Source: a virus (lineage: Duplodnaviria > Caudoviricetes). From it: a stretch of DNA of 43,466 bases. The stretch spans positions 1-43,466 of the IMG/VR virus record IMGVR_UViG_3300037657_000249; one strand, given 5' to 3'. The first letter of the stretch is position 1, and every line of letters starts with the position of its first letter. Below the pieces are notes generated by a model that saw only the letters and a program-made list of their open reading frames with translations, made no database searches and had not been told where the DNA came from. A program made the translations under genes and the position numbers. Positions 1 through 43,466 of this stretch are shown here, piece by piece.

Positions 1-267
1 CTACCGCTGGCGCATGTCGGCGGAGGTCCAAGCCTCCGGCCGCCGCCAGAGGACCGTCACGATCGCGTAGAACCCGCGACGGCGGTCATCGTCCGCCAGG
101 ACCACAACAAGCTCGCCCTTGATGAAGCGGCGCTTGCCACGGTGAGGCTCGACGATCTCCGGGTGCATGAGCACGTCGGCGACCTGCGCCTGGGTTACGT
201 TGCGGTCGGCCATGACCTCCGCGGCGTGCCAAGTGAAGCGCACGTTCCGAAGCTCCTCGGGGGTCAT
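1..267 (-). CDS. DUF4258-like (BrnT/RelE-fold) small protein, 88 aa
   Basis: MTPEELRNVRFTWHAAEVMADRNVTQAQVADVLMHPE matches the F-T-x-HA-x-x-x-M-x-x-R-x-h-T pattern; RBS GAAAGGAG; own SigA promoter. Confidence 0.6.
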   Translation of the reverse strand: MTPEELRNVRFTWHAAEVMADRNVTQAQVADVLMHPEIVEPHRGKRRFIKGELVVVLADDDRRRGFYAIVTVLWRRPEAWTSADMRQR

Positions 268-299
268 GCGTTCTCCTTTCTGTTTGAGTGCGTGTAAAC

Positions 300-328
300 A
301 GCATAGCAACGTAAGGCGCCTCACGCAA
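300..328 (-). promoter_or_regulatory. SigA-type promoter overlapped by operator (310-325)
   Basis: TTGCGT-N17-TATGCT on the minus strand; CGTAAGGCGCCTCACG spans the -35 and spacer. Confidence 0.75.
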
Positions 329-334
329 CACGAG

Positions 335-378
335 AAAAGCAAAGGCCCCCGGTCGGGTTCCGGGGGCCTCTGCGTTTT
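335..378. terminator. Intrinsic terminator, probably bidirectional
   Basis: AGGCCCCCGG/CCGGGGGCCT stem with T-rich flanks on both strands. Confidence 0.7.
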
Positions 379-389
379 GGGGGGCTGGA

Positions 390-671
390 TCAGCTAATGC
401 CGACGGCGCGGCGCGCGTTGACGGCGCGTGTCTGGCTGGGGAGCGTGAAGAGGTCGATCAGTACGCCGATCCCGAGCACGCCGAGCGTGAGGAGGTACAG
501 GACGCCGCGGCCGACCTTGCCGAGGTAGAACTGGTGTGCGCCGAACACGCCAAGGAGGATCAGGAAGATATAGGCGATCCCGACCTCCTTCTGGGCGAGC
601 GCCGGTTGCGTCGGCACCTGGACGTAAACAGTCTGAGGCGCGGGCGCGGCGGTAGGTGTGGGCTCGGTCAT
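390..671 (-). CDS. TM2/NINE-domain membrane protein, 93 aa
   Basis: [51 protein letters not shown] is a typical TM2 signature; RBS GAAAGGA. Confidence 0.85.
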
Positions 672-711
672 GGCGTTGTGTCCTTTCATCGCCCGAAGCG
701 GGCACGCGAAG

Positions 712-741
712 AGCGTAAGACGAGAAGGGCGCCTCACGCAA
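712..741 (-). promoter_or_regulatory. SigA-type promoter with operator-like site (723-738)
   Basis: TTGCGT-N18-TACGCT; half-site GGCGCCTCACG. Confidence 0.65.
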
Positions 742-744
742 GGG

Positions 745-778
745 CGAAAGCCCCCGGCGGGATGCCGAGGGCCTTCGA
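745..778 (-). terminator. Intrinsic terminator
   Basis: CGAAAGCCCCCGGC/GCCGAGGGCCTTCG imperfect stem after the 786-1178 gene. Confidence 0.6.
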
Positions 779-785
779 TGGGTTG

Positions 786-1178
786 TTAGATCACTGCGCG
801 GAGCTGAGGGCTCGCGAGTGCCGTCGGGCGGTTGTGGCTTACGAGGGTCGCTTCTCGGCCGTCGTAGACGAGCTGGCGGCGTCCCCGGATGATGTGCGCG
901 TCGTCGACCGCGTAGGTCGCGAGCACGTAGTCGCAATCTTCGAGGAGGTCGAGGAAGCCGAGAAACCATGTGCGCAACGCCTCGACCGAGTCGAAGGCGA
1001 AGAGGTGGTATCTGCGAATCTCGTCGCCGCGGAGCGGGAAGCCGCCGTCGTGGTAGGGGTTCGGGTGGCTGCGGTCAGAGTGCGCGTACTGCATTTCGTC
1101 GAGACGGCCGAACGACTCCGGGCCACCGTAGGGACCGGAGCGCTCGACGCGGTGCTCGATCCGATAGACGAGCGCCAC
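786..1178 (-). CDS. Hypothetical phage protein, 130 aa
   Basis: Protein-like composition (VYRIEH...GPY...FAFDS...WF); closely spaced with the upstream gene. Confidence 0.8.
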   Translation of the reverse strand: MALVYRIEHRVERSGPYGGPESFGRLDEMQYAHSDRSHPNPYHDGGFPLRGDEIRRYHLFAFDSVEALRTWFLGFLDLLEDCDYVLATYAVDDAHIIRGRRQLVYDGREATLVSHNRPTALASPQLRAVI

Positions 1179-1182
1179 CGGG

Positions 1183-1380
1183 CTAGCCCTCGATCAGGGC
1201 GACGTGCGCCGCGACCTTCGTCTGGAGCGTTGCCAGCTCCGGCGCGCGCACGACGATTCGGGCGACGTCTTGGACCTCGCGCGTCGGGGCCTTTTGCTCG
1301 TTCCGTTGCTGGTACTGCACCGGGCTCGCCGGAGCGGTTGACGTCTTGGTGACTTCGATTACGGCGGTGTAGTGCTCCAC
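1183..1380 (-). CDS. Hypothetical protein, 65 aa
   Basis: GTG start with RBS GAGAGGAG, directly downstream of a phage promoter motif. Confidence 0.75.
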   Translation of the reverse strand: MEHYTAVIEVTKTSTAPASPVQYQQRNEQKAPTREVQDVARIVVRAPELATLQTKVAAHVALIEG

Positions 1381-1411
1381 GGTGGGGCTCCTCTCATGGG
1401 GTATTTGTCAG

Positions 1412-1441
1412 AGAAGGGGGCCGGGGTCGTGCTGCTGCTCA
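1412..1441 (-). promoter_or_regulatory. Phage-specific promoter motif
   Basis: TGAGCA-N13-GGCCCCCTTCT; predicted +1 at 1406. Confidence 0.75.
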
Positions 1442-1451
1442 ATAAATGCGA

Positions 1452-1482
1452 GAAGGCCCCCGGAGTGATCCGAGGGCCTTTC
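1452..1482 (-). terminator. Intrinsic terminator
   Basis: GAAGGCCCCCGGA/TCCGAGGGCCTTT stem. Confidence 0.65.
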
Positions 1483-1493
1483 GTTCGCGTGGC

Positions 1494-2156
1494 TTAGTGC
1501 TGGGGGGTCGGCTCGCCGAGAATGCGCGAGACCGTGGACTTCGAGACGCCGGTCTCGGCCGCGATCTCGCGGACCGTCTTAGCCTCCGTGGCGAGCCGCC
1601 GGACGTGGGCGTCGACGGCGGCGGTCCGGCGCGAGCGGGTCGAGGCCGCGCGGCGCGCGCGCTGCGGTGCCGCGGCCGGTGTGGGGGCCGGGACCTCGGC
1701 GGCGGGCGCGTGGTCCTCGACGATCAGCTCGGCGAGGGTGTGCATCGCGAGGAGGGCGGCGATCGGCGCGAGGCCAGCGATAACGGCCCCGACTAGGTGC
1801 TCCTGGTCAGGGGTCAGTCCGCCCCATGCGTGGAGCGCGTTCGCACCGACCGAGAGGGCGGTCCAGAGGATCAGGGAGACCCAAGCGAACCTGTAGGGGC
1901 CGGTCTGGCGACGGGCACGGAACACGAACAGCGCGAGCGTGTAGACGAGGATCGCGCCGTCGAAGGTGATCGGGACCGCCGAGCGGAGCCACTCGGGGAC
2001 GCTAGCCCACTCGGCCGCGGCCGTGAGGCCGGAGAAGGTGAGCATCATGGACGAGACGAACACGACGACCGCGGAGAGGATGCCGAGGAGGAGTACGGGC
2101 ATTGAGTCCGGCCGGATGCGGTCGCGGCGCTTCGGGGTGTGGGGCTGAGTGGTCAT
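1494..2156 (-). CDS. DUF2637-like multi-TM protein with C-terminal HTH, 220 aa
   Basis: Several TM segments (FSGL...VPITFDGAIL...SVGANALHA) followed by TVREIAAETGVSKSTVSRIL HTH; RBS GAAAGGA. Confidence 0.75.
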   Translation of the reverse strand: MTTQPHTPKRRDRIRPDSMPVLLLGILSAVVVFVSSMMLTFSGLTAAAEWASVPEWLRSAVPITFDGAILVYTLALFVFRARRQTGPYRFAWVSLILWTALSVGANALHAWGGLTPDQEHLVGAVIAGLAPIAALLAMHTLAELIVEDHAPAAEVPAPTPAAAPQRARRAASTRSRRTAAVDAHVRRLATEAKTVREIAAETGVSKSTVSRILGEPTPQH

Positions 2157-2182
2157 CGTGTGGGGTCCTTTCGTGGGGCGCT

Positions 2183-2776
2183 TCACGCTTCGATCATTAC
2201 GATTTGGTGGCAGGGGCAGAGCGGGGCGCCGTAGCTGTCGAGCCAGGTACGGGTGAGGCGGGCGATATAGCCGGAGCCCTCGGCGCACTCGACCTTGAGC
2301 ATCCGCGTACCCTGCTTCTTCGGGCCGTCGGCGCCGTCAGCCGACCCGAGGCGCGCGTGGGGGTAGGGGCCGATTTCGGCGACGAGCGCTTCGAGGCGGG
2401 CCTTCAGCTCGTCCCCGGCGACCGTGGCGGTCATCTTGCCGGTGAGGCCGATCGCCTTCGCGATCTTGGCGAAGCGTCCCTTGTGGCCGCTCTCGCAGTC
2501 GTCGACGGCGTGAACCAGCTCGTGCGCGAGAACGTCGAGCACGCGGACCGCGTCGTCGAGGACGGGGGAGATAAAGAGCTGAGAGACGCCGTCGGCTGCG
2601 GCCTTCGACGACCAGCACTGACCGATCACGGCGTTCTTACGGCCGCGCCCGCCGGGCCAGCCGACCGAGACGCGGACCTGGGGGATGGTCTCGCCGACCT
2701 CGGCGAAGAGAACAGCGAGGCGGTCGACGGCGGCGACGAGCCACTCCTCGCGGGTGTTGTACGTGGTGCCGGTCAT
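2183..2776 (-). CDS. SprT-like zinc metalloprotease, 197 aa
   Basis: LAHELVHA HExxH motif plus GH-x-G-x-F and a C-terminal Cys cluster (C...CPC). Confidence 0.85.
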   Translation of the reverse strand: MTGTTYNTREEWLVAAVDRLAVLFAEVGETIPQVRVSVGWPGGRGRKNAVIGQCWSSKAAADGVSQLFISPVLDDAVRVLDVLAHELVHAVDDCESGHKGRFAKIAKAIGLTGKMTATVAGDELKARLEALVAEIGPYPHARLGSADGADGPKKQGTRMLKVECAEGSGYIARLTRTWLDSYGAPLCPCHQIVMIEA

Positions 2777-2805
2777 TGTGGGCTCCTTTCTGGGGGCGTG
2801 TAAAC

Positions 2806-2834
2806 AGCATACCCACGTGAGGCGACTCGCGCAA
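2806..2834 (-). promoter_or_regulatory. SigA-type promoter overlapped by operator (2816-2831)
   Basis: TTGCGC-N17-TATGCT; CGTGAGGCGACTCGCG. Confidence 0.75.
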
Positions 2835-2899
2835 GTCGACAGTTGGAAGGCCCCCCGTGGGAGGACTCGGGGGCCGCCCTCACGCGAGCCGCCTCACGC

Positions 2900-3688
2900 T
2901 TAGACCGCTAGAGCTGCACGCATTTTCTCCAGTGCGCCGGTCCGCGTGCGCTGCACCTTCTGGCGGGAGAATCCGAGGCGGTGGGCGATCTCGGCGTCCG
3001 GGACCGGGTCGAAGTCCGAGAATCCATAGGCGAGGCGGACGACGTCGGCCTCCAGAGAGTCGACGGCCTGAAACGCTGCCTCGACGAGGATCGCGTCCTC
3101 GACGTCGGCCTCCTTGCCGTCCCACAAGGGGCGTACGTCCGCGCGGTTCCACCGCTCGCTCTCGTCGGTGCCGTGGTCGACGTCGAGCGAGTCGACATTG
3201 CGCACGGCGTAGAAGACCGCGAGGAAGGTCTCGGTTTTCATTTCGTAGGCCGGGGCGAGGGCTGCCGCCTCGTAGACGTTCCCGCCCGCCGCCCGGAGAA
3301 TGCCGTAGAACCGCTTCAGCGTCCGGCTCGGGATAGAAAACGCGATCGGGCCGACGATGCTCGTCGAGACGGCGTCGGCGAGGTATCCGGCGATGATCGC
3401 GGCCAGCCGATCATGCGAGGTCGGGTCGAAGGCGTGGATCGCCTCCAATAGCCCCTCGATCGCTGCGGTCCGAAGGTCCTCGGAGTCGCCGCCCCATGCG
3501 CCGCCCGCCGAGCGGTACGAGCTGGCGGCGTTTCGCAGAGCGGGGGCGTAGGCGTACACGAGCGCGATCGTCGCGTCCTGGTCGCCAAGCTGTGCCTTCG
3601 CGAGCGCCAAACGCTCCTCTTCGACGGTCATGCGCGTCTCGGCGCCCTGCTCGAACACCTCGGCGAGTACATTCTCGAATGCGGTCAT
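2900..3688 (-). CDS. Sigma70-like transcription factor, 262 aa
   Basis: Region 2-like DLRTAAIEGLLEAIHAFDP and region 4 HTH PDAEIAHRLGFSRQKVQRTRTGALEKMR; RBS GAAAGGA. Confidence 0.85.
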   Translation of the reverse strand: MTAFENVLAEVFEQGAETRMTVEEERLALAKAQLGDQDATIALVYAYAPALRNAASSYRSAGGAWGGDSEDLRTAAIEGLLEAIHAFDPTSHDRLAAIIAGYLADAVSTSIVGPIAFSIPSRTLKRFYGILRAAGGNVYEAAALAPAYEMKTETFLAVFYAVRNVDSLDVDHGTDESERWNRADVRPLWDGKEADVEDAILVEAAFQAVDSLEADVVRLAYGFSDFDPVPDAEIAHRLGFSRQKVQRTRTGALEKMRAALAV

Positions 3689-3700
3689 GGCGTTTCCTTT

Positions 3701-3792
3701 CGTGAGGCGCCTCACGTTATGAGCCGGGCTCATTGCGCGGGCGTTCTTGTGTTGATCTGGGGTACGTTAGGCACGCGAGGCGCCTCACGCAA
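3701..3792 (-). promoter_or_regulatory. SigA promoter of the sigma-like gene with two operators (3701-3716 perfect palindrome; 3774-3789)
   Basis: TTGCGT-N17-TAACGT at 3764-3792; CGTGAGGCGCCTCACG and CGCGAGGCGCCTCACG. Confidence 0.8.
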
Positions 3793-3827
3793 AATTGAGC
3801 GGCGTGTCGTGGGGGTTCCCTGCCGGA

Positions 3828-4139
3828 TCAGGGCGCGGCGCCGTTCCATGCGTCCAGCGAATGCTCTACAGCCGCACGGGAAGCGCGGAGCACGCGGCCA
3901 GCGCGCTCTAGGTTGGTTTCCGACTTCGTCACAGCGTCGCGCAAGGCGAGACGCCGGTCGTCCGTAACGATGTTGAGCGTCGGGTCCGAGTGCCCGCCGC
4001 GCGAGCGCTCGGTCGTGTCCTCGCGTGGCTGCGGGGTGTGCGAGGCCGACCATTGAGCGTCCTCGGCGGCGGCTACCGCTGCGGCGAGGGCCAGGGCTTC
4101 GCGGGCCACGGCGCGGGCCAGTTCGAGAGTGTTCGTCAT
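3828..4139 (-). CDS. Conserved actinophage hypothetical protein, 103 aa
   Basis: QW...GGHSDPT...D-x-RRLALR motif, helical; RBS GAAAGGA. Confidence 0.75.
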   Translation of the reverse strand: MTNTLELARAVAREALALAAAVAAAEDAQWSASHTPQPREDTTERSRGGHSDPTLNIVTDDRRLALRDAVTKSETNLERAGRVLRASRAAVEHSLDAWNGAAP

Positions 4140-4158
4140 GGGTTGGTCCTTTCGTGGG

Positions 4159-6003
4159 TTACTTGGCGTCAAGCTCTGGCGGGATGCCGTAGGCGGAGCC
4201 CCACGACCGCCCGGTTACCTCTCCGGTCGACGTGAGGGGCACGCCGTAGAAGTCGCCGGACATGATCCGCCCCAGCTCGCGAGCGACGTCGTCGGCGTCC
4301 TCTCGGGGTGCCTGGGCGAGAATCTCGTCGTGGATCGGCAAGAGGAGATAGTCGCCGAGCCCGGCGTCGAAGAGGTCGACGATCGCCTGGGCGAGCACGT
4401 CGCGGGCCGTTGACTGCACGACGTAGTTGGTCGCGGAGTAGAGCCGGTCGCGGTCGAGCGGGAGGTGGCGGCCCGAAACCGTGATGACTTCCTTCTTGCC
4501 GTACTCCGCGCGGCGCTGGAGTCTCGCGCTGTAGCGCTTGATCTCGGGATAGACGCGGTCGTATTCGGCGATTGCGTGGGCGACGGCGTCGATCGGTGCG
4601 CCGGTCTGGCGGGCGAGTGTTGCCTTCCCGCCGCCGTAGACCTTGCCGAAGCCGACGCCCTTCATTAGGCCACGCTGGAACTTCGAGAACGTCTCGCCGT
4701 AGACGAGCTGGGCGGTGTAGCCGTGTAGGTCGACGCCGTCCTCAATCGCCTTCTTCATGGCCTTCACGTCGGCGAGGGCCGCTAGGACGCGAAGCTCGAT
4801 TTGGTCGTAGTCGGACGAAACCATGACGTGCCCCGGGTCGGAGATCACGGCACGGCGGATCGTCCAGTCCTTTGAGGGGAGCTGCTGGAGCGGCGGCCGG
4901 GACACGCTCATGCGGGCGGTGCGAGCTGCGAGCCCGCCGATCGAGGGGTGTAGCCGGTCGCTCTCGTCGCGGAGGTTCACGAAGGCATCGACGTAGGCCG
5001 TCTGCCACTTCTCGGCACGCTTGGCGCGGAGTACCGCGTCGGCGAGCGGGTTCGGGTCTCGCGCCTCGATCCGCGCCCATTGCATGTCCAAGTCGGCCAG
5101 CGGCAAGAGCACGCCCTTGTCGACCTTCAACGCCCCGGAGTCGGTGCGCTCGGTCAACGTCTCGCCCATCCCTTCGAGCGACGCCGCGACCTGTGCGGTC
5201 GAGTTGACGTTCTCGACGCCGTAGCGCTTGGCGACGGTGCGGAACTGGGCCGCCTCGGCGGAGAGGCGCGGGCGGAGTGTCTCGATGTAGTCGAGGTCGA
5301 GAAGCATCCCCTTGCGCTGCATGAGCGAGAGGAGGGTCGCGAGGTGGTGCTCGAACTTCGAGAGGTGGGAGAGTCCGAGGTCCTTCACGAGCGGCCCCAG
5401 CTCGTAGAAGAGGCGGGTCCCGAGGATGACGTCGAGCCCGGCGTAACGGATATACAGCTCGTCGTCGATCGGGATTCCGGCCCATCCGGTTTCCTTGGTG
5501 AAGCCAAGCTCCCGGAAGCGCTTGTTGAGGCCGTCCTGAGTGTCGGGCGCGGAGTCGTCGACGTAGATCGCGGAGAGCGGCTTCAGCGAGAGACCTGCGC
5601 CGCCCTCGTGCGGCTGCCGCGGGTCGAGGAGGTGCGCGAAGATACGGGTATCGAAGACCCGGTCGGCCAACTCCTCGATCTTGACGCCGAGCGTGCGGTC
5701 GATCACTTGGAGATCGAAGGGGGCGTTGTGGATCGTGAACGATCGAGGCTGCCGCAACGCGCGCACGATTGCGTCTTGGAATAGATCCCTCTGGAGGACC
5801 CACGCCTCGCGGGCGTTGCCGATCTGGACTAGGCGCGTCTTGAAGCCACGAGAGTAAATGTCGAGGCCGGTCGTTTCCGTGTCGAGGCCGAGGACCTTGT
5901 CGCCCTGGGCGAGGAAGTCCTCGAACCCGGCGAGGTCGGTCCGGCGCTCCGGGAAGAAGATTCGACAGTCGTCGCCGTCGATCGTGTGGCTAAGGGTGAG
6001 CAA
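4159..6003 (-). CDS. polA: Family A DNA polymerase with 3'-5' exonuclease
   Basis: DTETTG (ExoI), HNAPFD (ExoII), YAGLD (ExoIII), motif A DYDQIELR, motif B K...GKVYG, motif C IHDE. Confidence 0.96.
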   Translation of the reverse strand: MLTLSHTIDGDDCRIFFPERRTDLAGFEDFLAQGDKVLGLDTETTGLDIYSRGFKTRLVQIGNAREAWVLQRDLFQDAIVRALRQPRSFTIHNAPFDLQVIDRTLGVKIEELADRVFDTRIFAHLLDPRQPHEGGAGLSLKPLSAIYVDDSAPDTQDGLNKRFRELGFTKETGWAGIPIDDELYIRYAGLDVILGTRLFYELGPLVKDLGLSHLSKFEHHLATLLSLMQRKGMLLDLDYIETLRPRLSAEAAQFRTVAKRYGVENVNSTAQVAASLEGMGETLTERTDSGALKVDKGVLLPLADLDMQWARIEARDPNPLADAVLRAKRAEKWQTAYVDAFVNLRDESDRLHPSIGGLAARTARMSVSRPPLQQLPSKDWTIRRAVISDPGHVMVSSDYDQIELRVLAALADVKAMKKAIEDGVDLHGYTAQLVYGETFSKFQRGLMKGVGFGKVYGGGKATLARQTGAPIDAVAHAIAEYDRVYPEIKRYSARLQRRAEYGKKEVITVSGRHLPLDRDRLYSATNYVVQSTARDVLAQAIVDLFDAGLGDYLLLPIHDEILAQAPREDADDVARELGRIMSGDFYGVPLTSTGEVTGRSWGSAYGIPPELDAK

Positions 6004-6052
6004 GTCGCGGTGCTCCTTTGAGTTGAGGGCGTGTAAACGGCCCGGCGTGCGC

Positions 6053-6096
6053 GAAGGCCCCGCCTCCTCGCCGCGAACGGGGGAGACGGGGCCTTC
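6053..6096 (-). terminator. Terminator-like hairpin between primase and polymerase
   Basis: GAAGGCCCCG/CGGGGCCTTC stem. Confidence 0.55.
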
Positions 6097-6106
6097 ATGT
6101 ATCGGG

Positions 6107-8614
6107 CTACAGGATCGCGTCGAGGTCGGCGCCGTGCAGAGTGGATACCGACGGGGTCGGGGGCTCAGATGAGTAGGGGGCCGGGGCGCCCTCCTCTGCC
6201 CGTTCCGGTGCAGTGTGATCCGGGACCGCGTCGGTCTGGCGCGCTCGTCGGATGCCGTCGAACACGGTTTTACCGCCCGTCCCGCGCCGCTTGACGAGGC
6301 CGCGCTCCTCCAGCGCTCCGAAGAACGCCCGGCGGCTCCAGCGCTTGAGGTCGAGGTAGTTGCCCTCGTCCGCCCACTCTTGGAAGGCGTGGAAGAGCTG
6401 CTCGCCCTGCACGCTCTTACCGGAGTCGTCGAGTACGAACACGCCGGGGAGGAAGCCGTCGAGCACGTTCGAGGTCTCGCGGTACTCGCGGGTTGAGGTG
6501 CGGATGACGTCCGGGTCTCCGAGCCCGTCGGCGTACCACTCCACGGCGCCGCGCACGGCCCACGCGAAGATTCCCTCGGCCTCCGCGAGGAGCTTCTCGC
6601 CGAGCTGCGGGTCGCGCTCCTCCGGCTTGAAGAATCGCTCCCACGGAATGAGCTTCACCCGGCGCCAGAGCCCCTCGTCCTGCCCTTTGAAGTTGGGCTT
6701 CGCGTTCGTCGCCAGCATGAGGAGGAACGTCGGGCGGAACTCGAAGAACTCCTTGCGCATGAACCGCGCCGAGATCAGGTCGCGGCCGGTAACGCGCTTG
6801 AGCACGGCCTCCGCCATTTGCCTACCCTGCTCGCCCTCGGATGCCATGACCAAGCGGGCGCCCTTGAGCGCTGCGAGGTCGTTCGGGATGCCGCCGGAGG
6901 GGCGATCCTCGAAGGTCGAGAACGGCGTCGTTACGGTCAGCTCGCGGAATACCTCGGTGGTCGTGTCCGTGAAAACTGACTTCCCATTAGCCCCGCGGCC
7001 CCAGTGGACAACGAAGCACTGCTCGGTCGTGTGCCCGGTGATCCCGTAGCCGACGACCCGGCGGAGGTAGTCGGGAATGGCCGGGTGATTCGGGAACACC
7101 TCGCCGAGGAACGACTCCCACCGCGGCGCTCGCGCGTCGGGGTTGTAGTCGAGGTCGATGCGCCGAGTGAGGAGAAGCGTCGGGTCGTGCGGCTGGAGGA
7201 CTCCGGTCCGTAGGTTCACGACGCCATTACGACAGGCGACGAGGTCGGGGTGCCGGTCGAAGTCGTCGAGCGCTGCGGGCACGCCGCGGACGGCCTGAAG
7301 CTCGCGGATCATGTAGTCGATGCCCTTCGACGTCTGGACGTGTGCGGCGTAGCGATTGAGGCGGCTCGCGCGCTTCTTGTCTGAGTCAGAGGCGCCGTCG
7401 CGGACGGCCTCGATCGAGGCTTCCCGCGCGAGCTTGCGGACGAGGTCGGCGACGTTCTGGGCGTGGGTTCGGATCGCCTGGCGCTCGTCTCGGCGCCACA
7501 CGCCCTCTTCGAGGAGGTAGAAGCCGGTCTCCTCGGAGTAGCGAACGCCCGAGCCGAGACTCTCGACGTAGTCGCGGAGGTAGCGCGCCCCGCCGAGATC
7601 GGTCAGCGAGTAGCGCTCCTCGTCCCACGCGAGGAGGGCCGCGGTGCGGGACTTGACCGGCGCGGCCTTCGCGATTGCGACGTGCGCCTCGACGTCGAAC
7701 CGGGCGGGGTTGCCCGCGCGCCAGTCGGACAAGTCGAGACCGTCGGGGACGTCGAGGATACGGACCGCGACCTCGCGCGCGACGAGGCCCTCGGCGAGCT
7801 GCGTCGAGAACCGCCGACCGGCGGGGTCGCCGTCGCCAGCGATCACGGCCTCGCGGTCGCCGATCATGCGCGCGACCTCGTCGAGTACGTGCTCGTTCGA
7901 GGCGAGGCCCGCTCCGCGGATTCCGACCGTGTCGAACCCGAGGGATGCGGCGGCGGTCAGGGCGTCGCCCGGCCCCTCCGTGACGAGGACTTGCCCGTCG
8001 TACCCGCCTGAGCCGGTGAAGTAGCCGATCTTCGACCACGAGGCGCCCTCCGGCGACTTCGGCCCGAGCCAGCGGAGACCGGCCTCGGGGTCGAGCGCGC
8101 GCGCCTGGAAGCCGCGGGCGACGCCGTCGCGGTCGCGGAACGGGACGACTAGGCGGAGCTGCGGACCGAAGCGCGGGTCGCCGAGATCGTCGGCGAGGCC
8201 GAGCCCCAGACGCCGCGCGTCGTCCGCCGTCACGCCGAAGCGCTCGGCGGCGTAGGCGAGAACGGCCTTCGCGTTTGCCGTTCGCTTGCCGAGGTCCTTC
8301 GCGTAGCGGTCGAGCTTCACGGCCAGCGCGGCAACCTCGGCGGGGGACGCCGGGGCGTCGGTAGAGGTCGCGAGACGCCCGAGGTCGACGTCCCCCGCGG
8401 TCATCGTCGCGAGGTCGCGCATGGAGAGCCCGAGCGCGGCGAGCACGTCGGCGGTCTCACAGCCTGCTCGGCACTTGGCGAGGACCTTTCCGCGGTCCGA
8501 GACCGTCAGACGAAGGCTCTGTTGCGAGTCGTCGTGCGCCGGACAGTGGACGAGGTAGCCGTCCGGCGCTTCCTCGACGTCGTCGAATCGGGCGAGGAGA
8601 TCAGCAAGATTCAA
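6107..8614 (-). CDS. DNA primase/helicase (Zn finger, TOPRIM, D5/P4-type SF3 helicase), 835 aa
   Basis: CPAHDD...C-x-AGC Zn finger, TEGPGDAL / GDGD TOPRIM, GRGANGKS Walker A, RFMRKEFFEF; TTG start after RBS GAAAGGA. Confidence 0.93.
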   Translation of the reverse strand: MNLADLLARFDDVEEAPDGYLVHCPAHDDSQQSLRLTVSDRGKVLAKCRAGCETADVLAALGLSMRDLATMTAGDVDLGRLATSTDAPASPAEVAALAVKLDRYAKDLGKRTANAKAVLAYAAERFGVTADDARRLGLGLADDLGDPRFGPQLRLVVPFRDRDGVARGFQARALDPEAGLRWLGPKSPEGASWSKIGYFTGSGGYDGQVLVTEGPGDALTAAASLGFDTVGIRGAGLASNEHVLDEVARMIGDREAVIAGDGDPAGRRFSTQLAEGLVAREVAVRILDVPDGLDLSDWRAGNPARFDVEAHVAIAKAAPVKSRTAALLAWDEERYSLTDLGGARYLRDYVESLGSGVRYSEETGFYLLEEGVWRRDERQAIRTHAQNVADLVRKLAREASIEAVRDGASDSDKKRASRLNRYAAHVQTSKGIDYMIRELQAVRGVPAALDDFDRHPDLVACRNGVVNLRTGVLQPHDPTLLLTRRIDLDYNPDARAPRWESFLGEVFPNHPAIPDYLRRVVGYGITGHTTEQCFVVHWGRGANGKSVFTDTTTEVFRELTVTTPFSTFEDRPSGGIPNDLAALKGARLVMASEGEQGRQMAEAVLKRVTGRDLISARFMRKEFFEFRPTFLLMLATNAKPNFKGQDEGLWRRVKLIPWERFFKPEERDPQLGEKLLAEAEGIFAWAVRGAVEWYADGLGDPDVIRTSTREYRETSNVLDGFLPGVFVLDDSGKSVQGEQLFHAFQEWADEGNYLDLKRWSRRAFFGALEERGLVKRRGTGGKTVFDGIRRARQTDAVPDHTAPERAEEGAPAPYSSEPPTPSVSTLHGADLDAIL

Positions 8615-8650
8615 GGGTTGGTCATCCTTTCGAGGGAGCTGGCAAAGAAT

Positions 8651-8713
8651 CGGCCCCCTCCCTGCATCGTTTTTCGTGATGAGGGAGGGGGCCGTAGTGG
8701 TCGGGCGTGCCCA
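8651..8713 (-). promoter_or_regulatory. Phage promoter variant whose 3' half is the 5' arm of a terminator hairpin
   Basis: TGGGCA-N14-GGCCCCCTCCC; CGGCCCCCTCCCT/AGGGAGGGGGCCG 13-bp stem followed by ATTCTTT. Confidence 0.65.
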
Positions 8714-8862
8714 CAACTGGGGCCTCGCGTGAGGCGTTTTCGGGTCTTGCCTCGTGGTGTGCTTGAATTACGCCGCGCCGGATCGGGATACGTCCGTGTG
8801 TGCGAGTGAGCGTCGATCGTGGGTAAGCGATCGGCGCTCCGTAGTTAGAAAAGAAGGGGACC

Positions 8863-9009
8863 TTGGCAAGAATCACTCAGGCGTCAGAGACGGCGCCTAT
8901 CGACACCGACTCGTATGTCCTCCTGCCGGTGCTCGGGTCACCGGGGCAATATGTCGCCGTTTTCAATGACGGGTCATACGCACAATGGACCCCGGGAGAC
9001 TTCGCCTAG
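8863..9009 (+). CDS. Small opposite-strand ORF, 48 aa (MARITQASETAPIDTDSYVLLPVLGSPGQYVAVFNDGSYAQWTPGDFA)
   Basis: TTG start after purine-rich AGAAAAGAAGGGGA; fills a gap in the minus-strand gene array; stop overlaps the resolvase stop at CTAG. Confidence 0.55.
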   Translation: MARITQASETAPIDTDSYVLLPVLGSPGQYVAVFNDGSYAQWTPGDFA

Positions 9010-9443
9010 ACGGGGGTCCCCGCGTCTGCTTCTGTCTCCTCCATGTGCGCGTCGACGACGGCGCGCGGCGCATGTGCGAGGAGCAAACTCTCGGCCCGGC
9101 GGAGTCGTACCAGTAGCCGGGCGAAGGTCGCGATCGTCAGCACGGCGTACCCGGCACCAACCGGGCGACGGGCTCGCTTGACGAACGCAACGCCGTAGGG
9201 CTCGCCTGCCCGGACCTTCTGCACCTCCGCGCCGTCGAGGCCCTCGCGGATCGCGTCCTCCCACGAACGCCAGTTCTTCGCCTGGGCGATGAACGGGGAG
9301 AGGCCGTGAAGGTCCCCAGTGTCAGCGAAGCCCTCTTGAGCGACGCGGCGCGGGGCGAGCCCGAAGCGGCCGTCGAAGAACGCGGCGAGAGCCTTCACGA
9401 GCGCGGTCTCCCATGCGGTGCCCTTCGCTTTGTTGGCGCTCAA
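9006..9443 (-). CDS. Holliday junction resolvase (Hjc-like PD-(D/E)XK)
   Basis: NKAKGTAWE...D-x-GDL...QAKN motif. Confidence 0.85.
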   Translation of the reverse strand: MSANKAKGTAWETALVKALAAFFDGRFGLAPRRVAQEGFADTGDLHGLSPFIAQAKNWRSWEDAIREGLDGAEVQKVRAGEPYGVAFVKRARRPVGAGYAVLTIATFARLLVRLRRAESLLLAHAPRAVVDAHMEETEADAGTPV

Positions 9444-9517
9444 ACTGCATCCTCGTCGACGGCGCGCGCAACCTCGCGGGCCGTCTGGGCGGCGGTGTCG
9501 TCCGGTTGGTCAGCCAA
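9440..9517 (-). CDS. Small hypothetical protein, 25 aa
   Basis: TTG start after GAAGGAG; overlaps both neighbours (TTGA coupling to the resolvase). Confidence 0.45.
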   Translation of the reverse strand: MADQPDDTAAQTAREVARAVDEDAV

Positions 9518-9785
9518 CGTAGAACTCCTTCCGTAGGCGCTCTTCCTGTTCGAGCTGCCACCGTTCGTCGAGTAGCTCTGCCGCGACCTCGCGGATTGCC
9601 GCCTCCCAGCGCTGGAAGTGGTGAGCACAGAAGAGGAGGTCGACGCCGACGATCTCGGCCGCGACGTAGGCGCGAGCGCCGCAAGCGTCGCAACGGTCAG
9701 CGATCTTGAGGCGCCCGATGCGCGGCTCGATCTTGGGGCGGGGAAGCGGTGCCGTGCGGCGTGCGCCGCGGGTCGTGGGGCTCAT
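9510..9785 (-). CDS. Small Zn-binding actinobacterial protein, 91 aa
   Basis: DRCDACGARAYV...LLFCAHH motif; RBS AAGGAG. Confidence 0.8.
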   Translation of the reverse strand: MSPTTRGARRTAPLPRPKIEPRIGRLKIADRCDACGARAYVAAEIVGVDLLFCAHHFQRWEAAIREVAAELLDERWQLEQEERLRKEFYVG

Positions 9786-9877
9786 GTAGTGGACTCCTTG
9801 GGTACGGGGAAGGCCCCCGCCTAGCACAGCTCGGGGGCTGCGATCTCAGACGGGGGCCTTCGGGGTGCGAGTGTCGG

Positions 9878-10594
9878 CTACGCCGCGCCCTTGATCTTGA
9901 GCACGGGCTTGGTGTACTGCACGACCTGACCGGCGCGCGGGCCGTTCTTCGCGGTGAACGACACCTCTTCGAGCGAGAGCGTCGCCGCGACGCGGCCGGT
10001 CTCGGAGTCGGAAGCGTAGTCCGCGAGGTCGCCCTCCACGTCCGCATAGGCGAGGTCGCTCGCCATGCTCCACGAGCCGGTCTGGAACTTGAAGATTCCG
10101 AGATCGGGGTTGTCTGCGAGGCGGAAGTAGATCTCGATCTGTGGCTCCGCGCCGATGCCGTCCCTGGCCTTCTGCTTGCGCTCCGCGAAAGTGAGCTGGG
10201 CGTCGGGGTCGGGCTGGCCCTTCTGATCGTCCGGGTAGGTGAGCGTCTCGCCGTCTCCGGCCTGAATCGGCTTACCGTTGCGGCCCCAGAGGATCATCTG
10301 CTGGCGGATTGCCTTGGTGCCTTCGAGGATGATCTCGACGCTCGGCGATGCCGAGAACACTTCGAGGTTGTCCTCGCCCTTGGCCTCCCATTCCTGGGGG
10401 GCGTCACCTCCGAGGAGGTCGAAGATCGCGGCGGCGACTTCGGGGTCTCCGGTCGTCACGCGCCAATCCGTCAGGGCGGCGGGGCGGCCGTTGAGCTGGT
10501 AGCCGGAACGGAACCGGCCGACAATGTCGTCCGCGAACCGCTGGCGCGGCTTCTGCTCGGTGCTGGGGTCATTTCCGAAAATGCGAAGCGCCAA
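9878..10594 (-). CDS. Recombination directionality factor (phiC31 gp3-like), 238 aa
   Basis: GRFRSG...WRVTTGDPEVA...FRLADNPDLGIFKFQTGSW...YTKPVL; TTG start after AGAAGGGAGG. Confidence 0.8.
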   Translation of the reverse strand: MALRIFGNDPSTEQKPRQRFADDIVGRFRSGYQLNGRPAALTDWRVTTGDPEVAAAIFDLLGGDAPQEWEAKGEDNLEVFSASPSVEIILEGTKAIRQQMILWGRNGKPIQAGDGETLTYPDDQKGQPDPDAQLTFAERKQKARDGIGAEPQIEIYFRLADNPDLGIFKFQTGSWSMASDLAYADVEGDLADYASDSETGRVAATLSLEEVSFTAKNGPRAGQVVQYTKPVLKIKGAA

Positions 10595-10643
10595 GCGGCG
10601 CCTCCCTTCTTGTAGTTGGACCGTCCCGAATGCGGGACAACGG

Positions 10644-10673
10644 AGAAGGGGGCCGGTGAATTGTTGGTGCTCA
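10644..10673 (-). promoter_or_regulatory. Phage-specific promoter motif
   Basis: TGAGCA-N13-GGCCCCCTTCT; predicted +1 at 10638. Confidence 0.75.
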
Positions 10674-11402
10674 CCCGGCGGCGCGGAGGATATCCGCCGT
10701 CGGCGGCATTGCGAAGAGCCGGTCGACGGCGCGCTTCCCCCGGTTGTCCCGAGCGGTCGAGACGTGTCGCTCTTGCGCCCACACCTCGTCCCAGTCGGAC
10801 GGGGCGGCGTACTCGGAGACGAGCACGAGGGCGCCGCGGTCGGTCCACTCGCGCATCGCGTCCCAGAACTCGACCGAGTCGAACGCCCCGGCACCCGCGT
10901 AGGCGAGTGTCCCGGCATAGGGAGGGTCGGCGTAGACGACGCTGCCAGCGTGGGCGAGGTGTCCGAGGTCGCGGTAGTCGGCGTGCACGAACTCAGCGCG
11001 CGGCATCGCTGCGGCACGCTTCGCGATCGAGCGCGAAGCGGTGCGCGCGAAGTTGCGGTCGCTCTGCGGGTCGCGGGCGAACCCACCGAACCACTTCCCG
11101 CCGAACGAGCACGGGAACCCGGCGAACGCGCGGAGCGCCGACGGTGGGGCGTCACGTAGCGCGTCGTACTCCTCCTCGGTGAGGTGTTCGGGCGCGACCC
11201 ATCCGGCGACCGACTCGGTCCACAAGTGGACGAGGTCCTCGACGACGTCGGCGCCGATCGCGCGCTCGAAGTGCGGGGCTACGCGGTGAAACACTGCGGC
11301 CGACCCGACGAACGGCTCGACGTAGGTCGATCGCCCGGGAGCGAGCGACGTCAGAAGGTTGGCGATTGGTGCGGCTATGCGGGCCTTGCCGCCTTGGTAC
11401 AT
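10671..11402 (-). CDS. D12-class (Dam-like) N6-adenine DNA methyltransferase
   Basis: YQGGK, YVEPFVGSAAV (motif I), VYADPPY (motif IV); alternative GTG start at 11405. Confidence 0.92.
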   Translation of the reverse strand: MYQGGKARIAAPIANLLTSLAPGRSTYVEPFVGSAAVFHRVAPHFERAIGADVVEDLVHLWTESVAGWVAPEHLTEEEYDALRDAPPSALRAFAGFPCSFGGKWFGGFARDPQSDRNFARTASRSIAKRAAAMPRAEFVHADYRDLGHLAHAGSVVYADPPYAGTLAYAGAGAFDSVEFWDAMREWTDRGALVLVSEYAAPSDWDEVWAQERHVSTARDNRGKRAVDRLFAMPPTADILRAAG

Positions 11403-11434
11403 CACTCGATCGGTCCTCTCGGGGTTGTTTCCCG

Positions 11435-11464
11435 AGAAGGGGGCCGGGTGCTGCGCGGTGCTCA
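11435..11464 (-). promoter_or_regulatory. Phage-specific promoter motif
   Basis: TGAGCA-N13-GGCCCCCTTCT; predicted +1 at 11429. Confidence 0.75.
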
Positions 11465-11511
11465 AATGACGAAACCCCCTCGCCCAAGACGGGAGAGGGG
11501 GCTTCGTGGGG

Positions 11512-11667
11512 TCACGCCTTAGGCGGTGGCGCTGGTGCTTGGCGGGCCGACTCGACTACCGCGCGGGCAATGTCCCGGCGGCCCTGCTCAAGCAGAGCGC
11601 GGGCGCGGAGGACCGGATCGGCCTTCCGGCCTTGCCGGAGCACTGCCCGGCGCTGCGCTCGGTTCAC
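11512..11667 (-). CDS. Small basic protein, 51 aa (MNRAQRRA...)
   Basis: GTGA overlap with the upstream gene; NRxxRR N-terminus common in actinophages. Confidence 0.65.
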   Translation of the reverse strand: MNRAQRRAVLRQGRKADPVLRARALLEQGRRDIARAVVESARQAPAPPPKA

Positions 11668-12059
11668 GCCGCCGTTTCCGGCTTCGGGATGCCCGCCGGT
11701 CGGGATACCGCGGGGCCGGGGCTCGACGAGGTCAGCTCCGCGGGCGACCGGAAGTGCGCCACCGAGAGGACCTCGGCGATCTTGCCCGACCGTCTCGATC
11801 CCATGTGTGGGAGGATCAGCGACATTACGGCCGCCGCCCGAGCGCCGGACAGCTCCGTGTGCCACGTCGGCTTCGCGGGTGCCGGGTGGAGCGAGAGACG
11901 GATTTTCGAGTCCATGAGGGACGCCGCACGTCCGACCACGTCGCGGTCGGTCATGGCGAGACGGATTCGTGGGTACTTACCTCGGTGGGCGTCGAAGCTG
12001 CCTTCGCCCTCCAAGAGGCCAGCGAGCCAGAGGAGATCGTCACGGTCTCCGTGGATCAT
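11664..12059 (-). CDS. Single-motif LAGLIDADG-family protein, 131 aa
   Basis: WLAGLLEGEGSF motif followed by MTD-x-DVV. Confidence 0.8.
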   Translation of the reverse strand: MIHGDRDDLLWLAGLLEGEGSFDAHRGKYPRIRLAMTDRDVVGRAASLMDSKIRLSLHPAPAKPTWHTELSGARAAAVMSLILPHMGSRRSGKIAEVLSVAHFRSPAELTSSSPGPAVSRPAGIPKPETAA

Positions 12060-12424
12060 GCGGCCACCTTTCCAGTGTGTAGCCCCGCCGAGGCGAGGAA
12101 GTCGGCAACGGGTGCGACGCTCAGGCCGAGCGCGCGGCCGAGGGTCGCCTCGATCTGGGCGCCTCGGGACTGCTCCCAGCCGGGCAAGAGCGCGATACCG
12201 TCGACCGTCAGCACGGCCTCGACGTCGCGACGCATGGCCGCGGCGTAGTCGGCGTCGGAGAACTCAGTCACGGGCGCGTCCGGGTCGAACGCCTCGGCCA
12301 GGTCACGCTCGGCCGGGGAGATCACCTCGTACCCCCGGGCGCGGAGCTGCGCGGTGGCGTCGGCAAATGCGTCGAAGTTCCATCGCGGGTATCCGGTCAT
12401 TGGACCGGCGACGTAGAGCCTCAG
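12056..12424 (-). CDS. DUF4406 / nucleoside 2-deoxyribosyltransferase-like protein
   Basis: LYVAGPMTGYP..NF...SPAE...LPGWEQSRGA-x-x-E; start uncertain (CTG at 12424 or GTG at 12484). Confidence 0.8.
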   Translation of the reverse strand: MRLYVAGPMTGYPRWNFDAFADATAQLRARGYEVISPAERDLAEAFDPDAPVTEFSDADYAAAMRRDVEAVLTVDGIALLPGWEQSRGAQIEATLGRALGLSVAPVADFLASAGLHTGKVAA

Positions 12425-12858
12425 AGTGACACCCCCGCGCGCCGTGCGCTGGACGAGACCGCCGCCGGGCCCTTCTTGACCCACGGGAGCCTGACGGCAG
12501 AGAACCCGCGAGCCTCGGACGCGCCGAGGTAACCGGGCTCGATAAGCCCGGCGGCCTCCAGCGCGGCGAGAAGCGCGAAGTAAGCGGACTCGTCGATTTC
12601 GTGGTCAACGTACAGGTGGAAGTGCCCGGGGGTGCTCGACGGGATTAGCTGCGCCGGAAGGTCGAGGTCGATCACGAGCTTGTGGACGCCCACCTTCCCC
12701 GCGACGCGGGAGGTCGTCACGGTTGCCTCCGCGACGTCGACCGTCTCGCGGTACTGGTCAGCGGGCACGTAGCCCGCGTCGATGCCTGGCACGACCATAA
12801 GGGTCTGGCCGGGCAGTGGCGGGCGTTGCAGGACGCCGGGCATGGTTTCCTCGCTCAT
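12421..12858 (-). CDS. Hypothetical protein with AEP-like motifs, 145 aa
   Basis: VIDLD, SSTPGHFHLY, VRLPW; ATGA overlap with the exonuclease gene. Confidence 0.7.
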   Translation of the reverse strand: MSEETMPGVLQRPPLPGQTLMVVPGIDAGYVPADQYRETVDVAEATVTTSRVAGKVGVHKLVIDLDLPAQLIPSSTPGHFHLYVDHEIDESAYFALLAALEAAGLIEPGYLGASEARGFSAVRLPWVKKGPAAVSSSARRAGVSL

Positions 12859-13703
12859 GCGGCACCCGTCGCCGGGCGTGCGCGCGGTGCGCGTCGCTTC
12901 GGGCCACTCGCGACCGCGTCGGCCGGACCGTAGAACGCTGGCGTTCCGACGACCGACGAGCGGGTCTCCTTCTCGTAGTTGAAGACCTCGCGGAGGTGGA
13001 GGAATACCTCGAACATCGCTTCGTCGGCGCGTACTGGAACGAGCTTCCAACCCTCGGGGCGGACGTGGAGCACGGCGGCGCCGTCGGACTCGGGCATAGG
13101 CACACGCCCGCCGTCCTGGCGGATGATCGAGTCGGCGTAACGGTACGCCGCGAGCTGGATTCCGACCTCCTCGTGAATGCCGGACCGGGTCGTCTTGTTG
13201 TCGATCCATACGCGCTCACCTTGGATCGTCGCGAAAGCATCGAACGACCCGGCGTATGCGAGCCCGGGGCCGCGGGAGTCAGACCATACGGTCTCCTCCA
13301 TGAAGTGATACTCAGGCTGCACGACGTCGAGGAACTCGGCGAAGTGCCGGACGAACGGGTCGAGGTCCGGGTGGACGCGGCCCATCGTCTCGCCGCGCGC
13401 CATGCGCTCGAAGAGGTCGTGGGCGGCGGTGCCAGTGTCGGCGGCCTTGCGGGTGTTGCGGTCGGGCGACTTCTTCAGGTGGTCGATCGCGGCGCTCGGG
13501 TCGCGAAGCGTCATCGAGACGATCGTCCCCAACTCCTCGACCGCGGTCGTCGCGACCTCTTTCGCGGCCCAATAGCGGAGGAACTCCTTCGGGAGCATCC
13601 CGACGACGGAGGTCACTCCGGGGACCTTCATTGAGCCGTCGTCAGGGTTGATATAGAAGCGCGAGCCGCCGCGCTTGATCGTGCTTAGTTTCGGGGTCGT
13701 CAC
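12855..13703 (-). CDS. PD-(D/E)XK exonuclease (Cas4/RecB-like), 282 aa
   Basis: PGVTSV, GTAAH, E...YAGSFD...IDNKT...QLAAY. Confidence 0.88.
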   Translation of the reverse strand: MTTPKLSTIKRGGSRFYINPDDGSMKVPGVTSVVGMLPKEFLRYWAAKEVATTAVEELGTIVSMTLRDPSAAIDHLKKSPDRNTRKAADTGTAAHDLFERMARGETMGRVHPDLDPFVRHFAEFLDVVQPEYHFMEETVWSDSRGPGLAYAGSFDAFATIQGERVWIDNKTTRSGIHEEVGIQLAAYRYADSIIRQDGGRVPMPESDGAAVLHVRPEGWKLVPVRADEAMFEVFLHLREVFNYEKETRSSVVGTPAFYGPADAVASGPKRRAPRARPATGAA

Positions 13704-13743
13704 GGTGGACGGGCCTCCTTCTACGTCGGGGATAGGACGTAGA

Positions 13744-13773
13744 AGAAGGGGGCCGGGCCGGTGCCGGTGCTCA
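13744..13773 (-). promoter_or_regulatory. Phage-specific promoter motif
   Basis: TGAGCA-N13-GGCCCCCTTCT; predicted +1 at 13738. Confidence 0.75.
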
Positions 13774-13786
13774 CGGGCGGCGAGGT

Positions 13787-13889
13787 AGTGACGTAGTGAC
13801 GGAAGTTACGTCACTCTCCATTCGGCTTGAAGAGTTAGAGAACCTACTACCCGGATACAGAGTGACGTTACTTCCGTCACTTTCTCACT
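13787..13889. repeat. Nested inverted repeat, copy 1
   Basis: 31-bp arms (27/31 complementary) built from AGTGACG units; first 32 bp identical to the copy at 41897. Confidence 0.9.
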
Positions 13890-14488
13890 CGGGAGCCGTT
13901 CGCGGCGTCGACGATCGCCTCCGCGAGGCCGTTTACACGCTCCACCGCGGCGCCGACCTCGCGGCGTTTCCCGGCGGGGAGGGCGCCGACGGCCGGGATG
14001 GAGACACGACGGAGGGCGGCCTCCATCATTCGAGCGGCGTTCACGATCTCCTCGGCGTCCACTAGCTCGTGCCCGCCAGCGCCGAAGATCGAGAGGGTCT
14101 CGGAGTAGCGCTCTCGCTTCTCGACGGACCGCTCGCGCGGGCTCTCGGGGCGGAGTCCTAGCTCCTCGATCTGCTCGGCTGTGAGCTGCTCGCGGAGCGC
14201 CGCGCCGGAGTGATACCGGACGGCCGCCTGGATCGTCGGGGCCTCGGACGACGGTATGTGCGCTTGCGCCATTGTCTCGCGCACCCAGCGGCGATAAGCG
14301 TTCGTCCTGCCGGTCCAGTCCGGCTCTCCTTCCTGAGTAAAGAAGTGGCGCCGAGCCCATACGAACGTCGCCGCGGTTCGCTTGAGGAGGGCGGTACGGT
14401 CGACGTCATCGCCGCCCTCGTGGTACGCCGCGAGGGCGCTGGCGGCCGTAGCCTGGAGGTCCGCTAGGGATACGTTTCGATCAACCAT
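13877..14488 (-). CDS. Candidate immunity repressor, 203 aa
   Basis: Stand-alone leaderless gene with an operator-overlapped promoter, between the lysis/kinase and exonuclease genes; PDWTGRTNAYR...QAAVRYH motif. Repressor role is inferred. Confidence 0.55.
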   Translation of the reverse strand: MVDRNVSLADLQATAASALAAYHEGGDDVDRTALLKRTAATFVWARRHFFTQEGEPDWTGRTNAYRRWVRETMAQAHIPSSEAPTIQAAVRYHSGAALREQLTAEQIEELGLRPESPRERSVEKRERYSETLSIFGAGGHELVDAEEIVNAARMMEAALRRVSIPAVGALPAGKRREVGAAVERVNGLAEAIVDAANGSRVRK

Positions 14489-14495
14489 GCCCCAC

Positions 14496-14525
14496 ACGCT
14501 AGCTCACGTTTGACGCCTCACGCTA
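14496..14525 (-). promoter_or_regulatory. Leaderless SigA-type promoter with operator (14507-14522)
   Basis: TAGCGT-N18-TAGCGT, 7 nt before ATG; CGTTTGACGCCTCACG. Confidence 0.6.
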
Positions 14526-14546
14526 GAACACGCGCCAAGAAAGCGG

Positions 14547-14595
14547 AAAGACCCAGCCTGTCCTCATAAATGAGGACAAGCCGGGTCTTTGGTTT
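14547..14595. terminator. Intrinsic terminator insulating the candidate repressor promoter
   Basis: AAAGACCC..TGTCCTCAT/ATGAGGACA..GGGTCTTT long stem. Confidence 0.75.
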
Positions 14596-15147
14596 TCAGG
14601 TTCCGAACGAGCGCGCGGCGGCTCTGGCGGCCGAGCGGAGGTCGTCGAGCGTGCCGTTGTTCGCGACGTGGAGCGACACAACGTAGCCGTCGAGGGCGGT
14701 CTCCGAGACGTGCAGGTCGACGGAGCTACTCGACGAGGGCCGCTCGATGCGGATGAGGTGTGCCCCCATCGCGGCGAGCTTCTCGGCCTCGTTCGGGAAG
14801 CGCACGTCGGTCACTACGACGGGGCGTGTGTCCCTGTCGATCTCCGCGAGCGCTGCCCGGAGCCAGAAGTCCGGGTCGATGTTTCGTATCGCTACGCCGA
14901 GGCGTTGCAGGGTGCGGCGCGCCTCCGGGTACTTGTCCTTCGTGGACTCCCAGCCTTTCGCCGCGACGACGTCAGCGAGCCGCGGGCGGGCGCCCCCTCG
15001 GATGATCGGGTCGAGGTCGAGGGCTGCGCTCTTGAGCGGGTCGGCGAAGGCGACGCGGCGGAAGCCGAACTCCTCGACGAGGACTGATGCGAAGGAGTCC
15101 TTGCCGGAGCGCTTCCTGCCGATCAGGCCGACGAGCTGGCGGCTCAC
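14596..15147 (-). CDS. Deoxynucleoside monophosphate kinase, 183 aa
   Basis: GRKRSGKD P-loop, AFADPLK, R-x-x-LQ-x-LG, VTDVRFPNE, H-x-SE. Confidence 0.92.
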   Translation of the reverse strand: MSRQLVGLIGRKRSGKDSFASVLVEEFGFRRVAFADPLKSAALDLDPIIRGGARPRLADVVAAKGWESTKDKYPEARRTLQRLGVAIRNIDPDFWLRAALAEIDRDTRPVVVTDVRFPNEAEKLAAMGAHLIRIERPSSSSSVDLHVSETALDGYVVSLHVANNGTLDDLRSAARAAARSFGT

Positions 15148-15344
15148 TTGGCGGTCCGCGTTGGCGTCGTGGTCGTGTACCGGACGAGGAGCCCGGAGCG
15201 GCGCTCGACGGTCGTCTCGCCGTCGTCCCACGTCACGCGGTAGCGGTCTCTGCCGAGTCCGAGCGTCACGCGCCCGAGACGGCGGCCGGTCGAGTCGGCG
15301 ACGAGCTGCTCGGCCTTCAGTGGGCGACTTGTGCGTTGGGCCAT
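15144..15344 (-). CDS. Hypothetical protein, 66 aa
   Basis: RBS GAGAGGAGG; GTGA overlap with the kinase gene. Confidence 0.75.
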   Translation of the reverse strand: MAQRTSRPLKAEQLVADSTGRRLGRVTLGLGRDRYRVTWDDGETTVERRSGLLVRYTTTTPTRTAK

Positions 15345-15379
15345 AGTCGGCCCCTCCTCTCAATTAGGGGGTGTGCGAG

Positions 15380-15409
15380 AGAAGGGGGCCAGCGTTGCCG
15401 CATTGCCCG
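15380..15409 (-). promoter_or_regulatory. Phage-specific promoter motif (variant)
   Basis: CGGGCA-N13-GGCCCCCTTCT; predicted +1 at 15374. Confidence 0.7.
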
Positions 15410-15459
15410 GAAGCACGAATGGCCCCGCCCTCCGGGTATGGAGAGCGGGGCCGGTGTTG

Positions 15460-15693
15460 CTACTTCGCGGAGACGAGCGGGTTACCCGCTGCGTCCTTCG
15501 GGTCAGCCGTCGGGGTCACGGCACCGCGCGACCAAATGACGAGTACGGCCGTACCGACGAGGTCGATCAGGCCACCGATCGCGGCCTCGGCGGACGGGTC
15601 AATGTCCAGCACTCCGAACACGACGAGGACGTGGACGAGGGCGGTCACAGCGGCGACAATCGCACCGCGGATGATGATGGGCTCACGGTTCAT
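15460..15693 (-). CDS. Holin-like membrane protein, 77 aa
   Basis: Two TM helices, EP at the N-terminus and R-x-x-VTP near the C-terminus; in the lysis cassette. Confidence 0.75.
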   Translation of the reverse strand: MNREPIIIRGAIVAAVTALVHVLVVFGVLDIDPSAEAAIGGLIDLVGTAVLVIWSRGAVTPTADPKDAAGNPLVSAK

Positions 15694-15709
15694 AACTGGG
15701 TTTCCTTAT

Positions 15710-16030
15710 CTAGGGGAGGGGGATGGGGAAGAAACGGTCGAGGAGTTGCGTCACGACGAGGAGGAGACCGGCGCCACCGGCTACCGCCGAGAGCAAGCCG
15801 ACCGGCGAGACCGTCTTACGGGCCTCGACCTCGCGAATGCGCTTCTCGTGGTCGTCGGCGTCGACCGCCTTAGAGGTGAGGTCTTCGACCTTGCGGAGAC
15901 GTGCCTCGTGGTCGTCGAGCTTGGTTCCGTGCTGCCCGAGGACGACGTCGACTTTCGTTTCCATGCGTGTAAACGCGACGAGGAGCGACGCCTCCGTGGG
16001 CGTTGCCGTGGGCGGGGTTTCGGCGGTCAT
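15710..16030 (-). CDS. Lysis-cassette coiled-coil plus TM protein, 106 aa
   Basis: DHEARLRKVE / DHEKRIREVE repeats followed by a C-terminal TM. Confidence 0.75.
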   Translation of the reverse strand: MTAETPPTATPTEASLLVAFTRMETKVDVVLGQHGTKLDDHEARLRKVEDLTSKAVDADDHEKRIREVEARKTVSPVGLLSAVAGGAGLLLVVTQLLDRFFPIPLP

Positions 16031-17535
16031 CCGACTAGCCCCTGGATCGCGGCGATGATCCACGCGACCGCGATACCGGCGAGCGTCACGATCCCGGCGA
16101 TGATCCCGGCGAGCGGGTTCGTCGGGGTGCTCGGCTGCGGCTGCGGCTCGGGCTCGGGCTCGGGCTGCGGTTCCGGCTGCGGCTCGGGCTCGGGGTCCGA
16201 CGTCGCCGGGGGCTGCCCGGTCGCCGGGTCGAGGCGGCCGTCGTGGAACATTTCCGCGTACTCTCGCACCTTGGCGGTGTCGATCGTCGAGCACGCCGTC
16301 GCGAACACCTTTCCGGTCTCCGGGTTCACAACCTCGTTGTGCCGGAGGATCGCCTCGGTCCGAAGCCGCGGGTTCTTCAGCTCGACGACGTAGTGGACGA
16401 AGCCGAGCGTCTTGTATCCGCCCTCGGTGAGCTGCGGGTCGTTCTCGGTAGTCCATGCCTTCGTCGAGCGCGCGCCGGTCGTGTAGGCGACCCGGTCGAG
16501 CGGAATCATCTTCGTCACTCGGCCCTCGCTCGTAACGAGGTTTGCGCCGAGGTCAGCCGTGCGGCGGAGGTAGTCGACCAGTCCGTCGTGCGTCTGCTCG
16601 CCGACGGCGCCCCACCAATGGACGTGTGATTCCACGACCTCGCGGCGGTAGTCGCCCCCGTACTTGCCCTCGTAGTAGGCGCGAGCCTCCTCGTTAGTGT
16701 TGAGGGTCGAGTCGAGGTCGGGGACCTCCTCGAAGCTGAGCCACGCCTTCGCGATCTCGAAGTCCTCGGCCGTGACGTCGACGATCGGCAGGACCGGCGG
16801 GCGCTCGGGCTCGGGCTCCGGGTCCGGGGTCGGCTCGGTGACGTTGAGCCTCGGGAGCCCGTCGAGCGAGGAGGAGGTGAACCGGCTGCGGTGGAAGAAT
16901 CGCCCTTCGTAGGCGCCGACGAGCCACACGGTATCGCCGTCGCCCCAAACGTCCTCCCCGTTGTCCACGTAGCCCTTGAAGTCGAGGACGTCGCCGGGCT
17001 GAAACTCCCGCGTAACGGTCGACGCCGTGTTGGGAGCGCTGCGCTCGTTCACGCCTTTAGGGCCGACGATGCGCTGATTCGCCTTCAGCGGCGGCGGAGC
17101 TGGGGCCTCGACCGGAACGACGTTCCCGCCGTTCGTCGCGGACCATCCGAGGAAGGGCAGGTGCGTGAATTGGGAGTGATGGACGAGGCCCGCGTTGCCA
17201 GCCACGCCGCCGAAGCGCTGCGTGACGTGCTTCGAGCCCATCATCCACCAACCGCCGCCTACGTGGATCGCGACGTGGTCGTCCGGGTCCCAGCGCCAAT
17301 AGCCGATAGCCCCGAGAGGCATGTTGGATGCGTCGGGGTTCAGCCAGCCGGACGCGAGGCGTGCGGCGCGCGCGCTCGGGTAGTCGCGGACGAACGTCCC
17401 GGCGAACTTCGCCGCCCGGGTCACGAATGCCTGGCACCACATATGCCACTCTTCGTAACCGCCGCCCGAGGGGTTGTAACCCTCGAACTGGGCTCGGTAG
17501 AAGTCAACGGTTGCCAATGACTTGGCTCCTTTCAA
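16027..17535 (-). CDS. Modular endolysin (CHAP/NlpC-like, SH3-like, amidase, C-terminal TM), 502 aa
   Basis: WCQAFV...HVAI Cys/His peptidase; VNERSAPNT SH3b-like; HWWG...HNEV...TACS amidase; PEPQ linker; hydrophobic tail. Confidence 0.85.
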   Translation of the reverse strand: MKGAKSLATVDFYRAQFEGYNPSGGGYEEWHMWCQAFVTRAAKFAGTFVRDYPSARAARLASGWLNPDASNMPLGAIGYWRWDPDDHVAIHVGGGWWMMGSKHVTQRFGGVAGNAGLVHHSQFTHLPFLGWSATNGGNVVPVEAPAPPPLKANQRIVGPKGVNERSAPNTASTVTREFQPGDVLDFKGYVDNGEDVWGDGDTVWLVGAYEGRFFHRSRFTSSSLDGLPRLNVTEPTPDPEPEPERPPVLPIVDVTAEDFEIAKAWLSFEEVPDLDSTLNTNEEARAYYEGKYGGDYRREVVESHVHWWGAVGEQTHDGLVDYLRRTADLGANLVTSEGRVTKMIPLDRVAYTTGARSTKAWTTENDPQLTEGGYKTLGFVHYVVELKNPRLRTEAILRHNEVVNPETGKVFATACSTIDTAKVREYAEMFHDGRLDPATGQPPATSDPEPEPQPEPQPEPEPEPQPQPSTPTNPLAGIIAGIVTLAGIAVAWIIAAIQGLVG

Positions 17536-17589
17536 TAGGGAAGCCCCCGCCCGTGATGGGCGAGGGCTGGGGTAGCAGTTGGGGCGCGG

Positions 17590-18420
17590 CTAGAGCGCTG
17601 GGCTCCAAGAGGTGCCGTCGCCGACGTAGACCTCGGCGAGCGGCCAAGTCGAACCGTTGCCGACGTAGACCTCGGCGGTGCCGAAGGTCGAGCCGTCAGA
17701 GACGTAGGCGCCCGAGAGGGTCTTCGCCTCCGTGGCGCCTGAGCGCGGGCCGACTGTTCCGGCCGCGTCGGTGACTGGGTTTTTCGCCGAGACACGGACG
17801 TAGTAGCGGACGCCGGGCGTTAGGCCGGTCAGCGTTGCCGAGAGCGTTGACACGGTCTTGGTCTGCACGCCGGTCGTAAACGCGGCGTCAGTGGCGTACT
17901 GGACCTCATAGCCCGAGACGCCTAGCTCGGTCGTGTCTGCCGGGGCCGCCCAAGCGACGGTCATCGAGGTACTCTGCACGTTCGAGATCGCGACGCTCTG
18001 CGGGGCGCTCGGGGCCTGCACGTATCGGTAGGTGCCGGTGAGGCCACCGGACCAACTCCAGTTCGTCGAGTCCCACGTCGTACCGCCCGAGCCGCGTCCG
18101 AAGTAGACCTGCCCCGAGAAGTGCATATAGAACGTCGTCGACCCACCATTGACGAGCCAGTAAGACGTGCCGATCATGCCGGTCCCGTTTACACCTCCCG
18201 GCATCCCAAACCACCCGGTCTGTGCCGACCCGAGCTGAAGGAGCACGCTCACGGCGCCGCTCCGTCCGCCGATCACGCCGTAGAGCCCGACGATCAGGCA
18301 CGCGGTCGACCCGTTCGCCATTGCGCGGCCCGTGGGGAGCCCGATCCCGTCGGTCCGTACCGGACTCGCGTCCGTATATGCCTGCCCGTTCGAGTAGGCG
18401 CCAAAGCCGACGTCAGGCAC
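17590..18420 (-). CDS. Minor tail protein with fibronectin type III domain
   Basis: PSAPQSV...VAWAAP...GYEVQY...LTGLTPGVRYYVRVSA; C-terminal YVGNG repeats. Confidence 0.8.
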   Translation of the reverse strand: MPDVGFGAYSNGQAYTDASPVRTDGIGLPTGRAMANGSTACLIVGLYGVIGGRSGAVSVLLQLGSAQTGWFGMPGGVNGTGMIGTSYWLVNGGSTTFYMHFSGQVYFGRGSGGTTWDSTNWSWSGGLTGTYRYVQAPSAPQSVAISNVQSTSMTVAWAAPADTTELGVSGYEVQYATDAAFTTGVQTKTVSTLSATLTGLTPGVRYYVRVSAKNPVTDAAGTVGPRSGATEAKTLSGAYVSDGSTFGTAEVYVGNGSTWPLAEVYVGDGTSWSPAL

Positions 18421-19159
18421 TTGTCTTGATCCAGACTCGCCCGGCGACGTTGGTCGGCGCGGTAGGCTGCACGAATATCCCGAGCGCGTTCAGGGCTGCG
18501 GTGGCGGTCGTGGCGCCCGTGCCGCCTCGCGCGATCGAGAGCGTCCCGGTGTGCTGCGCGCCGTTGAGGTCGTGCGCGGGCACGAGGTCTACCCACGAGG
18601 TGCCGTTGAAGTACTCCCAGACACCCGTAGCCGTGTTGTAGCCGAGCTGTCCCTTCCGCGGCGCGGTCGGTCGCGTCGACCACGAGCGGACGGGAAGCGC
18701 CGTGAACGAACGGCGGTCGGTCACCTTCGCCTGGACGATGGAGGTCACTCCGGCGTCCACGCGGACGTCGGCGACGGGCCACTCCCAGACGCCCGAGGCG
18801 CTCTGCGTGAGGGTCGGCGGGCTGGGGTCGGCGGCCGGTTCCCCGGCGCGGACGACGGTCTGGATTACGGGGGTCGTCGTCCGGTCGAGACGCTTTACGA
18901 TCGTGTCGATACGCGCGAGTCCAGAACCGACAGACGGGGCCGCACTGATCGTGACGCTCGCGGGCGCGGCGTCTCCGCCGAGCACGCCCTGGACGAATCC
19001 TTCGCCAGCGGCAAGGGAGACGGTCATGCCCGAGCCGGTCGCGGTCGGGGCGAAGGCTCCCTCGGTCGTGGCGCCGTCGGGAATGATCTTCAGGATGAAG
19101 TTGGACCATTGCGTGTCCTGCATCCCGGTTAGGGCCTTCGGGTATGCGTAATCGGCCAT
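18413..19159 (-). CDS. Minor tail protein, 248 aa
   Basis: RIDTIVKRLD...WEWPVADVRV...TDRR motif typical of actinophage baseplate proteins. Confidence 0.8.
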   Translation of the reverse strand: MADYAYPKALTGMQDTQWSNFILKIIPDGATTEGAFAPTATGSGMTVSLAAGEGFVQGVLGGDAAPASVTISAAPSVGSGLARIDTIVKRLDRTTTPVIQTVVRAGEPAADPSPPTLTQSASGVWEWPVADVRVDAGVTSIVQAKVTDRRSFTALPVRSWSTRPTAPRKGQLGYNTATGVWEYFNGTSWVDLVPAHDLNGAQHTGTLSIARGGTGATTATAALNALGIFVQPTAPTNVAGRVWIKTSA

Positions 19160-19240
19160 AGTGGGGCTCCTTTGAACTAGGAAGGCCCCAGCCGGGAACT
19201 AGTCCGGGCTGGGGCCTTGGGGGTGTGAGTGGTGGCGCTA

Positions 19241-21400
19241 TCAGAGGGCGGCGAGTAGCTTGCCGGAAAACGCCGTGCCCCAGCCGCCTACCGTGATCGC
19301 GGTGTTATTCGCGTTCGTGAGGTACACCTCGACGTAATCGCCCGCGGCGAGCTGGACGATGCGCGTACCCGTGGCGAGGACGAACTGCCCGTAAGCGATC
19401 ACAACTTCGGCGTTCGGGAGGGGTGCGCCATTCTTGTAGAGGTATGCGATCGGGCCGGTTACAGATGTGGACTGCACTAGCGAGACAGTGAACTCGTATA
19501 GCCCGGGGACGGGGGCAGTGAACCTAGATAGCGTGCCGCTGTAGTGGCCGCCCTGGTTGACCTCGACGGTCGCAAACGGCATTTTCGTAGTGGTCGCCGT
19601 GCCTGACTTTGATACGAACACGTCCGGCTTCGCGTAGAACACGGGCAACGCCGCCCCGGAGGTCAGCGCTAGCTTTGCCTCTAGGGCGCCGACGCGGGTC
19701 GTCAGTGCGGAGTCGCCGGGTGTCTCGCCCGCCGACGCCTTGATAATGAAGCTCACGACTCGATAGGGCTGGAGGTTGTTGTGCGGTCCGTTCCCACCTG
19801 TCGCGCCGGTCTGGCCCGCGGAGTCGTGCGAGGCGACGCCGTAGTAGCTTCCGTTCGGCACGCTCACGCCGAAGCCGGTGATATCGAGGTGCGTGTGCGA
19901 CGGCATTTCGGCGACAGTCAGGGTGTGCGTTTTCGCGCCACCGCTCTCACCAAGGACGTCAAACTCTGACTGTGAGGCGTCTCGGCCAACGGGGACCCGG
20001 CCGCGGAAGTCGGGGAGATTGAACGTGGTCGAGCCGTTGCCCGCTCCGTAGGTCGTTCCGATCGCCGCGAACAGGCTCGCGTAGGTTGCCCGGGAGACTG
20101 CCTGCCCCTCGCAGAGGAGCCAGTTTGGCGGGGCCGTTGCCGAGCCCCACTCGACAATTACCCCGGCAGGTAGTGCCTCGATGATCTCCTCCCCGCTGCC
20201 ACCGCTCCCGACGTTCCGCTCAAGAGCTGAAACGCGGTCCTCTACTGCGCTAGCCCGCGACGCCGCGACGCGGTCGGGGTCGAAGCCGACGGGGTCGCCG
20301 ACGGTGGCGCCCGCGTAGATTCCGTCAGCGGAGACAGAGACGCGGACGCGCGAGATCGTCGCCTCGACCGGGACGCCCGCCACGTTGACCGTGACGCGGT
20401 CGCCGACCCACCAACGGAGCCCGAGCGTGCGGGCGTTGTAGTCGGAGGGTGTGACGTCAACGGAGGTGATCTCCGTTCCGTCCGTTACGAGAATCTCGTC
20501 GCCCGCGGCGTCTAGCTCGTCGGGGTCTGCGGTCTGGCGCTGGTCGACGACCCGCTCGATCACGCGGCCCCACTCGGCGGCTGCGACGTCGGACGCCGTG
20601 CTCGTGCGAGTGCGGATCACGCGCTCGGCGGCCTCGCCCTGACCTAGCACGATCACGCGCGTAGCCTCGGGCGAGCTGTAGGAGAACTTCGTTGAGCTGA
20701 GGGTGTCGGAGTCGATATCCATTCGGACGGTGCCGGTGAGGTCCTCGGGCGTCGAGACTTGGAACTCAAGCGACGAGCCGACCTGCACGAGGTCGAAGAG
20801 GAGGTCGTCCGTTACCGCGAGCGCTTGGCACAGTTCGAGGAGCGAGGCGAACCTCGCCGACTTCGTCCGGGTGCTCCCGCGGCCGAGGTCCGGTGCGAGA
20901 GTGATTCGCGGGTCTCGGCGCTCTGTCGGCGCGGTCGGCCCGATGTTCGCGCTCACGAAGGCGCGCATGATCGTCTCGGCCTTGCCCGTGCGGACGTCGT
21001 AGGCGGCGCTCTGCGAGGAGAGCTGTGCATCCGCGATCGTCGGGTTAGGGAACGCGGCACGGTCGGCCAAGACGAGGAGGTCAGATGCGCCCTCGAAGGT
21101 CCAAGTCCCTCCCGGGTCGTCGGTCGTGGCGTCGTGCGTGGGGGTGAGCATTGGGCCGGAGAATCGGCGGCCTCCGGGGAGGGCGACGATGATCCCTGCC
21201 CCGGGCGTCGCCAGAGCTGCGCCGAGCTTGTGCCGGACCCACTTTCCGCTCTCGTCGCGGACGAGGTGCGGAAGGCGGAGGGTCCATGCGCCGACGTCGT
21301 TCTTCGCGGGGAAGAGGTTGAAGTCGGTTAGGTCCTCGTCGGCCAGGACACCGACGCGAGCGAGCGAGCGGTCGCGTACTTGGACAACAATTGGGAGCAC
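19241..21400 (-). CDS. Minor tail protein: Gp37-like hub fused to tail-collar and C1q-like domains, 719 aa
   Basis: GQGEAAER and WVGDRVTV hub motifs; PAGVIVEW...WLLCEGQAVSRATYASLFAAIGTTYGAG collar; FTAPVPGLYEF C1q-like; GTG start at 21400. Confidence 0.85.
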   Translation of the reverse strand: MLPIVVQVRDRSLARVGVLADEDLTDFNLFPAKNDVGAWTLRLPHLVRDESGKWVRHKLGAALATPGAGIIVALPGGRRFSGPMLTPTHDATTDDPGGTWTFEGASDLLVLADRAAFPNPTIADAQLSSQSAAYDVRTGKAETIMRAFVSANIGPTAPTERRDPRITLAPDLGRGSTRTKSARFASLLELCQALAVTDDLLFDLVQVGSSLEFQVSTPEDLTGTVRMDIDSDTLSSTKFSYSSPEATRVIVLGQGEAAERVIRTRTSTASDVAAAEWGRVIERVVDQRQTADPDELDAAGDEILVTDGTEITSVDVTPSDYNARTLGLRWWVGDRVTVNVAGVPVEATISRVRVSVSADGIYAGATVGDPVGFDPDRVAASRASAVEDRVSALERNVGSGGSGEEIIEALPAGVIVEWGSATAPPNWLLCEGQAVSRATYASLFAAIGTTYGAGNGSTTFNLPDFRGRVPVGRDASQSEFDVLGESGGAKTHTLTVAEMPSHTHLDITGFGVSVPNGSYYGVASHDSAGQTGATGGNGPHNNLQPYRVVSFIIKASAGETPGDSALTTRVGALEAKLALTSGAALPVFYAKPDVFVSKSGTATTTKMPFATVEVNQGGHYSGTLSRFTAPVPGLYEFTVSLVQSTSVTGPIAYLYKNGAPLPNAEVVIAYGQFVLATGTRIVQLAAGDYVEVYLTNANNTAITVGGWGTAFSGKLLAAL

Positions 21401-22275
21401 TAGAAGACCAATCTGTAACGGGGCTTGAATCGGCCGATGACCTTCGTCGACTCGTCCGCACCGAGGACCGAAACGGTGATCTCGCTCTGTCCCGCGGGCA
21501 TCCTGAAGAAGGTCGGCACGTCGCCGATTGAGCCGAAGCGGTTGTCTCCGAGGTTGTCGACGACCTCGATCCCGGCGGGCGTCTTGCGAACGAAGATCGT
21601 TTCGCCGTCGAGCACGTCGTCCTCGAACTCCCAGCCGCCCGCGTCGGTCGAGACGGTGACCTTCGTGAACGGCCCTTGTAGCTCCCAGTCGATCCACGAC
21701 TCGACGCGGCCGTGGTTGGTCAGCGTGACCACTCCGGCGGCGTTCGAGGGCATGAGGTAGACCCGCGGGAGGGACTCAAGGAAGCCCGTCGGCGTCGCGG
21801 TCTGCTGGACCGTGAAGGAGTCGTAGGCCGTGTCGGTGAGGTAGGGGTCCGGGCAGTCGAGCGTCAGTATCCAGCTCGCGCTCTTCTCGTCGTCCGCGAA
21901 CGACTCGGCGCCGCCTTGGATATGGAGGAACTCGACCTCTCGCGCGGCGCCGTTGTCGTAGGTGACGCGGAGCCGAGGAAGTGGCTTCCCGTCGACGTAA
22001 GAGATCGCGTCGGCTAGCCGGTTCAAGTTCGTCTCTGTCGTCGTTCGATTTGTCCCGAGAACGTCTACGGCGAGGGTGATGATGCGTCCCGAGACGCGGA
22101 CGTTCCCGACCCGACGACCGTCCCCAGCGGATTCGCTGGTCGTGATCGTCGGGGCGGGAATCCCGAATCCGGTTGTCCCATCCATCACGCGGAAGTCGCC
22201 CGGCGTGCCGACGTTGGTCGCGAGCCGAAGCTCCTCGCCGAGCGGTGAGATCAGGCTCATTGACGGATTCGCCAT
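21400..22275 (-). CDS. Distal tail (Dit-like) minor tail protein
   Basis: Immediately after the tape measure gene; L-x-CPDPY and N-x-G motifs. Confidence 0.8.
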   Translation of the reverse strand: MANPSMSLISPLGEELRLATNVGTPGDFRVMDGTTGFGIPAPTITTSESAGDGRRVGNVRVSGRIITLAVDVLGTNRTTTETNLNRLADAISYVDGKPLPRLRVTYDNGAAREVEFLHIQGGAESFADDEKSASWILTLDCPDPYLTDTAYDSFTVQQTATPTGFLESLPRVYLMPSNAAGVVTLTNHGRVESWIDWELQGPFTKVTVSTDAGGWEFEDDVLDGETIFVRKTPAGIEVVDNLGDNRFGSIGDVPTFFRMPAGQSEITVSVLGADESTKVIGRFKPRYRLVF

Positions 22276-24342
22276 TTACTTACCTCTCCTCCGCGCGGCT
22301 AGGCGCTGTTCTGCGATCGTCTGGGCGCGCGAGAGCTTCGCGGCCTTGTCCTCTTGTGAGGTCGAGTTGTCGATGTAGTCGATTTCGACGGTGTCCCCAG
22401 CGGCCGGAATGAGTCCCGCGAGCTGAGCGGCGAGGCCGCCCGTAGGGACGTCGGTAGAGCCAAAGCTCGGGACGCTTGGGACGGCCGGAATGAGCGACTT
22501 CGACGCGCGCGCGACGAGGTCCGCGGTCGCGAAGAGGCCGTTCGCCATTCCTTGCCCCGTGTACCGCCCGAGCTCAAACATGAGACGGGACGGTGAGTGG
22601 ATGCCAAGGAAGTTCTTCACGGCCTCGATGCCGCCTTGGATCGGCTCGACGATCGAGCTATAGATCCAATCGGCCATTGAGCCGATACCGTCGATCAGAC
22701 CTTGTACGAGGTTCTTACCCGCGTCGAAGAGCCACGATCCGATACCGGAGATCGCCCGGATGATGCCGTCATTGAGGCCCACGAAGAACCCGATGACGTC
22801 CTGAACGCCCGTCACGATCGGCTGGGTAAAGAGGTTCCACGCCTCGACGACGAACGGAATGAGCCAAGCGAAGAGGGCAATAACGATGTTGCCGACGCCC
22901 TCGATCAGGCCGCGGAAGATTCCCACGGCCCCGTCGACGATCTGCGAGAAGCCCTTCCAGACGAGGTCCCAGTCGCCGGTAAAGATGCCCTGAATGACCG
23001 TCACGGCGCCCGTGACTATGTCGATGATCCCGCCGAACACTTGGCCGATCGTCTGGAATACGGCGCTAAGCACGCCGGTAATGAGTGGCCCTACGACCTC
23101 CCACACGGCGCCGAGCGTCGCCGCCACGGTGGACAGGACCGGCCCGACCGTCTCGGCGACTGCCTGGATCAGCTCGCCGATCTTTCCGAGGGCTACGCCG
23201 ATGATCGGCGCCGCGTCGGCGAACACGGGGAAGAGCTGATTCACGAACAGGTCGACGAGGAACGCGACAAGCGGCTGAGTGCCGGTCACGATCCCAGAGA
23301 CGAGGTTGCCGATCGCGGGAAGAACGGTGCCGGTGACGACGTTCGCGATGGACTGGACCGTGCCGAGGAACTCCCCGAACTTCGACGAGGTCGCGTCGGT
23401 CGGACCTGCCAGTCCACCGAAGCCGGAGATAAGCGAATTGATCGCCGGCCCGGCGAGATCGGCGAGCTTCACGATCCCGTCAGAGACAAACAGGATCGAG
23501 GCGGCCAGCGCGTCGGCTGCCGGAGGGAGAATCTTCGTCAGTAGCGGGACGAGGGGCTCAAGGCCCTTTGCCATTGCCATGTTGAGCGTGTCGGTAACGG
23601 TGCTCCACACGCCCTGAAGGGTCAGGGCTTGCTTCGCCATGCTCCCGCCGTAGTCCTTCTGCATCTGTGCAGCGAGGATCGGGAGAACGTCATTAGCGAG
23701 TAGCTCGCCCTTCTGCATCATTGCTTGCAGCTCGGGGACGGTCTTACCCATCGCCTTAGCGAGGAGCGGCCAGATAGGGAGCCCGGCCTCGGAGATTTGG
23801 AGAAGCTCCTCGGCCTGGACCTTGCCCTTCGACTGAATCTGTGTCCACGCCCGCATTACGGAGTTGAGCTGATCCTGATTCAGGCCGAGAGCTGCGGCGG
23901 AGTCGCCGAGCGCGTTCATGGTCGGAAGGACCTGATCGGCCGCGATCCCGACGCCGAGTAGCGACCGGGCGTTAGCCACGAGGCCGGGCAACTCGAACGG
24001 GGTTCGCTTGGCGAAGTCAGAGAGGCTCGTAAGCATCCCCTCGACGTCTCCGCCGGGGCCGAGGAGCGTCTCGAACGAGATTCGTGCCTGCTCCATGAAG
24101 GATGCAGTCGCGAGTCCATCCTTGATCCCGTTACCGACCGCGAGACCGAGACCGAGACCGAGCGCCGGGCCGATCATGGACCGCATGAGCGGCAGGAACG
24201 AGCCGCCGAAGGCGTTGGCGGACCGGCGCCCGCTCTCGCCTCCGGCGGCGGTCAGGGCCGGGTTGATCTGGCCCCCGAGGGCGGCCGAGAAGCCCTGAGC
24301 GACCGGGAGGATCGTCAGGGTCGCATAACCGACATTGGACAC
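22276..24342 (-). CDS. Tape measure protein, 688 aa
   Basis: FAKRTPFE...QIQSKGKVQAEELLQ tape-measure domain; LGIHSPSR. Confidence 0.95.
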   Translation of the reverse strand: MSNVGYATLTILPVAQGFSAALGGQINPALTAAGGESGRRSANAFGGSFLPLMRSMIGPALGLGLGLAVGNGIKDGLATASFMEQARISFETLLGPGGDVEGMLTSLSDFAKRTPFELPGLVANARSLLGVGIAADQVLPTMNALGDSAAALGLNQDQLNSVMRAWTQIQSKGKVQAEELLQISEAGLPIWPLLAKAMGKTVPELQAMMQKGELLANDVLPILAAQMQKDYGGSMAKQALTLQGVWSTVTDTLNMAMAKGLEPLVPLLTKILPPAADALAASILFVSDGIVKLADLAGPAINSLISGFGGLAGPTDATSSKFGEFLGTVQSIANVVTGTVLPAIGNLVSGIVTGTQPLVAFLVDLFVNQLFPVFADAAPIIGVALGKIGELIQAVAETVGPVLSTVAATLGAVWEVVGPLITGVLSAVFQTIGQVFGGIIDIVTGAVTVIQGIFTGDWDLVWKGFSQIVDGAVGIFRGLIEGVGNIVIALFAWLIPFVVEAWNLFTQPIVTGVQDVIGFFVGLNDGIIRAISGIGSWLFDAGKNLVQGLIDGIGSMADWIYSSIVEPIQGGIEAVKNFLGIHSPSRLMFELGRYTGQGMANGLFATADLVARASKSLIPAVPSVPSFGSTDVPTGGLAAQLAGLIPAAGDTVEIDYIDNSTSQEDKAAKLSRAQTIAEQRLAARRRGK

Positions 24343-24380
24343 GGAGAGACCTCCTTAGAGGGTCGGGCTCCCCGGTGCGT

Positions 24381-24988
24381 TTACACGCCCCGCCTTGCTC
24401 GCTGGGCCTCAAGGGCGCGGCGAAGCTCCGCGTAGCGCGACGAGCTGGCGCTCTTCGGCTGCGGGCGGGCAGGGTGGAGGGAGCCGGTGAGGGCGTGGAA
24501 TACGTCCGCCAGTAGGTACGCCTGGACGTCCCAGCCTTCGCTCGCGTGCGAGAGGTGGCGTCGACAGGCGGATTCGGGCGGCAGGTTGTAGACGAGGACG
24601 GAAAGCCGCCGGACGGAAAGCTCGCCCCGGTAGAACTGCGCGAGGTCGACGCCGTAGTAACGCTGAAGGTCAGCCTCTACGGCGTCGACTCGCTCGCGGA
24701 GTAGCGAGGCGAGCTGCGTCAGTTTCCCGCGATACCGAGCGCGGTCTGGATCGCCTCGACGAGCGCGCCGACGTCCTTCACTTTCGGCTTCGTCGCGCGG
24801 AAGGCGGCGTGCTGCGCCGGGCCGAGTACGGCGGTGAGGAAGGCCACGAGGCGGCCGGACTCGAAGGCTTCGAGGGCCTCGTAGTCCCACTCGCTCGTCG
24901 GCAGGACGAGATAGTCCAGTCCGTTGTGGGAGAAGGCGACCTTCTCGCCGAGGGCCTCGGCGGCGGTTGCGTTGGGGGTGGAAGTCAT
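24381..24988 (-). CDS. Tail assembly chaperone, -1 frameshift extended product
   Basis: Slippery GGGAAAC at 24722-24728 before the TGA of the 24719-24988 ORF; the -1 frame continues GKLTQLASLL...EADLQRYYGVDL to TAA at 24381. Confidence 0.85.
24719..24988 (-). CDS. Tail assembly chaperone, short form, 89 aa
   Basis: Between the major tail and tape measure genes; RBS AAAGGAG; ends ...IAGN. Confidence 0.85.
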   Translation of the reverse strand: MTSTPNATAAEALGEKVAFSHNGLDYLVLPTSEWDYEALEAFESGRLVAFLTAVLGPAQHAAFRATKPKVKDVGALVEAIQTALGIAGN

Positions 24989-25081
24989 GGGTGCTCCTTT
25001 AGCGTGGGTTGGGAGGGGTGCGCGGGAATGAGGGGGACCGAGAGGACGCCCCACGCGGGCGCCCCCTCGGGGTCTTTGGGG

Positions 25082-25630
25082 CTACTCGGCCGGGTCGGTC
25101 TCGACGGTCATGTAGAGGGTGCCGTCGGACTCGGGGAAGATAACGACGGTGATCTCGTAGACGGTCGGGTCGGTCTCCGACTCCTTGATCTCCGCGACCT
25201 CCTGGACCTCCGCGCTCTTGGCGTGGCGGCGCTTGGTCCGGCCGCCGTCGACGAGCTGGAAGCCGATCGCGAACCGGGTTCCGACGGTCGGGACCTTGAT
25301 AGTCCCGGTGCGGACGCCGTCCGCGGTCGTACGGGTCGAGCCCGGGTTGACGAGGGCGAAGGTCGTCTCGTTATCTTCGAGGGCGACGAAGCGGAAAGTC
25401 CGCTTGTGCTTCGAGGAGGTGCGGCGGTACAGGATGCCGCCCCATGCGTACTTCTCGGAGGTCTCGCTCTCGCGTCCCTCCGTGAAGCCCTCGTCGCCGT
25501 CGAGGAGACCGACGAGGCTCCATCCGGCCGCCCACGACGAGGTGACGTCGTTCGGGCCGACAGTGCCCTCGGGCGCGATATAGACGTCCGCCCCCTGCCA
25601 GAGGGAGGTGTTCTTTGCGTCGCCAGACAT
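25082..25630 (-). CDS. Major tail protein, 182 aa
   Basis: ADVYIAP...W-x-LVGLLDGDEGF...AWGG...FVALED; position. Confidence 0.88.
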   Translation of the reverse strand: MSGDAKNTSLWQGADVYIAPEGTVGPNDVTSSWAAGWSLVGLLDGDEGFTEGRESETSEKYAWGGILYRRTSSKHKRTFRFVALEDNETTFALVNPGSTRTTADGVRTGTIKVPTVGTRFAIGFQLVDGGRTKRRHAKSAEVQEVAEIKESETDPTVYEITVVIFPESDGTLYMTVETDPAE

Positions 25631-25645
25631 AGGGGACGCTCCTTT

Positions 25646-26074
25646 CTAGGTGAGTTGGCGGGGCCGAAGCCGCGCCGTGATTGTGAAGAAGGAGAGCGGG
25701 AGCCCGGTCTCCGGGTCGTCCGTGGGGAGCGGGCCTGAGACCGGCGAGCATCCGCGGACCGCCGCCGAGTGGGCGGCGAGGAGGAGGGCCTCGCACAGAC
25801 CGGCCAACGCCTCGCCGAGGCCCACGTCGCGGTGATAGACGAGGACGCGAACGGTGGCGCGGCCGTCGAGGCGGGAGTCGCGATAGCGGCCGTCCGAGCG
25901 GACCTGCACGTATGGGAGGGTTCGCCCCTCGTCGGTGCCTGGGAGGTCTTTGGTCGAGACGACGGCGCCAGCGGCGAACTCCTCCGGGGAGTCGGCGATC
26001 AGCTCGCGGAGGAGGTCCCTAACTGCGAGCTGTGGGTCGGGGAACATCACGACGGTCTTAGCGAGCGGGCTCAC
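25646..26074 (-). CDS. Tail terminator protein
   Basis: FPDP...P-x-VQV-x-x-DG...GPLP-x-x-DP-x-TG; synteny. Confidence 0.75.
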   Translation of the reverse strand: MSPLAKTVVMFPDPQLAVRDLLRELIADSPEEFAAGAVVSTKDLPGTDEGRTLPYVQVRSDGRYRDSRLDGRATVRVLVYHRDVGLGEALAGLCEALLLAAHSAAVRGCSPVSGPLPTDDPETGLPLSFFTITARLRPRQLT

Positions 26075-26376
26075 TTGCGGCCCCTGACTTGAAGGCCGCT
26101 TGCCGCTGCGGCTCGCGCGAGCGGTGCGCGCTTTGCCTCGACTGCGAGCCCCGCGGGGTGCGCGAGGGTCACGTCGACGGCGGTTCGTGGGGAGAGACGG
26201 CCGCCAGCCGCTACGCGCGTCGTGGTCCGTACCTCGATCGGCTTGCCGGATGCCGTTGGGCTGCCGACGTTGCTCGCGACCCTGGCGCCTAGCTCGATGA
26301 CCTCGCTCGCGACGCCGCGGCTCGCGAGCATTTCAGCCATGCCGCCCGAGTCGAGTCGAATCTTCGTCTTAGCCAA
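26071..26376 (-). CDS. Neck/connector protein, 101 aa
   Basis: Synteny between stopper and terminator; coupled overlaps. Confidence 0.7.
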   Translation of the reverse strand: MAKTKIRLDSGGMAEMLASRGVASEVIELGARVASNVGSPTASGKPIEVRTTTRVAAGGRLSPRTAVDVTLAHPAGLAVEAKRAPLARAAAASGLQVRGRK

Positions 26377-26734
26377 TGCTGGGCTCCTTGACTTTCGGGC
26401 GCCGAAGCTCGGCTGTCGTGTAGGCCGACGAGGCGATCCCTCGCCGGATAACGGGCGTGCCGTCGATGCGCCACACCTCGCCGTCTGCCTCGATGCGGTC
26501 CGTCTCGGTGAGCGACGGGGTGCCGGGGACGATCAGCCGCCGGTGATCCTCGGAGGCGTTGCCGCTGGGGCTCTCCTCCTCGTCATTGCCGGGGCCGGTG
26601 GCTTGGAGCTGGGCGCCGCGGAGACGGGCGCGCTCGGGGTCGTCCCATGAGGCGACGGGGTCGCCGTACGAGTCGGTAGTAGTTCGGGGCCGGAGCCGGA
26701 ACACGGCGGCGCTCGTGGGGCTGTCTAGGAGCAC
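26369..26734 (-). CDS. Head-to-tail stopper, 121 aa
   Basis: DSYGDP...W...DRIEADGEVWRIDGTP; GTG start after GAGGAGG. Confidence 0.8.
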   Translation of the reverse strand: MLLDSPTSAAVFRLRPRTTTDSYGDPVASWDDPERARLRGAQLQATGPGNDEEESPSGNASEDHRRLIVPGTPSLTETDRIEADGEVWRIDGTPVIRRGIASSAYTTAELRRPKVKEPSIG

Positions 26735-26856
26735 TCGACGACCTCCTCGCGGACGAGGGGCATCGCGTCGGCGGTCGCTAGGAAGTCCTCCTCGGCGGGC
26801 GTTCCGATCAGCTCGGCAGGGACCGCCGCGACGTAGACCGTGGAGCGCGCGATCAC
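26725..26856 (-). CDS. Small hypothetical protein, 43 aa
   Basis: GTGA overlap with the adaptor gene; fills the gap to the stopper gene. Confidence 0.55.
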   Translation of the reverse strand: MIARSTVYVAAVPAELIGTPAEEDFLATADAMPLVREEVVECS

Positions 26857-27254
26857 GGGAGCCCCTCGGTCGCCGCGGGTGTACGGATCGAGCCGACGAA
26901 GCCGCCCGAGCGACCAGTCGCCGCGCGTCGGACTTGCGCGATCTCGCGCGCGGTGAGGTAGACGCCGGACGACTCGGCAATGTCGACGGAGTGCTCGCCG
27001 AGGGCCTCGGCCTTGAGGCCGCGAGGGTTCTCGAACTCGCGACGCGCTGCTTTGAGTGCCACGAGGGCGACGACCTTCGGTGCGTCGGCCTCCCAGACCG
27101 CGGCGCGAGCTGCCGAGACCTCCGCGAGGATCAGCGTCGCGGCGTCGTCGAGTGCGGCCTCGGCGCGCACCTTGTCCTCGCCGTCGAGGGTTCCGGCCGG
27201 GTAGCCGAGGCGTGCCTCCAGAAGGGCGACTGCTGGCGGGAGTGGGTTCGGCAA
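26853..27254 (-). CDS. Head-to-tail adaptor, 133 aa
   Basis: LDDAATLI...ARR-x-x-x-NP-x-G...E-x-x-G...GVYLT-x-x-E; TTG start after GAGAGGAG. Confidence 0.85.
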   Translation of the reverse strand: MPNPLPPAVALLEARLGYPAGTLDGEDKVRAEAALDDAATLILAEVSAARAAVWEADAPKVVALVALKAARREFENPRGLKAEALGEHSVDIAESSGVYLTAREIAQVRRAATGRSGGFVGSIRTPAATEGLP

Positions 27255-27335
27255 AGCGACTCCTCTCGTGGGGAAGTTGGGGGGAGCCGTGGGGCGCCTT
27301 CGCATTGAGACGCCCCACGGCTGGAGGGGGGTGGG

Positions 27336-28286
27336 TTAGCCCGCGGGCTCCGTGTCGTTGATCGACATGCGGAACGCGCCGCCACCGGCCACGTCCTCGA
27401 CCGAGGCGGTCCCGGTCGCGTAGTTGCGCACGATGCGCTTCAGCGGCATAGCCGCGACGCCCGCGAACGTCGACACGAGCGAGCGGTCGAGCGTGTGCAT
27501 CACGTCGTAGTCACGGATGTACCGGAGCGAGTAGCCGCCCTCGGAAACCGTCTGACCGAAGCTTGCGCCCTCGGGCACCTTCGGCGCGCGGACCGCGAGC
27601 GTGAAGGCGTCGCGGTGGAACGCGACGATCTCGCCCTCGGCGACTCGCGTCGACTCGACGATCTGGAATCCGCGCACGCGGCCGACGCCGCCCTCGCGGA
27701 GTGCCTCGGTGGAGCCGCTCTCGCTGGCGTCGGTGATCGCCTTCGCTTCGAGAAGGTGGGCGTACACCTCCGTACCGACGATCATGTTGAGGCCGGTCTG
27801 CGGCACGCCGCGGTCGCGGAGCTGCTTACGGATCGCCGTAAGGGTTGCGACCGGGTTCGCCTCGTCGTAGGCGATGCTGGTGTCGAGCGTGATCGCGGCG
27901 AGTGCCTCGGCGACCTCGTTCTCGACACGGTCCACGACGGCCGCGACCTGGGGAGCCAAGACCTGAGCGGAGAAGCTCTCAAGGTCGAGCGACAGGTCGC
28001 CCTCCGAGAGGCCCACGGCCGAGTAGAGGTGTTCGCCGAGGGTGACCGGGACGGTCGCCTCGGTCAGCGAGTCGAGGACGATCGCGGCGGTCGTCTCGTC
28101 GATACCGCGGGTGCGGGAGATCAACGCGGCCGGGATTCGGACGTTGACGGTCCGCCCCTTGCCGCCGCCGCCGAGGAGGTCGTCCTCGAAGTCGCGGTTG
28201 ATAAGGGCTCCGAGGTAGGAGTCCTGTACGGCGAGCTTGACCGCGACCTTCGCGATCTGCTCGGGGGTGTAGAAGTCATTAGGCAT
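27336..28286 (-). CDS. Major capsid protein (P22-coat-like), 316 aa
   Basis: G-x-TVNVRIP, QVLAPQV-x-AV, GRVRGFQIVES, AFHRDAF. Confidence 0.92.
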   Translation of the reverse strand: MPNDFYTPEQIAKVAVKLAVQDSYLGALINRDFEDDLLGGGGKGRTVNVRIPAALISRTRGIDETTAAIVLDSLTEATVPVTLGEHLYSAVGLSEGDLSLDLESFSAQVLAPQVAAVVDRVENEVAEALAAITLDTSIAYDEANPVATLTAIRKQLRDRGVPQTGLNMIVGTEVYAHLLEAKAITDASESGSTEALREGGVGRVRGFQIVESTRVAEGEIVAFHRDAFTLAVRAPKVPEGASFGQTVSEGGYSLRYIRDYDVMHTLDRSLVSTFAGVAAMPLKRIVRNYATGTASVEDVAGGGAFRMSINDTEPAG

Positions 28287-28312
28287 GACGGGGTTTGTCC
28301 TTTCGGGAGGGG

Positions 28313-28879
28313 TTAGCGGCTCCGGCGCGCACGCTTCGCGATTGCGTCAGGGTCGAATGGGTCGGGTTCTGCGCCTCCGTGTCCCGGAGTGAGCGCTGGC
28401 TGCGGCTTGCCGCTGGGGGCATCGCCGCTGTTATCGGTGCTCTCGCCCGCGGGCTTGCCGTGGGACGCGAGGCGCTCCGCCTTCGCTGCGATCTCCTCCT
28501 CCGTGTCGCCGGTAAGGAACTCGACGAGGTCTTCGACCTCGGGGAACTTCCGAAGGGCGCGCTCGACGTAGAGGGCGCGCTCTGCTGCGGTGGCGCGGGT
28601 CTCGGCGGCGGTGATCTTCGCGTCGCTGTCGGGGTCGCGCTCCTGGCGCTTCTCCTTGGCCTTTGCGAGGTCGGCCCGAAGGTTCTGGACCAAGGTCCAC
28701 GCGCGCGCGGCGTCGAAGTCGTCACCCCACGGGGGAGTCGTCTCGTCGTCGGGCTGCTGGCCTTCGGGGGTTTCGGTCGACGGGTCCGGCTGCTCCTCTT
28801 GACCGTCCGCGGGGTTAGCGGGCTCGGCCGAGGCGTCGGGGGCGTCGGTGGAGGGTGTTTCAGTCTTGGCGGTGCTCAT
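28313..28879 (-). CDS. Scaffolding protein, 188 aa
   Basis: Acidic N-terminus, PPWGDDFDAARAW-x-LVQNLR, LTGDTEEEI; directly upstream of the capsid gene. Confidence 0.88.
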   Translation of the reverse strand: MSTAKTETPSTDAPDASAEPANPADGQEEQPDPSTETPEGQQPDDETTPPWGDDFDAARAWTLVQNLRADLAKAKEKRQERDPDSDAKITAAETRATAAERALYVERALRKFPEVEDLVEFLTGDTEEEIAAKAERLASHGKPAGESTDNSGDAPSGKPQPALTPGHGGAEPDPFDPDAIAKRARRSR

Positions 28880-28933
28880 TCGTTCGTCCTCCTGGGACGT
28901 GGTCGTGCTCCGGTCCTGCCGGAAGCGGGCATG

Positions 28934-28964
28934 AAAAAACCCCGCCCGGAGTCCGGGACGGGGT
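28934..28964 (-). terminator. Strong intrinsic terminator inside the late region
   Basis: AACCCCGTCCCGGACTCCGGGCGGGGTTTTTT. Confidence 0.75.
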
Positions 28965-28976
28965 TGGTGTGACTCG

Positions 28977-28992
28977 CGTGCGGCGCCTCACG
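28977..28992. promoter_or_regulatory. Operator copy between two hairpins
   Basis: CGTGCGGCGCCTCACG, 15/16 match to the palindrome. Confidence 0.65.
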
Positions 28993-29067
28993 TTTGCGAG
29001 GGCCGCACTACGGGGGCACGCAAGAGGCCCGCCTCCTTCGTGGAAGCGGGCCTCTGGGGCGTGTTGG

Positions 29068-29265
29068 TTACATGGCGGCGAACTCGGCGCGGGCTGCTGC
29101 GATTGCTCGCGAGCGCGCGACGCCGGGCTCGGCGGATGCTACGGCGTCCAGTAGCGCGTCGAGCTTCTCGCTCGCGCCCTGGTCAGTTAGGAGCTGGCCG
29201 TCCTCGGCCGCCACGAGGGCGTCCTCGAACTCTTGGGCGGTCATTGGGCCGCTAGCTAGGCGCAT
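29068..29265 (-). CDS. Small acidic protein, 65 aa (possible MuF-toxin immunity protein)
   Basis: RBS AAGAGGAG; overlaps the end of the MuF gene. Confidence 0.65.
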   Translation of the reverse strand: MRLASGPMTAQEFEDALVAAEDGQLLTDQGASEKLDALLDAVASAEPGVARSRAIAAARAEFAAM

Positions 29266-30724
29266 GGCCGTACTCCTCTTCGTATATGCGAAGGAGCGTA
29301 GCGTAAAACGCTTTCGAGAAGGGGAGCGCGTCGTCGCCCTTCATCACAGCGTCCGCGAACGCCTCCGCGACGCCCTCGGTCGGGCTCGTGCGGCCGTAGC
29401 CGGAGAGGTTCTCCTTGTTCCACGCGAGCATTTCCTTCCCGTTCGTCGGGGCCATTTCCTTTCGTAGTGCCACGAATGCCTGTACGAGCTTCCCTTGCAG
29501 GTTCGAGTCGAGGGCATGGCCGAACTCGTGAGTAACTACGTGGGCCATGTGCTCTTCGACGTCGTGGAAGTGGCCGCCAGCGTTCGATTGCCGGATCGCG
29601 TCTGCAAGCCGGGTCGGGTTGCGTAGGTAGCCAGCGCTAATCTCCATTCCGGGCACGTCCAAGAGCGGGCGGCCGTCGGTGAAGATTCGGTGCCCGGCTT
29701 CGTCGCGCGCGTAGGGCGTTCGGACTTGCGCCATAACACCGTTGTTGCGAATGGTGACGGCCTTGATCTCCGTGAGCTTGACCGCGGGGAAGCGGTCGAG
29801 GAGCGCGGAGACCTGGCCGACCGCGTCCTTCGTGAGGTCTAGGTCAATGCCTCGGCCGTCGAACCCTGACCACTGAATGCCGGGATGCCGCGCCTGTGCT
29901 GCGGCCTGGACCGCGGCGGGCGTTTTGAGGTCTGCGATCTCGTCTGCAAGCCCCCGAGTGGCGGGCTTGGCTGGCGGCGCTGCGTGCGGGGCGGCGGTGG
30001 CGCCTGTGCGCTTCTGCTCGATCGCACGCCGGAACTCGTCCGGGTCGCCCTTGTTTTCGTCCCAGAGCTTGCGGTATTCGCGCGCCTCCGCGCTCCATCC
30101 GCCGGAGGGGTCGTTGATCGGCACGAGGCGGGCTGAGCATCCACAGCGGTCGTGTGCTCTGAAGCCTGCCGTCGCGGCTGAGTAGACCGGGCCGCGGGAT
30201 ACGAGCATCGCACAGAACGGGCACGGGGCGCCGTCGCTTTGCCTGGCCCATCCGAGCACGTTCGGGTCCGAGTTGGCGATCGAGACGAGCCGGGAGCGGC
30301 CAGCGTTGAGCATTTGGCGCTTCGCGGAGCCGAGCATCCCTGACTTCGCCGCCGCCACGGTTCGAGCTGCGTCGGCGCCCTGGCGGAGCCGGTAGTCCGT
30401 GTACTGGGCTCCGGCTCCGGCCGATAGGGACGCGCGGATCGCGGCGTCTGGGCGCGGGGTCCGGGGGAGGAGCACTGACGCCTCAAGCTCTGCGGCGGCC
30501 ATGATCTCGCGGTAGTAGCGCTCTGCGTCCGCCTCGCTAATCGACCGGCCAGCTTGCACGAGCGGGAGCGCAACCTCGCGGAACCGCTCGAAGGTGGCGG
30601 CGAAGTCGTCCGGGTCAATCATGGCGTCCCAGTAGCGAGAGAGTGCCGCCTGGACGACGCCCGCGTGCCGGACTTGTTCCGTCATATGGGCGTGCGACCG
30701 GGCTTCGAAGTCCTCGGCCTCCAT
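29252..30724 (-). CDS. MuF-like minor head protein with C-terminal HExxH metallopeptidase domain, 490 aa
   Basis: GWARQSDGAPCPFCAMLVSRGPVY...AHDRCGC MuF-type core; VVTHEFGHALD...SGYG...E-x-x-AEAF. Confidence 0.82.
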   Translation of the reverse strand: MEAEDFEARSHAHMTEQVRHAGVVQAALSRYWDAMIDPDDFAATFERFREVALPLVQAGRSISEADAERYYREIMAAAELEASVLLPRTPRPDAAIRASLSAGAGAQYTDYRLRQGADAARTVAAAKSGMLGSAKRQMLNAGRSRLVSIANSDPNVLGWARQSDGAPCPFCAMLVSRGPVYSAATAGFRAHDRCGCSARLVPINDPSGGWSAEAREYRKLWDENKGDPDEFRRAIEQKRTGATAAPHAAPPAKPATRGLADEIADLKTPAAVQAAAQARHPGIQWSGFDGRGIDLDLTKDAVGQVSALLDRFPAVKLTEIKAVTIRNNGVMAQVRTPYARDEAGHRIFTDGRPLLDVPGMEISAGYLRNPTRLADAIRQSNAGGHFHDVEEHMAHVVTHEFGHALDSNLQGKLVQAFVALRKEMAPTNGKEMLAWNKENLSGYGRTSPTEGVAEAFADAVMKGDDALPFSKAFYATLLRIYEEEYGHAPS

Positions 30725-30727
30725 GCG

Positions 30728-32110
30728 CTACGCGCCCGGGGCGGGGGTCGTCGAGGCTCGCGTCTGGCGGCTGATCTCGGCGGTCAGCTCGGCGAGCGGG
30801 TCGGCCTTGCGGAGGTCCTTCCAGCGGAGAATATCCTGGTCGGTAACCCCCGGAATCTTCTCCCAGAGACCTTCAGCGGGAACGTCGAGCATTTGCGAGA
30901 CCTTGCCGAGCGCGTCGACGGTCTGGGCGAGCGAGCGAGCCTCGGTGTCGCGCCAGCGCACTTGTGCCGACATATCGGCCGCGCCGCTCGCGTCTCCGGC
31001 TGCCTTGGCTGCGAGCCGGAAGCCGGACTCCCAAGACTCGCCGAAAATGGTTTCGTACTCGCTGATCTTTCGCTGAGTTGCGGCCTCCATCTGTGCCAAC
31101 GCTTCCGCGCCGATGTTCACGAGGTCGCCAGTGAAGATCTTCGGTGAGACCTGGGCGATTGCGGCGAGCGTGCGGACGGTCGAGTCGTACGCCGCGAGGT
31201 GGCCGGAGGTCTCCGTCTGCGCGAAGTCTCCGAACTTCGTTTCGGTGTCCTCGGACACCCAGAGGCGATCTACGGCGGCCTTGAACGGCTCGACTGGCCG
31301 CTCCTCGCCGGTCGGCTTGCCGTCGGCGTCGAGGACCTCCTCGACCGGGATAGCGAGGCCGGTCGCCCAACGCTGCCGGAAGGCCGCGTACTGAAGGGCG
31401 ATCAGGGTCGAAAAAACGATCTCGTTTACGCGGTCCTGGAGGTTGATAACGGGCCGGATGATGCCCACGGCCTCGTCGTCCAAGCGGTCGCGGAAGCGGA
31501 CGAACGGCGTCACGCCGAGCCCGTGCTCCTCCTCGCGGGACAGGACCCAGTCCTCGGAATCCTTGGGCCGCGCGAACGTGTAAACGGTGTCCCGATCGAG
31601 TAGCTCGATCAGACGGGCGCCGTCGACGGTTGTCCCAAGGCGCCGGAGCGCGATCTCGGGGAACTCGTCATCCTCGTCTCGATACCACGCCGCGGAACGG
31701 AGCGGGGACAGGGGACGGAAGTACGGGACGCGGCGATTGCCGACCGTCCCGGGCAACACGAGAGCGTATGACGTCCCGTAGTCGAGGGCGCCGCGGTGGG
31801 CGATCGTCTGCCGGGCGTCGAGGCCGTTCGCCTGCCAGTAGGACCACGATTCCGCGTTCTCGGCGGCCTTCGCTGGGCGGTAGCCGTCAATGAAGAGGCC
31901 CTTTGCGAACGTGTCAGAGAGGAGCGGCGTCCAGTTGGTGATGGAGACCTTCGCTAGGTGCTTGTACTCGGCCTTCGCGCCTTTCGGCATGTAGGGCAAG
32001 TCGTGGTCACCCTTGAGGTAGCGCCGGGGCAGTCCCAGACGGCCTTCGCGCTGGAGGTCGGCTTCGAGTTGGCCGTCCAGCTTGGCGGCGAGCTTGCGGT
32101 CGATCGCCAT
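30728..32110 (-). CDS. Portal protein, 460 aa
   Basis: YLKGDH, WQANGLD, HGLGVTPFVRF, LQDRVN, AFRQRWATG; ATG after GAGGAGG. Confidence 0.93.
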   Translation of the reverse strand: MAIDRKLAAKLDGQLEADLQREGRLGLPRRYLKGDHDLPYMPKGAKAEYKHLAKVSITNWTPLLSDTFAKGLFIDGYRPAKAAENAESWSYWQANGLDARQTIAHRGALDYGTSYALVLPGTVGNRRVPYFRPLSPLRSAAWYRDEDDEFPEIALRRLGTTVDGARLIELLDRDTVYTFARPKDSEDWVLSREEEHGLGVTPFVRFRDRLDDEAVGIIRPVINLQDRVNEIVFSTLIALQYAAFRQRWATGLAIPVEEVLDADGKPTGEERPVEPFKAAVDRLWVSEDTETKFGDFAQTETSGHLAAYDSTVRTLAAIAQVSPKIFTGDLVNIGAEALAQMEAATQRKISEYETIFGESWESGFRLAAKAAGDASGAADMSAQVRWRDTEARSLAQTVDALGKVSQMLDVPAEGLWEKIPGVTDQDILRWKDLRKADPLAELTAEISRQTRASTTPAPGA

Positions 32111-32145
32111 AGAGGGACCTCCTCGGTCGGTAGTAGGTGAGTGGG

Positions 32146-33837
32146 TTAGAAGCCAGCGACGCGGCCGGAGCTGCGGCGCTTCTTGAGGCCGCCCTCCGCG
32201 AGCACGCGAGAGCGCGCCATGCGGGCGAGGACGAGCGCCGCGAGGGCGTCGACCTTCTTCGGGGACTCGCGCGTCTCCTTGCCGAAGAACACGCCCCAGC
32301 GGTTGAGGCGGCGTCGGGCGTTCAGGACGTGGCGGGTGAGAATCTCCTCCGCGGCGCTGCCGAGCGCTGGCCCGGCGATCAGGGAGTGGCGGCCCCACGG
32401 GCTCTCTCCGTCCGTGATCGCCCGGTGAAGGGCCTCCACGGCGCGGGTCGTGTCCATTTGGTGACCGCGCATGTCCCAGCCGATCGCGTGGCGAGTGGTC
32501 GCCTTCACTAGGAGCTGTCCGGCGTACTCGTCGCGCCATGCGTCGACGTCCGTCTCCCAGTAGGCGACGTCCGAGAAGAACGCGACCACGTCGAGCGCGG
32601 AGAATGCGTAGGCGACGGCGCCGCGGACCTCGTCCTTCGGCACCTCCCATCCGGCGCCCTTGGGGCCTTCGGGGCGCTCCCAGATTGCGAGGAGGAACGG
32701 CGCTCCGTCGTCGATTCGGACTGCCACGAGGGCGGTCGAGTCGTCGGTGAGCGAGCCGTCGAAGCCGAGCGCGACGGTGTCGCCGCGGCGTACGCGCGAG
32801 CCCGGTTCGCCGAAGCGGAGGGCGGGGAGATCGTCGCGGAAGTTCTTGTACCACTCGGGCGGCGAGGCCCACGAGTCGGCGGCGGCGACGATTTGGTTGA
32901 GGTAGAACCGGCGGGCTTCCTCGGGGGGCGTGTCGGGGTCGTAGACCTCGGCGAGGATGCGATCCAAGTCGACCCATGTCGCGTCCCCGTAGGCGACCCG
33001 AAGGCCAGCCATGAGCGCGGCTTCGTCGGCGAGGTCAACGTCGCCGGGCGCCTCGCGGGAGTCGTAGAGAAGGCCGGTCGAGAGCGAGCGGCCCTCCATG
33101 ATCGCGCGCCACGCGAGGAAGGAGCCCTCGGCGACGGACTCCTGTCCGGGCTCGTGGGCGTTCGTCGTCTCAATCGCGCGGGCGGCGCCGTCTCGCGACT
33201 TGGCGAGGTTGCGCCGGACGACTCGGGCGAGCTTGTGGCCGCCGTTGGACTTGGTCCAGTGATGCGTCTCGTCCATGATCGCGAACGAGGGCCGGGCGCC
33301 TTCTTGCGTCGCCGCGTTGGCGGTAATCATTACGATCTTGCCGCCGCCGGGCGCGAGAATCCGGGTCATGCCGACGTCGAGCCCGTAGTCCTCTACGAGC
33401 GCGGAGTCCTCGGCCATTGCGCGGATCGCGTCGAAGGTGTTGCGGGTCTGCGTCTCGGAGACACCCGCGATCACTACCCACGGCATCGAGTGAGGGACGC
33501 CGATAGGGTCGCCGGTCTCGTCCCAGCCGCCGAAGCGGACGGGGCCGGACAGCTCGGCGAGCGCGAGTGCGCCGAGAAACGGCGACTTACCCCAGCCCTT
33601 CGCGCGGCGGAGGACGGCGCGGCGGTAGCGGAACTTCCCGCCAGCGTCGAGCGCGTACCACCAAAGTATGAAGTTGAGCTGCTCGCGGGTGAACACGAAC
33701 GGCTCCCCGGCCTGGTCGCCGTCGGGCTGCAAGAGGTAGCTCTCGGCCCAAGCGATCACGCCCCAGCCGAGCGTCTTTATGCTGCCGTCGAGCGGGAACT
33801 CGGGGACCGTCACGACGGCGTCGATTGGCTGCGTCAT
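32146..33837 (-). CDS. terL: Terminase large subunit
   Basis: RAKGWGKS Walker A, IMDETHHW Walker B, LGFDGS...DSTAL nuclease, KVDAL. Confidence 0.96.
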   Translation of the reverse strand: MTQPIDAVVTVPEFPLDGSIKTLGWGVIAWAESYLLQPDGDQAGEPFVFTREQLNFILWWYALDAGGKFRYRRAVLRRAKGWGKSPFLGALALAELSGPVRFGGWDETGDPIGVPHSMPWVVIAGVSETQTRNTFDAIRAMAEDSALVEDYGLDVGMTRILAPGGGKIVMITANAATQEGARPSFAIMDETHHWTKSNGGHKLARVVRRNLAKSRDGAARAIETTNAHEPGQESVAEGSFLAWRAIMEGRSLSTGLLYDSREAPGDVDLADEAALMAGLRVAYGDATWVDLDRILAEVYDPDTPPEEARRFYLNQIVAAADSWASPPEWYKNFRDDLPALRFGEPGSRVRRGDTVALGFDGSLTDDSTALVAVRIDDGAPFLLAIWERPEGPKGAGWEVPKDEVRGAVAYAFSALDVVAFFSDVAYWETDVDAWRDEYAGQLLVKATTRHAIGWDMRGHQMDTTRAVEALHRAITDGESPWGRHSLIAGPALGSAAEEILTRHVLNARRRLNRWGVFFGKETRESPKKVDALAALVLARMARSRVLAEGGLKKRRSSGRVAGF

Positions 33838-33858
33838 GCGGTCCTTTCGGTCAGGCGC

Positions 33859-33939
33859 CTACTGGCACGAGTCGCACTGGAGGTCGTCCATTGGGTCGGT
33901 CGGGACGTCGTAGCCCTGGACGGTGTCGCGGTCTTGCAT
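33859..33939 (-). CDS. 26-aa acidic peptide ending CDSCQ (MQDRDTVQGYDVPTDPMDDLQCDSCQ)
   Basis: RBS TAGGAG 2 nt before the ATG; fills the terS-terL gap. Confidence 0.65.
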   Translation of the reverse strand: MQDRDTVQGYDVPTDPMDDLQCDSCQ

Positions 33940-33944
33940 GGCTC

Positions 33945-34391
33945 CTACTTCTCGCCACGTAGGCGGGCTGTGACGTCGTCCTTCGAGACGGCGTGCAGGT
34001 GGGTAACGGTTGCGTTGTGTGCCTCGTCGGCGTCGTGCTCGACGCGGATTTTCGCGAGGCGAAGCCGGTCGGCGTGCGTTGCGCCGAGTGCGGCGGTCAC
34101 GAGACGAATCTCGGACGCTGCGGCGGCGGACGGCTTGATGAAGTGGCTGTTGACGAGCGGGAGCACGAGCTGGAGCGCGAGCCAGTCGGTATCTTCGAAG
34201 AGCTGCGCCTGTGGGGAGCGGCGCCAGACCTCGAACCATGCGACGGTCGCGGGGAGGTAGCCGTGATTCGCGTCTAGCTCGGGGCCGCGGAGCTGGCCGT
34301 CGGGCCTGACTACGGTGAAGTCGCGGTCGCGGCGCTTGGTATCGCGCTCGCGCTGGCGCTCGGGCTTCGGCAGGGGGCCATTACCGGCCAT
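33945..34391 (-). CDS. terS: Terminase small subunit, 148 aa
   Basis: MAGNGPLPKP...W-x-x-WRRSPQA...DW...EIRL...LGAT-x-x-DR; RBS GGAAAGGAG. Confidence 0.9.
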   Translation of the reverse strand: MAGNGPLPKPERQRERDTKRRDRDFTVVRPDGQLRGPELDANHGYLPATVAWFEVWRRSPQAQLFEDTDWLALQLVLPLVNSHFIKPSAAAASEIRLVTAALGATHADRLRLAKIRVEHDADEAHNATVTHLHAVSKDDVTARLRGEK

Positions 34392-34513
34392 GCGGGCGCT
34401 CCTTTCCACCGCGACAAACGCTGTGCGGTTTGTTGAGGGCCTCGGAGGACTGCGGCGTCACTCCGGGCGTGCGAATTGATCGAAAACCTCAGACCCGCGC
34501 GCACAGAGACGAG

Positions 34514-34882
34514 CTATGCCCCTTCGGAAGGGGAGGAGGGGGGTAGGGGGGAGTCCTCCCCCAGGGTCGGCGAGGGCTTGATCGCCCCGGGGTGTGGCTC
34601 TGGCTCTCGTGCCTGTCGTGCTTTGGGTCGCCGAGCTGCGGCTCCCTCGGCGCTCGACTTGCGCGCGTGATGCCAGCGACACAACGACTTGAGGTTTTCG
34701 TAGCTGTGGTCGTTGCCTGGCACGACGTGGTCTACCTGATTCGCGGGCTCGCCACACTTGACGCCGAGCGAGTCCGTGGCCTGGCACCGATAGCCGTCGC
34801 GGCGTAGAACGCGCACGCGCCGGAGTGACCAGTCAGGGGGTAGGTGCTGGGAGCGCTCGCTCCGCCCCTCAGCCCATGCCAA
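34514..34882 (-). CDS. Packaging-associated HNH endonuclease
   Basis: RDGYRCQ...C...VDH...NL-x-x-LC-x-x-HH-x-x-K; adjacent to cos and terS. Confidence 0.9.
   Translation of the reverse strand: MAWAEGRSERSQHLPPDWSLRRVRVLRRDGYRCQATDSLGVKCGEPANQVDHVVPGNDHSYENLKSLCRWHHARKSSAEGAAARRPKARQAREPEPHPGAIKPSPTLGEDSPLPPSSPSEGA
34516..34526 (-). other. Putative cos site (11-nt 3' overhang CGAAGGGGCAT)
   Basis: Lies at the 3' end of the HNH gene, upstream of terS; matches my recollection of the AZ-cluster genome-end overhang. Confidence 0.7.
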
Positions 34883-34966
34883 TTAGGCACCCCCCGGGGT
34901 GTCTCGCGGGGATGGGGCAGGGGTGTTTCTGGGGGAGACGGTAGGGGTCGCTGCTGCGTGGCGCAT
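34883..34966 (-). CDS. 27-aa leader ORF abutting HNH in frame
   Basis: Strong RBS GAGGAGG; ATG...TAA immediately followed by the HNH TTG. Confidence 0.45.
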   Translation of the reverse strand: MRHAAATPTVSPRNTPAPSPRDTPGGA

Positions 34967-34983
34967 GGCGCACCTCCTCGGGG

Positions 34984-35045
34984 AAAGAGAAAGCCCCCGG
35001 CGCCGACCTCTAGGAGAGGTGGCATCCGAGGGCATGACCGGGGGC
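34984..35045 (-). terminator. Terminator closing the tRNA/ncRNA unit
   Basis: GCCCCCGG...CCGGGGGC followed by TTTCTCTTT, with inner ACCTCT/AGAGGT stem. Confidence 0.65.
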
Positions 35046-35212
35046 CTCGCTGCTCGACCCGGTTAGGCCGCCGCCCAAGACTGGGTTACCGGCGGCGAAC
35101 GATGGATTAGGAGCCCCGTTCTAGGCGAACTGGCCTAGCGGTTCGTCGTCCGCGCCGGGGCTAAACGCGGACGCCTCGGCAAGGCCCCTAGTTCCGTGGG
35201 GCGCAAGCGAGG
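35045..35212 (-). ncRNA. Putative multi-hairpin, pseudoknotted RNA 3' of tRNA-Trp
   Basis: Closing stem CCTCGCT/AGCGAGG, four internal hairpins and loop complementarities (see findings). Confidence 0.5.
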
Positions 35213-35217
35213 ACGAG

Positions 35218-35290
35218 CAGACTCCGCAGGGCTCGAACCTGCAACCTCCGGTTTTGGAGACCGGCGCTCTACCAATTGAGCTAGGGGCCT
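35218..35290 (-). tRNA. tRNA-Trp (CCA)
   Basis: Cloverleaf: GCTC/GAGC D arm, CCGGT-CTCCAAA-ACCGG anticodon arm, GCAGG-TTCGAGC-CCTGC T arm; one C-A mismatch in the acceptor stem; no encoded CCA end. Confidence 0.92.
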
Positions 35291-35399
35291 ATAGGGGTGA
35301 CGCTGGGGTGCCCTGCCTAACTGCTTCACTGCGCCGAGGCGTTTCGGGTCTTTCGGGGGCACAGGTTTACAGGGCGCTACTTCTGCCCCTTGTTCGCTG

Positions 35400-35472
35400 C
35401 TGGCCTCCCAGGACTCGAACCTGAAACCCGCCGATGAACAGTCGGCCGCTCTGCCATTTGAGCTAGAGACCA
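35400..35472 (-). tRNA. tRNA-Asn (GTT) with atypical C37
   Basis: TGGTCTC/GAGGCCA acceptor stem, G73, GCCGA-CTGTTCA-TCGGC anticodon arm, TTCGAGT T loop. Confidence 0.85.
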
Positions 35473-35563
35473 CTGGGGCTAGAGGAGGAGAGTCGTCGCT
35501 CGGCCGCTGTTACTGCATGTGATTGCGCGCCGAGTCGGGCGGGGTTCTCTCCCTCCGCATAGG

Positions 35564-35593
35564 AGAAGGGGGCCGGGGTTGCACCACGTTTAC
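35564..35593 (-). promoter_or_regulatory. Phage promoter variant at the head of the tRNA/late region
   Basis: GTAAAC-N13-GGCCCCCTTCT; predicted +1 at 35558. Confidence 0.65.
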
Positions 35594-35597
35594 ACGA

Positions 35598-35633
35598 CGA
35601 AGGCCCCCGTCCCGACGTGGGGAGGGGGCCTTC
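35598..35633 (-). terminator. Intrinsic terminator
   Basis: GAAGGCCCCC/GGGGGCCTTC stem. Confidence 0.65.
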
Positions 35634-35643
35634 AGGGGTCGTG

Positions 35644-36057
35644 CTAGTGGCCGGGGCCGTCCTCGCTCTTGGTCTCAAGGTCGAAGCCCGGGATGATCGC
35701 CTCCGGCTTGAACAGGATGCGGTAGTGGTACTCGCTCGCGTCGGCGCTGTCGAGCTGCTCGACGAAGTAGGAGACGTTATCGCTCAGGCCGAGGAAGTGC
35801 TTCTTGTACTCGTCCGGCCCGAGCTTGCACACCACTTCGAGCTGATTCCCCTCGTCGGTGATCGAACAGCGGCCCTCGATCGTGAGTAGGTACGTGTCGG
35901 TGATGCCGTTGAAGAACACCACTCGGCGGTCGATCTCGAACTGGTCCGCCGCGGTGGAGAGGTTCTCCGAGACGGTGGCCGAGTCGGTTGCACAGCCGGT
36001 CAGGGCCAGTCCGGCGAGGAGGGTTGCCGCGACGGCGGCGATGATGCGTTTCTTCAT
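35644..36057 (-). CDS. Conserved phage lipoprotein, 137 aa
   Basis: Signal peptide with lipobox LTGC; FEIDRRVVFFNGITD...YKKHFLGLSDNVSYFVEQ. Confidence 0.88.
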   Translation of the reverse strand: MKKRIIAAVAATLLAGLALTGCATDSATVSENLSTAADQFEIDRRVVFFNGITDTYLLTIEGRCSITDEGNQLEVVCKLGPDEYKKHFLGLSDNVSYFVEQLDSADASEYHYRILFKPEAIIPGFDLETKSEDGPGH

Positions 36058-36144
36058 GTGGGGGTGTTGCCTTCCTTTGGTGGGGGTGAATGAAGGCCCC
36101 CGTCCCGGTTAGGGGGGCGAGGGCCTTCGAGGTGTTGGTCGGGG

Positions 36145-36330
36145 TCAGCGCTGGCGGGTCTCGATGCGAGCGGTCGAGACCCACTTCGTCGCGATCCGAG
36201 CGCCGCGCACGAAGGCGACGAGCGTCTTGTCGCCGCGCACCTGGAGTGGGCGGACAACCTCGACGCGCTCGCCCGCGGTGCCCTTGACGGTGATCGTGTA
36301 GACGGTTCCGGTGCTGGTCTCGTTGCTCAT
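36145..36330 (-). CDS. Leaderless small protein, 61 aa
   Basis: ATG 6 nt after a TACACT -10; followed by a GAAGGCCC/GGGCCTTC hairpin (36092-36128). Confidence 0.75.
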   Translation of the reverse strand: MSNETSTGTVYTITVKGTAGERVEVVRPLQVRGDKTLVAFVRGARIATKWVSTARIETRQR

Positions 36331-36336
36331 AGGACC

Positions 36337-36365
36337 AGTGTAGAGCGTGTAAACGCCTCGCGCAA
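36337..36365 (-). promoter_or_regulatory. Leaderless SigA-type promoter with operator-like and CGTGTAAAC sites
   Basis: TTGCGC-N17-TACACT. Confidence 0.75.
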
Positions 36366-36371
36366 GTCGCC

Positions 36372-36638
36372 TTACGAAGCTCTTTTACGCCGCTCCCGCT
36401 CGACGGCGGCGAGGCACAAGCGGCACGAACTCTTGAGCCCGTCGGCCTTGCGCTCGTCGCGGCCGAAGGCTGCGTGTGGCTTCTTCATGCCACACCTCGC
36501 GCACGCCTTCCCGGCGTCGGCCTGGCGTCGCTGTAGGCGCCGGAGGGCGGCCCGAGTCAGGTCGCCCTCCGCGTTGTCGTACTTCGATGCCACGGCCGCC
36601 ACGCGGGCGGCTGCGCGCCTAGAGTCGGCTACCGCCAT
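36372..36638 (-). CDS. Zn-finger protein (CxxC...DGL-x-x-x-CxxC), 88 aa
   Basis: KACARCGMKKP...F...DGLKSSCRLC resembles the Zn module of EndoVII/HNH proteins, but no nuclease core is visible. Confidence 0.75.
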   Translation of the reverse strand: MAVADSRRAAARVAAVASKYDNAEGDLTRAALRRLQRRQADAGKACARCGMKKPHAAFGRDERKADGLKSSCRLCLAAVERERRKRAS

Positions 36639-36733
36639 AGCGCGAGCGAGCCCGCGATGACCGCCACGGAGACCGCGAGCCCGACGAGGAGCACACGGAA
36701 GCCGTAGCGGATGCCGTGGGTACTTTGGCTCAT
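36629..36733 (-). CDS. 34-aa single-TM peptide
   Basis: ATGA overlap; MSQSTHGIRYGFRVLLVGLAVSVAVIAGSLALWR. Confidence 0.6.
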   Translation of the reverse strand: MSQSTHGIRYGFRVLLVGLAVSVAVIAGSLALWR

Positions 36734-37353
36734 GGCTGGGGGCCTTTCGGGAGGAGGTCGTAGACGGCGGACATAGGGACCGGCGCGAGGCCCCAAGCGT
36801 CAAGGCCGACATGGACCTCGACGCGCGTGCGTGCTTCCGGTTCGATCTCCGTGACGGTCAGGCGTTCCGTCCCGTGCGTGTGGCCGTGGAGGAGCGGCAT
36901 CCCCTCGTCCCGAAGTCGCCATTGCATGTGCCTGGGCTCGTCCCGGTCGCGCTCATAGGGGAAGTGCGAGAGAAGGACCCGGATACCGCCGACCGAGATA
37001 CGGGCCGACTGTGCGATGGACTCGAAGGCGCCGTCGACGATCCCCTCCGGCGTGAGGAGCGGGGACGTGTAAACGTCGTGCCAGCGGTGCGCGTTGCGGT
37101 GCATGGGATGGGCGCGGTCGTGATTTCCAAGGATCAGGCGCTTACGACCGGGAAGCTCACTGAGGATCGCGAGGGCCTCGAATGGCGCCGACGCCGCAAT
37201 GTCGCCGAGGACGTAGACGACGTCGCTCGGCCGCACCCGCTCGCGCCAGCGCTCCGCGATCGTCGCGTCGTGCTCCTCGACCGTGGCGAAGCCGCGCTTC
37301 TCGGCAACTAGCCGATGCCCGAGGTGTAGGTCGGACGTGAAGTGCGCGGTCAT
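36730..37353 (-). CDS. Calcineurin-like metallophosphoesterase, 207 aa
   Basis: SDLHLGH, LGD, GNHD, SHFP, HGHTH, VGLDAW. Confidence 0.92.
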   Translation of the reverse strand: MTAHFTSDLHLGHRLVAEKRGFATVEEHDATIAERWRERVRPSDVVYVLGDIAASAPFEALAILSELPGRKRLILGNHDRAHPMHRNAHRWHDVYTSPLLTPEGIVDGAFESIAQSARISVGGIRVLLSHFPYERDRDEPRHMQWRLRDEGMPLLHGHTHGTERLTVTEIEPEARTRVEVHVGLDAWGLAPVPMSAVYDLLPKGPQP

Positions 37354-37727
37354 GCTCCGGCGTCGTGAATGATCGAGAGCACGCGCATGTCCTCCGTAGT
37401 CATCCACTCACCGCTTCGGGAGCCGGTAAGGACGATCCACGGGAGCCCGTCGGTGTCCGCCGAGAGCCCGACGACGTGCGTCTCGCCCCCGATCGCCGCG
37501 ACGATGACCGAGCCCGGCCGGGTCGGCGGGACGACTTCGATCTCCTCGACGACGAACCGCTTCACGAGGAGCGTTGCCCTCTCCCAGCCGTTCGCGCGCT
37601 GGAGTGCCCGCGCCTCTTGCGTGTTCGCGGGCTTCGCGTAGGTCGATCGCCCGTCGTCCCAGAACTCGCCGTCATCGTCGCCCCAGTCCTCGCGGCCGTC
37701 GGGGAAGCGGAAGCCGTAGGCGGTCAT
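37350..37727 (-). CDS. Hypothetical protein, 125 aa
   Basis: ATGA-coupled on both sides. Confidence 0.7.
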   Translation of the reverse strand: MTAYGFRFPDGREDWGDDDGEFWDDGRSTYAKPANTQEARALQRANGWERATLLVKRFVVEEIEVVPPTRPGSVIVAAIGGETHVVGLSADTDGLPWIVLTGSRSGEWMTTEDMRVLSIIHDAGA

Positions 37728-37951
37728 CGCTGGCTCGCCTTCTTGCGGCGGATCGCGGCGATACCGCGCACGAGCCCCACGAGGACGCCGAGGATCACGG
37801 CGGCTACGACGACGGTCGTCAGACCGGCGAACGGGGTCAGGACGGCCTCCCACGGGATGACGCCGCAAAGAGCGAGCCAGCCGAAGGTGGCGACGAGGAG
37901 GAGGGTCGCGGTCAGCGTGTCCATGCCTTGCGGGTTCGGTTTGTTGGTCAT
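37724..37951 (-). CDS. Two-TM membrane protein, 75 aa
   Basis: ATGA overlap; two hydrophobic segments and a basic tail. Confidence 0.7.
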   Translation of the reverse strand: MTNKPNPQGMDTLTATLLLVATFGWLALCGVIPWEAVLTPFAGLTTVVVAAVILGVLVGLVRGIAAIRRKKASQR

Positions 37952-38250
37952 TCTGCGTTCTTCTTTCTCCGGGCCGCGAGTAGGGCCTCGGGGGTCTGCG
38001 CGATGCGGTGGACCGTCTTGACGCGGTCCGGGTAGAAACTGCGGAGTTGGGGGGCGTGCTTGGGGCCGCCCCAGAAGTCGAGCCACTCGACGCCCCGCTC
38101 CGGGCGGACGACGCGCTTCACGAACCGGAACCGGCCCCTCTCGCCGCGGATGGAGACTTCCGATCCGGGCGAGAGGTGCCGACCGTTTACGACAGCGTCG
38201 CGGTGCTCCTCCCAGTCGGGAGGGGGCGGGGCCTTGCGCCGTCGTGCCAC
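37948..38250 (-). CDS. Conserved actinophage hypothetical protein, 100 aa
   Basis: PG-x-EVSIRGERGRFRF...W-x-DFWGG...RSFYPDRVK. Confidence 0.75.
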   Translation of the reverse strand: MARRRKAPPPPDWEEHRDAVVNGRHLSPGSEVSIRGERGRFRFVKRVVRPERGVEWLDFWGGPKHAPQLRSFYPDRVKTVHRIAQTPEALLAARRKKNAE

Positions 38251-38252
38251 TG

Positions 38253-38399
38253 CTACCGCCTAGCGAGGCACGCGGGGAGCTGCCCCGGTGGCGCGACGTA
38301 CACGCCTCCCGAGACAGCACACCCGACGCTCTCCACGGCGCTATAGGCGCTGAGCGCGAGCAGGACGACCACGAGAGCGACCCTCGCGGCGTGCCTCAC
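38253..38399 (-). CDS. 48-aa secreted or membrane peptide with two Cys
   Basis: GTGA overlap; MRHAARVALVVVLLALSAYSAVESVGCAVSGGVYVAPPGQLPACLARR. Confidence 0.6.
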   Translation of the reverse strand: MRHAARVALVVVLLALSAYSAVESVGCAVSGGVYVAPPGQLPACLARR

Positions 38400-38707
38400 G
38401 CCTTGAACGCTCCCGGCTCCTCGGCCGACGGCGAGGCCGCGAGGAGCGCGAGGAGCGCTTCGAGGGACTCGTCGCCCTCCGGCGTGGCGGTGACGGGGAA
38501 CGTGTGGAACACGGCCTCCAAGTTGGCGCGCGTCTCCTCGTATCCTCCGTCAAGCTCGGCGTTGGCGACGTCGACGAAGTCGGCGAGGGCGGTCGCGAAC
38601 TTCGCGAATGCGGGCGAGAGTACCTCGGCCTTCTCGTGGGTCGCGAAGGGGCCGTCGACCTCGGACGAGCGGAGGATCGCGAGGTAAGAGTTGAGCGGAA
38701 TCTGCAC
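38396..38707 (-). CDS. Hypothetical acidic protein, 103 aa
   Basis: GTG after GAAAGGA; downstream of a phage promoter motif. Confidence 0.75.
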   Translation of the reverse strand: MQIPLNSYLAILRSSEVDGPFATHEKAEVLSPAFAKFATALADFVDVANAELDGGYEETRANLEAVFHTFPVTATPEGDESLEALLALLAASPSAEEPGAFKA

Positions 38708-38742
38708 GTTGTTTCCTTTCGAGTGTTGTCAGGTGACGAATG

Positions 38743-38772
38743 AGAAGGGGGCCGCCGTGGCGAGGTTGCTCA
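38743..38772 (-). promoter_or_regulatory. Phage-specific promoter motif
   Basis: TGAGCA-N13-GGCCCCCTTCT; predicted +1 at 38737; preceded by a terminator at 38778-38824. Confidence 0.75.
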
Positions 38773-38959
38773 ATAAATGCCAAGAGGCCCCCGCCCCGAG
38801 CTGGGGAGAGGGCCTCTAGTGGCAAGCGCCGCCGCGCTCGCGGGCCTACGGCCCTGAGAGGGCGCGCGGGGCGTTGAGCTGGGCGGTGTGGGGGCGCGCT
38901 ACTAAGCCGCGTCGTTTGGTCTCCCGGCGGCGTTCAAAGCCGGGAGCCCCCTACATTTG

Positions 38960-39165
38960 CTAGGTCGGCCAGGGGAACTCGCGGAGAGCGCCGGTGAGGT
39001 ACGCCCCCCAGCCGATGATCGCCACGGACTGCCACGCGCTCAGTCGGCGCCTGACCTCGTCGAGTCGGGTCGCGAGGTAGCGTGCCTCTCGCTCGGCCTC
39101 CTGTCGACGCCGTAGCTCCAGCTCCAGGGGGCGGGGGCGTTTGGGTCGACGTTTCCGGCGCCCAC
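38960..39165 (-). pseudogene. Coiled-coil plus TM small protein with its start codon out of frame
   Basis: Frame GRRKRRPKRP...EAEREARYLATRLDEVRRRLSAWQSVAIIGWGAYLTG has no in-frame ATG/GTG/TTG near its 5' end; the GTG overlapping the upstream TAG is one G short. Confidence 0.45.
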
Positions 39166-39413
39166 TAGCTCCAGCGGACGCGGCGGAGGACGCCGCTTAG
39201 GCCGGTGTCGATGTACGAGCCACGGCGGAGCATCGTCGCGATACGCGCCGCGCTGCGGTACGTGCGGAGACCGGGCCAGTAGCCCACCGGGGCGTCGTAG
39301 ACCTCGGTCACCCACACGTCGACCGTCCACTGGCGGCGGAGGACGTGGAACTCGAACCATGCGAGGCCGACGTAGAGGGCGGCTCGGGCGTGGTACACGA
39401 GCGCGGCCTTCAC
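39165..39413 (-). CDS. Hypothetical protein, 82 aa
   Basis: GTGA overlap; RBS GGAGGA. Confidence 0.65.
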   Translation of the reverse strand: MKAALVYHARAALYVGLAWFEFHVLRRQWTVDVWVTEVYDAPVGYWPGLRTYRSAARIATMLRRGSYIDTGLSGVLRRVRWS

Positions 39414-39664
39414 GAGTAGTCCTCCAGCTCGCCGAGCGGAGGGAGCGGCGTGGCGATGCGGTAGCGGCCGAACTCGTCCGGCGCTGCGTTCGCGATCTCC
39501 AGCACGGCGGCGACGTCGGAGCCGGGGGCCAGCATGTACCCGGCCGGGTCCTCCTTCACGCCGCCGTTGTCCGTCGTGTCGACGAGAACGATCATGCCGG
39601 TCTCGACGACGCGCCGGGCGACGAACCTCGCCGGGGGCGGGGCTGGCTTCTTGCGTGGGGTCAT
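39410..39664 (-). CDS. Hypothetical protein, 84 aa
   Basis: ATGA overlap; RBS AAGGAG. Confidence 0.7.
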   Translation of the reverse strand: MTPRKKPAPPPARFVARRVVETGMIVLVDTTDNGGVKEDPAGYMLAPGSDVAAVLEIANAAPDEFGRYRIATPLPPLGELEDYS

Positions 39665-40161
39665 AGCGGGGTGATCTCCTTACCGATCTCGCTGTCGTAC
39701 TCGGCGCGCGAGGTGAACAGGAACAGGTCGCGCCTGCCCGCCTCCGCGTGCCGGAGCGCGTAGGTGGCTGAGCTGGCGGACAGGAACGGCGCGACGTCGC
39801 CCGTCTCGTTGTCGACGAGCAACACGAACCGGACGCCCTTGTGCGTGACCGTACCGAGCCAGAACCGCGGCGCCGGATCGGGCTCCTCGCCGAGGAGGTC
39901 GCGAAGCTCGGAGTCGAGTCCGCTCGATGCGCGTGCGGCCCACTCGTCCAGCTCGACCTCCGTCAGCGGGCGGCCTTGGAGAAGCCGAGTCCGCGCCGGG
40001 TCGCGTTCGAGGATGCTCACCATTTCCGGGGCGAACGAGCGCAACGTCGGATAGCCGAGCCGAGTCTCCGTGTCCGCGACGACCGCCGGTTCGCCGATGC
40101 TGCTCCAAGCTGGCGAGACGCGGGCCGGGTCGAGGGCGAGGATGATGAAGCGCGCCGTCAT
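39661..40161 (-). CDS. Hypothetical two-domain protein, 166 aa
   Basis: ATGA overlap; RBS GGAGG; two hhhhD-x-ET motifs. Confidence 0.75.
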   Translation of the reverse strand: MTARFIILALDPARVSPAWSSIGEPAVVADTETRLGYPTLRSFAPEMVSILERDPARTRLLQGRPLTEVELDEWAARASSGLDSELRDLLGEEPDPAPRFWLGTVTHKGVRFVLLVDNETGDVAPFLSASSATYALRHAEAGRRDLFLFTSRAEYDSEIGKEITPL

Positions 40162-40385
40162 GCGTACCTCCGCGTGATCCGCCGGGCCTTGCGGGCTGCC
40201 TTACCGCGTGCGCGGCGCTTGGCGACCTCGTCGGCGGGGACCGTACCGGCGTAGACGTGCCGCCCGGTCAGCGCGAGGGCGAAGAGGAGCGAGCGCTGGA
40301 ACGGGTTGGGCTCGACGAGCGGCGCACCCTCCGCGAGACGCTCGACGATCGCGGGGCTCGGGGTGCTCGTGGCGTCCGGGTTCAT
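40158..40385 (-). CDS. Hypothetical protein, 75 aa
   Basis: HVYAGTVP-x-x-EVAKRRAR-x-K-x-AR-x-x-R motif seen in actinophage proteins. Confidence 0.7.
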   Translation of the reverse strand: MNPDATSTPSPAIVERLAEGAPLVEPNPFQRSLLFALALTGRHVYAGTVPADEVAKRRARGKAARKARRITRRYA

Positions 40386-40717
40386 TCGGCGGCCTCGGCG
40401 GGCTCGTCGACCTCGGCGACGATCGCCTCCATGAGTCCGCGGCGGTGCTCGACCGGGACCTCGCGGAGGTAGTCGCTCGCGTCGGTGATCGTGTCCGACC
40501 ACTCACGCGAGTACCCGGCGAGCTTGTCGGGCTGCGCCATGCCGGAGTTGAGGGCTTCGACGGCCGACGCGGCGACCATACCGGCGAGAATGTCTCCGGC
40601 GACCGCGAACGGGTAGACCGAGTCGGTCTCGGAGTCGATGACGACGAGGGTGTGGAGGGCGTCGACGCCGAGGCGGTAGCGCTCGGTGTTGTCCTCGGAG
40701 AGGTAGCGCGTGGTCAT
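40382..40717 (-). CDS. Hypothetical acidic protein, 111 aa
   Basis: RBS GAAAGGA; ATGA coupling. Confidence 0.75.
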   Translation of the reverse strand: MTTRYLSEDNTERYRLGVDALHTLVVIDSETDSVYPFAVAGDILAGMVAASAVEALNSGMAQPDKLAGYSREWSDTITDASDYLREVPVEHRRGLMEAIVAEVDEPAEAAE

Positions 40718-40956
40718 GGGCGGGGTCCTTTCGGTGTGGGTTTGTTGAGGGTGAGGTCAGGGGTGCGCCACTCCTCGCGCCACCAATCGGCGAGGCGAGC
40801 GAGTAGGGCACCGAGGGCGGCGAGCGCGGATGCGCGGATGGGCGCCAGAGCCGCGGCCAGGGCGCCGACGGAGTCCGTGAGGGACGCTCGTCGAGCCTGG
40901 CCGCTGGCGCTAGCTCGGGCGCACTCGCACACTTGGCACGAGCACGGAGGGGTCAC
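40714..40956 (-). CDS. Hypothetical protein, 80 aa (CxCxxC N-terminus)
   Basis: GTGA overlap with the upstream gene. Confidence 0.6.
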   Translation of the reverse strand: MTPPCSCQVCECARASASGQARRASLTDSVGALAAALAPIRASALAALGALLARLADWWREEWRTPDLTLNKPTPKGPRP

Positions 40957-41441
40957 GCCGGGACGCCCTCGAAGAGGACGACGCACAGCGCTTCGAAGTC
41001 TTTGGCTGTGTAGTCGCCGGGGTAGTCCTCGGGGACGGGGTCGCCGTTGTAGTAGTTCCAGCCGCCGCGGCTGTTCTTCGTCCAGTGGACCTCTGCGAGG
41101 GGCCAGAAGATCACGGCTCCCGGGCGGAGGTGCGCGGTGGCGTCGGCGAACGACCGCTGGCGGGCGGCCTCGGCTACGGCTGCGGCTTTGGCCTCGGCCT
41201 CGGCTACGGCGGCGTCGTGCGAGTCGGCCGCCTCCACGAGTGCGCGAGCTGCCGCGCGCGCCTCGTCAGGCGAGAACAGGAGGACGAAGTGATCCCCGAT
41301 GGAGTAGCGGCGGTCGCTTCTCGTTGCACGGACGAACACGGCGCGGTCCTCGTGGCGGGCCTCCGGGCTCGGATAGTTCCGCGTGATCTTGAGGTCCGGG
41401 GTGTCGAGCATGACTTGGTTGTCTTGGGTCTCCTCGTTCAT
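40953..41441 (-). CDS. Hypothetical protein, 162 aa
   Basis: ATGA overlap; RBS GAAGAGG; PDEARAAARALVEAAD helix. Confidence 0.7.
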   Translation of the reverse strand: MNEETQDNQVMLDTPDLKITRNYPSPEARHEDRAVFVRATRSDRRYSIGDHFVLLFSPDEARAAARALVEAADSHDAAVAEAEAKAAAVAEAARQRSFADATAHLRPGAVIFWPLAEVHWTKNSRGGWNYYNGDPVPEDYPGDYTAKDFEALCVVLFEGVPA

Positions 41442-41629
41442 TCGAAGAACACCTCTTCGACGTCGTCGAGGTGGACGACGGCGGGGCGACCGCGGCGGCC
41501 GGTCTGGACTGAGAAGTAGTCGGGGTCGGTGGGGTGGGCCTTGACCGTGCCGGTGAAGGTCTTTCCGTCCGTGGAGCGGGTGACGGTGACGGTCGCGCCC
41601 GTCTGGGCGGCGCGTTCGAGTGCGTTCAT
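41438..41629 (-). CDS. Small SH3/Sm-like protein, 63 aa
   Basis: Beta-rich; TGRRGRP; RBS GAAGGA. Confidence 0.7.
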   Translation of the reverse strand: MNALERAAQTGATVTVTRSTDGKTFTGTVKAHPTDPDYFSVQTGRRGRPAVVHLDDVEEVFFE

Positions 41630-41817
41630 GCTTGGTCCTTCTGGGTTGTAGTTGAGCGGGGACGCGCTGCGCGTGGAGCTGGGAAGAGGGCGAGGGTCGC
41701 AAGGACCTGGGCCTCGGAGAGGTGCGCGCGGCGGGCTTCGGATGCCAGCGGGTACGAGCGAGCCTGGATTAGCTGGTCGATCGCTTCGAGCCGGAACTGG
41801 TCAGGGGTGAGTGCCAA
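41626..41817 (-). CDS. Hypothetical protein, 63 aa
   Basis: TTG after GAAGGAG; AQV-x-ATLAL motif. Confidence 0.7.
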   Translation of the reverse strand: MALTPDQFRLEAIDQLIQARSYPLASEARRAHLSEAQVLATLALFPAPRAARPRSTTTQKDQA

Positions 41818-41855
41818 ATAGCTCCTTCGGTAGGTCCGTGGGACTGGGTCGAAGG

Positions 41856-41885
41856 AGAAGGGGGCCGTGCCCGGCTAATTGCTCA
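41856..41885 (-). promoter_or_regulatory. Phage-specific promoter motif
   Basis: TGAGCA-N13-GGCCCCCTTCT; predicted +1 at 41850. Confidence 0.75.
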
Positions 41886-41895
41886 AAAAATAGAC

Positions 41896-42000
41896 GAGTG
41901 ACGTAGTGACGGAAGTTACGTCACTCTCTATCCGGGTAGTAGGAGAAGAAGAACTACTACCCGGATGCAAAGTGACGTATCTTTCGTCACTACGTCACTC
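41896..42000. repeat. Nested inverted repeat, copy 2 (~105 bp)
   Basis: GAGTGACGTAGTGACG...CGTCACTACGTCACTC outer arms and a perfect 13-bp inner arm ATCCGGGTAGTAG/CTACTACCCGGAT. Confidence 0.9.
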
Positions 42001-42056
42001 GAAAACCGTCGGATGACGTCGCTTCGGGCCGTTTACACGGCCTCCCGGCCCGGCGC

Positions 42057-43466
42057 CTACGCGGCGAAACGGACCGAAACCCGCTCCGGGTCCCACTTCC
42101 CGCGCTGGGCGGCGGGTGCAATGGCGATCTCGACACCGGAGGAGATAAGGAGCCCCCGCCGACCGGCGTAGTCGAGCCGATCCCACAGCTCGCGGAACGT
42201 CTCTCCGGTCTCGACTAGCTCGGTTGTCGGTGTGGCGGGGGCGGCGGCGAGGCGGTCGCGCTCTGCACGAAGGCGCGAGAGACGCTCCACGAGCGCGACG
42301 ACGTCGGCCTCGGGCGCGCGAAGCTCGTCGGTCGTGTCCCGGATCGCCTCCTCGACCGAGGCGAGGCCCGCGACCTCCCGAACAGAGACGCGCTGCTCGA
42401 CGACCTCCATGCGGCCGACAGCGCCGAGGAAGCGCCGCTCGACCTCGGCCTCTACCCGCTCGCACTCGACGGCGACGCCGCGCTCGCAGACCCGGCCGCG
42501 GGCTCGCGCCTGGCAAGAGTAGATATCCTGCCCGGTCGTATTCGTGCGGTTCTTCGCGATCAGGTTGCCACCGCACGAGGGGCAGGTGAGGAGCCCGGAG
42601 AGAAGGCGGCTCGCGCGGTTGCGGCGTCCCGCTGCGGTCGCCTCGGAGCGGCCGGGCGTGGTGGTGTAATCAGTGATCGCGCGGAGCCGCTCGACCTCCT
42701 CGACAGAGAGCAACGGCTCCCACTGGACTACGGGCACGCCGTTGTCGTCCCGGAGAAGCTCGCCGCGCGAGCGGACGCGGCCGAGGACGTAGTCGGATCG
42801 GAGGAGTCGGCGGATGACGCCCGGGTCCCACTGGGCGGCTCTGCGAGGCTGGATGCCCTCGCGGTTGAGGTCCACGGCTACCGCGTACACTGGCGTACCG
42901 CCGAGGACGGCGTCGGCCATGCGGCGCACGACGGCGGCCTCGACGGGGTCGGGCTCTAGGGCCTTACCTACGCCGTCCGGGTGCGGGATAGGGCGGTAAC
43001 CGTAGGGGAGCACGCCGCCCGCCCACCGGCCGACCTTGCGGAGGTATTCCTGAGACGCGGACACGCGAATGCCGATCGTCTTGGCCTCCATGCTCGCGAA
43101 CACTTGGAGAATCTCGACCATCGCCCGCCCCATGACCGACGTCGTATCGAGGTTCTCGGTCGCTGAGACGATGTTGAGCCCCTCGTCCAGTAGGAGCCCG
43201 ACGTCGACGACGGAGCGCACGAGCCGGTCGAGTCGCCACACGACGACGGCCTCGGCCTCGCCGCTACGAATCCGCTTGCGGACCTCGTCGAGCCCGGGCC
43301 GGTCGAGGCGGGCCTTCGTCGCTGAGACGTTGTTGTCCTCGACAATGTCGATCAGCTCCCAGTCGCGGGCGGCTGCGATCTTCTGGATGATCTCGCGCTG
43401 GCGGGCGATGGACGTAGATTCCTCGCGCGAGGCGCGGGACAGGCGGGCGTAACCGATTACCTTCAT
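42057..43466 (-). CDS. int: Large serine integrase, 469 aa
   Basis: YARLS catalytic Ser, RPGL, RLDRLVRS, PYGY recombinase domain, LLSGLLTCPSCG...YSC...C Zn ribbon, coiled coil. Confidence 0.96.
   Translation of the reverse strand: MKVIGYARLSRASREESTSIARQREIIQKIAAARDWELIDIVEDNNVSATKARLDRPGLDEVRKRIRSGEAEAVVVWRLDRLVRSVVDVGLLLDEGLNIVSATENLDTTSVMGRAMVEILQVFASMEAKTIGIRVSASQEYLRKVGRWAGGVLPYGYRPIPHPDGVGKALEPDPVEAAVVRRMADAVLGGTPVYAVAVDLNREGIQPRRAAQWDPGVIRRLLRSDYVLGRVRSRGELLRDDNGVPVVQWEPLLSVEEVERLRAITDYTTTPGRSEATAAGRRNRASRLLSGLLTCPSCGGNLIAKNRTNTTGQDIYSCQARARGRVCERGVAVECERVEAEVERRFLGAVGRMEVVEQRVSVREVAGLASVEEAIRDTTDELRAPEADVVALVERLSRLRAERDRLAAAPATPTTELVETGETFRELWDRLDYAGRRGLLISSGVEIAIAPAAQRGKWDPERVSVRFAA

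What the first reader, a model, noticed from the sequence alone, without database searches (positions are those of the whole stretch)
1381..41885. Phage promoters that double as RNA locks: promoter sequence sequesters the next RBS, or forms a terminator, only in read-through transcripts
Seen: in 7 of ~10 copies of the GGCCCCCTTCT motif, the motif and/or the next few bases are complementary to sequence just downstream. At 15349-15390, GGCCCC-C-TTCTCTC pairs with GAGAGGA-GGGGCC (13 bp, covers the RBS). At 13713-13751, CCTTCTTCTACGTC pairs with GACGTAGAAGGAGG (exonuclease RBS). At 11415-11439, CTTCTCGGG pairs with CCCGAGAGG (MTase RBS). At 41822-41857, CTCCTTCG pairs with CGAAGGAG. At 10600-10654, CCCTTCT pairs with AGAAGGG (RDF RBS). 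At 1386-1422, CTTCTC pairs with GAGAGG. At 8651-8693, a 13-bp stem plus ATTCTTT gives a terminator before the primase gene. In each case the 5' arm lies essentially upstream of the predicted +1. Established: T4 uses early-transcript hairpins to silence some late genes. Inference: leaky or read-through RNA (e.g. from int or the repressor in the lysogen) would be translationally dead or terminated, while RNA started at the phage promoter would lack the arm and be active. This would be a genome-wide gate encoded in the promoter itself, which I do not know to be described for this phage group.
Basis: partly seen in the sequence, partly recalled or inferred. Interest (0 to 1): 0.85.

Follow-up and report, generated by a model that had tools for sequence, protein, structure and literature searches.

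The report
Promoter-embedded ribosome-site locks in prophage
In this soil-type prophage the conserved phage promoter sequence is complementary to the ribosome-binding site of the next gene at five of seven genes, so RNA reading through from upstream would likely be untranslatable while RNA predicted to start at the promoter would be free; this is a known phage T4 trick, found here in a different phage family.

Summary
GGCCCCCTTCT occurs 8 times exactly, always on the gene (minus) strand, as the second half of a bipartite motif TGAGCA-N13-GGCCCCCTTCT. Two degenerate copies sit at syntenic positions. The window is a provirus related to Arthrobacter cluster AZ phages and encodes a sigma factor (3688-2900). 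Each relative has its own core version with the same layout. A conserved purine 16 nt after the core start fits a canonical +1, so the CTTCT tract is the inferred -10 element.

Folding shows the Shine-Dalgarno site is locked in long RNA and freed in RNA starting at +1 for 5 of 7 coding leaders. Forty-one control genes show no such shift. Across 10 phages, 30 of 61 leaders exceed the controls' 95th percentile.

The exonuclease leader hairpin recurs in 15 of 16 relatives with compensatory changes. Cognate arms fold at -23.0 kcal/mol against -15.4 for chimeric arms.

So the structure is real and selected. It is gene-specific (exonuclease, post-integrase gene, a few others), not genome-wide. No transcription start has been mapped.

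The mechanism is already known from T4 genes e, soc, 49 and I-TevI, and from CT-rich insulators in sigma-54 promoters. This is a new member of a known kind.

The parts
41817..41885 (-). P41866 unit, first promoter after the integrase gene. -35 TGAGCA 41885-41880; core 41866-41856; inferred +1 G 41850; 5' arm CTCCTTCG 41857-41850; 3' arm CGAAGGAG (SD) 41829-41822; TTG start 41817.
   Evidence: SD opening energy is 11.5 kcal/mol in the long leader and 4.7 in the short one. The lock is lost only once the 5' end lies at about -2 or later.
38707..38772 (-). P38753 unit. -35 38772-38767; core 38753-38743; inferred +1 38737; GTG start 38707. No lock.
   Evidence: Cognate rank 48 of 48. Opening energy 4.8 long, 2.7 short.
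35558..35595 (-). P35574. Same core (35574-35564) but no TGAGCA; GTGTAAAC lies upstream at 35595. It precedes tRNA-Asn (35472-35399), tRNA-Trp (35290-35217) and the packaging genes.
15344..15409 (-). P15390 unit. -35-like GGGCA; core 15390-15380; inferred +1 A 15374; 5' arm 15391-15376; 3' arm 15362-15348 (covers the SD GAGAGGAGG); ATG 15344.
   Evidence: 15 pairs, -23.4 kcal/mol. Cognate rank 0 of 48. Opening energy 15.7 long, 6.6 short.
13703..13773 (-). P13754 unit (exonuclease). -35 13773-13768; core 13754-13744; inferred +1 G 13738; 5' arm 13755-13736; 3' arm 13727-13710 (covers the SD GAAGGAGG); GTG 13703.
   Evidence: Rank 1 of 48. Opening energy 11.7 long, 4.0 short. The hairpin is conserved with covariation in 15 of 16 relatives.
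11405..11464 (-). P11445 unit (D12 adenine methyltransferase). -35 11464-11459; core 11445-11435; inferred +1 A 11429; 5' arm 11446-11432; 3' arm 11422-11411; GTG 11405.
   Evidence: Variable-part rank 0 of 48. Opening energy 11.9 long, 2.8 short.
10594..10673 (-). P10654 unit (Gp3-like RDF). -35 10673-10668; core 10654-10644; inferred +1 G 10638; outer stem joining 10653-10635 to 10626-10600 around an inner hairpin; TTG 10594.
   Evidence: The SD is sequestered in both forms, 12.9 long and 12.3 short, so this is not a start-site-dependent lock.
8614..8713 (-). P8693. Degenerate core GGCCCCCTCCC 8693-8683, with GGGCA upstream. The core forms the 5' arm (8694-8678) of a 17-pair hairpin whose 3' arm is 8668-8651, followed by TTCTTT. 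Primase/helicase TTG start at 8614.
   Evidence: Fold of -39.1 kcal/mol. Relatives have a promoter at the syntenic position. The primase SD itself is not locked: 4.2 long, 2.9 short. The simple terminator scan did not list this hairpin.
6166..6202 (-). P6182. Degenerate core GGCCCCCTACT 6182-6172 inside the 3' end of the primase ORF, upstream of the DNA polymerase gene (start 6003).
   Evidence: Nine of the 9 relatives with a defined core carry a copy of their own core at this position.
1380..1441 (-). P1422 unit. -35 1441-1436; core 1422-1412; inferred +1 A 1406; 5' arm 1422-1409; 3' arm 1398-1386; GTG 1380.
   Evidence: Rank 12 of 48, i.e. generic complementarity. Opening energy still shifts, 8.8 long to 3.6 short.
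2900..3688 (-). Phage sigma factor gene (262 aa), the likely reader of the motif.
   Evidence: Pfam Sigma70_r4 at 8.5e-5. PHROG 351 'RNA polymerase sigma factor' at 4.4e-18 over residues 5-259. Near full-length match to PDB sigma factor 6pfv_A at 3.7e-4, plus RpoH, RpoS and WhiG. Homologue of Lizalica gp43 (bioRxiv 10.1101/2025.05.26.655371, passages read).
13877..14488 (-). Upstream gene whose RNA would run into the exonuclease promoter and leader. No terminator-like site was found between its stop codon and P13754.
   Evidence: Sequence read. The terminator scan lists 14590-14547, upstream of this gene, and nothing between 13877 and 13754.
13777..13900 (-). GTGACG-repeat array (operator-like) upstream of P13754. 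A near-identical array lies upstream of P41866 at 42008-41887.
   Evidence: The two promoters carrying this array are the two whose locks are conserved across relatives.

Best explanation
The motif TGAGCA-N13-GGCCCCCTTCT is most likely the promoter read by the phage's own sigma factor. Its CT-rich -10 part, together with the next ~8 bases, pairs with the Shine-Dalgarno site of the downstream gene. RNA arriving from upstream would therefore be translationally locked, while RNA predicted to start about 6 nt after the motif would lack the 5' arm and be translatable.

Shown directly:
- the motif, its copies and their strand
- the complementarities
- the sigma gene
- the same architecture with phage-specific cores in relatives
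- covariation of the exonuclease and post-integrase leader hairpins
- the computed difference in SD accessibility between long and short leaders

Inferred:
- that the motif is a promoter
- that +1 is the conserved purine at core position 16
- that upstream-initiated RNA reaches these genes
- that the hairpin blocks 30S binding in vivo

The lock is strong and gene-specific at the exonuclease gene, the first gene after int, the dNMP-kinase-side ORF and the methyltransferase. It is generic at 1422. It is absent at 38753. At the RDF gene it does not depend on the start site. At 8693 the same promoter core forms the 5' arm of a terminator-like hairpin, which would stop only RNA that comes from upstream.
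For: (1) Promoter assignment.
- All 8 exact copies are on the gene strand, and 6 of 8 have TGAGCA at a fixed 13-nt distance.
- The phage encodes a sigma factor.
- Nine relatives with a defined core have the same layout, TG(A/G)G(C/T)A-N13-GGC NNN CT(Y/A)C(T/A), each with its own core, at syntenic positions.
- In 77 copies from 10 phages, position 16 is a purine in 71 (G in 61) and position 15 is a pyrimidine in 68. Taking position 16 as +1 puts TGAGCA at -35..-30 and the core at -16..-6.
- The spacing GAGC-N15-GCC... equals that of the flagellar/WhiG class, -35 TAAA and -10 GCCGATAA (consensus read in PMC8325347).

(2) The lock in this window.
- SD opening energy, long versus short leader: 11.5/4.7, 15.7/6.6, 11.7/4.0, 11.9/2.8 and 8.8/3.6 kcal/mol at five leaders.
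- The 41 control genes average 4.9, with a long-minus-short difference of 0.1 +/- 1.7 and a 95th percentile of 3.0.
- The lock disappears for any 5' end from about -4 (about -2 at P41866) onward and persists for any 5' end at or upstream of -16.

(3) Relatives.
- 61 leaders average 8.0 long and 4.3 short.
- 30 of 61 exceed the controls' 95th percentile. 21 of 61 differ by more than 5 kcal/mol, against 8 of 472 controls. Mann-Whitney p = 2.7e-13.
- In the 29 leaders above threshold, 161 of 174 SD bases pair with positions -22..-1, most of them at -11..-5.

(4) Selection.
- 15 of 16 exonuclease leaders fold the promoter onto the SD.
- Cognate arms give -23.0 kcal/mol against -15.4 for chimeric arms; permutation p = 5e-5.
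- Stem positions -5..-1 each show 3-4 different standard pair types.
- In a model-based alignment of 13 leaders, 85% of cells are paired against 75 +/- 2% after shuffling partners; 0 of 2000 shuffles reach the observed value.
- Post-integrase leaders: cognate -15.1 against chimeric -10.4 kcal/mol; p = 2.5e-4.

(5) A source of read-through exists. The gene at 14488-13877 ends about 100 nt before P13754, with no terminator-like site between them.
Against: - No transcription start has been mapped, and no RNA run holds this DNA.
- The +1 rests on a conserved purine and on promoter geometry alone.
- Evidence that the structure is on the sense RNA strand is weak. The sense hairpin is the more stable in only 8 of 15 cases (p = 0.25). 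G.U pairs number 20 of 230 on the sense strand against 10 of 212 on the antisense strand.
- Many leaders show no lock. In one search the cognate RBS ranked in the worse half for about a third of 60 pairs. Elezi shows it at none of 6.
- At the RDF gene the SD stays closed in the short leader as well.
- Most promoters are already preceded by terminator-like hairpins, so the amount of read-through may be small.
- Where the upstream promoter is of the same class (11445 to 10654), a lock would give no temporal discrimination.
- Sigma divergence tracks core divergence only weakly (Spearman 0.39, Mantel p = 0.058).
Confidence: 0.6

Rival explanations
1. The hairpins act on transcription or RNA ends rather than on translation. 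They would be terminators, pause sites or processing sites (many without a U tract) for RNA coming from upstream. They are packed on top of the next promoter for compactness, and the SD lies in the 3' arm only because the leader is short.
For: At 8693 the promoter core is the 5' arm of a 17-pair GC-rich hairpin followed by TTCTTT. Leaders are only 24-44 nt long, so any 3' arm must lie near the SD.
Against: The exonuclease and post-integrase hairpins have no U tract after the stem. In 29 leaders the SD bases themselves pair with the -10 tract (161 of 174), not merely flanking sequence. Several relatives carry a separate canonical terminator just upstream of the same promoter.
Confidence: 0.15
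2. Transcription starts upstream of the motif, so the hairpin is present in every mRNA. It would then be a constitutive translational repressor or 5' stabiliser that is opened by a phage factor, by temperature, or by ribosomes translating the upstream gene.
For: No start site has been mapped. Soondubu is annotated with an 'RNA binding protein' next to the post-integrase gene. At the RDF gene the SD is closed in both leader forms.
Against: The motif follows terminator T-runs by only a few bases, leaving no room for another promoter. A purine at +1 and a pyrimidine at -1 are conserved at canonical distance. The 5' arms always straddle -16..+3 and never lie wholly inside the inferred transcript. 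Opening costs of 11-16 kcal/mol on essential early genes would then be permanent.
Confidence: 0.12
3. The complementarity is a by-product. The sigma factor happens to need a CT-rich -10, and any purine-rich SD 30 nt downstream will pair with it, with no selected function.
For: Non-cognate RBSs pair with the motif almost as well at 1422, 10654 and, for the conserved part, 41866 and 11445. Elezi, whose core is CTACA, manages without the lock.
Against: The variable bases beyond the motif covary with the bases upstream of the SD in two gene families across 9-15 phages. A by-product would not produce that pattern.
Confidence: 0.1
4. The inverted repeats act at the DNA level, as a cruciform or as a palindromic protein-binding site that regulates the promoter.
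For: Sense and antisense folds are about equally stable. The covariance model also hits the opposite strand.
Against: The arms covary without conserving their sequence, which is unlike a protein-binding site. Where the two strands differ by more than 3.3 kcal/mol, the sense strand is always the more stable, owing to G.U pairs (GardenState, Phives, Mysterium). Loops of 6-10 nt (8-10 in 13 of 15) are poor for cruciform extrusion; this last point is general knowledge, not a result here.
Confidence: 0.03

Closest known systems
Phage T4 translational locks at genes e (lysozyme), soc, 49, I-TevI (also I-TevII/III, segB, Aeh1 mobE)
   Same: The SD and/or start codon sits in a helix that forms only on transcripts from upstream promoters. 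A promoter of a later class lies in the DNA that encodes the 5' strand, so its transcripts lack that strand and are translated (PMC3014915 section 29 and PMC2988022 section 12; passages read).
   Different: In T4 the promoter is the AT-rich late promoter TATAAATA, read by gp55. It sits in the arm but is not itself the anti-SD. Here the inferred -10 element (CTTCT/CTCCT) of a sigma-70-family phage sigma is itself the SD partner, in a high-GC temperate siphovirus of Actinomycetota. T4 starts were mapped and translation was measured; nothing here has been.
[quoted passage not shown]
   Same: Short CT-rich motifs inside a promoter pair with the downstream RBS and silence a gene that is reached by transcriptional read-through. 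The promoter therefore insulates its gene from upstream transcription.
   Different: Those motifs are 3-5 nt, lie within 25 bp of the SD, and belong to sigma-54 promoters of E. coli and other bacteria. Here the tract sits at -10..-6 of a phage sigma promoter, 25-40 nt from the SD. At some genes it is extended to covarying helices of 12-14 bp (up to 15-17 pairs counting bulged stems).
Flagellar/WhiG (sigma-28) promoter class, -35 TAAA / -10 GCCGATAA (consensus read in PMC8325347)
   Same: A bipartite promoter with a 15-nt gap between a 4-mer and an 8-mer that starts with GCC. The ObiToo-type core GCCGACTC shares GCCGA with the consensus. The phage sigma's PDB matches include WhiG and other group-3-like sigmas.
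   Different: The -35 is TGAGCA rather than TAAA. The 3' half of the -10 is CT-rich rather than TAA. Clade membership of the phage sigma was not tested with a tree.

Membership tests
T4-type promoter-in-hairpin translational lock | The SD and/or start codon is sequestered in a helix in RNA that starts upstream. | tested here: met
   Shown by folding only. MFE helices cover the SD at 6 of 7 coding leaders. Opening energy in the long leader is 8.8-15.7 kcal/mol at 6 leaders, against a control mean of 4.9.
T4-type promoter-in-hairpin translational lock | A promoter lies in the DNA encoding the 5' strand, so its own transcripts lack that strand. | tested here: inconclusive
   The 5' arms span -16..+3 of an inferred +1. 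The accessibility switch holds for any start from about -4 onward. No start site has been mapped.
T4-type promoter-in-hairpin translational lock | Upstream-initiated transcripts reach the gene. | not testable with these tools
   No RNA data are available. The only supporting point is that no terminator-like site lies between the gene at 14488-13877 and P13754.
T4-type promoter-in-hairpin translational lock | The long RNA is poorly translated and the short RNA is well translated. | not testable with these tools
   Needs reporter fusions or toeprinting.
T4-type promoter-in-hairpin translational lock | The arrangement is conserved in related phages. | tested here: met
   15 of 16 exonuclease leaders. 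Covariation. Post-integrase leaders in 9 phages.
CT-rich anti-SD insulator in sigma-54 promoters | A sigma-54 promoter (-24 GG / -12 GC). | tested here: not met
   The motif has a -35/-10 layout with a 17-bp spacer, and the phage encodes a sigma-70-family factor.
CT-rich anti-SD insulator in sigma-54 promoters | A short CT-rich motif within about 25 bp upstream of the SD that pairs with it. | tested here: inconclusive
   The CT-rich tract pairs with the SD. However, it lies at -10..-6 with leaders of 24-44 nt, roughly 25-40 nt from the SD.
Sigma-28 / WhiG-class promoter | -35 TAAA, a 15-nt gap, -10 GCCGATAA, read by a FliA-clade sigma. | tested here: inconclusive
   The gap matches. The -10 shares GCC here and GCCGA in the ObiToo-type cores. 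The -35 differs. The sigma clade was not resolved.
Intrinsic terminator (site 8693) | A GC-rich stem-loop directly followed by a U-rich tract. | tested here: inconclusive
   17 pairs at -39.1 kcal/mol, followed by GATTCTTTG.

The most novel reading that the evidence does not exclude
In this phage subfamily the -10 element of a phage-encoded sigma-28-like factor has evolved into a mimic of the 16S anti-Shine-Dalgarno sequence (CTYCT). Every gene of the phage-sigma regulon would then carry a built-in translational insulator against host-sigma (early or lysogenic) read-through. Key genes (the exonuclease operon and the first gene after int) extend it into 12-14 bp covarying locks that work together with a shared operator array.
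Probability: 0.3. Interest if true: 0.7.

Novelty: new member of a known kind. Interest (0 to 1): 0.5.

Why it matters
If the start sites are where the geometry predicts, this phage family couples promoter choice to translatability. A gene would be made only when its own sigma-dependent promoter fires, whatever RNA passes through from upstream. That would explain how densely packed, single-strand phage genomes keep the exonuclease, RDF-side and post-integrase genes silent during lysogeny or early infection.

It also yields two practical products:
- A defined promoter class, TG(A/G)GCA-N13-GGC NNN CTYCT with +1 six nt later, for a sigma-like protein. The cluster AZ comparative preprint describes that protein without a target (0 occurrences of 'promoter' in its full text).
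- A ready-made insulated expression part for high-GC Actinomycetota.

Conceptually it repeats T4 and sigma-54 precedents, so its value lies in generality rather than in a new principle.

Tried and rejected
- RNA evidence. A search of public runs listed 4 DNA holders (groundwater metagenomes) and no RNA holder. Start sites and read-through therefore could not be observed, and read laying was not used.
- Exact extended motif elsewhere. It gave 8 single hits in viral contigs and 120 listed single hits in unrelated bacterial and archaeal contigs. None is multi-copy, so I treated them as chance and did not use them.
- Finding relatives with the sigma protein alone gave one IMG/VR locus. I used the phage collection instead.
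- RNAalifold on a plain MAFFT alignment of 16 exonuclease leaders predicted 0 pairs. Loops and bulges differ in length, so the arms were misaligned.
- A covariance model aligned 13 of the 15 hairpin-bearing leaders. It missed JasmineDragon and Reedo, left outer-stem bulges out of register, and also hit the antisense strand. I therefore counted pairs in a script on the sense exonuclease rows only and relied mainly on per-sequence folds and the cognate-versus-chimeric test.
- The sense-versus-antisense stability test was inconclusive.
- Sigma identity against core distance was only suggestive.
- The phiC31 early-promoter idea was dropped. The NAR 1999 paper is not held, and the window's relatives are Arthrobacter, Microbacterium and Curtobacterium phages rather than phiC31.
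- Reedo, Mysterium, Squircle and Bachaco gave no obvious repeated core by 11-mer counts. They were left out of the genome-wide tests, which used 10 of 14 genomes. The Reedo and Mysterium exonuclease leaders were still used.
- In one search, 17 of 77 promoter copies had no coding start within 150 nt by my rule and were dropped. P41866 was among them because of its 4-nt SD spacing; it was added by hand.
- Literature. Full-text searches found no description of this promoter or lock in cluster AZ or Microbacterium phage papers. Supplements were not read.
- The search of earlier findings returned nothing for this genome.

Full report
**What the window is.**
The 43,466-bp window is an IMG/VR provirus record rated 98% complete. 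It is 68% G+C, and almost all genes lie on the minus strand.

Reading the minus strand, the genes run in this order (Pfam; tRNAs):
- a serine integrase (43466-42057)
- small genes
- tRNA-Asn and tRNA-Trp
- terminase, portal, capsid, tail and lysis genes
- dNMP kinase
- a PD-(D/E)XK exonuclease (13703-12855)
- a D12 methyltransferase (11405-10671)
- a Gp3-like RDF (10594-9878)
- primase/helicase (8614-6107)
- DNA polymerase I (6003-4159)
- a sigma-like protein (3688-2900)

The nearest phages are Arthrobacter cluster AZ phages at about 77% identity over about a quarter of the query. More distant relatives infect Microbacterium and Curtobacterium.

**The motif.**
GGCCCCCTTCT occurs 8 times exactly, always on the minus strand. 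With up to 2 mismatches there are 45 sites, against 19.5 +/- 3.9 in shuffles.

It is the second half of a bipartite element. Six of the 8 copies have TGAGCA exactly 13 nt upstream, and one has GGGCA. The copy at 35574, in front of the tRNAs and packaging genes, has GTGTAAAC upstream instead. Degenerate copies at 8693 and 6182 also carry GGGCA at the right distance. Most copies directly follow a GC-rich hairpin with a T-run.

**Why it is most likely a promoter (inference).**
The protein at 3688-2900 is a sigma factor:
- Pfam Sigma70_r4 at 8.5e-5
- PHROG 351 at 4.4e-18 over residues 5-259
- a near full-length match to PDB sigma 6pfv_A at 3.7e-4, then RpoH, RpoS and WhiG

The cluster AZ preprint reports the homologue Lizalica gp43 as sigma-like by HHpred and Foldseek. 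Its full text has 0 occurrences of 'promoter' in the search listing, so it names no target (listing, passages).

Ten of the 14 phage genomes I assembled (the window plus 13 relatives, 11 of them fetched through handles W01-W11) have the same layout with their own core:

| Phage | Core | Copies |
|---|---|---|
| Window | GGCCCCCTTCT | 8 |
| Soondubu | GGCCCCCTCCT | 7 |
| Elezi | GGCACCCTACA | 8 |
| ObiToo | GGCCGACTCCT | 8 |
| Yang | GGCAACCTTCT | 7 |
| Phives | GGCAACCTTCT | 8 |
| Liebe | GGCCATCTTC | 9 |
| SWEP2 | GGCCATCTTC | 6 |
| JasmineDragon | GGCGCTCTCT | 9 |
| GardenState | GGCGGTCTTCT | 7 |

These copies sit at syntenic places: before dNMP kinase, exonuclease, RDF and primase, inside the primase 3' end, after int, and near the right end.

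Over all 77 copies, the base 16 nt after the core's first G is a purine in 71 (G in 61). The base before it is a pyrimidine in 68. Taking that purine as +1 puts TGAGCA at -35..-30, a 17-bp spacer, and CCCTTC at -12..-7.

The spacing GAGC-N15-GCC... is that of the flagellar/WhiG class, -35 TAAA and -10 GCCGATAA (PMC8325347, passage read). The ObiToo-type core shares GCCGA with that consensus.

Sigma divergence and core divergence correlate only weakly (Spearman 0.39, Mantel p = 0.058).

A second promoter class that resembles host promoters is also present (TTGCGTGAGGCGCC ... TATGCT-GTTTACAC). One copy lies in front of the sigma gene. That fits a cascade from host sigma to phage sigma; this is inference.

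**The complementarity in the window.**

I then compared each promoter with its own RBS against 48 non-cognate RBS segments of the same phage. The rank is the number of non-cognate segments that pair at least as well:

| Promoter | Rank (of 48) | Note |
|---|---|---|
| 15390 | 0 | |
| 13754 | 1 | |
| 10654 | 5 | |
| 11445 | 10 | variable part alone: 0 |
| 1422 | 12 | |
| 41866 | 13 | variable part alone: 2 |
| 8693 | 43 | |
| 38753 | 48 | |

Three or four stems are gene-specific. The rest reflect the generic affinity of a CT-rich tract for any purine-rich SD.

**Long versus short leaders.**
I computed the energy needed to open the 6-nt SD core in RNA starting at -45 and in RNA starting at +1:

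| Promoter | Long (kcal/mol) | Short (kcal/mol) |
|---|---|---|
| P41866 | 11.5 | 4.7 |
| P15390 | 15.7 | 6.6 |
| P13754 | 11.7 | 4.0 |
| P11445 | 11.9 | 2.8 |
| P1422 | 8.8 | 3.6 |
| P10654 | 12.9 | 12.3 |
| P38753 | 4.8 | 2.7 |
| P8693 | 4.2 | 2.9 |

Forty-one other genes of the window were truncated at a mock +1 as a control. They averaged 4.9 +/- 2.8 in the long form. Their long-minus-short difference was 0.1 +/- 1.7, with a 95th percentile of 3.0.

Five of 7 coding leaders therefore switch. The RDF leader is closed in both forms, and one leader is open in both.

Scanning the 5' end from -45 to +8 shows that the lock holds for any start at or upstream of -16. It is gone for any start from about -4 onward, or about -2 at P41866. 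The conclusion therefore tolerates an error of a few bases in +1.

**Relatives.**
In 10 phages, 61 promoter leaders averaged 8.0 long and 4.3 short.
- 30 of 61 exceed the 95th percentile (3.4) of 472 control genes.
- 21 of 61 differ by more than 5 kcal/mol, against 8 of 472 controls.
- Mann-Whitney p = 2.7e-13.
- Elezi, whose -10 is CTACA rather than CTYCT, scores at none of 6.

In the 29 leaders above threshold, 161 of 174 SD bases pair with positions -22..-1, most of them at -11..-5. That region is the -10 element itself.

The cognate-versus-non-cognate rank test on 60 pairs gave 14 at p <= 0.05 and 19 at p <= 0.1 (Fisher 1.6e-5). The distribution is bimodal, and about a third of the pairs rank in the worse half.

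These phages are related to one another, so the counts are not independent events.

**Covariation.**
I collected the exonuclease leader from 16 sources: the window, 11 phage genomes and 4 IMG/VR contigs. Two Pseudarthrobacter prophage copies duplicated two of these and were not added.

Fifteen of 16 fold the region -16..+3 onto the SD; Elezi does not. The arms differ in sequence but stay complementary:
- Window: CCTTCTTCTACGTC / GACGTAGAAGGAGG
- Yang: CTTCTTCCATGC / GCATGGAAGGAG
- Liebe: CTTCTTATCTGTC / GACAGATAAGGAG
- GardenState: TCTTCTAAGCGTC / GACGTTTAGGAGG

Cognate 5' and 3' arms give -23.0 kcal/mol, against -15.4 +/- 3.6 for chimeric pairs of arms (permutation p = 5e-5). Stem positions -5..-1 each show three or four standard pair types.

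In a covariance-model alignment of 13 sense leaders, 85% of cells are paired against 75 +/- 2% with shuffled partners. None of 2000 shuffles reaches the observed value.

The first gene after int shows the same pattern in 9 phages: cognate -15.1 against chimeric -10.4 kcal/mol, p = 2.5e-4.

These two promoters are also the two that carry a duplicated GTGACG-repeat array upstream.

**What remains open.**
- No start site has been mapped.
- The strand of the structure is only weakly indicated. The sense hairpin is more stable in 8 of 15 cases (p = 0.25). G.U pairs number 20 of 230 on the sense strand and 10 of 212 on the antisense strand.
- A source of read-through exists for the exonuclease gene. 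The gene at 14488-13877 ends about 100 nt upstream with no terminator-like site between them. A strong terminator (14590-14547) lies before that gene.
- For several other promoters a terminator precedes the motif, so read-through may be rare.
- Where both promoters are of the same class (11445 followed by 10654), a lock would not separate expression in time.

**Site 8693.**
The degenerate core is the 5' arm of a 17-pair hairpin (-39.1 kcal/mol) followed by TTCTTT. RNA from upstream could terminate there. RNA starting at the inferred +1 (8677) would lack the arm. The primase SD itself is not sequestered. The simple scan did not list the site.

**Comparison with what is known.**
The logic is that of T4 genes e, soc, 49 and I-TevI. 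[quoted passage not shown]

It also matches the CT-rich anti-SD insulators that Levy et al. found inside sigma-54 promoters (bioRxiv 10.1101/086108; abstract read).

It differs in three ways: the host phylum, the sigma class, and the fact that the inferred -10 consensus is itself the anti-SD.

Full-text searches found no description of this promoter class or lock for cluster AZ, EB or EH phages. Supplements were not read.

**Verdict.**
- The lock is gene-specific rather than genome-wide.
- It is a new member of a known kind.

Noticed in passing
window 3701-3716, 3779-3789, 728-738, 315-325, 28982-28992: CGTGAGGCGCC occurs 6 times against 0.15 expected. At 3779-3789 it overlaps a host-type promoter, TTGCGT-N17-TAACGT, in front of the sigma gene. 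At 3701-3716 it forms a perfect 16-bp palindrome, CGTGAGGCGCCTCACG, 12 nt before the sigma start codon. It is likely the operator of an early regulator.
   Followed up: partly
window 42008-41887 and about 13900-13777 (minus strand): A roughly 130-bp array of GTGACG/CGTCAC repeats is duplicated upstream of P41866 and P13754. Both copies contain AGAGTGACGTAACTTCCGTCACTACGTCACT. Relatives have homologous repeats at the same two promoters. This is a candidate binding site for a repressor or activator.
   Followed up: partly
window, 12 sites, e.g. 42038, 36354, 35595, 24386, 6038, 2805, 299: The octamer GTTTACAC/GTGTAAAC recurs 12 times in the window. It often sits just after a TATGCT-like -10 or next to an RBS. 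The related 11-mer CGTTTACACGC occurs 6 times in Soondubu and 5 times in Reedo, and GTGTAAACGC overlaps the RDF start codon in several relatives. Its function is unknown.
   Followed up: no
window 35558-35595, tRNAs at 35472-35399 and 35290-35217: The promoter copy before the tRNAs and packaging genes keeps the -10 core but lacks TGAGCA. In every relative the right-end copy does the same and has GTGTAAACG upstream. This suggests a separate activator for the late operon.
   Followed up: partly
window 15344-15144 and 15363-14596: The RBS locked by P15390 belongs to a 66-codon ORF (GC3 0.87) with no family match. It overlaps, in another frame, the start of the dNMP kinase ORF. In relatives the kinase follows the promoter directly. 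The cause could be a frameshift, an extra small gene, or an assembly error.
   Followed up: no
window 6172-6202; L015 30007, L137 30583 and others: A promoter copy inside the 3' end of the primase/helicase ORF, upstream of the polymerase gene, is kept in all 10 phages, each in that phage's own core version.
   Followed up: partly
L015 (Elezi) 22102-40712: Elezi's core is CCCTACA, and its leaders instead carry C/T-rich tracts downstream of the inferred +1 (for example GTCCCCTCCC). In two leaders the CGGGGC just upstream of the core pairs with GCCCCG between the SD and the ATG. The meaning is unclear.
   Followed up: no
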